A model generated the notes under the pieces. It saw only the letters and a list, made by a program, of their open reading frames with translations. It was not told the origin of the DNA and did no database searches. Source: Styela clava (Eukaryota). Taken from it: a stretch of 64,000 bases of DNA. Shown one piece after another: positions 1 through 64,000 of this stretch. A program made the translations under genes and the position numbers. The stretch covers positions 5,208,001-5,272,000 of the forward strand of contig NC_135259.1 in NCBI RefSeq assembly GCF_964204865.1, read 5' to 3'. Within the stretch, counting starts at the first letter, position 1; every line of letters begins with the position of its first letter.

Positions 1-62
1 CCGGAATCGAATCTACTCGATTCCACGAAGATTCGATTCCGGAGTCGATTCCGCCATCCCTA
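1..62. mobile_element. End of hAT-like MITE (terminus ...CCGCCATCCCTA), truncated by window edge
   Basis: Reverse complement reads TAGGGATGGCGGAATCGA, an hAT-type terminus, with repeated subterminal TCGATTCC motifs. The other end and TSD are outside the window. Confidence 0.5.
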
Positions 63-866
63 GTTGTGTAACATCAGACCAACGGGCAGTGTATACCAAT
101 AAAACTAGGGTAAACTAGCGTAGTGAAACGCACAAACAGATCATTTTAGCAACGAAATGATAATTGCTTGTCGCTGCAGTAGTGAAATTTTAACACTCGA
201 GATATTGGAAAATAAATAGCAGTTTTTATCTGCAAGGTATTTTCTGAGCAGACTATGTGTAAACAATGTAAACACAACTGTAGCTATAAAAAGTCGATGT
301 ACATATGCATGTTAACTTTATAAGTGAACCAGTTTAGTTTCAGAAATATGATCTATTCGCATTTCTTTTTTTATTTTTATAGTAAAATATGCGTTATGCG
401 TATTTACCAAAACCTATTTCCTTTGTACGGCAAAACATATTATAGTCATCTTGATGGTTGCTGCATGTGCAACACCTTTGTATTATGCGCATATTAATCC
501 ACCAGCGAAAATGCATAGAGGATGGCTAAGTAGTCGTACCCAACCTCAATGTCGTACCTAACCAAAGCAGTCGTACCTAACCAAATTCAAGCAGCTATTA
601 AAGTAATATCATTACATCAAAATATATCATGACGCTTAAAATATTAAACGTTCATCCAAATATACTAATAAGCAACACGATAATTTTTGTCACGAACTGG
701 CTATGTATAGATTACATCAACATCAACGCCAAATAAAGGTTTAGCTTCGACAAATAGGAATGGAAGTGGAATCGAGTAGATGATGGCTTTTTGATTAAAT
801 ATACGCTATGCCACCCTCCGGCATCAAAAGACCACATTTGAACGACGGCTATTTAAAGGTGGTTTG

Positions 867-2866
867 TTACAAGTTTGCGGAGTATCTAAATTTTCGTCTC
901 GCTGCTTCGATGTACCTTGCGGGTAGAGATGGGTGTAAAAAAATCCATAAGTATAAAATTTCTTTTTTAGAATCACAAGGCTTGTTAGTACGCAGCTGTG
1001 CTACTTCAATTAGTCCAATTTTTCTGGCAAAATTTCTTGAAGTTGGATGATCACAAACACCACACCACATGGGTTGTTTGTAAACTCCTGATAATTGCAA
1101 ACGTCTGCGTGCTGCTTCCATCAGCAGTTGAATTCCTTTATCGGCAAACATGGTGCCGATACCCCCTCCTCTGCATTCATCATCAATAACTAGATAATCG
1201 CCATAAATGATTTTCATTCCAAATTCATCCGCCAAATCATACATTTTACCGACATAAGTCTCCATTTCCCACTCATCGTGTCTAAATTATATTGTTGCAG
1301 ATATTACTACCGATTTTATTGGTCTTTGGAGAAAATAAAAATAATATTGATAAAAAAAATTTTTTTTATATTCTGGAGAGCCATTAGACTGAGCATTCAC
1401 TGCTTACGTTTAAAGAAAATATTAAAAGGAGTGTTTAGTTGTTTTTAATTCCAAGTCTATTTTTGTTATGACATACACAAATATCCAAGAATACAGTGCG
1501 AGCTGATTACATTAACGTCATATGAGACTTTAAAAAAATGTTATCAATCGCGAATTGAAAAATTTCGAGTATGTGTGGCGATAATAAAAGATGAATATAA
1601 TTTCTATTTTTTTTGTTGTTCTCACGTATCCATACTTTTGATGTCTTTTCCATCCTTCTCCATCGATATCAGCAAAACGACTGAAAGCTTTCTTTGCCAA
1701 ATCTTCATCTTCCTCCATTGAGCATGCTGTCGCTCCAACTATTTTGACTTTGTCAGCTTTCCTCGTTTTAATAAGTGCTAGAATTCCCCGCCCGTCTTTA
1801 AATATAGCTGGATATAGATATTCATAATACACAGCAAGAAATTTTCGTCTAATATCCGGATCAGGGTTTGTGTAAATATATAGAGGATCATTTTGAAAAG
1901 CTCGTTGACATATTTTGAAACTTGCCAACCAGTCAGTTTCATTACCATCAGATAATTCAATCCACATGCTAAAAAACAAGATAGCAATGCTTAAATATAT
2001 GCAAAACGAATACTTTACCCAAGTTTCCCTAAAATCACCTCCTGAACAAAGCTGAAACTGTGGAACGGCGACAGTAACTTATCAGTACAGGTACTGGGAC
2101 CCGGTCTGTCCTAGGTTTACCAGGTCCTTTGACGATGATGATTCATACGTCCCAATGGTACTCAACCCTTTTTCTCTCGTGGCCCAATTTTGTTACACAA
2201 ACAATTCTGTGGCCCATTAACTTATTCATGTAAGGGAAAAACTACAAGAAAAACAAAACATTTCTCTTTGTAAAGATAGACACTTCCACTTTAATAATTA
2301 AAATGAGAATTACCACTCTGTAGAAAAAACCGCATTATCGTTCAGTGCCACCACCTTATCTAAAACCTTCCGACTATCGCTGAGCAGGAGATCCCCTAAT
2401 TCCCTAATTGCGATCACGGAACCGCAACAAGGTGGCAATTTTTGAATTTGATGATGTAATAACACAAAATTTTAAAGTGTTAAAACGAATCCCAAGCCTT
2501 CTAACGACAACAACAATCCTTAACCACTGGAATTTAACGAGAAAAAAAAAAATACTAATCAAGGATACTAACAACAACAATTTAACAAAACACGATCCAT
2601 AGGTCCACTTGATGTACAACGAATATGTCGCTCAAATATTTAAAATAAGGCATGAAAAATCATGTTTTTCAGATCAAATCCATTCTGCATTGTCACTTTA
2701 TATAACATTGCGCCTTTCACACTTTTCAATGTATAATTAATTAAGACAAGTTCGGTTTATCCCGTGGTCACAAAAATGCTAAATAAACATTTCCGACAAT
2801 GCTACACAAATAAATACTTACTTTACTGATTGATACTTACCTTTCTGTATCTTTTGAGGACGTCAT
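867..2866 (-). CDS. GNAT-family N-acyltransferase type A, 257 aa; exons 2866-2841, 1968-1636, 1281-867
   Basis: Spliced read MTSSKDTES|MWIELSDG...FKICQRAFQNDP...RHQK|HDEWEMETY...VIDDECRGGGIGT...CDHPTSRNFARKIGLIEV...RRKFRYSANL*. GT-AG introns, both phase 2, total 774 nt. Contains acetyl-CoA-binding motif A (R-x-x-G-x-G). Confidence 0.85.
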
Positions 2867-3560
2867 TTCAAATATTTTCGTTAGTAGTAGCTGATCAGTT
2901 GTAAAGACGCGTAAATATGAGTACTCGTTACACAATATCCGTGTGCGACAAAGTTGCAAGGCGTACAATTGTTTAGAGACCGACTGCAGTACGCGACTGG
3001 CAAAAACGTTTTATTGAGTTCAGATTTGGATATTGATATATGAAGCATTTCCGTTACGTAAGGTCTGAACAAAAACAGAAAATTCCAATGGATTTTTAAT
3101 ATTATTCCAACACTGACACCACCATTTTATCCCGTTCGTTAGCTTATGTAGGAAAAGACGGAAATAATATGTGTCCGTATAAAGTTTCAAGACAAATGAT
3201 TTGAATGACTTTTGCTAACGTGTAGCATAGTCCGGGTGATTAGATTAAATACAGAAAATCACAGCTAAGGTGCCCGAGTTCGAGTTGCTGTGTAACTGCC
3301 ACGCACCGCAACATGTCGTTGCGTGTCAACTTAAGAAAAGAAATCAAATATATTTTGAATAGTTTACTTTATGTCAATCAAAATTCCCTTGCATAATTCT
3401 AATTGTTGTATAAATCAAAAAATTATATAATCAGCGCTTTTGTCAACTGAAAACTGATTTCGCTTAAGGCTTGATTTTGTGTGACCATGTATTAAAAACA
3501 TTTTTCTGTATTGTATTGTATTGATGGGGATGTTCGGCAGTTACCAAGATGTACAGCGGG

Positions 3561-5639
3561 CAGGGGTGGCCATTTCCGAATACTAAACTATTCCGAATAC
3601 ATTCTAAAATAATGTTTTCGAATCTGGAATTCCGAATACATTCTAAAATCGAAAATAACACATTTTTGGTTAGTTTATTAAAACCCAGTGAATTAGGAAA
3701 TAAGCTTCAATAAAAATATCAGAATAAAGCCACAAACCAACAATATATGTACACAATGTAATTGATAGCTATCAATAAAGAATAATAGCAACTTGTGACA
3801 CAGTCAATTTATTAAAATTATTCACTTTGTACAAATGACCATATGAAATGATAGCCTAAGAGTTGTCTGACGCTTTCTATCATTTACGATAATAGTCAAG
3901 TCTATTGACAAAAATACTACTTGTATTCAGATAATTGTGTATATTTTCTGAGAGTAATAAAATTTATTGTCAATACAGGCAACTGAAACAAGCAACAACA
4001 ATCGAAAATCCATTATGCCTTTAAAAATTCTAATATTTAAGCATAGAGTATTCTATTACCTACCAGTATATTTGTATATTAATTTATGTGAACCATATTG
4101 TTATTATGTGTAACATATTGTTGTGTTTGAAATTAGAAATAAATTAGTAGAGGATAGATGACCACCACTGCCAGCCGCGCAGCCAGGATTTTCGAAATCG
4201 GAAATTCCCATTGCCGCCTGTAACACCCACCGCGATTCCGCGATCGTTAAAAGAGCCGCCTTTTCAGCGTATAATGATCATCCTGTTACGTAAAATATTC
4301 AATCCGTGACAACTACGAGATTCTAAAATATCTTTATATATTAATTTAATGTGTCCAACGTAACTCGCGGTTTCTTCTTCTTACGTCAAAAAAAAACAAA
4401 CATTACTATTCGGTCCACGGCGATCTGTGACCTAAAAGTACGAGATAAACTGCCTGATGTATTTAATTTTAATACGTTTTTTTTGCAATCTTGCCAAGAT
4501 GCCAACCCGTTATCGCCGTTAGAAAAATCTCAAATAATGATATAAAATCCTGTTAAGTGTAGAGTATAATTCATTTCATACATTGAATATACATATAAAG
4601 TTTAGCAGTAAATTAAAAATACATATTCATCGCCGCGATTATGCCACCTGTTAAGAGAGCCGACTTTTACAACAAATAATATAACAACGAATACAACGAG
4701 CTGTGCAAAGTGATGAATTCGTGACCGATACGGGCATATTTAAAATGTCTTGCTTTATTAATTTAATTGTCTTCAATTTAACCCGCGGTTGCGTCGACAA
4801 AATAAAATCCTCACCACTCTCATATTATCATATACCATTGCAATCCGCGGTCATAAGAATAAAAACGCGTGGTAAACTGCCCGATTAAATAATGTTTCGA
4901 TCCGTATTTTGCGAATTCGGCAAATATTTAGATTTTATAAAATATTTAGCTCAATCGAAATGCTGCCACTCTGATTATTTTTAGATAAAACCGTTTGAAA
5001 AATCCATAAATCTTCTATAACATCTCAGAGTGAAATTTATTTCATCAAAATAAAATTGATTGAATATACTTTGAAAATATTCGACGGCAATTTAAAAGTA
5101 ATGAATAATCAGGCAAATCCCGCCCTCAATTCGTGACGATATGTTTCTAAACGCCGACCAAACATAATGTGTGCCAGAGGCACACGGAATTCTGCGATTT
5201 TCACTGCCTAGAAATGCGTTTTTTAAATTTTCGCGGGCCTCAATGAAACTTATATTGTCCACGGTTTTATTTTCAGTATTTTAAATTGCCGCTTTTCAAT
5301 CAAAAAGTTGCGTTGTCTTTAGAAACTCGCCGCAATTCCGTGCGCAAAAATAAAATAATTGTCATCGTTATCGTGGAACAAATTTGTGAAAAATTTTCGT
5401 TTTAGAGAAATAACACAAACGTAAAGGCATTTACGGCCTAAATAACACGTTACGCTGATGAGTGATGAAAACAATCACGCGCAAGTTTCTATCGAGAATG
5501 CTTTCATTCAACGGGAACGTCTTGAGAGCGGCGTCGAAAATGTGTGACGTCACACAAATATCCGATATTCTTATGAACGCTAATTCCGATATTCGAATAA
5601 CGAGATATTCGAATACTTTATTCGAATTGGCCATCCCTG
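3561..5639. mobile_element. Non-autonomous hAT DNA transposon (~2.08 kb)
   Basis: Imperfect TIRs CAGGGGTGGCCATTTCCGAATA ... TATTCGAATTGGCCATCCCTG. Perfect 8-bp TSD ACAGCGGG (3553-3560 and 5640-5647). Subterminal TTC(C)GAAT repeats. The paralogous sequence near 12600-12650 lacks the insert. No transposase ORF. Confidence 0.85.
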
Positions 5640-6419
5640 ACAGCGGGCAGTGAATGTGAACATTTTTAAAGTACTGGACTAAACTATACTAAGCAACAAG
5701 CCATGTTTTACCTATTTTGATTGTTTCAGAGACAGTGACATTATTTATTGAACAATCGTGTATATAGAGATAAAATACACACACTTAAGATGAAATGCTG
5801 CGATTATGGCATTGATTTTCAAATCAAAGCTATTTTAAGTGACCCTCGCATTTTCCTTTAACTGTACTTGATTTTTTAAAGTCCACCAAAAGAGTACTCA
5901 CAATATTATATTAAATATTCCAGTTGACATTCAACTGCGGCAAACTTACCTACCTCGCTGGAGCATAACAATATGTATGTACAGCGGGTGCTTGTGGTAG
6001 CATTTCAGATTCTGGTCATTTTGTGACATAAACTTCCAAAACGTTGCATAGCTGTATCACTGTTGTTGGCTGCTAAAAGGTACATTCGTTCCATTCATTT
6101 TAACACTAAAGTTGTTTCCAAGTTTGATAGGCAAAAAATATGACTGCATGCTAGTTTACTGTCTGCCAGAATACTGTTCTACAGTGTTGAATATTTGCTG
6201 GCACAATTTATTGCAAAATTACTAAACTAGGTAAGTTTCTTAGCTTGCCTAACGTTTCCAAAATTAACTACCAATACCTTTGGACAACCACCAGGTTCAA
6301 AAATACAGTTTAGAAAATGGAGAAATGCAAATGAATTTATATACATTTTTAGCATAAAGATAAGCAGTTCATTTTTTACGAGTTATCATGCATGTGGACG
6401 ATTCCCCGGCCCTTGACCG

Positions 6420-7190
6420 CTGAAAAATAAAGTCGCTAATGACGTTTGCGGTTGCATTTTGTTTACATTTCCGATTGTTTTTGTCAGCGTGACATGTTAT
6501 TTAAGTCGTAAAAATCTTTATTTCGGTGTTTATTTTCCCTAAATCGAAAATTTCCTTCGACATAAGTTTTGTGCCGCGAAGACGATGATAATAACTTTTT
6601 TCGTTCTCACATGGAACCATGACACCTGTGAGGAAAATGAGTTAGTTTTAATCATATATTCATCAGCAACGAGATGCTAAATATAGAATAAAAAAGTGAA
6701 TCCGCAACCAATTCTTGATTGAAAAGGCGGCATTTTAAAATACTGAAAATAAAACGAAAGCATCAGAAGTTTTGTTTTGGAATCGATCGCGACAGATTAA
6801 AAACACTTTCTTAGACATTGCAAATCATGAATTCCTTGTGCCTACCCCCTGTAGTGTTCTAAAACTCGCGACTTGAAATAAAGTTTACTCCTGGGATTTT
6901 ATCGCAGACTTAGGAATTTTTCTAACAGTAATATCTTAAAAATAATAGAGTGTGCAACATTGCAACGGAGCGGAGTAAGAGTTGCAGGGACTGCTCATAT
7001 TGGTATAGTTTGCAAGAATACGAATCAAAACAAAATGTAATCGGGCACTTTGCCACACATTTTTCTGCCCGCGGATTGCCGTGGTATTTTGTTGTAGTGG
7101 TTTCAAATCACAGATTTAATTCATCACAATTAAATAAATAAAACAACCATTTTAAATATCTGTATCGGTCATGGGTTGAATATTTTATTC
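6420..7190 (-). repeat. Diverged inverted copy of the internal part (~4700-5560) of the hAT element
   Basis: For example, 6485-6560 (CAGCGTGACATGTTATTTAAGTCGTAAA...TAAATCGAAAATTT) is the reverse complement of ~5390-5460. Related pieces occur at ~8150-8310 and ~9980-10170. Confidence 0.55.
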
Positions 7191-7197
7191 AACAGAA

Positions 7198-7304
7198 AGT
7201 GATTTTAAAGAAGAAATTTCGAACTTTTTTTCCTACACCCATCTCTACCTGCAAGGTATATTGAGGCAGCAAAGCGAAAATTTAGATGCCCTGCACATTT
7301 GTAA
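7198..7304 (+). pseudogene. 3' fragment of A-type GNAT gene (…FLHPSLPARYIEAAKRKFRCPAHL*)
   Basis: Near-identical to the type A C-terminus (FLHPSLPARYIEAARRKFRYSANL). Frameshifted at ~7228, and no upstream coding exons found. Confidence 0.8.
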
Positions 7305-7689
7305 CAATCCGATGTACTTGAAGACCTGTTAATTCAAGTCTGTAGACAGAATAACTATACTTCCGTCTGATACTTCCGTTGGCAGTACTGGACATCAAGT
7401 CATTGGACTGGATCCGGTAATGTCATTCTGACTCGTGAAAGTAAAAAAAAAAAAAAAAGTGAATTGGCTTTTGTAAGTTGACCATCAATGGTTCAGTTTA
7501 TATATATGTGAGTAAACCGGTAGAGCAATGACCACATTTAGATATCATCAGTCAAGATATCTGGAAGCATAGTCCGTTTAAAATAGTTTCGACAGACATA
7601 GCGCTAATTTTGTTGTAAAAATAAAGAGGGAATTCGAACGATATAAATAATATAGCGTAAGTGATTTACCTAGTTAATATGAATAAGTA

Positions 7690-8120
7690 CATCAACCATG
7701 TTGTATTTATGTTGTTTACACATAGAATGTTCAAAGAATAGTTTGCAGATAAAAACGGATATTCGTTTTCAAATGACCGGAGTGTTGAAATGTCGCTACT
7801 GCTGTAACAAAGCAATGCTTACTTTTGCAGCATTGTCTAAATACGACTGAATTGCATGCAAAATGGATAAATATAACGGACAGTGATAATTCGTCTATAT
7901 TTAATGTTGAGAACAAAATGCTATTTGATAAACACATGACAGCAATACCGTGATTTCGTGATATGTAGAGGGAGGAACAGATCCTCGTGTTGTTAGAAAG
8001 TGAGCAATAACCAGCAGAGTTTGTGTGACGTTGCTAATATAAAATTTTAATCGGCAAAATCGGCTTATAGCCCAGGTATACAGTATTCAAGAAACATATC
8101 TGAAGCCAGGTACAGGGCCA
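7690..8120. repeat. Duplicated segment, also at ~9270-9710; part is an inverted copy of ~170-300
   Basis: Shared strings such as TACTTTTGCAGCATTGTCTAAATACGACTGA and ACATGACAGCAATACCGTGATTTCGTGATATGTA occur in both copies. Confidence 0.7.
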
Positions 8121-9040
8121 CCAAAGCGAAGGTTTATTGGAGTATTTTGTGATAGTGCTTTTATTTTACCATAAGTCGACGCAAAGGCGAGTTACGATGA
8201 ACACAATTAAATTAATATGGCAAGACATTTTACATGCATGCATCGGCCATGTATTGAAAATTTTACGCAACAGAAAAAAGTCGGCTGTTTTAAGAGTAGC
8301 ATAATTGCGGCGCCTGTGGGTGGGGCCGTTCCAGGAGAATTTTTTATATCGATTCTTGAAAATACTTGTCCTAAAATGCATGAGTGGCAGTACTCTGTCG
8401 GATATGAATTTGATGCTTTGATAAGTGGCGCAGAAATTTTCAGGCTCTTTTAAATTTTAGTTCAATGCTACTTATAAAAAAGTTGCAAAGACCGACCCAC
8501 TTGACTGGCTAACCCCACCTAAACCACGATGGCTTGACTTACAAATCGATCAGAGGAGTTTCAACCCTTCATTGATGATGCTCACATTTAAAGCCTGAAC
8601 TCACCTTAACACGGAAATCATTTATCCTAAATATAATTATGATCCAATTATTAAAACAATCTCAATACACTGATTACTGATGATGACAAAAGTGAACATC
8701 AAATTCAAGAAACCGTAGGAGCCCAACTCATCTGCATTTACCTGCTGTTGTGATCTATGTAGTAATCACAATTGTAGAGAATATGTAACTTCTCACTGTA
8801 CTATATAACGATACTGTAATAGATGTGAAGTGAACACAAGACATTTTTGATATCGCACACCTTACTTGACTGGTCCCCAAGCGTCGAAATAATTTATCTT
8901 TGAGTTAAAGATTTGACTGCCGCATAAAAACACCTATGATGATCCTATAACGGTCAATTGCTCTGGTATATACAGACTAATATGCAATCTATACGAAATG
9001 AGTCTTTGAACAACGTTTCAATCTTCCGTCAAAGCCTTTT

Positions 9041-9078
9041 ATGGCACACAAAATTGTAAAACGAGAATCTGAATTTAG
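9041..9078 (+). pseudogene. Orphan copy of B-type GNAT exon 1 (MAHKIVKRESEF-) with its upstream flank
   Basis: 8950-9250 closely matches 11067-11350. The ATG and phase-2 donor AG|GTATGG are intact, but its own exon 2 is absent. Confidence 0.7.
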
Positions 9079-11157
9079 GTATGGTTAAATAATCTTCGAG
9101 GATTTTGTACTATACAACTGGTTAGAAAAAAATTTATACATCTTAGTGGAATAATGAATTATTTATATCTATTTTGATTAAATAGGATTATATTTGGCAA
9201 TAAAAACAATGGTATTAATTTAACAGTAAAACTAGCACATGAAGATCAAATTAATGCGAATAAGTATATATACATCAACTATGTTGTTTACACATAGGCT
9301 GCTCAAAGAATAGTTTGCAGATAACTACTAATATTAGTTTTCAAATTATCTTGAGTGTTAAAATGTCGCTTCTGCAGCAACAAAGCAATGTTTACTTTTG
9401 CAGCATTGTCTAAATACGACTGAGTTGCATGCAAAATGGATAAATATAACGGACAGTGAAAATCCGTCTATATTTTAACGTTGAGAGCAAACATGCAAAC
9501 AAAATGATATTTGATAAACACATGACAGCAATACCGTGATTTCGTGATATGTAAAGGGTGGAACAGATCCACGTGATGTTAGAAAGTGAGCAATAACTAG
9601 CAGAGTTTGTGTGACGTTGCTAATATGAATTTTTACTAGGCGAAATCGGCGTATGCAGTTAGCTATTCAATAAACACGTCTGAAGCCAGATATGAGGCCA
9701 TCAAGCGAAGGTATATTGATTGATGTGTGGTTAAGATCGAGTGAGCTCAACCAATCGTTATATCTATTTTGCTACGATGACGTGCGTTTCACTTCACCAT
9801 TTAACGATAGCTTTATTGCTATGTTGGTCTGATGTTCTAAATCTTGAACATCCTGGCTGATTCAATAACATTCCAAAAAATGCAATACAGAAAAACTTAA
9901 TCTGCGAAGTCAGAGCTGCGCTGTGTTAAGTTAGCAAGGGGGGTGTTTGAGGCTATTCTGTGTCTTCAGATAGCCGTAGTATTTCGTAGTAGTGCTTTTA
10001 TTTTACCGCAAGTCGGCGCAAAGGCGAGTTACGATGAACACAATTAAATTATTATGACAAGACATTCTAAATGCGCGTATTGTCCATAGATTGAGTATTT
10101 TAGGCAACAGAAAAAATTATTATCCGTTGAAAAAGTAAGCTGCTGAAGTCGGCATTATTGCGGCGCGATAGAGTGAGACAGATTCGAAAAAGTGAATAAT
10201 TTGCCTTTGGCCGGATTTTTACTTGGTAATATTTGAATGTTGGGTTTGTTTATGGACGCAGTGAACAGTTTAGTGATTACAAAATTACACGATCGTTTTT
10301 TGTTTTTATAACAGTTCTCAAACCCGGTATTTAATGCCTATGTCATATATTTAATGTCAAAGGAATGTCATCGTCAAGAATGCAGAAATTTCAGAACTCA
10401 CTTTCAATTGATTGAAATTAGGCCCATGAAATCAATGAATTTATTTCAGATTTAATAATATAAATTTAAAATATTCAACAAGTATACAAAGTGTTTTTAT
10501 GTTGCCAATGCAGAAAATTTGTTTAAGGGATTTTTTGAAAAAATATCCGAAATATTTTGGTTGAACATTGATTCCAAAAATATTAAATCTCCATTTTCTA
10601 TGTCCCCCCGTTTTTTAAATGATACTGTTGAATCTTTCCTTAGTTTTAAGGACATACTTCGATTAATTTAACAGAATTCCCCATTGTGCCTCAGGGTCTG
10701 TCCGAATGTGCCCCACTCGTGGGATACAGTGGGAGACAAACGTTTTTTTTTCAAAGCATTTTGGCGGTGAGATGTATGTCGCGAGGGAATTTCTTAGTCG
10801 CTGAATAAAAACCACATTTACTCCTCTCCGCATTTGCCCCGCAAAATGAAATGAAAGTACAGAATATAGAACTCAAAATATGCAGAAGAAAAAAAAGTGT
10901 CTCAACCTTCCACACTTTCCCCTACTCAGTTTCTAGCTACCGGAATATTTCATTATTTTCCTAATGAGGAAGATTTCTTATTTAAATGCACATAAAAAGA
11001 TATAGGATAAAATTTTGATGACCCTGTGGATTCTCACAGTCACAACCTGTGATTGTGACCACACTAACGGTCAATTGCTCTGGTATATACAGACTAGTAT
11101 GCAATCTATACAAAATGAGTCTTTAAATCACGCTTTCGTCGTCAATTAACGCCTTGT

Positions 11158-12270
11158 ATGGCACACAAAATTGTAACTCGAGAGTCCGAATTTAGGTATG
11201 GCTAAATAAGCTCTGAGGAATTTGTTCTACAAAACTCGTTAGAAACAATTTATAAATTTCATCGAAAATATGAAATTATTTACATCTATTTTAAATAAAT
11301 GGGATCAGTATTAACTTAATAGTAAACTAGCACATGAAGATCAAATTCAGTTCATGTTTTAGTTTAGTAATTTATCTACCTCAGAATGTGGATTGAATTG
11401 TCTGATGGAAAAGAAAGCGATTGGGATACATCTTTTAAAATATGTCAAAGAGCGTTTCAAAATGATTCGTTCTATATGTATACTCATCCAGATGCGGAAA
11501 TACGACGGAAATTTTTAGCAGTGTACTACAATGACACATATCTTGGACATTTGAAAGAGGGTTATGGATTGTTATCTTTACTTAAAGTGAAAGAAGGCAA
11601 TGAAATAAAAATAATTGGTGCGATAGCTGGTTCATACATTTCAGGAAAAGAACTCAGCAAAGAAGACGATGATCGCTTGTCTCAGATCGATAAGGAAAGT
11701 TGGGAAAGGTATAAAAGGTAAGAACGTTTTTATTTTAAATTATACAATTTGAGGATTTTTTACAATTCTGCAGATTCTTACTCAAAATATTATGTTAGTT
11801 TCTTAGAATAGGATTTTACCTTCCCTAATTCAATAAATATTTCATTCAGGCACGCGGAATGGGAGGAACAATCATACGAAAACGAATTCGGAGAATTGGG
11901 TGAAAAATTAGGGGTTACTGTTATTTATGGAATTTTTCACGCTATTGATGACGGATATAGAGGAAAAGGAATAGGATCAAAATTTTTACTGAAAGCAATG
12001 CAAATGCAAAGTGATGAAGTAATGAGACGCGAAAAATTAGCAGGAATACCTAATTCAAAAATGCCTTTTTCCTACGCTATTTCTGACCATCCAAAATCTA
12101 GAAATTTTTGTAAAAAGATCGGCATGATTGAATTGGCTCAAGTGAGATCTTACCAACCAGCTGATTTATGCAAAGAGCTTTCGTATATGTGGATTTTTGT
12201 TCTTCCATCTTTGCCTTTAAGTTATATCAATGCTGCCAAAAAAATTTTTGTTCTGCCAGCAAACCTGTGA
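11158..12270 (+). CDS. GNAT-family N-acyltransferase type B copy 1, 263 aa; exons 11158-11195, 11385-11717, 11850-12270
   Basis: MAHKIVTRESEFR|MWIELSDG...ERYKR|HAEWEEQ...AIDDGYRGKGIGS...SDHPKSRNFCKKIG...VLPANL*. Canonical phase-2 introns, 792 nt, open frame. Confidence 0.87.
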
Positions 12271-12469
12271 ATGTCTCGATAAATATTACAATGTCCTAAT
12301 GGATTATTCAAAGCGTTGGGACAAAATAAGTGTCTGTGTGTGTGGTATGAAAATATATGGAGCTTTTAGCAATTTGAGTCTTTTGCGCTAGACAATTCAA
12401 AACCGAATCTTGGTGAACTTCACAAAATCAAGTATAGTGAAAGGAAACGACGACAGTCGCTTGAAATAG

Positions 12470-13460
12470 CTCTGATTTGAGAATCAATGCCATAATCGCA
12501 GGATTTCATCTTAAATGTGTGTCTTTCATCTCTATATACACGACAGTTAATTAGAAAATATTCCATTGTCTCCTAAAAAAAAAAAAAAATGAGTAAAAAA
12601 TGGCTTGTTGCTTAGTATGATACATCTTGGTAACTGCCGAACATTCCCATCAGTCAAATACAACAGAGAAAAATGTTTTTAATACCTGGTCACACAAAAT
12701 CAAGCCTTAAACGAAATCAATTTTTTGAGTTGACAAAAGCGCTGAATATATAATATTTTAAATTATACAACAATTAGAAATATGCGAGAGAATTTCGATT
12801 GACATATAGAATACTATTTGAATTATATTTAACTTATTTTCTTAATTTGACACGCCACGGCATGTTGTGATGCATAGCAGACAAACGGCGACTCGAACCA
12901 GGGCACATTAGCAGTGGTTTTTCATATTGAATTCAATCACGCCTGACTATTCCATATGTTAATAAAAGTCATTCAAATCATTTGATTTGAAACTTCATAC
13001 ATTACTTACGCAAACCACGAAGTTTTTTCGTCTTATACTACACAAGCTAACACAGGGGATCAAATAGTGTTGTCGGTGTTGGAATAATTTTAAAAATTCA
13101 TTGGCATTTTCTGTTTTTGTTCAAACCTTGCGTAACGGAAATGCCTCATTTATCAATATCCAAACCTAAACCCAATAAAACGTTTTTTCCAGTCGCGTTC
13201 TGAAGTCGGTCTCTAAACAATTGTACGCGTTGCTACATTTTTTGCACAAGAATATACTGTATCGAGTACTGATATTTACTTGTTTTTACTACTGATCAGT
13301 TACTACTAACGGAGATATTAGGAATGACATCGTCAAAAAATACGAAGAGGTAAAGTAAGTAATTATTTGTGTAGCATTGTCGAAAATATTTATTCAGCAT
13401 TTTTGTAAGCATGGGATAAACCAATCTTGTCTTAATTATACATCGAAAAGTGTGACATAC
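12470..13460 (+). repeat. Inverted copy of gene A upstream region and exon 1 (exon at 13324-13349, MTSSKNTK-); second copy in unit 2 (exon 22465-22490)
   Basis: Reverse complement of ~2700-3555 joined to ~5690-5840 without the hAT insert. ATGACATCGTCAAAAAATACGAAGAG|GTAAAG. Confidence 0.8.
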
Positions 13461-13610
13461 GCATTGTTATATCCCAAACGCGGCCTCATCATCTGTGGCC
13501 TGTTTCGCATTTGGCATCTGCTGGAGGTTAAATCAAAAACGCATTTGGTGTTGTCTAATCATAAAAATGTTTTGACATAGAAAAATGAAAATCGAATGCG
13601 ATATCTATTA

Positions 13611-14422
13611 GCTCAGGTTGGCTTATGCATGATAACTAAATATTAATGTTATGACCTGACATTATAAATCCCGCCTAAACAGTATTACAAAAAAAGATGT
13701 CTCTATGTCAGAAAATTTAGTAATTACCCTTCTCACATTTGGTAATAAATCAACCTGCAGTGATTTGTAAACTGTAAACATGAGTTTGAAAAAAAGCTGA
13801 CCAATTCAAACAGATTTTTAACTGGATATAGGAGAGTAGAGGGTTGATGGTAATTGAACTGAGAATTAGCATTCACATACTTTTGATGTCTTCTTCAACC
13901 TTCTTCGTCGATATCAGCAAAACGACTTTCTCCATCAAAACTTCATCTTCCTCCATTGAGCATGCTGTCGCTCCAACTATTTTGATTTTGTCAGCTTTCC
14001 TCGTTTTAATGAGTGGGCTCAGGTTGGCTTATGCATGATAACTAAATATTAATGTTATGACCTGACATTATAAATCCCGCCTAAACAGTATTACAAAAAA
14101 AGATGTCTCTATGTCAGAAAATTTAGTAATTACCCTCCTCACATTTGGTAATAAATCAACCTGCAGTGATTTGTAAACTGTAAACATGAGTTTGAAAAAA
14201 AGCTGACCAATTCAAACAGATTTTTAACTGGATATAGGAGAGTAGAGGGTTGATGGTAATTGAACTGAGAATTAGCATTCACATACTTTTGATGTCTTCT
14301 TCAACCTTCTTCGTCGATATCAGCAAAACGACTTTCTCCATCAAAACTTCATCTTCCTCCATTGAGCATGCTGTCGCTCCAACTATTTTGATTTTGTCAG
14401 CTTTCCTCGTTTTAATGAGTGC
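13611..14422 (+). repeat. 406-bp direct tandem duplication specific to unit 1 (13611-14016 / 14017-14422)
   Basis: GCTCAGGTTGGCTTATGCAT recurs at 13611 and 14017; unit 2 has a single copy. Confidence 0.9.
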
Positions 14423-14612
14423 TAGAAATCCGCGGCCTTATTTAAATATTGCTGGATATAGATATTCATAACACACAGCAAGAAATTTTTGTCTAATATT
14501 TGGATCAGGATGTGTTTAAATGTATAAAGGGTCATTATGAAAAGCTCGTTAGCATGTTTGAAAACTCGCCAACCAGTCCCGTTCATTTCCTTCAAATAAT
14601 TCAATTCACATG
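14287..14612 (-). pseudogene. A-type GNAT pseudo-exon 2 (unit 1); partial duplicate at ~13880-14015
   Basis: Acceptor TTTCAG|C ATG TGA, so the Trp codon has become a stop. Further stops and an indel follow. No exon 3. Confidence 0.85.
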
Positions 14613-14741
14613 CTGAAAAAAATAAAATAGCAATGCTTAAATATATACCGTGAAGGCCAAGTCGAAATATTTTACCCACAATAGCTCCAAAATCATATCC
14701 TGGACAAAGCTAGGATTGCGGAATAGCCACTGTAATTTACC

Positions 14742-14872
14742 AGTACCGGTACCGGTACCGGTACCACCCGGACTGTACCAGCTTTGGTCTGAGACCGATA
14801 ATGATTCATGCTTCTAGTACCACCCGGACTGTACCAGCTTTGGTCTGAGACCGATAATGATTCATGCTTCTA
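14742..14872. repeat. (CCGGTA)n palindromic microsatellite followed by a 56-bp tandem duplication
   Basis: AGTACCGGTACCGGTACCGGTACC, then GTACCACCCGGACTG...CTTCTA repeated at 14761 and 14817. Confidence 0.85.
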
Positions 14873-15724
14873 GTCTCGATGTGAATCAAATGATTGAATA
14901 ATCCACAAGTGTAATATCAAGTCTTTCACCGTACCGTATCATACCGTACTCCTTTTCCAAAAACTTTCAGACATTTGCTGAGCACGAAATCCGCTGCTTG
15001 CGTTTATGGAATCGCTGCACGGTGCGCAATTTTTAATTTTCATGGCGTCATCACACAAAACTTCGTAGGGAAAAACGGATCTCATAGAGCCCAAAGGAAT
15101 TTCAAAAATTAATTAAAGAAATAGCATTCTAGCGACAACAACAATCTTCAGCCACTAACAATTTCAAAGCTATTTGTACAGTACTTGAAAAGAAAAGCAA
15201 TGTTTTCACAAACAAGAAGAAAAGAAGAAGAAGAATACCAAATATACCAACAGCAACAACAAAAATTCGACATAACAATCTATAGGTCCGATTTGTATCC
15301 AAGTGTCTAACAAACATGTCGCAAAAATATACTTTTATATTAAAGTGAAGAAATGAAAAAGCATGTTTTCTCGGATAACGAATCCATTTTGCATTGTCAC
15401 CTCGGGATATAATATTGTGAAAATTGTGATTTCAATTGCATTATGAGTTATATGCAACGGCAATCGTTCAGAAATCGTTAACATATCGTAAATCTTCTCG
15501 TCATGTTTACTTTACTCGTAGTTTTCGTATTCGTGCAATTCCAAATAAAAATTAAATCGCAATGCCCAATTACGCTTGAATCAGCGAGTTATTTTAGAGG
15601 TTTTGGTCTTCGTTTATAATGCTTAGGCGTCTATTGCACGTATAAAATTATTATTCTTTTTGGTTGTGCCTTCGTATTCCTATTATTCGTGTTCGAACAA
15701 TCAAAATTATTTTATTTAATTCAG

Positions 15725-16655
15725 AATGTGGATTGAATTATCAGAACGCAAGGAAAGTGATTGGAGAAAATGTTTTAAAATATGTCAGAGAGCATTTCAA
15801 AATGATCCTTTCTACACTTACACACACCCGGATCCAGAAATTCGGCGAGAATTTTTGAAAGTCTATTTTGACTATTTATATCCAGCTATTTTTCAAGATG
15901 GCAAAGGTATATTAGTTGTAATAAAAGCTGAAGACGAGGAAGGAATCAAAATAATTGGTGGAATGTCAGTTACAATGTATCAGGATGAGGAATTAGAAAA
16001 TGATCACACAGCTTTACTAGCAGTTGATAGAAACGGTTGGATGAAACATTCAAGGTAATACTTACTACTTATTTGATAAAACTTTACATTTAATGTGTTC
16101 AATGTTTTCAGTGCTCCAGTGCTCAATTTCGGCCAAAGGTGTTTGATATAGTACTTGTTCATCCCTCACATCACTGTCTGGAATACCATAGAACAATTGT
16201 ATTATTACCTATGATCCATTTGTTATATTTATAGACGTGATGACTGGGAATATAAAACCTATTACTATAAATTACAAGAATTGGCAGACAAATTAGGTAC
16301 AAACCTTATGCCTGGCGTGTTTCAAATAGTGGATGATGGCTACAGAGGAAAAGGAATTGGATCAAAATTCGTCATGCAAGCGGTGCAGATGATGAGTGAC
16401 GAAGTCGTAAAAAGAAAGCGTCTCGCTGGAATAGCAAACCCAAAACCTCCCCTGGCTCATTGCATCTGTGATCATGAAAGGTCTAGGAATTTCACGAAGA
16501 AAAGTGGATTCATAGAAGTGGCTCAATTACGTACAAATAACGTTGGAGTTCTAGGCAAAGATACATCCCATATATGGATATTTTTACTTCCACCTGAGGA
16601 TCCGAGTTGGATTTATGAAGCCAGAAAAATGTTTGCTCATTCATCGAATCTGTAA
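15725..16655 (+). CDS. GNAT type C copy 1, exons 2-3 (15725-16054, 16235-16655); native exon 1 deleted, candidate captured exon 1 at 13324-13349
   Basis: MWIELSERKES...KHSR|RDDWEYKTY...IVDDGYRGKGIGS...CDHERSRNFTKKSG...AHSSNL*. Open frame with intact splice sites. Confidence 0.72.
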
Positions 16656-18235
16656 ACATTTCTTTTTGTGCTCCATACTTATCAGGCACATATAAGCATT
16701 GCGGAACTTATGTGAACTAACTCGAATTAAATAGTTTCTCAGCTGCCAATGTTTGACGGAATAATAGTCTGGAGGAAATTACTAACAGTCATGAGTTATA
16801 CCCTTTATAAAAACCATGATTTTTTTGCAGAATAGATTACTGCCTTTTATTAAATTCTTGTGCTAATACTAAAAAACATTATCAGATTATTTTTTATGTC
16901 TTATGTCTTGATTGTCTTTGCAATATATATGATTTTGTGCAATATATTATATTCCATTTTCTTCGGATTTTTTGTATATAAATGAAATGACATATATTAT
17001 ATAAATATATATAACTATTTCTCGGAATAATGATTTTCTTTTATAGATACCAGTTACATTCCACTAAAAATATTATGTTAGAAGTATTTTGGAATACTAC
17101 TTCTCTTTATGATATTAGTCCTGTAACTGATTGCGTTTAGCAAACCGCATTAGTAAAGTATCGCGTTAATCGGTAGTTTTTACAAACCGCTTTTCTAGTA
17201 GAAAGTTATCTATGAATCATGCTGTTTTAGTATTTTCTTGACGCGTTGCGATAAAAAAGGTTACTCTGGTGTCAGTCGTATCGAGAGCAAGATTGTTTGT
17301 AAAATACATACGATAAATTCAATCGTATTTGATAGAAACATTCTTGATAAAAGATATATAACAGTTTACTTCTGTGAGAAAACTCATTTAAAAAATATCT
17401 ATGACTTTAGTTTTATTATACACCTGTGCAAAACCAATGGATAACAATAAAATTTGATGCATGAAGAACATCTTTCGAATGGCAACTGATTGATACAAAC
17501 AAAAAACTATATAAAAATGAAGACGAGAACAGAAGCATTTTATGTATTACATAACATATCCGGGGACTACTCATTGCCAATTGAATTGAATAAATTTCAC
17601 GCAAAATAAACGACGCACTGATTTTCTTAAACACAAACACAAAGAAGCCCAAGTTATTTTGCCATTAGTTAGGCTTAGTCAAACATAAATGCATGATTGC
17701 ACTTTTGTTTTTCGTTGCTTGCCCACCTACCAGATTTGTATGTTGAAATTTACAAAGTATATGAATATATATCTGAGAAACAACTGATGAGCAAACATGC
17801 ATACGATGGACACGAAACGAAACTTCTCAACAATGTGCTTTAGCTTGCATAAAACGAGATTTCAAGAACGTTTCAATAAAGAAGGCTACGGAATAGCACA
17901 AAATTGTTCTTATACTCGAATGACTTTATTATTCACTTACAAATATCTACTCTGATCAAGTTTGATGGAACGTTTAGTACTGTTTGTTCTTGACTACCCA
18001 AATCTGTGCGAGAAGTTTTCAGAAGAGTCAACCCTCAAAAATGGGCTCAAAGATGGCAATCCAAGCTGGTCTTATTGAAAGGAGTCCACAACTAGGTTCC
18101 ATGACACTGAGTAGGTTTTAAATCGCTGGTTAGTATTTTCTGGTTTCTGGAATAATTTCTTGTGAACCAATCACATTCAGAGGTCAACTAATATTTAACA
18201 ATGATGCACGTAAAAATGCTTCAATTTCCAGTTAC

Positions 18236-18579
18236 TCAAAGGACGGATCCAGCCGGAGTAGCTTGGTCTTCTGCTACCGTTATCTTGTCGTGCATTTCAA
18301 TTTTAGTAAAATGTGTTGATTTGGAAGAACATCTTGACGTTCTCTGTGAAGAACATTGACTATCTTTTGTTCTCCGAATCTTTTTGTAAACCGCGTCAAC
18401 CATGTCCGAATATAGAATAGGATTAAGAGCGCTGTTTATGGGCAAAAGAACGATTGCTGCCACAGCGTATGCTGTATCTTGAATATTCACTCCAGCCAGC
18501 TTGCAGAAGGACATTATGCAAATTGGGACCCAACAACAGAAATCAGTGATGATGAGACGAAGTATTTTTTTTTGCATTG
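18236..18579 (-). pseudogene. Duplicated terminal exon (TM6-TM7-tail) of the LDLa GPCR, frame intact
   Basis: MQKKILRLIITDFCCWVPI...LPINSALNPILYS...AGSVL*. The acceptor TTTTCAG is retained, but no upstream exons exist in the unit. Confidence 0.85.
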
Positions 18580-18684
18580 CTGAAAAATAAAACAAATTTA
18601 TATAAAAAATTGATAATAATAATAATTCCAATAAGGAAAATCAACCCAGAAACAAATGAAATTAAGGTGTGGGTGGTTATTGCC

Positions 18685-19008
18685 AAGGCTGTAGATTCGG
18701 AGAAAGTTTACATCCAACTCCGGACTATGGGTTGTTACATTTTTCCTATTCCTACTCCAGCTCTGAACTTCGGGAAAATTAAATCGAAAAGCAAAAACTA
18801 TGGCGTATGCAGGCCTTCTCTAATAGACTGTTGGGAACGCATCATAAATTTCATGCTTTTTGCGGATTGTTTTTGTTACCAATGCCAGTCTGAAATTCTT
18901 AATTCGGTGAATTCAGAATAATGAGTTAGAAAACAACGATCCCAGTTCCGACTCCGAATCCAATGGAAAAATGCCAAACTTTCAGCCCCGTCTCGACTCC
19001 ATAGCTCA
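18685..19008. mobile_element. Probable degenerate MITE with CGACTCC motifs (also ~27440-27762 and ~38410-38733)
   Basis: Ends GGCTGTAGATTCGG ... CGACTCCA(T/C)AGCT are imperfect inverted repeats, with internal CCGACTCC motifs. Similar motifs occur at ~63410-63730. Confidence 0.4.
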
Positions 19009-20305
19009 GCTTGCTAGAAACACCTAGCCTTGAGCTCATTAGAACGTATGGAAGATATATATATAGAAGTCACAGCTGCGCTGTGTTAAGTTAGCAAAGT
19101 AGGTGTTTGAGGCTCTTTTATGTCTTCAGATAGCCGTAGTATTTCGTAGTAGTGCTTTTATTTTACCGCAAGTCGGCGCAAAGGCGAGTTACGATGAACA
19201 CAATTAAATTAATATGGCAAGACATTTTAAATGCGCGTATTGTCCATGGATTGAGTATCTTAGGCAACAGAAAAAATTATTATCCGTTGGAAAAGTAGGC
19301 TGCTTAGGTCGGCATTATTGCGGCGCGATAGAGTGATACAGATTCGAAAAAGCGAATAATTTGCCTTTGGCCGGATTTTTACTTGGTAATGTTTGAATGT
19401 TGGGTTTGTTAATGGAACAGTTTAGTGATTAAAAAATTACACTATCGTTTTTTGTTTTTATAACAGTTCTCAAACCCGGTATTTAATGCCTATGTCATAT
19501 ATTTAATGTCAAAGGAATGTCATTGTCAAGAAAGCAGAAATTTCAGAACTCTTTGAAATTAGGCCCATGAAATCAATGAATTTATTTCAGATTTGATAAT
19601 ATAAATTTAAAATATTCAACAAGTATACAAAGTGTTTTTATGTTGCCAATGCAGAAAATTTGTTTAAGGGATTTTTTGAAAAAATATCTGAAATATCTTG
19701 GTTGAACATTGATTCCAAACATATCAAATCTCCATTTTCTATGTCCCCCCCCCCCGTTTTTTAAATGATACTGTTGAATCTTTCCTTAATTTTAAGGACA
19801 TACTTCGATTAATTTAACAGAATTCCCCATTGTGCGTCAGGGTCTGTCCGAATGTGCCCCACTCGTGGGATACAGTGGGAGACAAACGTTTTTTTTTTTC
19901 AAAGCATTTTGGCGGTGAGATGTATGTCGCGAGGGAATTTCTTAGTCGCTGAATAAAAACCACATTTACTCCTCTCCGCATTTGCCCCGCAAAATGAAAT
20001 GAAGTTACAGAATATAGAACTCAAAATATGCAGAAGAAAAAAAAGTGTCTCAACCTTCCACACTTTCCCCTACTCAGTTTCTAGCTACCGGAATATTCAA
20101 TTATTTTCTTAATGAGGAAGATTTTTTATTTAAATGCACATAAAAAGATGTAGGATAACATTTTGATGACCCTGTGGATTCTCACAGTCACAACCTGTGA
20201 TTGTGACCACACTAACGGTCAATTGCTCTGGTATATACAGACTAGTATGCAATCTATACAAAATGAGTCTTTAAACCACGCTTTCGTCGTCAATTAACGC
20301 CTTGT

Positions 20306-21414
20306 ATGGCACACAAAATTGTAACTCGAGAGTCCGAATTTAGGTATGGCTAAATAAGCTCTGAGGAATTTGTTCTACGAAACTCGTTAGAAACAATTTA
20401 TAAATCTCATCGAAAATATGAAATTATTTACATCTATTTTAAATAAATGGGATCAGTATTAAATTAATAGTATACTAGCACATGAAGATCAAATACAGTT
20501 CATGTTTTAGTTTAGTAATTCATCTACCTCAGAATGTGGATTGAATTGTCTGATGGAAAAGAAAACGATTGGGATACATCTTTTAAAATATGTCAAAGAG
20601 CTTTTCAAAATGATTCGTTCTATATGTATACTCATCCAGATGCGGAAATACGACGGAAATTTTTAGCGGTGTACTACAATGACACATATCTTGGACATTT
20701 GAAAGAGGGTTATGGATTGTTATCTTTACTTAAAGTGAAAGAAGGCAATGAAATAAAAATAATTGGTGCGATAGCTGGTTCATACATTACAGGAAAAGAA
20801 CTCAGCAAAGAAGACGATGATCGCTTGTCTCAGATCGATAAGGAAAGTTGGGAAAGGTATAAAAGGTAAGAACGTTTTTATTTTAAATTATACAATTTGA
20901 GGTTTACAATTTTGCAGATTCTTACTCAAAATATTATGTTAGTTTCTTAGAATAAGATTTTACCTTCCCTAATTCAATAAATATTTCATTCAGGCACGCG
21001 GAATGGGAGGAACAATCATACGAAAACGAATTTGGAGAATTGGGTGAAAAATTAGGGGTTACTGTTATTTATGGAATTTTTCACGCTATTGATGACGGAT
21101 ATAGAGGAAAAGGAATAGGATCAAAATTTTTACTGAAAGCAATGCAAATGCAAAGTGATGAAGTAATGAGACGCGAAAAATTAGCAGGAATACCTAATAC
21201 AAAAATGCCTTTTTCCTACGCTATTTCTGACCATCCAAAATCTAGAAACTTTTGTAAAAAGATCGGCATGATTGAATTGGCTCAAGTGAGATCGTACCAA
21301 CCAGCTGATTTATGCAAAGAGCTTTCGTATATGTGGATTTTTGTTCTTCCATCTTTGCCTTCAAGTTATATCAATGCTGCCAAAAAAATTTTTGTTCTGC
21401 CAGCAAACCTGTGA
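20306..21414 (+). CDS. GNAT type B copy 2, 263 aa; exons 20306-20343, 20533-20865, 20994-21414
   Basis: Same structure as B1 with 4 aa differences. Ends VLPANL*. Confidence 0.87.
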
Positions 21415-23021
21415 ATGTCTCGATAAATAATACAATGTCCTAATGGATTATTCAAAGCGTTGGGACAAAATAAGTGTGTGTGTGTGTGGTATGAAAATAT
21501 ATGGAGCTTTTAGCAATTTGAGTCTTTTGCGCTAGACAATTCAAAACCGAATCTTGGTGAACTTCACAAAATCAAGTATAGTGAAAGGAAACGACGACAG
21601 TCGCTTGAAATAGCTCTGATTTGAGAATCAATGCCATAATCGCAGGATTTCATCTTAAATGTGTGTCTTTCATCTCTATATACACGACAGTTCATTAGAA
21701 AATATTCCATTGTCTCGAAAAAAAAAAAAATGAGTAAAACATGGCTTGTTGCTTAGTATGATACATCTTGGTAACTGCCGAACATCCCCATCAGTTAAAT
21801 ACAATAGAGAAAAATGTTTTTAATACCTGGTCACACAAAATCAAGCCTTAAACGAAATCAATTTTTTGAGTTGACAAAAGCGCTGATTATATAATATTTT
21901 AAATTATACAACAATTAGAAGTATGCGAGAGAATTTCGATTGACATATAGAATACTATTTGAATTATATTTGATTTATTTTCTTAATTTGACACGCCACG
22001 ACATGTTGTGATGCATGGCAGACAAACGGCGACTCGAACCAGGGCACATTAGCAGTGGTTTTTCATATTGAATTCAATCACGCCTGACTATTCCATATGT
22101 TAATAAAAGTCATTCAAATCATTTGATTTGAAACTTCATACATTACTTACGCAAACCACGAAGTTTTTTCGTCTTATACTACACAAGCTAACACAGGGGA
22201 TCAAATAGTGTTGTCGGTGTTGGAATAACTTTAAAAATTCATTGGCATTTTCTGTTTTTGTTCAAACCTTGCGTAACGGAAATGCCTCATTTATCAATAT
22301 CCAAACCTAAACCCAATAAAACGTTTTTTCCAGTCGCGTTCTGAAGTCGGTCTCTAAACAATTGTACGCGTTGCTACATTTTTTGCACAAGAATATACTG
22401 TATCGAGTACTGATATTTACTTGTTTTTACTACTGATCAGTTACTACTAACGGAGATATTAGGAATGACATCGTCAAAAAATACGAAGAGGTAAAGTAAG
22501 TAATTATTTGTGTAGCATTGTCGAAAATATTTATTCAGCATTTTTGTAAGCATGGGATAAACCAATCTTGTCTTAATTATACATCGAAAAGTGTGACATA
22601 CGCATTGTTATATCCCAAACGCGGCCTCATCATCTGTGGCCTGTTTCGCATTTGGCATCTGCTGGAGGTTAAATCAAAAACGCATTTGGTGTTGTCTAAT
22701 CATAAAAATGTTTTGACATGGAAAAATGAAAATCGAATGCGATATCTATTAGCTCAGGTTGGCTTATGCATGATAACTAAATATTATTGTTATGGCCTGA
22801 CATTATAAATCCCGCCTAAACAGTATTACAAAAAAAGATGTCTCTATGTCAGAAAATTTAGTAATTACCCTCCTCACATTTGGTAATAAATCAACCTGCA
22901 GTGATTTGTAAACTGTAAACATGAGTTTGAAAAAAAGCTGACCAATTCAAACAGATTTTTAACTGGATATAGGAGAGTAGAGGGTTGATGGTAATTGAAC
23001 TGAGAATTAGCATTCACATAC

Positions 23022-23347
23022 TTTTGATGTCTTCTTCAACCTTCTTCGTCGATATCAGCAAAACGACTTTCTCCATCAAAACTTCATCTTCCTCCATTGA
23101 GCATGCTGTCGCTCCAACTATTTTGATTTTGTCAGCTTTCCTCGTTTTAATGAGTGCTGGAAATCCGCGCCCTTATTTAAATATTGCTGGATATAGATAT
23201 TCATAACACACAGCAAGAAATTTTTGTCTAATATTTGGATCAGGATGTGTTTAAATGTATAAAGGGTCATTATGAAAAGCTCGTTAGCATGTTTGAAAAC
23301 TCGCCAACCAGTCCCGTTCATTACCATCAAATAACTCAATTCACATG
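23022..23347 (-). pseudogene. A-type GNAT pseudo-exon 2 (unit 2)
   Basis: Same ATG-TGA lesion as the unit 1 copy. No exon 1 or exon 3 on this strand. Confidence 0.85.
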
Positions 23348-24472
23348 CTGAAAAAAATAAAAGAGCAATGCTTAAATATATACCGTGAAGGCCAAGTCGA
23401 AATATTTTACCCACAATAGCTCCAAAGTCATATCCTGGACAAAGCTGGGATTGCGGAATAGCCACTGTAATTTACCAGTACCGGTACCGGTACCGGTACC
23501 ACCCGGACTGTACCAGCTTTGGTCTGAGACCGATAATGATTCATGCTTCTAGTCTCGATGTAAATCAAATGATTGAATAATCCACAAGTGTAATATCAAG
23601 TCTTTCACCGTACCGTATCATACCGTACTCCTTTTCCAAAAACTTTCAGACATTTGCTGAGCACGAAATCCGCTGCTTGCGTTTATGGAATCGCTGCACG
23701 GTGCGCAATTTTTAATTTTCATGGCGTCATCACACAAAACTTCGTAGGGAAAAACGGATCTCATAGAGCCCAAAGGAATTTCAAAAATTAATTAAAGAAA
23801 TAGCATTCTAGCGACAACAACAATCTTCAGCCACTAACAATTTCAAAGCTATTTGTACAGTACTTGAAAAGAAAAGTAATTTTTTCACAAACAAGAAGAA
23901 AAGAAGAAGAAGAATACCAAATATACCAACAGCAACAACAAAAATTCGACACAACAATCTATAGGTCCGATTTGTATCCAAGTGTCTAACAAACATGTCG
24001 CAAAAATATACTTTTATATTAAAGTGAAGAAATGAAGAAGCATGTTTTCTCGGATAACGAATCCATTTTGCATTGTCACCTCGGGATATAATATTGTGAA
24101 AATTGTGAAATTGTGATTTCAATTGCAATATGAGTTATATGCAACGGCAATCGTCCAGAAATCGTTAACATATCGTAAATTCATTTCATTGGAGAACGTG
24201 GGACCGCGGAAAATATACGGTGTAGAAAATAGTCACAAGCTCTTCTCGTCATGTTTACTTTACTCGTATTTTTCGTATTCGTGCAATTCCAAATAAAAAT
24301 TAAATCGCAATGCCCAATTACGCTTGAATCAGCGAGTTATTTTAGAGGTTTTGGTCTTCGTTTATAATGCTTAGGCGTCTATTGCACGTATAAAATTATT
24401 ATTCTTTTTGGTTGTGCCTTCGTATTCCTATTATTCGTGTTCGAACAATCAAAATTATTTTATTTAATTCAG

Positions 24473-25403
24473 AATGTGGATTGAATTATCAGAACGCAAG
24501 GAAAGTGATTGGAGAAAATGTTTTAAAATATGTCAGAGAGCATTTCAAAATGATCCTTTCTACACTTACACACACCCGGATCCAGAAATTCGGCGAGAAT
24601 TTTTGAAAGTCTATTTTGACTATTTATATCCAGCTATTTTTCAAGATGGCAAAGGTATATTAGTTGTAATAAAAGCTGAAGACGAGGAAGGAATCAAAAT
24701 AATTGGTGGAATGTCAGTTACAATGTATCAGGATGAGGAATTAGAAAATGATCACACAGCTTTACTAGCAGTTGATAGAAACGGTTGGATGAAACATTCA
24801 AGGTAATACTTACTACTTATTTGATAAAACTTTACATTTAATGTGTTCAATGTTTTCAGTGCTCCAGTGCTCAATTTCGGCCAAAGGTGTTTGATATAGT
24901 ACTTGTTCATCCCTCACATCACTGTCTGGAATACCATAGAACAATTGTATTATTACCTATGATCCATTTGTTATATTTATAGACGTGATGACTGGGAATA
25001 TAAAACCTATTACTATAAATTACAAGAATTGGCAGACAAATTAGGTACAAACCTTATGCCTGGCGTGTTTCAAATAGTGGATGATGGCTACAGAGGAAAA
25101 GGAATTGGATCAAAATTCGTCATGCAAGCGGTGCAGATGATGAGTGACGAAGTCGTAAAAAGAAAGCGTCTCGCTGGAATAGCAAACCCAAAACCTCCCC
25201 TGGCTCATTGCATCTGTGATCATGAAAGGTCTAGGAATTTCACGAAGAAAAGTGGATTCATAGAAGTGGCTCAATTACGTACAAATAACGTTGGAGTTCT
25301 AGGCAAAGATACATCCCATATATGGATATTTTTACTTCCACCTGAGGATCCGAGTTGGATTTATGAAGCCAGAAAAATGTTTGCTCATTCATCGAATCTG
25401 TAA
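24473..25403 (+). CDS. GNAT type C copy 2, exons 2-3 (24473-24802, 24983-25403); candidate captured exon 1 at 22465-22490
   Basis: Translation is identical to C1. Intact GT-AG sites. Ends AHSSNL*. Confidence 0.72.
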
Positions 25404-26989
25404 ACATTTCTTTTTGTGCTCCATACTTATCTTATCAGGCACATATAAGCATTGCGGAACTTATGTGAACTAACTCGAATTAAATAGTTTCTCAGCTGCC
25501 AATGTTTGATGGAATAATAGTCTGGAGGAAATTACTAACAGTCATGAGTTATACCCTTTATAAAAACCATGATTTTTTTGCAGAATAGATTACTGCCTTT
25601 TATCAAATTCTTGTGCTAATACTAAAAAACATTATCAGATTATTTTTTATGTCTTATGTCTTGATTGTCTTTGCAATATATATGATTTTGTGCAATATAT
25701 TATATTCCATTTTCTTCGGATTTTTTGTATATAAATGAAATGACATATATTATATAAATATATATAACTATTTCTCGGAATAATGATTTTCTTTTATAGA
25801 TACCAGTTACATTCCACTAAAAATATTATGTTAGGAGTATTTTGGAATACTACTTCTCTTTATGATATTAGTCCTGTAACTGATTGCGTTTAGCAAACCG
25901 CATTAGTAAAGTATCGCGTTAATCGGTAGTTTTTACAAACCGCTTTTCTAGTAGAAAGTTATCTATGAATCATGATGTTTTAGTATTTTCTTGACGCGTT
26001 GCGATAAAACAGATTACTCTGGTGTCAGTCGTATCGAGAGCAAGATTGTTTGTAAAATACATATGATAAAATCAATTGTATTTTATAGAAACATTCTTGA
26101 TAAAAGATATATAACAGTTTACTTCTGTGAGAAAACTCATTTAAAAAAATATCTATGACCTTAGTTTTATTATACACAAGTGCAAAACCAACGGATAACA
26201 ATAAAATTTGATGCATGAAGAACATCTTTCGAATGGCAACTGATTGATACAAACAAAAAACTATATAAAAATGAAGACAAGAACAGAAGCATTTTATGTA
26301 TTACATAACATATCCGGGGACTACTCATTACCAATTGAATTGAATAAATTTCACGCAAAATAAACGACGTACTGATTTTCTTTAACACAAACACAAAGAA
26401 GCCCAAGTTATTTTGCCATTAGTTAGGCTTAGTCAAACATAAATGCATGATTGCACTTTTGTTTTTCGTTGCTTGCCCACCTACCAGATTTGTATGTTGA
26501 AATTTACAAAGTATATGAATATATATCTGAGAAACAACTGATGAGCAAACATGCATACGATGGACACGAAAGGAAACTTCTCAACAATGTGCTTTAGCTT
26601 GCATAAAACGAGATTTCAAGAACGTTTCAATAAAGAAGGCTACGGAATAGCACAAAATTGTTCTTATACTCGAATGACTTTATTATTCACCTACAAATAT
26701 CTACTCTGATCAAGTTTGATGGAACGTTTAGTACTGTTTGTTCTTGACTACCCAAATCTGTGCGAGAAGTTTTCAGAAGAGTCAACCCTCAAAAATGGGC
26801 TCAAAGATGGCAATCCAAGCTGGTCTTATTGAAAGGAGTCCACAACTAGGTTCCATGACACTGAGTAGGTTTTAAATCGCTGGTTAGTATTTTCTGGTTT
26901 CTGGAATAATTTCTTGTGAACCAATCACATTCAGAGGTCAACTAATATTTAACAATGATGCACGTAAAAATGCTTCAATTTCCAGTTAC

Positions 26990-27333
26990 TCAAAGGACGG
27001 ATCCAGCCGGAGTAGCTTGGTCTTCTGCTACCGTTATCTTGTCGTGCATTTCAATTTTAGTAAAATGTGTTGATTTGGAAGAACCTCTTTACGTTCTCTG
27101 TGAAGAACATTGACTATCTTTTGTTCTCCGAATCTTTTTGTAAACCGCGTCAACCATGTCCGAATATAGAATAGGATTAAGAGCACTGTTTATGGGCAAA
27201 AGAACGATTGCTGCCACAGCGTATGCTGTATCTTGAATATTCACTCCCGCCAGCTTGCAGAAGGACATTATGCAAATTGGGACCCAACAACAGAAATCAG
27301 TGATGATGAGACGAAGTATTTTTCTTTGCATTG
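26990..27333 (-). pseudogene. Duplicated GPCR terminal exon with premature stop at 27089
   Basis: …KDSQCSSQRT*, from a TCA>TAA change. The acceptor is intact. Confidence 0.85.
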
Positions 27334-29107
27334 CTGAAAAATAAAACAAATTTATATAAAAAATTGATAATAATAATAATTCCGATAAGGAAAATCAACC
27401 CAGAAACAAATGAAATTAAGGTGTGGGTGGTTATTGCCAAGGCTGTAGATTCGGAGAAAGTTTACATCCAACTCTGGACTATGGGTTGTTACATTTTTCC
27501 TATTCCTACTCCAGCTCTGAACTTAGGGAAAATTAAATCGAAAAGCGAAAACTTTGGCGTATGCAGGCCTTCTCTAATAGACTGTTGGGAACGCATCATA
27601 AATTTCATGCTTTTTGCTGATTGCTCTTGTTACCAATGCCAGTCTGAAATTCTTAATTCGGTGAATTCAGAATAATGAGTTAGAAAACAACGATCCCAGT
27701 TCCGACTCCGAATCCAATGGAAAAATGCCAAAATTTCAGCCCCGTCTCGACTCCACAGCTCAGCTTGCTAGAAACACCCAGCCTTGAGCTCATTAGAACG
27801 TATGGAAGATATATATATAGAAGTCACAGCTGCGCTGTGTTAAGTTAGAAAAGTAGGTGTTTGAGGCTCTTTTATGTCTCAGATAGCCGTAGTATTTCGT
27901 AGTAGTGCTTTTATTTTACCGCAAGTCGGCGCAAAGGCGAGTTACGATGAACACAATTAAATTAATATGGCAAGACATTTTAAATGCGCGTATTGTCCAT
28001 GGATTGAGTATCTTAGGCAACAGAAAATATTATTATCCGTTGGAAAAGTAGGCTGCTTAATTAAGTCGGCATTATTGCGGCGCGATAGAGTGATACAGAT
28101 TCGAAAAAGCGAATAATTTGCCTTTGGCCGGATTTTTACTTGGTAATATTTGAATGTTGGGTTTGTTAATGGACGCAGTGAACAGTTTAGTGATTAAAAA
28201 ATTACACTATCGTTTTTTGTTTTTTATAACAGTTCTCAAACCCGGTATTTAATGCCTATGTCATATATTTAATGTCAAAGAAATGTCATCGTCAAGAATG
28301 CAGAGATTTTAGAACTCATTTTCAATTGATTGAAATTAGGCCCAATCCAAATGAAATCAATGGATTCATTTCAGATTTAATAATATAAATTTAAAATATT
28401 GAACAAGTCTACAATACAGAATCTTTAGATCCAAATGGCCCCAAAGTGTTTTTATGTTGCCAATGCAGAAAATTGGTTTAAGGGATTTTTTGAAAAAATA
28501 TCTGAAATATTTTGGTTGAACATTGATTCCAAAAATATTGGATCTCCAATTTCTATGTCCCCCCGTTTTTTAAATGATACTGCTGAATCTTTCCTTAGTT
28601 TTAAGGACATACTTCGATGAATTTAACAGAATTCCCCATTGTGCGTCAGGGTCTGTCCGAATGTGCCCCACTCGTGGGATACAGTGGGAGACAAACGTTA
28701 TTATTTTCAAAGCATTTTGGCGGTGAGATGTATGTCGCGAGGGAATTTCTTAGTCGCTGAATAAAAACCACATTTACTCCTCTCCGCATTTGCACCGCAA
28801 AATGAAATGAAAGTACAGAATATATGACTCAAAATATGCAGATGAAAAAAAAGTGTCTCAACCTTCCACACTTTCCCCTACTCAGTTTCTAGCTACCGGA
28901 ATATTCCATTATTTTCCTAATGAGGAAGATGTCTTATTTAAATGCACATAAAAAGATGTAAGATAAAATTTTGATGACCCTGTGGATTCTCACAACCTGT
29001 GATTGTGACCACACTAACGGTCAATTGCTCTGGTATATACAGACTAGTATGCAATCTATACAAAATGAGTCTTTAAACCACGCTTTCGTCTTCAATTAAC
29101 GCCTTGT

Positions 29108-30177
29108 ATGGCACACAAAATTGTAACTCGAGAGTCCGAATTTAGGTATGGCTATTTAAAGCTCTGAGGACTTTGTACTACAAAACTCGTTAGAAACAAT
29201 TTATAAATCTCATCGAAAATATGAAATTATTTACATCTATTTTAAATAAATGGGATTAGTATTAACTTAATAGTAAACTAGCACATGAAGATCAAATTCA
29301 GTTCATGTTTTAGTTTAGTAATTTATCTACCTCAGAACGTGGATTGAATTGTCTGATGGAAAAGAAAAACGATTGGGATACATCTTTTAAAATATGTCAA
29401 AGAGCGTTTCAAAATGATTCGTTCTATATGTATACTCATCCAGATGCGGAAATACGACGGAAATTTCTAGCGATGTACTACAATGACACATATCTTGGAC
29501 ATTTGAAAGAGGGTTATGGATTGTTATCTTTACTTAAAGTGAAAGAAGGCAATGAAATAAAAATAATTGGTGGGATAGCTGGTTCATACATTTCAGGAAA
29601 AGAACTCAGCAAAGAAGACGATGATCGCTTGTCTCAGATCGATAAGGAAAGTTGGGAAAGGTATAAAAGTTAAGAACGTTTTTATTTTAAATTATACAAT
29701 TTGAGGTTTACAATTTTGCAGATTCTTACTGAAAATATTATGTTAGTTTCTTAGAATCAGATTTTACCTTCCCTAATTCAATAAATATTTCATTCAGGCA
29801 CGCGGAATGTGAGGAACAATCATACGAAAACGAATTCGGAGAATTGGGTGAAAAATTAGGGGTTACTGTTATTTATGGAATTTTTCACGCTATTGATGAC
29901 AGATATAGAGGAAAAGGAATAGGATCAAAATTTTTACTGAAAGCAATGCAAATGCAAAGTGATGAAGTAATGAGACGCGAAAAATATTTCTCACCATCCA
30001 AAATCTAGAAACTTTTGTAAAAAGATCGGCATGATTGAATTGGCTCAAGTAAGATCTTACCAACCAGCTGATTTATGCAAAGAGCTTTCGTATATGTGGA
30101 TTTTTGTTCTTCCATCTTTGCCTTCAAGTTATATCAATGCTGTCAAAAAATTTTTTGTTCTGCCAGCAAACCTGTGA
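29108..30177 (+). pseudogene. GNAT type B copy 3, pseudogene
   Basis: +1 A frameshift at ~29365, exon-2 donor AG|GT changed to AG|TT at ~29670, and a ~41-bp deletion in exon 3 at ~29985. Confidence 0.88.
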
Positions 30178-30242
30178 ATGTCTCGATAAATATTACAATG
30201 GCCTAATGAATTATTCAAAGCGTTGGGACAAAATAGTGTGTT

Positions 30243-30680
30243 AGGCCACGAGAGAAAAAGGGTTGAGTACCACTGGGACGTATGAATCATCATCGTCAAT
30301 AGACCTGGTAAACCTAGGACAGACGGGGTCCCAGTACCTGCACTTATAAGTTACGGTCGCCGTTCTACAGTTTCAGCTTTGTTCAGGAGGTAATTTTAGG
30401 GAAATTTGGGTAAAGTATTCGTTTTGCATATATTTGAGCATTGCTATCTTGTTTTTTAGCATGTGGATTGAATTATCTGATGGTAATGAAACTGACTGGT
30501 TGGCAAGTTTCAAAATATGTCAACGAGCTTTTCAAAATGATCCTCTATATATTTACACACACCCTGATCCGGATATTAGACGAAAATACTTGCATCTTTA
30601 AAAAGTATGTCAAAGAGCGCTTCAAAACGATCTGTTCTATTTGTATACCCATCCAGATACAAAAATACGATGTAAATGAT
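30243..30680 (+). pseudogene. Inverted fragment of gene A (intron 1 end plus start of exon 2) fused to a second, diverged exon-2 fragment
   Basis: 30243-30587 is nearly the reverse complement of ~1843-2185. It is followed by ASLKVCQRALQNDLFYLYTHPDTKIRCK* at ~30592-30678. An A-type exon 1 copy lies at 30858 with a weak donor (GTATAA). Confidence 0.8.
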
Positions 30681-31914
30681 TCATATATCAATATCTAAAT
30701 CTGAACCAAATAAAACGTTTTTGCCAGTCGCGTACTGCAGTCGGTTCTAAGCAATCTTACGCGTTGCTACATTTTTCGCACAAGAATATACTCTATCGAG
30801 CACTGATATTTATTCGTTTTTACTACTGATCAGTTACTACTAACGGAGATATTAGGAATGGCATCGTCAAAAAATACGAAGAGGTATAATAATTAATTAT
30901 TTGTGTAGCATTGTCGAAAATATTTATTCAGCATTTTTGTAAGCTTGGGATAAACCAATCTTGTCTTAATTATACATTGAAAAGTGTGACATACGCATTG
31001 TTATATCCCAAATGCGGCCTCATCATCTGTGGCCTGTTTCGCATTTGGCATCTGCTGGAGGTTAAATCAAAAATGCATTTGGTGTTGTCTAATCATAAAA
31101 ATCTTTTGACATATTGTTACATCACTAATTTCACTGAATTGACTACTAATGTTATGACTAGCGAAGTTTTTGGTCCGGAATATATGCTGACAACATAATA
31201 CATGGGCATCATAGAAAAATGAAAATCGAATGCGATATCTATTAGCTTAGGTTGGCTTATGCATGATAACTAAATATTAATGTTATGGCCTGACATTATA
31301 AATCCCGCCGGCTGTTTTTTTTAAACCAGCCTAAACAGGATTACAAAAAAAGATGTCTCTTTGTCAGAAAATTTAGTAAAAACCCTCCTCACATTTGGTA
31401 ATAAATCATCCTGCAGTGATTTGTAAATTGTTAAAATGAGTTTGAAAAAAACCAATTCAAACAGATTTTTAACTGGATATAGAAGTATAGTATATAAGTA
31501 TAAGTTTTTTTTCGACTCCATAATCAGCATAACAATACATTTGACAGATAAAAACAAATAAATAAAAACTGATTACGAAATCAGGGGAGCAAACAAAACC
31601 TTAGATAAGGTTTATAACGTACAAAATATAAGATGGAAGGTTTTGCCAAGAGGAAGTGGTACGTGTTTACTCACCTAAAATTATTATGTTATTTCACACA
31701 CGCTCATATGCACCCACCAGCCACACACACACACAACCACTGAGAAGTTATTTAAGTAAGAATAAAACGCGATAAATTTAGGGTATACTATACAGTAAAC
31801 TAGAAAAGAATATTATCTGCCACACCATGTTGATATTTTTGTAATGGTTGACATTGCCAAATTGATAAGAATAAAGGGTTGATGGGATTTGAACTAAGAA
31901 TTAGCATTCACATA

Positions 31915-32362
31915 TTTCGTTACCAACATTATTGCAATACTGTACGGTACAGTACCGGTACCGTAGTAAGACAGCGTAAGGAAAAAATCGTAGCAAAGTA
32001 CCGTAAGGACTTCGTTACGAACCATCGACGTTCGATGGCACGTGATCAAAAAGAAGAGGAGTGTCGGCTATGCGTCCGCAGAACGTTCGGTGACGTCGTA
32101 GCGAACAAAAACAAATCTCACAGAGCTAACAGAAATATTTGAAATAAATAAATGTAATAGCCTTCTGGAGAAAAATTTCGTCTTTAACCAGTAAAAATTT
32201 TGAAGCAATCGGTCCAGTAATGAAAGAGAAAAGCGGATTTTTAGATTTTCCACTAGATGTTCAAAAGTGTCAAAGAACAACAACAACAAGACCAACATAA
32301 TATTGAAACGATCGTTATGTCCACTACGTGTCCAAAAAGTATTAGGTTGTTGTCAAGGGAAT
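31915..32362. mobile_element. ~450-bp MITE-like insertion at the pseudo-exon 2 donor (unit 3 only)
   Basis: Absent in units 1 and 2. Flanked by duplicated CATA. Ends ATTTCGTTACCAACA / TGTTGTCAAGGGAAT form an imperfect (11/15) inverted repeat. Confidence 0.5.
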
Positions 32363-32367
32363 CATAC

Positions 32368-33647
32368 TGTTGATGTCTTCTCCAACCTTCTTCGTCGATA
32401 TCGGCAAAACGACCATAAGTTTTTTCCATCAAAATTTCATCTTCCTCCATTGAGCATGCTGTCGCTCCAACTATTTTGTCCGCGCCCGTCTTTGAATATT
32501 GCTGGATATAGATATTCATAACACACAGCAAGAAATTTTCGTCTAATATTCGTACCAGGATGTGTTTAAATGTATAAAGGGTCATTATGAAAAGCTCGTT
32601 GGCATATTTGAAAACTCGCCAACCTGTCCCGTTCATTACCATCAGATAATTCAACTCACATGCTGAAAAAACAAAAGGACAATGCTTAAATATATACCGT
32701 GAAGACCAGGACGAAATATTTTACCCACAATTACCCCAAAATCATATCCTGAACGAAGCTGGAATTGTGGAACAGACACCGTAATTTACCAGTACCGGTA
32801 CCACGCGGACTGTCCCAGCTTTCTCAGGGTCTGGGACCGATAATGATTCATGCTTCTAGTCTCGATGTAAATCAAATGATTGAATGATCCACAGGTGTGA
32901 TATCAAGTCTTTCACCGTACCGTAGCCTACTTGCAGTCTACCTTACATTTCCAAAAACCTTCAGACATTCGCTGAGCACGAAATCAGCTGATTGCGATTG
33001 TGGAATCGCTGCACGGTGCGCAATTTTTAATTTTCATGGCGTCATCACACAAAATTTCGTAGGGAAAAACGGATCCCATAGAGCCCAAAGAAATTTTAGA
33101 AATTAATAAAAGAAATAGCATTCTAGCGACAACAACAATCTTCAGCCATTGACAATTTAAAAGCAATTGGTACGATACTTGAAAAGAAAAGCAATTTTTT
33201 CACAAACAAGAAGAAAAGAAGAAGAATAATACCAAATATACCAACAGCAACAACAACAATTCGACATACAATCTATAAGTCCGATTTGTATCCAAGTGTC
33301 TAACAAACATGTCGCAAAAATATACTTTTATATTAAAGTGAAGAAATGAAAAAGCATGTTTCTCGGATAACGAATCCATTTTGCATTGTCACCTCGGCAT
33401 ATAACAATCCGCTTGCCACATTTATTGAAGCATACTTTAGACAAGATTAGTTTATCCCGTGGTCACGTAAATGCTTCGACACGAAATTTACATAAGGACC
33501 GTTTTGTTATTTCACCATAAATTGCGCCGAAAAATCAAACGTCGTAATTGCCATATGAATATTTTCGACAGGACGGTTATGCTATACAAATAATTACTAA
33601 CGTTACGTTGCTGGTACTTACCTCTCTGCATCATTTAACAATGTTAT
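32368..33647 (-). pseudogene. A-type GNAT pseudogene (exon 1 33647-33622, exon 2 32662-32368)
   Basis: Start ATG changed to ATA, ATG-TGA stop in exon 2, internal deletion, no exon 3. Lies head-to-head with C3. Confidence 0.85.
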
Positions 33648-34044
33648 TTCAAATATTTTCGTTCGCGTTAACGGATCAGTAGTAAATAAATGTAAGTGCC
33701 AGTACTCGTGACAGTATATTATTGTTCGACAATAAGTTGCCAATCTTAATTTTTTTTAGATGCAACCGATAGAAGCACGCGACTAGCATAGGAGGTAAGG
33801 TTTAAACAATAATATAAAAATAAAAGATTCAAATGGCTTTTTGTGTAATTCAAAGTCTATTCACCACAGCTGTTGACGCGCATGAGTTAGTATTAGTCAA
33901 CAGTGCCTGTTCCTCTGGACAATTCTCTGAGTTAATCATTAAAGCAGAGTTTTGAATGGTGCGTATTTGACATCATTTGTAAATCCAGCAGCGTGTGTGA
34001 TAGCCTAACAAATTTATGAGTTGACTCAAACGTGCAATTTCGAA

Positions 34045-36377
34045 ATGGATACAAATGAGGAAAATACCAAGTAAGTGAAATAGCACAGAAAATATAATAA
34101 TTGGTTAGACCGGACTTTGTGAGAGAAACCATTTGAAGGATTTCGACCGTCGCTACCAACGCTCTGAAACGAATTCTAAGACTCACCTGTACGAATATCT
34201 TAGGGTTAGTTAAATTCCAAAATTGGACCATGTAGTGATTTGTAGCGAGTGAAATACGTTGTGTTTATCTGTTTGCACAATAATATTAATCTACGAATGA
34301 TTTATCATTAGCTGACAATAAGCCACCAGACGATCAATTGTAAAATTATTTTACATTAAGTTAAACAAGTTGAATTGATTTTGTTCTGGAAAAACATTTT
34401 CTTTTGCCTTCACTTTATGTATGTTCAGGCAGGCTAACATGTTTTTAATTCAGGATTTTGAATAAAATATCAAATACTGATATATTTATTGGATTCCAAA
34501 ACCATTTTATCAGAATTTCAAAGTTATAATTAATAACATCATAATTTTGTGTAAATGAGGTAAATTTCTATATATAACTGAGAATAAACATGAGAGCACA
34601 GCTTAAATTCATAGACACGGAGGTCACCCATCAGTCGGTACTGTTACCGAGATTGATGAAATGCAAAGTGGTGCCACGTGGTGGCGCAATGTACCAGAAC
34701 AAGCCAGGTTTGGGATGTAAAACCATGCTCACAGGAATCAGAGTAAATTCAAAATTAAATGAAAGTAACATTTTTTCAGTGACTTTTAGTAGTAAATTCA
34801 AAACTCATTCGGACTACTAGTTGAAAGGAAAAACGATTTATCATAATAAAAACGTCAAAACCAAAACTCACATCTTGGCTACCCATAAACATGTAATTAA
34901 CAAGTTGAAAAATCAACGAAAAGTAATCTTTCTAAAGAAACCTAAAAAGATTTAACATTGAAATATTGAGCACCTGTAGAATGATATGTAACACAAATTA
35001 TACACTGTAAGAAAGATAATTTTAGATTTATTCTTTTATTCGAGTTCTTTGATACGAAGATTAGTTTTCATTAGTGAGAAATTGTGATTTCAATTGCATT
35101 ATGAGTTATATGCAACGGCAATCGTCCAGAAATCGTTAACATATCGTAAATTCATTTCAATGGAGAACGTGGGTCCGCGGAAAATACACGATGTAGAAAA
35201 TAGTCACAAGCTCTTCCCGTCATGTTTACTTTACTCGTATTTTTTGTATTCGTGCAATTCCAAATAAAAATTAAATCGCAATGCCCAATTACGCTTGAAT
35301 CAGCGAGTTATTTTAGAGATTTTGGTCTTCGTTTATAATGCTTAGGCGTCTATTGCACGTATCAAATTATTATTCTTTTTGGTTGTGCCTCCGTATTCCT
35401 ATTATTCGTGTTCGAACAATCAAAAATATTTTATTTAATTCAGAATGTGGATGGAATTATCAGATGGCAAGGAAAGTGATTGGAGAGATTGTTTTAAAAT
35501 ATGTCAGCGAGCATTTCAAAATGATCCTTTCTACACTTACACACACCCGGATCCAGCAATTCGGCGAGAATTTTTGAAAGTCTATTTTGACTATTTATAC
35601 CCAGCTATTTTACAAGATGGCAAAGGTATATTAGTTGTAATAAAAGCTGAAGACGAGGAAGGAATCAAAATAATTGGTGGAATGTCAGTTACAATGTATC
35701 AGGATGAGGAATTAGAAAATGATCACACAGCTTTACTAGCAGTTGATAGAAACGGTTGGATGAAACATTTGAGGTAATACTTACTACCTATTTGATAAAA
35801 CTTTACATTTAATGTGTTCAATGTTTTCAGTGCTTCATTTTTTTTCAATTTCGGCCAAAGGTTTTTGATATAGTACTTGTTCATCCCTCACATCACTGTC
35901 TGGAATACCATAGAACAATTGTATTATTACCTATGATGCATTTGTTATATTTATAGACGTGATGACTGGGAATGTGAAACCTATTACGAAAAATTACAAG
36001 AATTGGCAGACAAATTAGGTACAAACCTTATGCCTGGCGTGTTTCAAATAGTGGATGATGGCTACAGAGGAAAAGGAATTGGATCAAAATTCGTCATGCA
36101 AGCGGTGCAGATGATGAGTGACGAAGTCGTAAAAAGAAAGCGTCTCGCTGGAATAGCAAAACCTAAACCTCCCCTGGCTTATTGCATCTGTGATCATGAA
36201 AGGTCTAGGAATTTTACGAAGAAAAGTGGGTTCATAGAAGTGGCTCAATTACGTACAAACAACGTTGGAGTTCTAGGCAAAGATACATCCCATATATGGA
36301 TATTTTTACTTCCACCTGAGGATCCGAGTTGGATTTATGAAGCCAGAAAAATGTTTGTTTATCCATCTAATCTGTAA
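34045..36377 (+). CDS. GNAT type C copy 3, complete, 258 aa; exons 34045-34070, 35444-35773, 35957-36377
   Basis: ATGGATACAAATGAGGAAAATACCAA|GTAAGT is a 26-nt phase-2 exon, the same size as A exon 1. It gives MDTNEENTK|MWMELSDG...VYPSNL*, 777 nt. Confidence 0.85.
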
Positions 36378-37961
36378 ACATTTCTTTTTGTGCTCCATAC
36401 TTATCAGGCACATATAACATTGCGGAACTTATATGAACTACCTCGAATCAAATAGTTTTTCAGCTGCCAAAGTTTGATGGAATAATAGTCTAGAGGAAAT
36501 TACAAACAGTCATGAGTTATACCCTTTACCCGTGATTTTTTTGCAGAATAGATTACTGCCTTTTATCAAATCCTTGTGCTTATACTAAAATACATTATCA
36601 GATTATTTTGTATGTCTTATGTCAGATTGTCTTTGCAATATATATGATTTTGTGCAATATAATATTATATTCCATTTTCTTCGGATTTTTTTGTATATAC
36701 TGTAAATGAAAAGACATACATTATATAAATATATATAACTATTTCTCGAAATAATGATTTTCTTTTATAGATACCAGTTACATTCCACCAAAAATATTAT
36801 GTTAAAAGTATTTTGGAATACTACTTCTCTTTAAGATATTAGTCCTGTAACTGATTGCGTTGAGCAAACCGCATTAGTAAAGTATCGCGTTAATCGGTAG
36901 TTTCAACGAACCGCTTTTCAAGTAGAAAGTTATCTATAAATCATGATGTTTTAGTGTTTTCATGTCGCGCTGCGATAAAAAAGATTACTCTGGTGTCAGT
37001 CGTATCGAGAGCAAGATTGTTTATAAAATACATACGATAAATTCAATCGTATTTGATAGAAACATTCTTGATAAAAGATATATAACAGTTTACTTCTGTG
37101 GGAAAACTCATTTAAAAAAAATATCTATGACTTTGGATTTATTATACACCTGTGCAAAACCAATGGATAACAATAAAATTTGATGCATGAAGAATATCTT
37201 TCGAATGGCAACTGATTGATACAAACAAAAAACTATATAAAAATGAAGACAAGAACAGAAGCATTTTATGTATTACATAACATATCCGGGGACTACTCAT
37301 TGCCAATTGAATTGAATAAATTTCACGCAAAATAAACGACGTACTGATTTTCATTAACACAAACACAAAGAAGCCCAAGTTATTTTGCCATTAGTTAGGC
37401 TTAGTCAAACATAAATGCATGATTGCACTTTTGTTTTTCGTTGCTTGCCCACCTACCAGATTTGTATGTTGAAATTTACAAAGTATATAAATATATATAT
37501 ATCTGAAAAACAACTGATGAGCTGGGCATGGACGCAAAATGAAACTCCTCTTCATTGTGCTTGAGCTTGCATAAAACGAGATTTCAAGAACGATTCCATA
37601 AATAAGGCTACGAAAGAGCACAAAGTTGCTTTAACTCAAATGATCCTATTATTTACCTACAAAATTTCAAGTTTTCTTCTGATCAAGTTTGATGGAACGC
37701 TTAGTACTCTTTGTTCTTGACAACCCAAATCAGAAGAGCCCACCCTCAAAAATGGGCTCAAAGATGGCAATCCAAGCTGGTCTTATTGAAAGGAGTCAAC
37801 TTTCAAGAAAATTATCACTAAGTTCCATGACACTGAGTAGGTTTTGAATCGCTGGTTAGTATTTTCAGGTTTCTGGAATAATTTCTTGTGAACCAATCAC
37901 ATTCAAAGGTCAACTAATATTTAACAATGATGCACGTAAAAATGCTTCAATTTCCAGTTAC

Positions 37962-40900
37962 TCAAAGAACGGATCCAGCCGGAGAAGCTTGGTCTTCTGC
38001 TACCGTTATCTTGTCGTGCATTTCAATTTTAGTAAAATGTGTTGATTTGGAAGAACCTCTTGACGTTCTCTGTGAAGAACATTGACTATCTTTTGTTCTC
38101 TGAATCTTTTTGTAAACCGCGTCAACCATGTCCGAATATAGAATAGGATTAAGAGCACTGTTTATGGGCAAAAGAACGATTGCTGCCACAGCGTATGCTG
38201 TATCTTGAATATTCACTCCAGCCAGCTTGCAGAAGGACATTATGCAAATTGGGACCCAACAACAGAAATCAGTGATGATGAGACGAAGTATTTTTCTTTG
38301 CATTGCTGAAAAATAAAACAAATTAATATAAAAAATTGATAATGATAATAATTCCAATAAGGAAAATCAACCCAGAAACAAATGAAATTAAGTTGTGGGT
38401 GGTTATTGCGAAGGCTGTAGATTCGGGGAAAGTTTACATCCAACTCCGGACTATGGGTTGTTACATTTTTCCTACTCCGACTCCAGCTCTGAACTTTGGG
38501 AAATTTAAATCAAAAAGCGAAAACTTTGGCGTATGCAGGCCTTCTCTAATAGACTGTTGTGAACGCATCATAAATTTCATTCTTTTTGCTGATTGTTTTT
38601 GTTACCAATGCCAGTCTGAAATTCCTACTTCGGTGAATTCAGAATAATGAGTTAGAAAACAACGATCCCAGTTCCGACTCCGAATCCAATGAAAACATGC
38701 CAAACTTCCAGCCCCGTCTCGATTCTACAGCCCAGCTTGCTAGAGGCACCTAGCCTTGAGCTCAATAGAACGTAGGGAAGATATATTGCTTACACTAATT
38801 TTGTTAAATAGATAAATATTTACGGCAAGTATCAAAACAACAACGAAAACAAACAAAATATCTGTCACAAACAAACATAAGGAAATTATAATTCTATGCT
38901 AAATACAGGAGTGACAAATTTTTGTAAACGTTCTAGTAATATAACGAACATCGTAAGATATTAATTTAGGTATATATATCTGAAATCAAATCTACTTCGT
39001 GTGACACAATAAAATTGAAATATATGGATGTGTGTGGAGGTTTAAAGAATCGTCAAAATAGATTGCTTTTTTATCAAAAATAAAATTATTCAAAATAATA
39101 GTGGAAATCAAAACGGATGCGTTCAAGTTTAAAAAATTACAAATTACATTGCTTTTTTATCTAAAATAAAATCATCTAAAATAATAGCGAAACTCAAAAC
39201 TAAAATAAAGCGAAAATAAATGCCACGCCTCCAACCTAAACCCCTTTTATGATGAACCTCATCATGCGTTTTAGTTTGGCTACGTCGAGAACTTATTCTT
39301 TTCCCTGTATAAAAGTTAGTTATTTGATATATAAATTCTGCCGTAATTTATTTTTGAAATTTTAAACATTTTACACTTATAAAGAAAGATTCAAATTTTT
39401 ATTATCGTACAATTATAACTTTATATTACAATAGGTTTAAAACAAACATATATATGAGATGGTTTGAAAACAAGTATGATTTTGTTACTTCATTCTTCTG
39501 AATAGAAACATATAGATATGGATTGATAATTCACTCAGATACTCATTGCTATAATTCACAATATATATGCAATTTTATTAAAAACGATACGTACATTTCA
39601 TATTTTTCTCATCATTTTTCTGCGGACCTCGTACGTTGACGTCTTTTCTTGACTTGAAATATATACTAATATAGGCAACCACAACAAAAGTGAAAGCCAC
39701 AAAATTAAACAGGGTAAGAATGAATGAAAACACCCACGCAGGATCTGATCTTGTTATGAAAAATTTCGGGATACAAACACTTGCTGTACTGTAATACCTG
39801 CAAATAAATTGAATTGTAAATTCCTTGAAATGTCACTTGAGTTCATTGCTGGGGTTAAATGAGAATTGTGTCACGGCTCGTACATCCGGTACAGGATATA
39901 TGACTCAGTGATATTGTCTGGCATTCGATCTTGCTTGAGTAAAAATCAAATCACAGAATCTTACTCGAACGCTTAGAACTAGTTAAATACAATACAAAGG
40001 TATAAAAAGTTTTCTGAGATTTGGTAAAATCGACTACCAAGAAATCAAATGCAATCCGAAACTGTTCGCAACTAAAACTGTTTATGCTATCATTTTTTTT
40101 TTCGGATTGCTTCACATGACTATTTTTCTGCCAAAAAGCAGTTAGGGTATTGCAGATTGTAGGCTTTCAGAAATATTTACATTATGCTTCAATATAAAAA
40201 CGTTTGTATTTCTGATTTAAAAAATGATCCTATTCAGTAAATCACTAATCAGTAACTTTGGATAGAAGAAACGTTGAATCTGTAATATAGTCAACTCACC
40301 CCCAATAAATCTCGGGATCAAAATAATTAAAATCAAAGTATTTTGTAGCATCATTCTTTAAATCGTCCCATGATGCTTGTTCTAGGAATGTATTCAACTC
40401 TAAAAACACAATTAAGTGAATAATTTGTATTAGGCCTAATGTAAATGTTAAATAGTACGCCTGTCTTTAAGGTTATGTCCGCCATAACAACCGCATGTGA
40501 AAATGTAGGTATGCACTTGTCTGCATTTTGCCATAAACGACAGGTATAACAAACAATGAGATGTTGCAATAACCTTAATTAATTGTGGGTTATAAAAATG
40601 GTTAAATATATGCAAAGTTTACTGTAATAGTTTACCTGCGACGTTAGCTTGAGAAATATTTTCTGATTTTGTCAATACCATTTGGCTAAACATCTGTTTG
40701 GTTGTTGCTAAAGGAGTTGAAATTGCAGTAGCAAATGGATTGTTTTTGAACTTTACGCCGCTTACAAATATTCTAGATAATCCTGGCGTTAGAGGTAATA
40801 ATCCGAGAATCAGTGACGTCATCCATGAGCCCAGGATAAATATGAGCAAATGGCGTGGTGAGGGTTTCCTTGATGACTGGAAAGGCTGAAATGTTTATAA

Positions 40901-43900
40901 TATTTTATTTAATATTAAACAGATATATGAAGATGTGCTTTAGAACAGCGCTTACGAGACATCGTAAAATTCTAAGACCTCAAAGCTCACAAATCGAAAC
41001 TTACACAAAGAGGTAATAAAATTAGAACATTTATAATAAAAACTCTGCATTATTACCTATATAAAATAGAGCAAAATCGTAAAAACAGCATAAAATGTTT
41101 TCACTTTCTTACATTAGAGATTGCATAAAGTCTACATCCGGTCAATAAAATCATTGTTATCACGGATGTTTCACTCGCAGCGACAGATAATACGCCAAGT
41201 CCAATGCACGTCTTACTAGAACGCCACGCCAGGTCTCGACTGCAGTAATCACCCTGAATTAAGTTATACTGTAAATATTTACCTTAAACACTACAAGTTC
41301 ATTCTTAATTGTGATAGATTGTGTGAGATCAAAGTTGGAAATAGTCATTGAGGTGATTCAAATTAGATTATTTATTTTTCAAGTATTTGCAAAAATTTTA
41401 TGCACCAGTTCTCGCTACGAACTCCCATCTGCTCGCACTATCTATTGTTAAAAAAAAGTGAAAAGTAACTTGACTAAATTCATGATATTAACTTGTTACC
41501 AATGTCAATATATGATGTGGATACAACCCAGGTGAAGATAACTACATTATCCCCATTCAAAACCTATGGAACAACCACAAACTGCGTTTTTTATTTGAAT
41601 GATAATTTTGTTTAAAAATATAACAGTAGAATTAAACATTGTGTTTAAAATGCATCGGAAATTCCAAATCCAAATCGTCTTTCAAAAGTCAAACACAAAA
41701 ACGCTAAACTATAAAAATCAACCCTATGACTTTTGTAATTCTTACAATTTTCATTTTATTGTCTTAATAAAAAATATTATACCTGCATTTTTAAGGTCAT
41801 GACACAAAGAGAAATCAAATATATTCCCATCAAAAAATCAGCTAACGCCAGATTTAATATTAATAATCTGTTGGCTCTCATTGCTGGTGTTATTTTCGTC
41901 TTTTGACGAAGTTTAATAATTTCTCGTATTATGACGGCCTATAAATAAATAAAATTATTGAAACACACATATTAATACATTTTCACTCACAATTTGTTGT
42001 AAATTTACTCCATGGCATCTTTGGTAATAAAACTATCGAGAATCATGGTATGTAGTTTATTTATTTGTCGAAATTGCACAGCAAAAATGTTAACAAAATA
42101 ATTTAAATGTAGGAGACCTCATTTGTTTTGTTTTTGTCCATCTGAAATTTGTTATACTCAAAGATTCATACTAAAGAAAGAATCAACTTACGGCATTGCC
42201 TATTATTGCCAAAAGCGCCATAATCCATATTATTGTACGCAGTACAGAGCTCTCAATCAACTCATATCTTGATGAAAATGCATCAATAGAAGTTGACTTA
42301 TTAATGGTTGGACATTCATCACTCCAGTCTGAGCAGTCACCGATTCCGTCGCGTTTCTGAAATTTGGCCAAAACTGAGAATAATCCGACAATTCATTTGA
42401 AATTTAGCTCTATATATCTCGTCATTTGTAATGGGCTAGTACATTTAATCGCGTATTTACTAAAACTATAGTGTAATCTAAAAAACATTAACAATCAAAA
42501 AGATGCGACTGGTTATGATTTTATTTTATAGTGCAAATTATTATATGGTTTCAATGTATTTAGTGGGCTTTTACTATGCCTGATGTGACAAGCTTATCAA
42601 TAATTTATTTTCTATAAAAAATATCAATTCATATTGCCAACTATTAACCAATGGAGTATTTTAAAATTTAGGATAACACGTTATATTAGCCACAATTGCC
42701 TTCAAATTTTCCATAATTGATAAATGAAAGTTTATTTGGTACTTTCATATTTCCTTTTGTTTCATTGAATATGTACAATAAATGGAATCACTGCGTCGAA
42801 TTTGCATTCCATTTTTTTCGATCTCTTGATCAACGGCCATATATGATACTTGACGGTAGATAGCCTGTCAGTAATGAACTTCCCATGGTGTCCATATATT
42901 AGGTGATAGTTGTCGTACTTCTAGTACGTTTTTTACGTTTTTTCAGCTCCAAATTTCTTAGTATATAAAGTATTGTATGTTTAATATATATGATATACCA
43001 CTCAATAATTAATTATTCAATTAAATTTCTGACATCGTTTATTTTCAATAATAAATATGAGTTTCAATCTTCTTCTGCACAAAACTGAATTGGCGTTCAT
43101 ATACAAATACAAAGATCCTTAGCAAAACACATATTCTCTACAATACATATATATAATGAAAAAAATAGTTTTCAGAGAGATACCAAATGTAATACATCTA
43201 AGCTGACTGCCAATTTTACGTATGCATTATTTATGTGTCCTAACTCAACTATTTTGGAAACTTACAATTTTAATTACAAATCATTTGTTCATTTCTCTAT
43301 AAAGCAAGCTCAAATATTACATGACAATATCTTAGAACAGCGTTTCCCAACCTATGTTCCGCGATATTGCATCTTTCAAAAGCACACTACTGTTTCGCGA
43401 GCGTCTTCCGAGTGTTCCGTAGAAAACAAATCAAAAATACGTCTAAATGGGTCCCATGGCGATCTAGGGATTGTGAAGTTGTCGTCCAACTGACCGTTCA
43501 ATATCGCGTCACCATCGACCTAAAGCGGACTAACTGAGGTAGGTAGGGTAGTGGCATTTTCCTTAACCGCCTAGCTTTTTGACTGTTAGGCTCATTATCA
43601 AGTTTGGAGACATCCTTTTGTTTTTTCGATTGGCAAACAAGTAGGTCTAAAGAACAAAGGCAAATGGTCAATTCTTCTTCCGCCATCTCTGCCTGGGTTT
43701 CCTTCAAATGCTGAGGCGATTACTTATGTTCGCTAAACTCGATTCAGCAGATAAATATATATACTGCAGCTCGCGACGTTGCAGCAAGTACGTCTATCCC
43801 TATTGAATGTAAACTAGTGGCAAACACTACGTAATGGAAAGTAAACGACATAGAAAGCTAAAATGAATTTGTTGATTCATATACACAGCATTTAAAATAA

Positions 43901-46900
43901 GAAACAATAAAACATTTATGGTAAATGCAATATGTAAAATATTCAATCATATTTTTGTTACGTTTAGCACAATTTGTTAGTTTTCGTGGCGCATTTGGCA
44001 ACACCCTTCGGGAACCGCTGCCATTTTTCTTTATGAATTTTACACTTTCATTTTTTGATGTTCCGCGAGGCAAGATAAAAAGTATAAGTGTTCCGGGGCC
44101 AAAAAAATTTGGGAAACGCTGTCTTAGAAGAATTAGCTTAAATTGCGACATCATAACAATACTGGTAAGCCATGTTCAAAATGCTTCTCATATATTTTAT
44201 ATATTTGCAATACATCATACCTGGGAATTCATCACGTAAAGCGGTTGTCCATTTTCACAATAAAATCTGTCATCAGTGCAGTTCATTTCATCTGTTTCAT
44301 TGTCACAATTTTTTGAGAAATCACATAAATTCCTGCTGTCAATACTGATCTGAATTTATAATTCAAATTTTTCATAATACGATATAATTTATTGTGGTTA
44401 AATCTTTCATATCCTGTATTAGTTTTCTAATATAATTGGTGTAGAAATTACCATTAATCCCCCTCGTACAGAGCAACGGAATCTGTTTGATCTTCCAGAA
44501 TCTTTGCAAACGTCTGCAATTTCGTCTTTTCCATCTGTGCAATCTAATATACCATCACAAACTTTATCTTCGGATATGCTTACATATCCAGGTCTTGTTG
44601 AATTACAGTAAAATCTGAAATTGTATTCAGGTTTTATTAAATTAAAAGATGAATGCCTCACGTTGCATGGCAACGGATTTAAGTATGAATTTGAAAAGGA
44701 GTTATAGATCTATTTGTATTCCTTTATAATTTTAAGGGAAATCGAAGATGCTACTCACAAGATACCTTGAGTTGGAAATATTTTCAGTAACTTCGAAAAT
44801 CACATATTAGTGTCCGATAAATTGGTCAATACCTTCAATTCGATACCCACAGGAGTGTTATTGTGCGAATTGTGTTATAGCTTATAAAAACCAAGTAAGT
44901 AATAACTTATATACTAAAATACTAATTCGTTTGGCAAAATTTTCAGTATTTCTGACTTAAACTTCTGATTTAGTACCGATAGTACAAAATATAAATCTGA
45001 ATATCGTGTTATGTTAGCAAAAAATAGTAATAAAATTTGACTTTCATCTTCATGAATGAAAAACTTATGATAATTTTGTGACCAACATTCACAATTTAGT
45101 ATGGCTATGTTTACTCTCACCTGTAAAATTCATCGATGCAATGGCTTTCGTCATCTCCCATCAATTCACAATCTATAACACCATCGCAATATTTCTCGCC
45201 ATCAATTTCTTTTGTGTAGTCATCCGGTAACACAGAACCCTGATAGCACAATTGTAAATTGTTAAAAGCAAAAGGAAAGTGATATTGCTTGTAGTTTGGC
45301 AAGATGATTCTGTTTTTGAAAGATGCTTTATATTTAACGCTTTCATTGTCATATAATGCTACATGATATGATTACGTATATTATTTTCACGAGAAAACGA
45401 GCTATTTGAAGCAAGCATGTGCATGATAAACTGTTACATTTTTAACCGTCGTGAATTGCAAATGTTTCATCTGAATTTCAAAATAATTGTTGAACCCACA
45501 AGGACTGATTATGAATCGTTAAGAAGCGTTTACGGAATGATTATTAAGCACCCCCACAAAAAAAAAAACTGACACAAAGATTCAATTTAAAAATTAATGT
45601 TGCTTCTAAATATTAATTACACTATTCATTTTGTATAACAGAAACAAAATTCTTGTATTGCAACCTAATTCCACTTTATATGTAATATGATTTATTCATG
45701 AACTGATTGCTTATCATTTAGCCTCCTAAAAATATGAGTGGTTACTATAGGCTATTATAAAATTCAATGAGATAAGGTCCATAAGATTTGTCTTACATCG
45801 TCCGGCTTTTCGCACCACGTTCCATACAACGACTGCTTCAATGTTTTTGATGCACTTTCAACGCAAGTAAAATTTGAAGGCTTTTCACTGCACGATGCAA
45901 TACATTCATCTTCAGGATATTCCCACAATGTATTGATAACATACCCTGGGTCTTGTCTTGGTGGACATTCAGCCAAACCGTTACACGATACACCGTAATA
46001 CCGACGACAAGATACGTCGTGATCGACGACGCATCTGATGTAAGATAATGTATATTTAACGATTTATCAAACGTAGGAACAGTGTAAAAATTGTTTATTT
46101 TGAAATTATTTTCAAAAAATTTAAACAATGTAAATTCCTTTCATCGTTGAGATTGAAGTGTTGAATTTATATATACCTCATAACGAATACCTCGATTCGA
46201 ATTCAAACGTATATTATAAATAGTAATTTTAAAATTGTTTCTTGCTGTAATTAAATGTAATTAAAGTATTTTGAATACCTGCATTTTTCTTGATTTTCTG
46301 CGTCTTTGCAAGCTAGTGTTCCATCACATAAACCTTCACTGAAAAATATTTAAAAAAAAGTTATAGTACACGCGAATTCATTAAATTAGAAACTAAAAAA
46401 AAATGATGCTCAATATTATTCCTCGAGTTTCAAAATAGAATTGTTTATCAAACCTCTCGTCCTCATCGCAATCCTTTACACCGTCACAAATTCTATGTCG
46501 TGAAATACATTTATCATTTTTGCACCTGACATCACCTATCTGACAATGAGTTGCATTGGTGGTTGTATCAACCGGCAGAAGCAAATTTTCCAACGACAAT
46601 CCAAAGCTCTGTGAAAATGTTATCAGTGAACTTATAAGTTAGATTGGTCAGTTGGATTGTAGGATTGAATTGCAACATATTTGATGGATCGTTTTCGAAA
46701 TCGTGCTCGATTTAAAACAATTATAAATATATATTTTATTAATATTGTATACTTTATATTTTACTAAAAAATGGTTTTACAACACGCGATTATTTGTTAG
46801 GACCAAACGTTTGAAAAACTTGCAGGGAATATTCAATTTTTTCTGTTTTGTTAACTAGTTTTAATTTTAAAAACACGTGTAAATCTGAAACGGATTGTAA

Positions 46901-49647
46901 ATTATGTGATCAGAGTTCAAACTCTACAAAATTCAAATTAACCTTATTCCGATGAACCGTGATTGTCTATATAATACAAAAAATATAATTTATAAATATT
47001 ACTTATGCATTAACAGAATTTGCACTTATGTCAGATTGTCGTAATGCTCCAGTCAGGTTTCATACCTTATAATTGTTTTGAGTTATAATTTGATCACAGA
47101 TGGCTGGTTTGTTCTTTTCGCAAAAACATTCATCTGATAAATCTGGACAGTCAATTATGTGATCACATATTGCAGACGAACGAACAATCATCGATTTATC
47201 CATACATTGAAAACATTTATCTCGAATGAGATATTCAGTTGGCTGTCTCTCGTTTCTGAAAAATAAATTATTTATTATTGAATGTTTCTATCAATTATTT
47301 GTTTTCTTTTTTAATTTCTCTATATAGATTTTATCATACTATTATTTATGATTTCCATCATTTTCGCTCCCTAAAGTTCTGTGTCAAATCAAGGTCAAGC
47401 CATTTTTGCATAAATTGATGAGCAGCGCCATACATATACATTTACATACATTATCTGTCCTTCTGTTATGGCAACTGACCAGAAAGGTTCCACTTTTTAA
47501 TATTCTTGCTTTTTTCAGATACTTTTAGCGACAAAATAGCTTTTGAACTATAATGGAAAGTAATATAGGGTTTTCAATCTGGGTCTCGCAAAACTATAAA
47601 CTATAAATAATATATCAAACTACATATGCCTAGTCATAACACACAGCGTATTTTGGTTCAAGATAATGATTGTTTTCAAATTAGATACTTTTTATACATT
47701 AAATAAAAAAATAAATGAGATTGGAATATCACGCTATACGTAGTTGATCAACAAAACAAAATCAACGTTGTCGAAATGGTATTACTATAGAATTTCATTT
47801 CATTAAATACTTTCGACTTGGGAAAAATTGATTGCAAGTTTTTGAAAATTGGCTTTGCTAAACCGTACCGCATTTGTTCTTATGATAGCCAATAGCATTA
47901 AATATGTAGGAATTCTATTATACTGAATAAAAAAATTCCACCTCGACATGGCCGTCACGTTTTTAAAACATATATCCACACCACCATCACAATCTTCTAC
48001 ATCGTCATGAAGTAATTGCTGAGGCAACATACAAGTTGCCCCGTTTCTAACGCATTTGAATCCGATCCCATTACTCCACTCGTGATCTTCAGGGCAGGCT
48101 GTACAAGGATTACTATCGCAAACTGACGTCCGAAGATAACAAGAACCATCCTATTAATGAATATCAGTTTCATGACTAATTAGAGTTGAAATGTAAGAGG
48201 TACAAAGATAACTTAAGAGATTGACATATATAGTTCAACTATTTCTTTAGATCTAGATATTCAAAATTATTTTTCTATATAAATTATTTAACATACACTG
48301 AAAACTATAAAAATCGTCTACTTTTACAGTTCACAAATAGAGTTGGAGCATGATTTTCGGATTGTATATTCACGCTTGGGTTGTTAAAATGATCATTTCA
48401 CAAATTTTGTTTATAAATGAAAACGGTGATACACAGCTCTAGTCTAACATTTTCAACGCTAAAGTAATGCAAAACGTTTCTAGCTATTAAATTTCTTACC
48501 GTGCATTTATAATGAGATTTACATTTCAGATCACAAGGAGATAAGTTTGAACAAGATACAATTCCATCACATATTTGATCACGCGATACAACGCAAAAAC
48601 CATCGTGTGAGTTTTCAGAATTTGTGCAACTGAAAGAAAGAAAAATATTGAAAAATAGACATTGTTGCTCCAATCGTCGTAATCACTCTTATCGCTATAT
48701 ATCGCTATCGCGAAAATTTTGATTAAAGTGGTTTGTTTGGCAAACCTACATAATGTAGTATGTAAATAAACGCAGTCGATTTTATTGTTTAAATCGTTTA
48801 ATTGTTTAAAATTTGTTATAGCAATAAAAACAACAACAATCTCTTTTTTATAAATTTATCAATTCCGTTTATTACCATTTGTGCAAAAAAATAAATAAAA
48901 AAAAATTGCTGTACATATATTTTATGTGTTGACATTTTGCTTTTCATTTAATAAATAACTTATACATGAGTGGAATAAATGTTGAATAATACAAAAACAC
49001 TGGATGGCCCGATTACTCACGAATACTTTTATTTTGGAACTTAAAAGCGTGTAACAGCTACAGGACTTTAACAAAAATATCAAATTATTAACAAAAATTT
49101 CCTTCTTGTCAGGACTAGATTTCAGAAGATTTTCTAAAATTCATCAAAATTTAAAATTGACTGACGGATAAGAATAAGAAAAGTTATACTTTGGAATAAT
49201 GTTACAATCTTCAGATTCCTATCGCTGTGGAACTTGATAAAAACACAAATTAAAACTTATAAATTATTATAAAATAAAATATTGGATTAATCGAACGCGT
49301 TTGTTACAAAAAATGTGTATCCTAATGTCGAGATTTTAATTTGGATACCACTAGGCGCAGGTAGTTATAGTGAGATACAGCTCAATCCAGGAAACATTCC
49401 ACAAAAATGGGTACTTACGAAATTCCATATTAAAAAAAAAAAAAAAAAAAATATATTCTAAATAAATTGAGCTAGACAAAAAAAGAGGAACTAGATTTCC
49501 AAACAAACTTGTGCAATTTCCCCAATGGATGAAATTCTCCCAGGGCTAATCCTGGTTCGTCTTCACCTCCTTTGCAGTCTGCATCACCATCACAAAAGCA
49601 CTCGTATTTAATTCTTTTTGTATCGTTGCAATAGAAGAATTTTGTTT
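37962..49647 (-). CDS. LDLa-repeat rhodopsin-class GPCR (GRL101/RXFP-like 7TM, no LRRs), >=17 exons; N-terminus may extend to ~51090
   Basis: Approximate exons: 49647-49509, 48629-48500, 48150-47942, 47256-47067, 46608-46453, 46338-46279, 46034-45797, 45239-45121, 44615-44452, 44349-44221, 42356-42192, 41938-41783, 41253-41113, 40886-40636, 40399-40300, 39797-39595, 38305-37962. Repeated CDG..DC.D..DE motifs, then IWIMALLAIIGN, NLALADFLMGIYL, WRSSKTC, YYSTASVCIP, TDFCCWVPI, LPINSALNPILY. Confidence 0.88.
43338..44121. mobile_element. Non-autonomous hAT (Charlie/Buster-like) element, 784 bp, in a GPCR intron
   Basis: TIR CAGCGTTTCCCAA ... TTGGGAAACGCTG. Perfect 8-bp TSD TCTTAGAA (43330-43337 and 44122-44129) with central TA. 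Confidence 0.92.
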
Positions 49648-52600
49648 CTGTTATACAAAATGAATAGTGTAATTATTATTTGAATACAACATCAATTTTT
49701 AAACTGATTATTTGTGTCGTTTTCTGGACGATTGATGAACATATTCCGATTGATTTCTAATTAGTCGTGGACGATTCAACATTTCTTTTAAAATTGGAGT
49801 AATTTATAAAAGAACCATGGTGTCAATTTAAAGAAATATAATTTGGCCACGTGAAACATTAAACTAATAAGTTAGAAAATGCAAATTGTCTGATTCTACT
49901 TAATAATCTTGAAATGAGCGATGAAGCTTAATGATCCACTGTACTGAACACTTGCTCTTTTTTAAACAACAGTATTGAGTATTAAATTAACAACAGCGCA
50001 TCAGCATACGAAATGAAAATTTTCAAGTGTTTAATTGCTGCATTATTGCAACTAAACAACGTAATAACAGATTAAAAATACCTAATATTATGAAATTAAA
50101 CCTAGTGCACAAATTCCAGAAAATTTATTCATGAATCTAATTCCATAATTGATGGCATAACTGATGCATAAATGTTACATCTCTATAGCAAAATCGCTAT
50201 ATAGCATTTTGAAACACTGTTTATGGACTCTCAATTAATTGCAAAAAATTTGGAATTACATCGTGTCTGGTAAAAGGTTAGAAATATCATCATTCAATTT
50301 ATTATCAACTAATTTTGTTCATGTGACAACTTCATACTCAACAAATTATCAAAATGTCGTTGGATTGGGATAAATATTTATATTATTTAATTTATTGAAT
50401 TATTTTAACCTAAATATGTAATTTATAATGTAATCTATGCCTTATATTTCCTCCCTTCTTTGCCGTGATAGAAAGGAAACCCTGCCCTTTCATGTATTAG
50501 TAGCTGATGGTTGTACGTAAATTTTTTAATGACTACTTTAATGACCTATTATTATATTATTGCATAATGTATATTACGTGCTCCAATATTACTTTAAAAA
50601 TCTTCGAATAATGCTGAACACATTTCTTACCATATTTCTCTCCTCGTGCATAGACATAAAACCCACTTTTAAAAGATATGGTACCTAATATTATTAACAG
50701 TTTTATAAGCTGTAACATATTCAGTTTCATAAATATAGAAAAATCTGAAGAAATAATTTAATGTCAATGATTTAAATTCAATAAGATATATAAAACAATT
50801 ATCGCAAAAAAACACACAAGAGAGCAATGATCAAATATATTGGCACATATTTTTTCCTACAACCCAAATAACCCTAGTTCAAAACGAACAATTGTTACCA
50901 ATTTATCAAAACCATAGGACATAGGTTGATTTCGTGTCCAAATGAAAGTTTGAAGGATTTATGAAAAGCTGAATAATGAAAATAAAATTGTAATCATTTT
51001 ATGCAAAGATCATTTGATTTTGCAGAATGCGTAAATTGATTTTGGTACACTATACCTACATGCAATACCAGGAAAAATCAAGAACATAAGCAAAACCGCA
51101 AGTGTTCCCACTTCTCAACAATATCCTGTTTTAATTCATCGTATAATCCAAAAAAATAAAGCAATCCTAAAAATGCGACAAAACACTTGTTTGTAGAATC
51201 ACATCAGAGTCGGATGTAATATAGTAAAATCGTGACATCAATTATGCAATGTATTGTAAATAAATTTATTCGACAAAATATGTAATCAAAGTAATCAAAT
51301 AAAACCATGAAATTTTATTTTCAAAAACTTTATATAAAATTTGTTTACGTAGTGAAATCTGCGTGACGATTAAATTAAACCGTGACTACCAAATGGAATC
51401 TTTAACAAAGAAGAAAAATCCATTTTACAACCAAATTTCGTAATGTAATCTGATTACTCGCACTCATTTTTGTACAGCAATGGCTTTATGCCTTTGTTTT
51501 TGTCTTTGTGTTTCAGGGAAAACCTACTAAAGTCCAATTTTATTAACCAAGTTAAATTTTAAATAAGTTTACAAATACGAATGCTTGACCTTCCCTGAAA
51601 TTGTAATGGAATTAAATTTATTATCTTACAAAAATATGTGATTGAAACAATGCCACACACTGTTTTCAATGAATTCTTGCTAGCTTTACCTCACACATGT
51701 ATTGTGTTTTATCTATGGCGCTGGCGAGGTGAGTGTATAAGAATTCTGTTGCATTTATTTGATAATACATTGCGAAATCACCAAAGTTTTCAGAATGATT
51801 GATATATTAAATCATGCATTTTGTAGAAATTATGTTCTCAATGTTCTCTCAATGTCGCACTGGCTATACCTAATCTTTCCATTTACTCATTATTTAGTTA
51901 CGTATTTAATACTGTGCGCAAAAATTCAATTCAAATCCGCTAGAAAACTTCAAATCTATCAAAGCTCTTCGAACCAAGTATGGCCATTGATGGAACGCTT
52001 CTACGAGACGTAATAAGTAACATTGTTTAATACTAATCTTTATTGCACAATTCCTTGAAATAGTAAAATCTAGTCTTAAACATGGTGCTGGTATTACAAA
52101 GACCTATCACAACAAAAGTGCGTTCGTTTATTCGTGTACTTCAGTCAATAACTAATCGATCAACCCTTTGAACTTTGATGTAAGTAAATTGTTTGAAATT
52201 TTGAATCAAACCTTTTGTTTCCATGATATCACGTATTTTTATCTAAGGTGATGACTGTTTTTTAACAAACATCTCAATAATTAATGAGCAATATCGTATA
52301 ATCTCTTAATTCGAATGCACTCAAAAAGTAATATATTGGGACAAAAGTGTTTACATTATGCATATAAACAATTCGAGTTTACAAACAAGATTAACCGTAA
52401 CACTAATAGGAGCTCTTGAGATATACAACCTAAACTTTTATCGAAATGTCGTCGATGGCTGATGGAAAACTAAGCTTTATTATTTACAGCCTTTTACTAT
52501 TCTATTCTTGAGAGACCATAACACCAAATTAAAAAAATCTCGGGGTAGAATCCGCCTGGTAACGCAATTACTGTAACAAAAATACAAACGAAACTCTATA

Positions 52601-55600
52601 AACCCCGATAACTTGCTTACTTCACAGCTGGCACAGTTCGTTCCACACATTCATTCCTAGTTATAACTTAACGTACTGACGAAGCACACGTTACCCTCAA
52701 TGTAGATTACGCCGCTAAGAGTTGACGAGTTATGGTTTATATGGCTAACTTCCTATTCATTCTTTCCTATAAGTTGACTTACACTAATATTAGAATTCAA
52801 CTCGGCCATTCATAGTCTGGATATAACAATTCGTAGAAAAAGCCTGCTTGATTGAAAATTGGCAGTCGTTAAGTTATTGTCTGTAACTAAGATCGACCAG
52901 CAATAAAACTACGTTCAACTGAAGCGATTAAGAGCTGATCAAGTCAGGCAAATCGTAAAAACTTGGCGAAAATTTGTTTGGTGAAAATCAACGTTTTCAG
53001 TTTTTGTTGAAATTTCCACCAAAAGAGTATTTTGCGCTCCTATATTGATTCACATATAAGATGCAATTTAGTATAGTTTTTCCATGATTTTTTGCATGGT
53101 GCTCATAGCCTTGCATATTGTTTACGCAATATAGACTTTGAAAATGCGATAAAGCTTGAGTATGCTTTCGTTTAACGCAAGCTCAGTCAACTAGCCATGC
53201 GTAGAGAACGCTTTAAGATTGTAATTATGGATAGCTTCTTCAAAAACTAACCATCTGTTTGAAATGTGACTCTGAAACCATGCTATACCTAAGAATCACT
53301 TCAGCTTTAGGTAAAATAAAATTTAAAATTATACGTCTATTCTAGGTAATTCTGTGCTAAGCCTGATTTCTTGATTGTCAACAAAATATGGCATATCCGG
53401 AATAATACGAGATACGAAATACGTTGAAGTTTCTTGAGTACGGAATTTTAAACTGCTAAATATACACTCATGTTGTATTTTTATAACTTTTTGTGAAGCT
53501 AAAATCTTACTGAAGTCAGCGAAATACGATCCAAATACAAACACGAGGTCAAATTTTCCTTGAACAATTTCGCATAAGATAACTGCTATCTAAACTTTAT
53601 AGCTGTCACGTAAAATAATATCCCAATAATGCTTTTTTGAGTTCACCATTTTCACGTAGAATATGTAGATATATTGCTAATTAACATTCCATGCCCCATA
53701 ACAATAAGTGCGCCGGGAATCAATGCTTTGAGTTCTTAGATCTGATAATTTTGACCCTGGCTGGACTTTCATATCTAAGCTACGCATCTCAAGAGACTGA
53801 TCATAATAGACAACTTCGGAATGTTGACCTCAAATGCCAGACAACCAACACATCGAATGAAAAGATGTCACTTGGAGAAGTCTTTATATGCAAGAGTTGC
53901 CTTTTTCATTGAAGCATTTTTTTATAAGGGAACAAAGAATATATAATTTCAGTTAGCGTTATACGCTGTAATTTTAGAACCTAAAGTTAACGTTGCTTAT
54001 ATAGTGAAAATTTATACAAATAATGTGACCAGACAAAAATAGGTCTGTTTCCACAATTGGCTATATTCGGACGAATAAGATCGAACTCTAATGTAGCTTA
54101 GTGGTATTATTTCTAAAGAATAAAATGGCAAAAATGAGGATTAATAAAACACATGACGGCATATACCGCACTTATCTTATTTGTCATCATTTTCCCTTGC
54201 GGATTGCCACCTTCATTCGTAGTGTAATGCATACTACTACCTAATCCTTACTGCTAAGAAATTTCAAAAATTACAATGAATTTTCCCAGAAAACAAAGCA
54301 AGTCTATTGATTGCAGGACATTAAGAATTGAATATATTACAAACTGTAATGTACCCAAGTGACTTCTAATACTGTATACATCGCCGTGTAATTTTACAAG
54401 GAAAACCATGACATCGACAATCCATATTCTCATCAGCGTTTTGATACGCTGTGGGCTGCGGTATGAATCAAATTGGCAACTATTCAACATTATGCCTACC
54501 GGCGATTTGCAATTGATGATTTTATCGCATTAAAATTAAATTCGACGTCGATGGCTAGTAGTATTGTTAGGCTATCTAGCATAGTAGCTGAAATTTTCTC
54601 ATCGTTGAACAGTATTGCGCAGAAGACTATCTTATCCGATACACAATTTAAGTTCAATTTGTCGTATTTTAAATAGACATTGATCCTCTTGCGATACGAC
54701 CTACTCACTCTTCATAGATTTTTTTCGGACGTTTAAATTTGCCGGGCCAGTAATTGAGTATCTAGCACAAAAGGTAAAATTTTATTAGGCTATTTGATTG
54801 TGGAAATTTACTCAGCAACAAGATGTATGATTTTAGTTTGAATCCTTGCTATACTTATACAAATATGTGGTATTCAGAAATGTTGACTTCTGATACAATT
54901 GTAAAAATTGGTGGTTCTTTCCAACTCATCATTTTAAAAGTTAAAATCGTCTTCCAGTAGCAAAGTCAGTGTAGTAAAGGCAGTGCCCTTCAACTGAACA
55001 AAAAAAAACTTCAAAAACCTATTTAATATTCAATATTGACATGTTATTATTTATTATATTTAGCCTTTACATAACAAAACTGAAAAAGAATAATAGGAAA
55101 TTCTGTATATTTTTCCAACGTTGTTTTTTGGTATCAATTCATAAAATAGATTGCCCATGCATGATTCGAATCACGAGACAGTTCTATAATTTCCTTACCC
55201 CGAAGACAGTTTAAGTTTTAATCACGTTCGCTCACGTTGTTTTCGCGATACCAGCAATATCAACTTAGGAAAAGACAACTATAATTCGAGTTCACATTAC
55301 ACTGTGATCGTACTATAAACCACCTGATATTCACGGCTCATATAATCATTCAAAGATGACACATTTAACTTGAATTGCATAACTTTTTCGCTGGATATCG
55401 TTCTTTGTTTGGGTTTGCAATCAGGTTCATTTTCTCGACACAATTTTAGAGAGACTAAATGCCTGAATAGCTAAATCACATAAATATAATAAATCAACTT
55501 TGACATTGACTGACTCCGTTCTTCTGATGAATCACCATGGATGTAACAAAATGCCCATTTGTTCAATTTAAGCTCAAATTCGAACCCAAGCCAAAAGTCG

Positions 55601-57739
55601 GGTCGACAACTCTACGATTCCTTGTCAATCTAAGAGCATTGTGGCTTTTTTTAAGCTAGTGGGAATCGGTGTGATTTGCTAATTTGCTTTATTCATTGTT
55701 ATTAAACTGACACATGCAATGAAGAGGGTTCATTTAATTAAAAACTAAAAAAAATATAATACATTGCAAATCAATGCAATATTCAATAAATCAAAAAAGC
55801 AATATACGTGAATAACTATATAGATAAAATAAGATATATTATGATATCATAAGTTAATCAGAATATAATTCCAGTTGACTATAACATACACATCGCGACA
55901 ACTTATACGACTACTATTAATGGCGGTGCTCTCGAACATAGGAAACTTTTAAATTGCTCTGTTGAAAGTTGACATAAATTAAAACATGGGGGAAATCCCG
56001 CAATATCACAAAATGCTAATTTGTATTTATACTGAGACTAAAAATGATATTTTCAAGGCAGGAAAATAAACAAGGTGGGTTTTCTCTGTGGCACAATACC
56101 TGATTCTTAATCGAAACATTTTATTTTTTATTTTTCTAGCCGTTATTTACTTATTTGCAAACCGCTACTGATATTTAAAACTGACTGATTTTTGCCATTC
56201 CGTCTCACATGATGACGTGTTAGTATCAAATCCCACGTTTATGGTCTAAAAATGAGTCAGCACGGTGTACGTCACATGATAATGCGGTAATAAAAATAAC
56301 GTCATGCATGACGTCACAGTGAATTTCTCTTTTGGCTTGAGAGACTTTGTACCGTTGCGTAGTTCATAAACCCACAAAAAATGTTTATGAAATTTGCTTG
56401 CTGTTTTTAAATTTGGGTACCTCAATATTCCGAAAAGTATAGTATTTACTCTACTAATATGATGCTTTAAATTTATTTTTGCGGATCAATGAACAAAACT
56501 GCGTTCTATAAGCAGTTTGGTGTTTTATTCTCAATATGATTTAAGTCACCATAATGAATCAATATCCGAAGTCAATCATTCACGCTAGACATATTAAAAA
56601 CAATTTTCAGTAAGCTCTTTAATCCATCATTATTTTTCATTATCATCGCATATTTTTTTGATAAAAACTTCCCACGATCCTATAAGGTAAATCATGCTTT
56701 GACAAAAAAAGCGTGCACAAACGACACCGCAAGACTTATTGCCGTCTCATGCTTGTATGTTTGTAGGCCTACAGTTGAATAATTTTTCACTCTTATTCAT
56801 TTTTGTTTGTTATAGATATATCAGAATGTCATTGTATATAAATAGGTCATTATAATATCTTCAAAGAAAACGATTTGAACACAACGTGATGCAAAATAAT
56901 TCATTATGTGAAAATAATTCTTTGTTAATTAGCGTGACGGTATACTGCTTTTCTACGTTTTCGGGGTATGACCGAAACAAAATCCCCAGTTGATAAATTT
57001 AATTTTGGTTCTTATAATCTTAAATATGAGGAGGTAAGACCATACCAAACCCGACTTTAGTAACTATAGCTATAAAAACGAGTTTTTTGTCTATTCCGCT
57101 TCGATTCATATTATTGTAATTTGCAGTAAAATAGCAGGCGAATAAAGCTCGAAAAATGTCATTGCAAGGGGTTGCTTAATAGTTGGATCATTAAATTCAT
57201 CAAATTCAAATCATTGAATTGTTGTGTCGTTAGCTTTACAATGAGTTACAAATTGGATCATTCTGCAGATCATACTCAAAAATCAGCATCAGAAATCATA
57301 CAAAAACTAAGTATTGTTTCCGAGAACTAGCAGAAGCAATATTGCACAAAATAATAGGAATATACAATGTTGATTTTGGAACAACAGAAAATTGATTCAA
57401 TTACAGAGAAAATACAAAATTTGAAACGCACAGAATTCTTAAATCAACGCCGTGAATTAGTTAGGAAATCACATAGTAAGCAGAAATGAGGTGAAAATCA
57501 CAATAAACATTAAATTTAAAATCATAAATTCTTAGAACAAATACATTCCAAATGAATAAAAAGTCAGATATGTGATTGCTACTTGGCTCAGTTGGCTGCA
57601 TGAATTAAAATTAATAGGATTTCTATAAAGCCTTTTTTAAGGAAGCAAAACAAAGTGATCCGGCAGGACACGGTCAAAACTAAATGCAAATATAAACATC
57701 GTTTGCCTTCACGCAGATTATAATACAGTGTCGATTAAA

Positions 57740-60504
57740 TCAGCGTCTTTCCGCAAAAACCTTATATGGGTTAGGGCGCAAGGTAAACATATTATATCCT
57801 TTTATATCAACTTCATCTGGCCGATCAAGAATAAAGTGATAACGTTGAAATAGCGTTGCGGTGATGAGAAATAATTCCATTATCGCTAGCTGTTGTCCAA
57901 GGCATTGTCGAGCTCCGATCGAGAATGGAATTACGTTAGGGGATTTAATGAATTTTCCGTCTGCGGTAATATGGCGCCCTGGATCAAACTTTTCTGAATC
58001 TCCCCAAACCGATTTGTCATGGTGGATCCTAAAGATGTTGGAAACTACGATTGAACCTTTTGGAATATTGTAGCCCAGAATAGTATCTTCTTTAGCAGCA
58101 ACATGAGGAATCCCAACCGGAGCAACAGGTCGAATTCGTAATGTTTCCTTTAAAAATAAAGCAAGACAAAACATAAAAAAATCTTGGGAAATTATGTCAA
58201 TTATGAAGACTAACAATGTGATACAATGTATTAATGTTATCAAATGCTGTCCCGTGCATTAAAAGCAAAAGTCATGTTCGGTTCCGGTGCTGCAAATTTT
58301 TGAGATAAACATGTACACATATACAAAAAATCTGGTGTTGATTTATATTTACCGTTTAATGTTTCTGTAAAATAAAACTATCAGCTAGCAAAGCAGTTGG
58401 GTGGACAGATGCATTTTCGATACCAGTCATCTTTATCACCCACTAGACGCACAGCGTACGCAGATGCGTATAACATCAACTTTTTACAAGTTAAAATACT
58501 ATTGTTTTGTGATAAATTGTAAAGAAATTGAAGAAAATAAGACAAGTAATTTTTTTTTAATAATTATCAGCAGCAAATCTTTTCACCTGGATCACGGCCC
58601 TGGTGTATGGCATCTTCTCTGATTTTGCTACACTTGCACGGCAGTCTTCTCCTAAAACGAGATCAATCTCTCGATGCATGTGAGATTGAATCTCGGGATT
58701 AAGTGTGACGTATAACATCAACCAACAAAATGTAGTAGATGACGTTTCAGATCCAGCAAGAAAAAGATCACGAACTAGTTTTATCAACTGATCGTGCACA
58801 AAACTTGTTTCCGTCTCAACAAATCTGTGGTCTGAGCCTGATATACAAAATACTGCGTAAGTGAAAATGTGCACGCGGTGGACACACTTCTGCAATCAGA
58901 TTTGTAAACCAAGAAGCATATTTTTGAACTGAAAGCAATCTGCATTTTCCAATTGCGTGCGGTCATTCACTAATTATGATAATATTTCTATGGCATTTAT
59001 GCGTGAGGCCACTTAGTGTTTGGGATGAAATAAAAATACAATTCAGTTTAAATAAATCCATTATTATGTCAATATGCCACAATAAATACACGGTAATTGT
59101 TATTCGCACTGCCAACATCAGATTTGTAAGTTTTGCTATTTGTGATACTGATTCATTCATACAGATCGAACAGGGATTAATTGATAACGAAATAAAAATG
59201 ATGTTTACCTGCCGAATACGAGTGCCGTCTTGCACGATTCGTTGTTTCCATCTCGTTCAGAAAACAATCTATGACATCACGAGGTTCAAACTTATCTCTC
59301 GATTTTCTGTGTTCTTCAATTTGCACTTTGATTTCCCGACACATGCTGTTGTTATAGTCATCTGATATTTTGTATCCAAAAGAAAACGGGGGAATATACT
59401 GAGAACAAAGAACAAATGAATATCAATTTCAGCATTGAATTAGCGATGTTGAAGAACCATTATTACAAGAAAACACGCAAAAACGACATAAAGTGTTTTA
59501 TTTTTTCCATAATAAGCTTATACGTTTTGAACAAAAATCCCAACAAATTATAGATTTTCTTGTATTCGTGTATGACGATATAGTTTTATGCTAATGATTG
59601 TTTTGAAATTGAATTACTAACTTTCAAGACAGGGACGAGGAAGATCAATCCGGTAAACTTATCGTAGGGGGTTCCTTCAATCAGAATTTTCAGCAGCCTT
59701 TTAAATTCTTCATTTTCTTCAGACAAGTTTTTGTTGAATACAAGCTTAGAAATAACACTTGATACTGATTCATAAACAGCGGGTTCAATGCTAAACGCTT
59801 CTTCTCTCACACAATACTCTTCTACGCGTTCACAAATGTGCTCGCATTTTTCCAAGATTGCTGGTTCTATACTACGCCTCCCCATGCCAAAGTCACGTAA
59901 AGCTGCTAGTCCAAAACGACGCTGCTCTTTAAGTTTATTTGTATTGTTGATAAAAAGAATTCCGTTGTCTCCGAGTAAGGGAGGCACGGAATTCATCAAC
60001 CTATCTGAAAATATTTCACTCTTTTTTACAAACGCTTCGTGAACTGCTTCAATGCTACCGAGAAGTATAAAATTTCTGCTTCCCAGTTTTACTTGACAAA
60101 CCGGACCATATTTTTCGTTCCAATTGTACATTACTCTTTCAGAATGAAAGTTGAGTGACGGAAGACTCCCAATAAACGGCCATCCTTTAGGGCCTAAAAC
60201 AGAACAATAATTACAATTTTACAATGCCCCACTAACACATATGATTGCTTCACGACAAAACATCAGAAATTGTACATCTGAGCATTTGTAAATTTAAAGT
60301 AATATTGAGCACGAATGCACCCTCGCATGCGTAATGTATAAGAAATATATAAATAAAATTACCAGGAGGCGGGTTAGTCATCATCTTTTCTCGATGTTTT
60401 ATTAAAGAAATATAAAATGCAACTATGATCACAAGGATGGCGAATGACTGTGGGCTAACGTATTGTTTCAACATGAAAAAACTCCAAAACTCGACTTCGT
60501 CCAT
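57740..60504 (-). CDS. Cytochrome P450, CYP2 clan, 520 aa; exons 60504-60363, 60193-59622, 59398-59209, 58837-58587, 58147-57740
   Basis: N-terminal anchor with PPPGPKGWPFIG hinge, QRRFGLAALRDFGMG, I-helix DLFLAGSETSSTT, ETLR, FDPGRH, and heme motif FSIGARQCLG. 1563 nt in frame. Confidence 0.93.
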
Positions 60505-62406
60505 ATCAGTAGATTAAATAGCTTTTAATAATCTGATATATTTACGATGAAACCTGATGGAAAGTAGAAGAAAATGGTTTTGGGTTTACAATGACTAGAC
60601 AAGTTCAGCTCTGATGAGACTGTTAAATGGATTTGACAGTGCTATTGCAGTGTCTGTTGCGCTATTGTTGACGCACAATCATGGTTGAAAGGAAAAAAAC
60701 ACTAATCAAAATGTTAGGTAGTTTAATATAAAAATACTCAACTATGTGACATGCTTATGTAATGATTATAACTTGCATGAACCACGGTCATAGATTACAT
60801 CTAACTGTTATCTAAATACAAGATACACTAAGTAAATGAATGCTTATTCAGTTACGCGATCGTCTTAGACATACAATAAATCAGTTTGGAAGTGGCACGT
60901 TTGCATTGTTCAAACACTTCTTTTGTTGAAACATTGAATTCAATGTTTAAGCTCGAACACGAAACTACAACATCCACATTGAATTTCCAAAGTAAGCCTG
61001 AGACTTGAATTAGACTGATTAATTTTGATGTCTTTACATATATCGTATCAGTAGTCAGTCAGTATCCCCCGTAACGTTGAAACTTACAATACAGCCTACA
61101 TCGGTCTCTTCGTTTATAATTCTGATATAGCATCTGTAATATTACCAAAATATAAATTTCACAATATGGAATTTATAATCTTCAGGCACATATAAAACGA
61201 AATTCAACCTACGAGCATCAATATCATCAATATCGCCACAGTCCGAGAATACAAAGAGCTATTGTAAACAGATAGATTTTGTGGATCACAGCCCGTTTGG
61301 AGATCTTGATGTATCAGAAGCAGATGCTATTGATGGCCCAAATATGGCATGTCATGAAATTTCTTTCTAGCTAATAATTAACAGAGAAAGTTATTTGAAG
61401 AGAAAGTATTTGCCTGAATATGCCCACAATACGCCCCCAACAGTTAGAAACTAACTAAAGATTGAGGTTACTACCGAACGTATGACATAATGACTGAAAT
61501 TATGAATCGTCGCTCTTCTGCAATAAGCAGCAATCAGACGTGGCTAATTTAGAACGAGATGTGCTTGCACATTGAATTAATATTTATAACCACTGAAATG
61601 TCATGGTTGAATCGAGTTGAGTCATAATAATTTTCGTTAGAAGTCCCTAGAACAGCAAAAAATTTAAATGGTTATAATAAAATCACTTCACTGTGTGTTG
61701 GTTAGTGTCTTCTCAAATTTCTCGATCATTGATGAATGGTTAACCGATAATTTAGTTAAGTTTTTGATGCGTTCCGAAATCGGATATACGGCTAATATAA
61801 TGTAGATGGCTTCTGCTGTACGAAATTGACATTTTCCCCATAATTTAATAGGTAAACGTGCTTCTTTCTAATGTCTCATGCTCCTTATTGCATAAAACTT
61901 CAACTTTAAAAATAATACAAGTGATGTAACAAACAAGAATATATTTACAGTACTTATCGTATTGGTATATTCTATGCTTGTTTAATGTCAAAGTCCAAAC
62001 GATAAGCAAATAGGAAAGTTGTTTCTTATGATTCTTCAGACACGGTCCAAGTTAACTGTTGAAGACTTTCTACGCTATGAGACTGTTTATTTCAAATGAG
62101 AGACCCCAGTTGAACGATTTCATTCGAAATTTACGATAACTTAAATGGTTATAAGTATATTTTAAAATAAATAAAAAATGAATAATAGCAATTAAAAATC
62201 AATGATAATATGTTCAATAAAGTTAATATTAAAAATGTGTAACATAAAAAGCAGATAACTGGTATTTTAAAAACTTATAACAATTATATCATATCAATTA
62301 ATTATTAATTACTTCATCGGAATCTTGGAACGACAAAAAATTTTGTTCAACAAAAAATGCTTACTATAGCAAAGCCCAGATCAACATGTTAGGTTATTTT
62401 TGGGCG

Positions 62407-62511
62407 CTCCCGAAGTATGTGCACCAAGATGGCGCACAACCTGAACCCTGACCTGAACCTGAACATACTATGTTCAGGTTGTGCGCCATCTTGGTGTACA
62501 TACTTCTGGAG
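62407..62511. repeat. Near-perfect ~105-bp hairpin (probable palindromic MITE)
   Basis: CTCCCGAAGTATGTGCACCAAGATGGCGCACAACCTGAAC ... GTTCAGGTTGTGCGCCATCTTGGTGTACATACTTCTGGAG. Arms are ~40 bp with 2 mismatches. Confidence 0.85.
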
Positions 62512-63787
62512 GTCGTAATTTTGTATGTTGAGCTTGATATATTAATTCTTATGTTTATAATCTTACGACAGACAAGTGTTTGAATTGGACTATTGCATTT
62601 TTTTTTACCAAAAGTGTTTGTTCATTTTGACTTTTTTTGACATTGAGCATTTAAAAATGATAACAAAAATAAAAAATTTAAAAAAGTCAAGTTACGCAAA
62701 AAGAAATACAATATAAATATGTTTTACAAATTGTATAATATTTATCGTGTTTATTCATACTAACGCAGCGGCACCCAATCTTTTCGAGACCTTTTTTCTT
62801 TTGAATATTTTGAAACTTCATTTTTTCATTCTCAAAACCCATGTGTTCATGGATATATATCACAATTAATTAAGTCAAAAATATTGATAAAACTACACAC
62901 AAATACAAGTAAAATGTCCGATAGGAAAGGCTTTGCTAAGGTATAATAATCACATTATATGACTCCCTTTGGAAAGCGCTTTATGAATGAACAGCAAGAT
63001 ATTTCTCATACTGCTCAAGTACTTATCATAATTTAAAAAAGTCTCTTCGATAATAATATATCAGGAGATGCATTATCGAGTCAAACGCTTACATATTAGA
63101 TATATAATAAAATAATATATATCATTTTAATCGCACAATGGCCCACTCAACTCCCATTGTCGCATATGTCTATTGAAATAAGTATTCGATTAATAATCCT
63201 AATTAGGCCTAATTCTGAAGAATTCGATATGAATTAGTCATACCATTAATATCCTGGATATTAGAGTTGTAAATTAAAAAAAAAACATACATGTCGTTAA
63301 ATTATTAGAAATTATATTGTATTGCAGTCCTTGTTCATAAGAGGAAAAATAAATTGATTTAGATGTTACATAAATCAAAGTTCAGCTGTGAAGTCAGGTA
63401 AAATTAACAATAGACTTCGACCCCCGAATCCTGACAGAAAAATTTTTTGATTCCTACTTTGGCTCCGACTTACCGAAGAAATCCAATTTTGATAAAAAAT
63501 ACTTTGGTATATGCAATCTTTCTTTAATGTAATATTTTGAACGCTTAGTCAAAGGTTTAATCTGGAGTTTCTAAAATTTTGTTTAATTATTGCCAGGAAA
63601 TGACTGAAATTTTGTATCCAACTCTCGACTCCGTAATAATCAACTCCGGACTTCAAAATATATAAATTATAAATATACGACGCCTAATCCAATAAAATCA
63701 TAACAAACTCTGACTCCCGGTTTCGACTTCTCAGTCATATTTTAAATCAAACTTAAGTATATGAAACTACATTGTTAGGTTTCACAA

Positions 63788-63937
63788 ATGAAACTAAGAG
63801 TGTTATCAAATGACTCAATGTTCATCATTCCTTTGTCCATTTGTTCTGTTTTTCTGATCATCATCACAACATTCGTTTTTGCTTCATCAGATGCTGGGAA
63901 ATTTGAAAACCATGGTAACGACACATTTTTACCTGTA
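63788..63937 (+). CDS. Probable first coding exon of a secreted or membrane protein (continues beyond window)
   Basis: MKLRVL...FIIPLSICSVFLIIITTFVFASS resembles a signal peptide, followed by an N-glycosylation sequon (NDT). Possible donor GTTAG at ~63938. Confidence 0.4.
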
Positions 63938-64000
63938 GTTAGCAAGATTGTATCGTTCTGTAAATTGGAAAAATATGGGCTATCAAATTAGAACATTTAA

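Follow-up and report, generated by a model that had tools for sequence, protein, structure and literature searches.

Styela clava carries tandemly duplicated, lineage-restricted genes for GNAT proteins with tails that nearly all look like a peroxisomal import signal; these are therefore probably peroxisomal amine-acylating enzymes. In the reading that we consider probable, they are ascidian PTS1-tagged soluble GNAT N-acyltransferases that are imported by PEX5 and acylate an amine inside peroxisomes. What we infer from the findings below is import, the role of PEX5 in it, catalysis, and the kind of substrate; the idea about the substrate is speculation.

Organization and divergence of the gene copies

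The window analyzed here is a 64,000-nucleotide stretch of the S. clava genome (C13:5,208,001-5,272,000; all positions below are window positions). It contains intact genes of three types, a single A, two of type B, and three of type C, as well as one broken B copy and several A-like relics. ORF listing and tblastn recovered all copies named at first reading, and splice sites were taken from the sequence. The predicted sites are of the AG/GT type, and every intron lies after the second codon base (phase 2). The spliced products agree with the NCBI models, and the predicted junctions rest on that agreement. The only NCBI label for the A, B, and C genes is “uncharacterized protein.”

The type A gene (867 to 2866, minus strand) consists of exon 1 at 2841-2866, exon 2 at 1636-1968, and exon 3 at 867-1281, which includes the stop; its two introns are each in phase 2, its product ends in -ANL, and it corresponds to NCBI model P0007. 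A second copy, A2 (L008), lies directly upstream of the window. An A-like C-terminal relic on the plus strand (7227 to 7304) encodes 26 residues ending in -AHL before a stop and is without upstream exons.

Type B1 (11385 to 12270, plus strand; NCBI model P0008) has exon 2 at 11385-11717, with an ATG at 11386, and exon 3 at 11850-12270; type B2 (20533 to 21414, plus strand) has exon 2 at 20533-20865 and exon 3 at 20994-21414. Both encode a C-terminal -ANL. The first-pass annotation had assigned all three types a three-exon, phase-2/phase-2 structure. The phase holds for all introns, but the NCBI model of B has only two coding exons, the start ATG lying one base after the acceptor. A candidate first exon of B (11158 to 11195) is phase-compatible but does not resemble the first exons of the other types, and the NCBI model lacks it. 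A third B copy (B3; 29362 to 30177, plus strand) is broken: exon 2 has lost its beginning, and exon 3 lies in two frames with ~14 codons missing at 29985. Although frameshifted and partly deleted, it still has a tail reading -ANL.

The type C genes are all on the plus strand and end in -SNL. C1 (13324 to 16655) and C2 (22465 to 25403) have identical coding sequences, represented by NCBI model P0013, and share an A-like exon 1 (13324-13349 and 22465-22490), followed by exon 2 at 15725-16054 and 24473-24802 and exon 3 at 16235-16655 and 24983-25403, respectively. C3 (34045 to 36377; NCBI model P0014) has an exon 1 of its own (34045-34070), with exon 2 at 35444-35773 and exon 3 at 35957-36377, and its -SNL is preceded by Pro. 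Intron 1 of C1 contains an inverted A-like exon-2 relic (14306 to 14611, minus strand), and C2 has an inverted A-like relic at 23041-23346. Further A-like relics are an exon-2 piece at 30461-30598 (plus strand), a copy of exon 1 whose donor site is spoiled (30858-30883, plus strand), and an exon-2 piece at 32372-32661 (minus strand). Elsewhere in the window, an ORF at 48398-48673 was considered as an LDLa domain and dropped, having no Pfam match.

Self-megablast resolved a plus-strand unit of ~9.1 kb present in three tandem copies (9906 to 38786), each comprising a B copy, A-like relics, a C gene, and, on the minus strand, the final exon of a receptor of the rhodopsin type. Identity is 97-98% between units 1 and 2 and 93-96% for unit 3, which is rearranged.

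That A, B, and C are strongly diverged paralogs was borne out, with 46-50% identity between types, and the motifs FKICQRAFQND, RGxGIG, and DHxxSRNFxxKxG, noticed at first reading, occur in all three. Between types, dN/dS (summed exon by exon) is 0.09-0.21 with dS saturated, which indicates purifying selection on A, B, and C. The corresponding value is 0.19 for B2 versus B1, and recent duplicates are under relaxed constraint (0.69 for A/A2 and 0.52 for C1/C3).

GNAT fold and known systems compared

AlphaFold models were examined for type C and a 25%-identical paralog (P0006, pLDDT 74; P0012, pLDDT 86). Both display the GNAT topology beta1-alpha1-alpha2-beta2-beta3-beta4-alpha3-beta5-alpha4-beta6, and hundreds of GNAT chains match them at Z > 8; the top-scoring PDB entries are 7K09 (Z 16.2), 6DYM (15.4-15.8), and the insect enzyme Dat (5GI5/5GI6, 15.4). 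The RGKGIG loop is located between beta-4 and alpha-3. This motif A, R-G-[KG]-G-I-G, is kept in A, B, and C, both glycines are invariant in the alignment, and it aligns with the SAT2 loop. Judging by the models, A, B, and C are GNAT-fold proteins, and acyl transfer is predicted.

Sequence searches, with single exons or the NCBI proteins as queries, gave fainter matches. P0006 scored 21.0 against Pfam Acetyltransf_1 (PF00583; cut-off, 20.7), with A, B, and the homologs from outside this genome below the cut-off, and P0012 had no Pfam match. In a profile search of PDB sequences the best match, SAT2, had an E-value of 0.075, below significance, and was limited to the motif A region. A phmmer search of 1.84 billion representatives returned five matches, none of them characterized, while ESM Atlas neighbors were fungal and actinobacterial GNAT clusters. 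Word-indexed searches for wider homologs, both of the family and of an outgroup subfamily of the same fold (E-type), found S. clava proteins only; since no bacterial relative appeared in them, recent horizontal transfer is unsupported.

The resemblance to puromycin acetyltransferase (PAC) and to insect arylalkylamine N-acyltransferases proposed at first reading is reproduced by the modeled folds, at Z ~15-16.2. With no significant sequence match to either, it should be read as “works like” and not as membership. PAC (PDB 7K09/7K0A) is the top match of both models (Z 16.2 over 188-191 residues, rmsd 2.6-3.1), and PAC-like microbial and fungal GNATs share the length class of ~200-250 residues. 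The PAC motif layout, an N-terminal AF..DP, a G-x-G loop, and RN...GF, is similar to that of the S. clava family. Identity to PAC is, however, only 10-17%, and the S. clava proteins have a ~40-residue helical insert between beta-3 and beta-4 and a C-terminal extension with a PTS1-like end, encoded by animal genes with introns. The insect-type enzymes (Dat 3TE4/5GI5, AgmNAT 7CIW, and the Ebony C-terminal domain 6DYM; Z 14-15.8 over ~190-200 residues) are likewise GNATs of animals; they acylate small amines and often occur in tandem arrays, but they are cytosolic, lack a PTS1, and have no detectable sequence relation to the S. clava family.

The known animal PTS1 enzymes that conjugate peroxisomal acyl-CoA to amines such as glycine and taurine are BAAT and ACNAT1-2; their role is the one proposed here, but they are vertebrate families with an acyl-CoA thioesterase/alpha-beta-hydrolase fold. 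To our knowledge, the matrix enzymes of animal peroxisomes form a short list, thought to be largely complete, that holds no GNAT acyltransferase. The literature searched describes no peroxisomal GNAT family in animals, as first supposed, and searches of the S. clava literature on peroxisomes or N-acetyltransferases brought up none either. The only peroxisomal GNAT in that literature is Aspergillus SidF, a siderophore transacylase with a GNAT motif that is imported into peroxisomes by a C-terminal -AKL and serves specialized metabolism (bioRxiv 10.1101/2024.08.20.608788). The clearest precedent for a peroxisomal GNAT of the proposed kind is thereby a known enzyme, but SidF differs in being fungal, having two domains, and acting on N5-hydroxyornithine, and its absence from the sequence and fold matches obtained here suggests a different GNAT branch.

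C-terminal tails and proposed peroxisomal import

The tails of the window genes are as the first-pass annotation had described them: type A ends in -SANL, B in -PANL, C in -SSNL or -PSNL, and the 7.3-kb relic in -PAHL, with the stops at one aligned position and basic residues at -6 to -10. Between positions -4 and -12, the A, B, and C tails contain two to four basic, three to seven nonpolar, and at most one acidic residue. Their last three codons differ only synonymously (TTG/CTG, AAC/AAT, TCG/TCT) or by an Ala/Ser exchange, while positions -4 to -6, just before the tripeptide, vary freely. The restriction of Asn and Leu codons to synonymous change at saturated dS argues for continued selection on this end. 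The earlier proposal of such selection appears sound at the sequence level, in agreement with both this codon pattern and the ends of diverged paralogs. A PTS2 pattern was not found at the N-termini of the family, which are mostly acidic.

The family is far larger than the window shows: S. clava has 18 or more intact loci. Eleven more diverged paralogs elsewhere in the genome end in -SRL, -SHI, -SML, -SSL, -NKL, -AKL, or -SLL, and at five other loci such paralogs carry other accepted PTS1 variants. In an alignment and tree of the clade (20-60% identity), all 20 intact last exons encode a PTS1-like tripeptide: four ANL, two SNL, one SKL, four AKL, one PRL, one SRL, one SHI, two SML, one SSL, and three NKL. 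The two SNL ends are those of C1 and C3, C2 being identical to C1 and left out of the tree, and the partial exon L015, beyond the 20, ends in -SLL. These ends are related by shared paralog ancestry and are not independent observations. Among the 12 residues preceding them, basic and nonpolar ones abound and acidic ones are few. Seventeen of the 20 ends occur among 48 plant PTS1 tripeptides validated by experiment (PMC3427985), a set that does not include -NKL; a random tripeptide would belong to it with a chance of ~1.4%. The only homologs from outside this genome, in which loss of the tripeptide would have spoken against the peroxisomal reading, retain it in canonical form: P0002, P0003, and P0005, absent from the assembly, have the ends -SKL, -AKL, and -PRL. 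The initial claim of a PTS1-like end in every paralog is upheld for the 20 intact ends but does not extend to a D-type branch within the clade, which is without it.

The ends of A, B, and C, -ANL and -SNL, are non-canonical with respect to [SAC][KRH][LM], yet they are variants accepted in plants; the relic has -AHL. The same tripeptides, with Asn at -2, are found in catalase (-KANL) and HACL1 (-SNL/-SNM), and signals with Asn at this position are weak in the known cases. The KANL of catalase is a weak PTS1 that depends on Lys at -4. S. clava catalase ends in -AKM and HACL1 in -SKM, with Lys at -2 where vertebrates have Asn. These ends indicate that S. clava uses PTS1 import, and, with Lys at -2 in the animal's own enzymes, -ANL and -SNL may be weak import signals. 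As an Asn(-2) control, the two proteins speak neither for nor against tolerance of Asn by PEX5.

An ancestral -[SA]KL signal might be decaying by a Lys-to-Asn change in A, B, and C, leaving enzymes that reside mostly in the cytosol or are divided between it and the peroxisome. This would fit the presence of Asn at -2 in all A, B, and C ends versus Lys in the nearest relatives from outside this genome, the Lys retained in S. clava catalase and HACL1, and the absence from the A, B, and C tails of the Lys at -4 that KANL needs. Decay is harder to reconcile with the maintenance of Asn and Leu through synonymous differences despite saturated dS, and the residues upstream are of the enhancing kind. 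Moreover, -SNL works in a genuine animal peroxisomal enzyme, being the PTS1 of zebrafish HACL1; -SSL is that of Pipox (PMC8919083). On balance, we regard decay as unlikely. Somewhat more plausible, and offered tentatively, is a peroxisomal, multigene family of GNAT amine N-acyltransferases of the ascidians' own in which the Asn ends are weak signals, tuned so as to distribute the enzymes over both cytosol and peroxisome.

The proteins could also be cytosolic GNATs whose C-terminal pattern is an inherited structural or oligomerization feature unrelated to targeting. The ends are, after all, related by descent, and a Phe conserved 6-8 residues from the C-terminus suggests that the tail is partly structural. 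Yet in both AlphaFold models the last 3-4 residues, which follow a C-terminal helix, are disordered (pLDDT < 50), and the tripeptide varies only among residues acceptable to PEX5, whereas neighboring positions change freely. The -SKL homolog from outside this genome keeps its end despite a two-residue insertion, whereas the E-type outgroup, of the same fold, is without a PTS1-like end. A purely cytosolic family thus seems improbable, more so than signal decay. Very improbable, finally, is a family of pseudoenzymes or binding proteins that kept the fold, lost acyl transfer, and bind CoA esters or amines: the CoA loop is degenerate in some diverged paralogs (e.g., the C10 and C17 clusters) and P0012 escapes Pfam, but A, B, and C retain the textbook R-G-x-G-I-G loop and SRNF..K.GF under purifying selection.

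Proposed mechanism and significance

Import by PEX5 followed by amine acylation remains the reading that we prefer. A, B, and C would be soluble, acyl-CoA-dependent N-acyltransferases of the GNAT fold, ~250 residues long, belonging to the subgroup that acts on small-molecule amines and includes PAC, the insect arylalkylamine, polyamine, and agmatine N-acetyltransferases, and the C-terminal domain of Ebony. The last three residues, on a disordered tail, would serve as a type 1 peroxisomal targeting signal, which PEX5 would bind in the cytosol, bringing the enzyme, already folded, into the matrix of the peroxisome. There, acetyl-CoA or another acyl-CoA from beta-oxidation may be used to acylate an amine. 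The family probably originated in ascidians, its source being a relative that lacked the signal, and grew through tandem duplications, with genes being born and lost along the way; the signal would have been kept, the drift of its tripeptide being limited to what PEX5 accepts.

The clade would offer a natural series of PTS1 variants on one scaffold, with K, R, H, N, M, S, or L at -2 and S, A, P, or N at -3, of use for studying PEX5 specificity. If the proposed reading is true, a relative of the vertebrates within the chordates has added a new class of reaction to the peroxisome, amine N-acylation with acyl-CoA derived from beta-oxidation. It would also hint at acylated amines in ascidians that are not yet known. 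On the more tentative reading, with tuned weak signals in a family of the ascidians' own, this GNAT branch of conjugation or specialized metabolism would have no counterpart in the peroxisome inventories of vertebrates, fly, and worm.

Organization of the gene cluster

The window (C13:5,208,001-5,272,000 of the 377-Mb assembly) is free of N. It encodes proteins identical to NCBI models for the ascidian Styela clava, every one of which is titled “uncharacterized protein.” Gene copies of a GNAT-fold family, for which the first-pass annotation had proposed three strongly diverged types with shared motifs, were located by listing ORFs and by running tblastn with individual exons as queries. Types A, B, and C are indeed distinct, with 46 to 50% pairwise identity between types, and all three motifs are found in each. 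Type A lies on the minus strand (867-2866) and is followed by B1 (11385-12270), C1 (13324-16655), B2 (20533-21414), C2 (22465-25403), a B3 copy (29362-30177) broken by a frameshift and with ~14 codons missing at a rearrangement breakpoint, and C3 (34045-36377). A-like relics comprise a C-terminal piece (7227-7304), inverted exon 2 pieces (14306-14611, 23041-23346, and 32372-32661), and an exon 2 piece with an exon 1 copy between 30461 and 30883. The cluster is a three-fold tandem repeat with a unit of ~9.1 kb. Identity between units 1 and 2 is 97 to 98%; unit 3 is rearranged and reaches 93 to 96%. A local 405-bp tandem duplication (13611-14015 and 14017-14421, 99.75% identity) is seen in unit 1 only.

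Read directly from the sequence, all introns are in phase 2 with canonical splice sites, and the NCBI spliced models agree with the exon translations (P0007 for A, P0008 for B, P0013 for C1/C2, and P0014 for C3). The suggested three-exon, phase 2 layout is thus correct in phase throughout, but the NCBI model of B, which starts at an ATG one base past the exon 2 acceptor, has two coding exons. Ahead of each B copy (11158-11195, also ~20306 and ~29108) stands an ATG with a 12-codon open stretch ending in AG/GTATGG; this candidate upstream exon fits B exon 2 in phase but does not resemble the first exon of type A or C and is missing from the NCBI model. C3 has an exon 1 of its own type (34045-34070), of which neither C1 nor C2 holds a copy. 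As a second departure from the first-pass account, exon 1 of C1 (13324-13349) and of C2 (22465-22490) is A-like, an exon capture following partial inversion of an A copy, and P0013 splices it onto C exon 2 (at 15725 in C1 and 24473 in C2). A second A gene, A2 (L008, G000:C13:5205500-5208000), with the SRNF motif altered to SRKL, lies directly upstream of the window, and NCBI isoform P0020, which joins A exons 1 and 2 to A2 exon 3, suggests read-through splicing.

The last exon of a rhodopsin-type receptor (TM6-TM7 and tail, with an NPxxY-like NPILY) occurs once per 9.1-kb unit on the minus strand (18236-18631, 27089-27349, and 37962-38357; weak 7tm_1 match). Of the three, probably just the third is part of a complete gene, with its remaining exons expected further along at higher coordinates. 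A cytochrome P450 gene is represented by exons at 57740-60131 (minus strand; Pfam p450, E = 2e-40 and 1e-20), ~20 kb beyond the GNAT cluster on its downstream side, and these include the heme-binding FxxGxRxCxG motif. Such a neighbor would fit a xenobiotic or specialized-metabolism setting but does not count as evidence for one.

Fold and probable enzyme class

From sequence alone, the family is barely recognizable as GNAT. Pfam GNAT matches are below threshold with the sole exception of the type C protein P0006 (Acetyltransf_1, 21.0 versus a cut-off of 20.7), a profile search of PDB sequences yielded a match confined to the CoA-loop region (best E-value, 0.075), and phmmer with the B last exon against 1.84 billion cluster representatives returned five proteins in total. 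AlphaFold models of type C (pLDDT 74) and of P0012, a paralog of 25 to 29% identity (pLDDT 86, pTM 0.85), both clearly display GNAT topology; in each, a long helical segment is inserted between beta-3 and beta-4, and an additional helix at the C-terminus leads into a disordered tail.

The same chains rank highest for both models and bear out the resemblance to puromycin-acetyltransferase and insect arylalkylamine enzymes that had been noticed from motif layout: puromycin N-acetyltransferase (7K09, Z 16.2), the C-terminal amine-selecting domain of Ebony (6DYM, Z 15.4 to 15.8), and dopamine N-acetyltransferase from Drosophila (Z 15.4). Mosquito, polyamine, and agmatine enzymes score slightly lower (Z 14 to 15), and generic GNATs lower still (Z ~12 to 13). 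ESM Atlas neighbors are fungal and actinobacterial GNAT clusters. The R-G-x-G-I-G loop is placed at the GNAT CoA-pyrophosphate binding site, which together with the fold neighbors suggests that the A/B/C-family proteins work like small-molecule amine N-acyltransferases. Since no significant sequence relation to the PAC or insect AANAT families was found, we do not claim membership in either.

C-terminal ends across paralogs and homologs

The stops of the three types fall at a common aligned position, and the ends read -SANL (A), -PANL (B), and -SSNL/-PSNL (C), with -PAHL on the C-terminal A-like relic, as first described. For comparison, the C-terminal peroxisomal targeting signal (PTS1) of human catalase is -KANL. 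Orthologs had been expected to keep the terminal tripeptide, and the three homologs outside the S. clava reference proteins end in -SKL (P0002), -AKL (P0003), and -PRL (P0005). Their closest matches in the S. clava genome are only 61, 43, and 33% identical, respectively, so they stem from other organisms, presumably other ascidians. P0002 retains its -SKL end behind a two-residue insertion.

Searching the S. clava genome with profiles yielded the last exons of further paralogs, and these exons all share a phase 2 intron ahead of an R-x-[DE]-x-W motif. Their ends are -ANL (A2), -SHI and -SRL (contig C13, 11.45 Mb), -SML twice (C13, 5.17 Mb; NCBI P0011 and P0012), -NKL three times with a partial -SLL (C10, 11.03-11.05 Mb), -SSL (C19), and -AKL (two on C17 and one on C6). 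Seventeen of 20 ends are among 48 experimentally validated plant PTS1 tripeptides, from which -NKL is absent (PMC3427985, Table A1). The chance of a random tripeptide being on this list is ~1.4%, to be read with the shared ancestry of the ends, which are therefore not 20 independent trials. ANL, SNL, SML, SSL, and SLL are again listed as PTS1 elsewhere (PMC9542071), and zebrafish HACL1 and Pipox use -SNL and -SSL (PMC8919083).

The E-type subfamily (contig C3, 14.2 Mb, and elsewhere; NCBI P0025-P0027; 332 to 380 aa) shares the fold motifs, keeps the G-x-G loop intact, and carries an extended low-complexity insertion ahead of an HS..V.F..KNGF motif; its ends are -NRG, -NRG, and -CTL. When last exons were placed in a maximum-likelihood tree with the E-type as root, every PTS1-like end fell in one clade (support 100/100), which also includes the long-branched D-type, lacking CoA loop and signal, with ends read from open frames only. 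E-type and D-type loci without a PTS1-like end (L016-L021) are located at C13:14.29 Mb, C1:8.53 Mb, C3:14.18 Mb, C9:9.67 Mb, C13:8.14 Mb, and C1:19.95 Mb.

Between types, dN/dS is 0.09 to 0.21 with saturated dS, indicating that the genes have been maintained over a long time. Young duplicates are under looser constraint (dN/dS of 0.69 for A/A2, 0.52 for C1/C3, and 0.19 for B1/B2). Within the terminal tripeptide, A, B, and C are separated by nothing but synonymous codon substitutions (Leu TTG/CTG, Asn AAC/AAT, and Ser TCG/TCT) or Ala/Ser replacement, and positions -4 to -6 change freely.

Proposed peroxisomal import and known enzymes

The ends of A, B, and C are probably peroxisomal import signals. 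In the nine positions ahead of the tripeptide, these three types have basic and nonpolar residues and 0 to 1 acidic residue, a PTS1-enhancing pattern (PMC9542071). AlphaFold models the final 3 to 4 residues as disordered, and the N-termini are mostly acidic, with the PTS2 pattern absent. Asn at -2 is a weak signal in the cases studied, and catalase depends on Lys at -4, which is missing from A, B, and C. As an internal control, the S. clava last exons of catalase (L010, C6:1.20 Mb) and HACL1 (L023, C18:10.18 Mb) were located; they appear to end in -AKM and -SKM, respectively, which confirms that PTS1 import is in use in this species. The vertebrate ends are -ANL for catalase and -SNL/-SNM for HACL1; both S. 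clava proteins thus have Lys at the position where vertebrates tolerate Asn. Targeting of the A, B, and C enzymes could therefore be weak or dual.

If the ends do act as PTS1, the enzymes would fold in the cytosol, PEX5 would bind the flexible C-terminal tripeptide, and import would follow, as the pattern of ends suggests. In the matrix, judging by the fold neighbors, they may use CoA esters to acetylate or otherwise acylate a small amine; A, B, and C all have an intact CoA loop.

GNATs have been reported in plant peroxisome proteomes. The known animal peroxisomal N-acyltransferases, BAAT and ACNAT, differ from the S. clava family in that their fold is not GNAT. A fungal precedent is SidF, a peroxisomal GNAT with an -AKL end and a role in siderophore synthesis (bioRxiv 10.1101/2024.08.20.608788), which resembles the S. 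clava family in combining a GNAT with a PTS1-type end. In the literature searched, neither a peroxisomal GNAT from an animal nor any work on the S. clava family turned up, in line with the first-pass annotation, and the only acetyltransferase named in a zebrafish peroxisome inventory is carnitine acetyltransferase (PMC8919083). The genes are already annotated, as uncharacterized, and the fold is common; the proposed place of the family in the peroxisome is directly testable.
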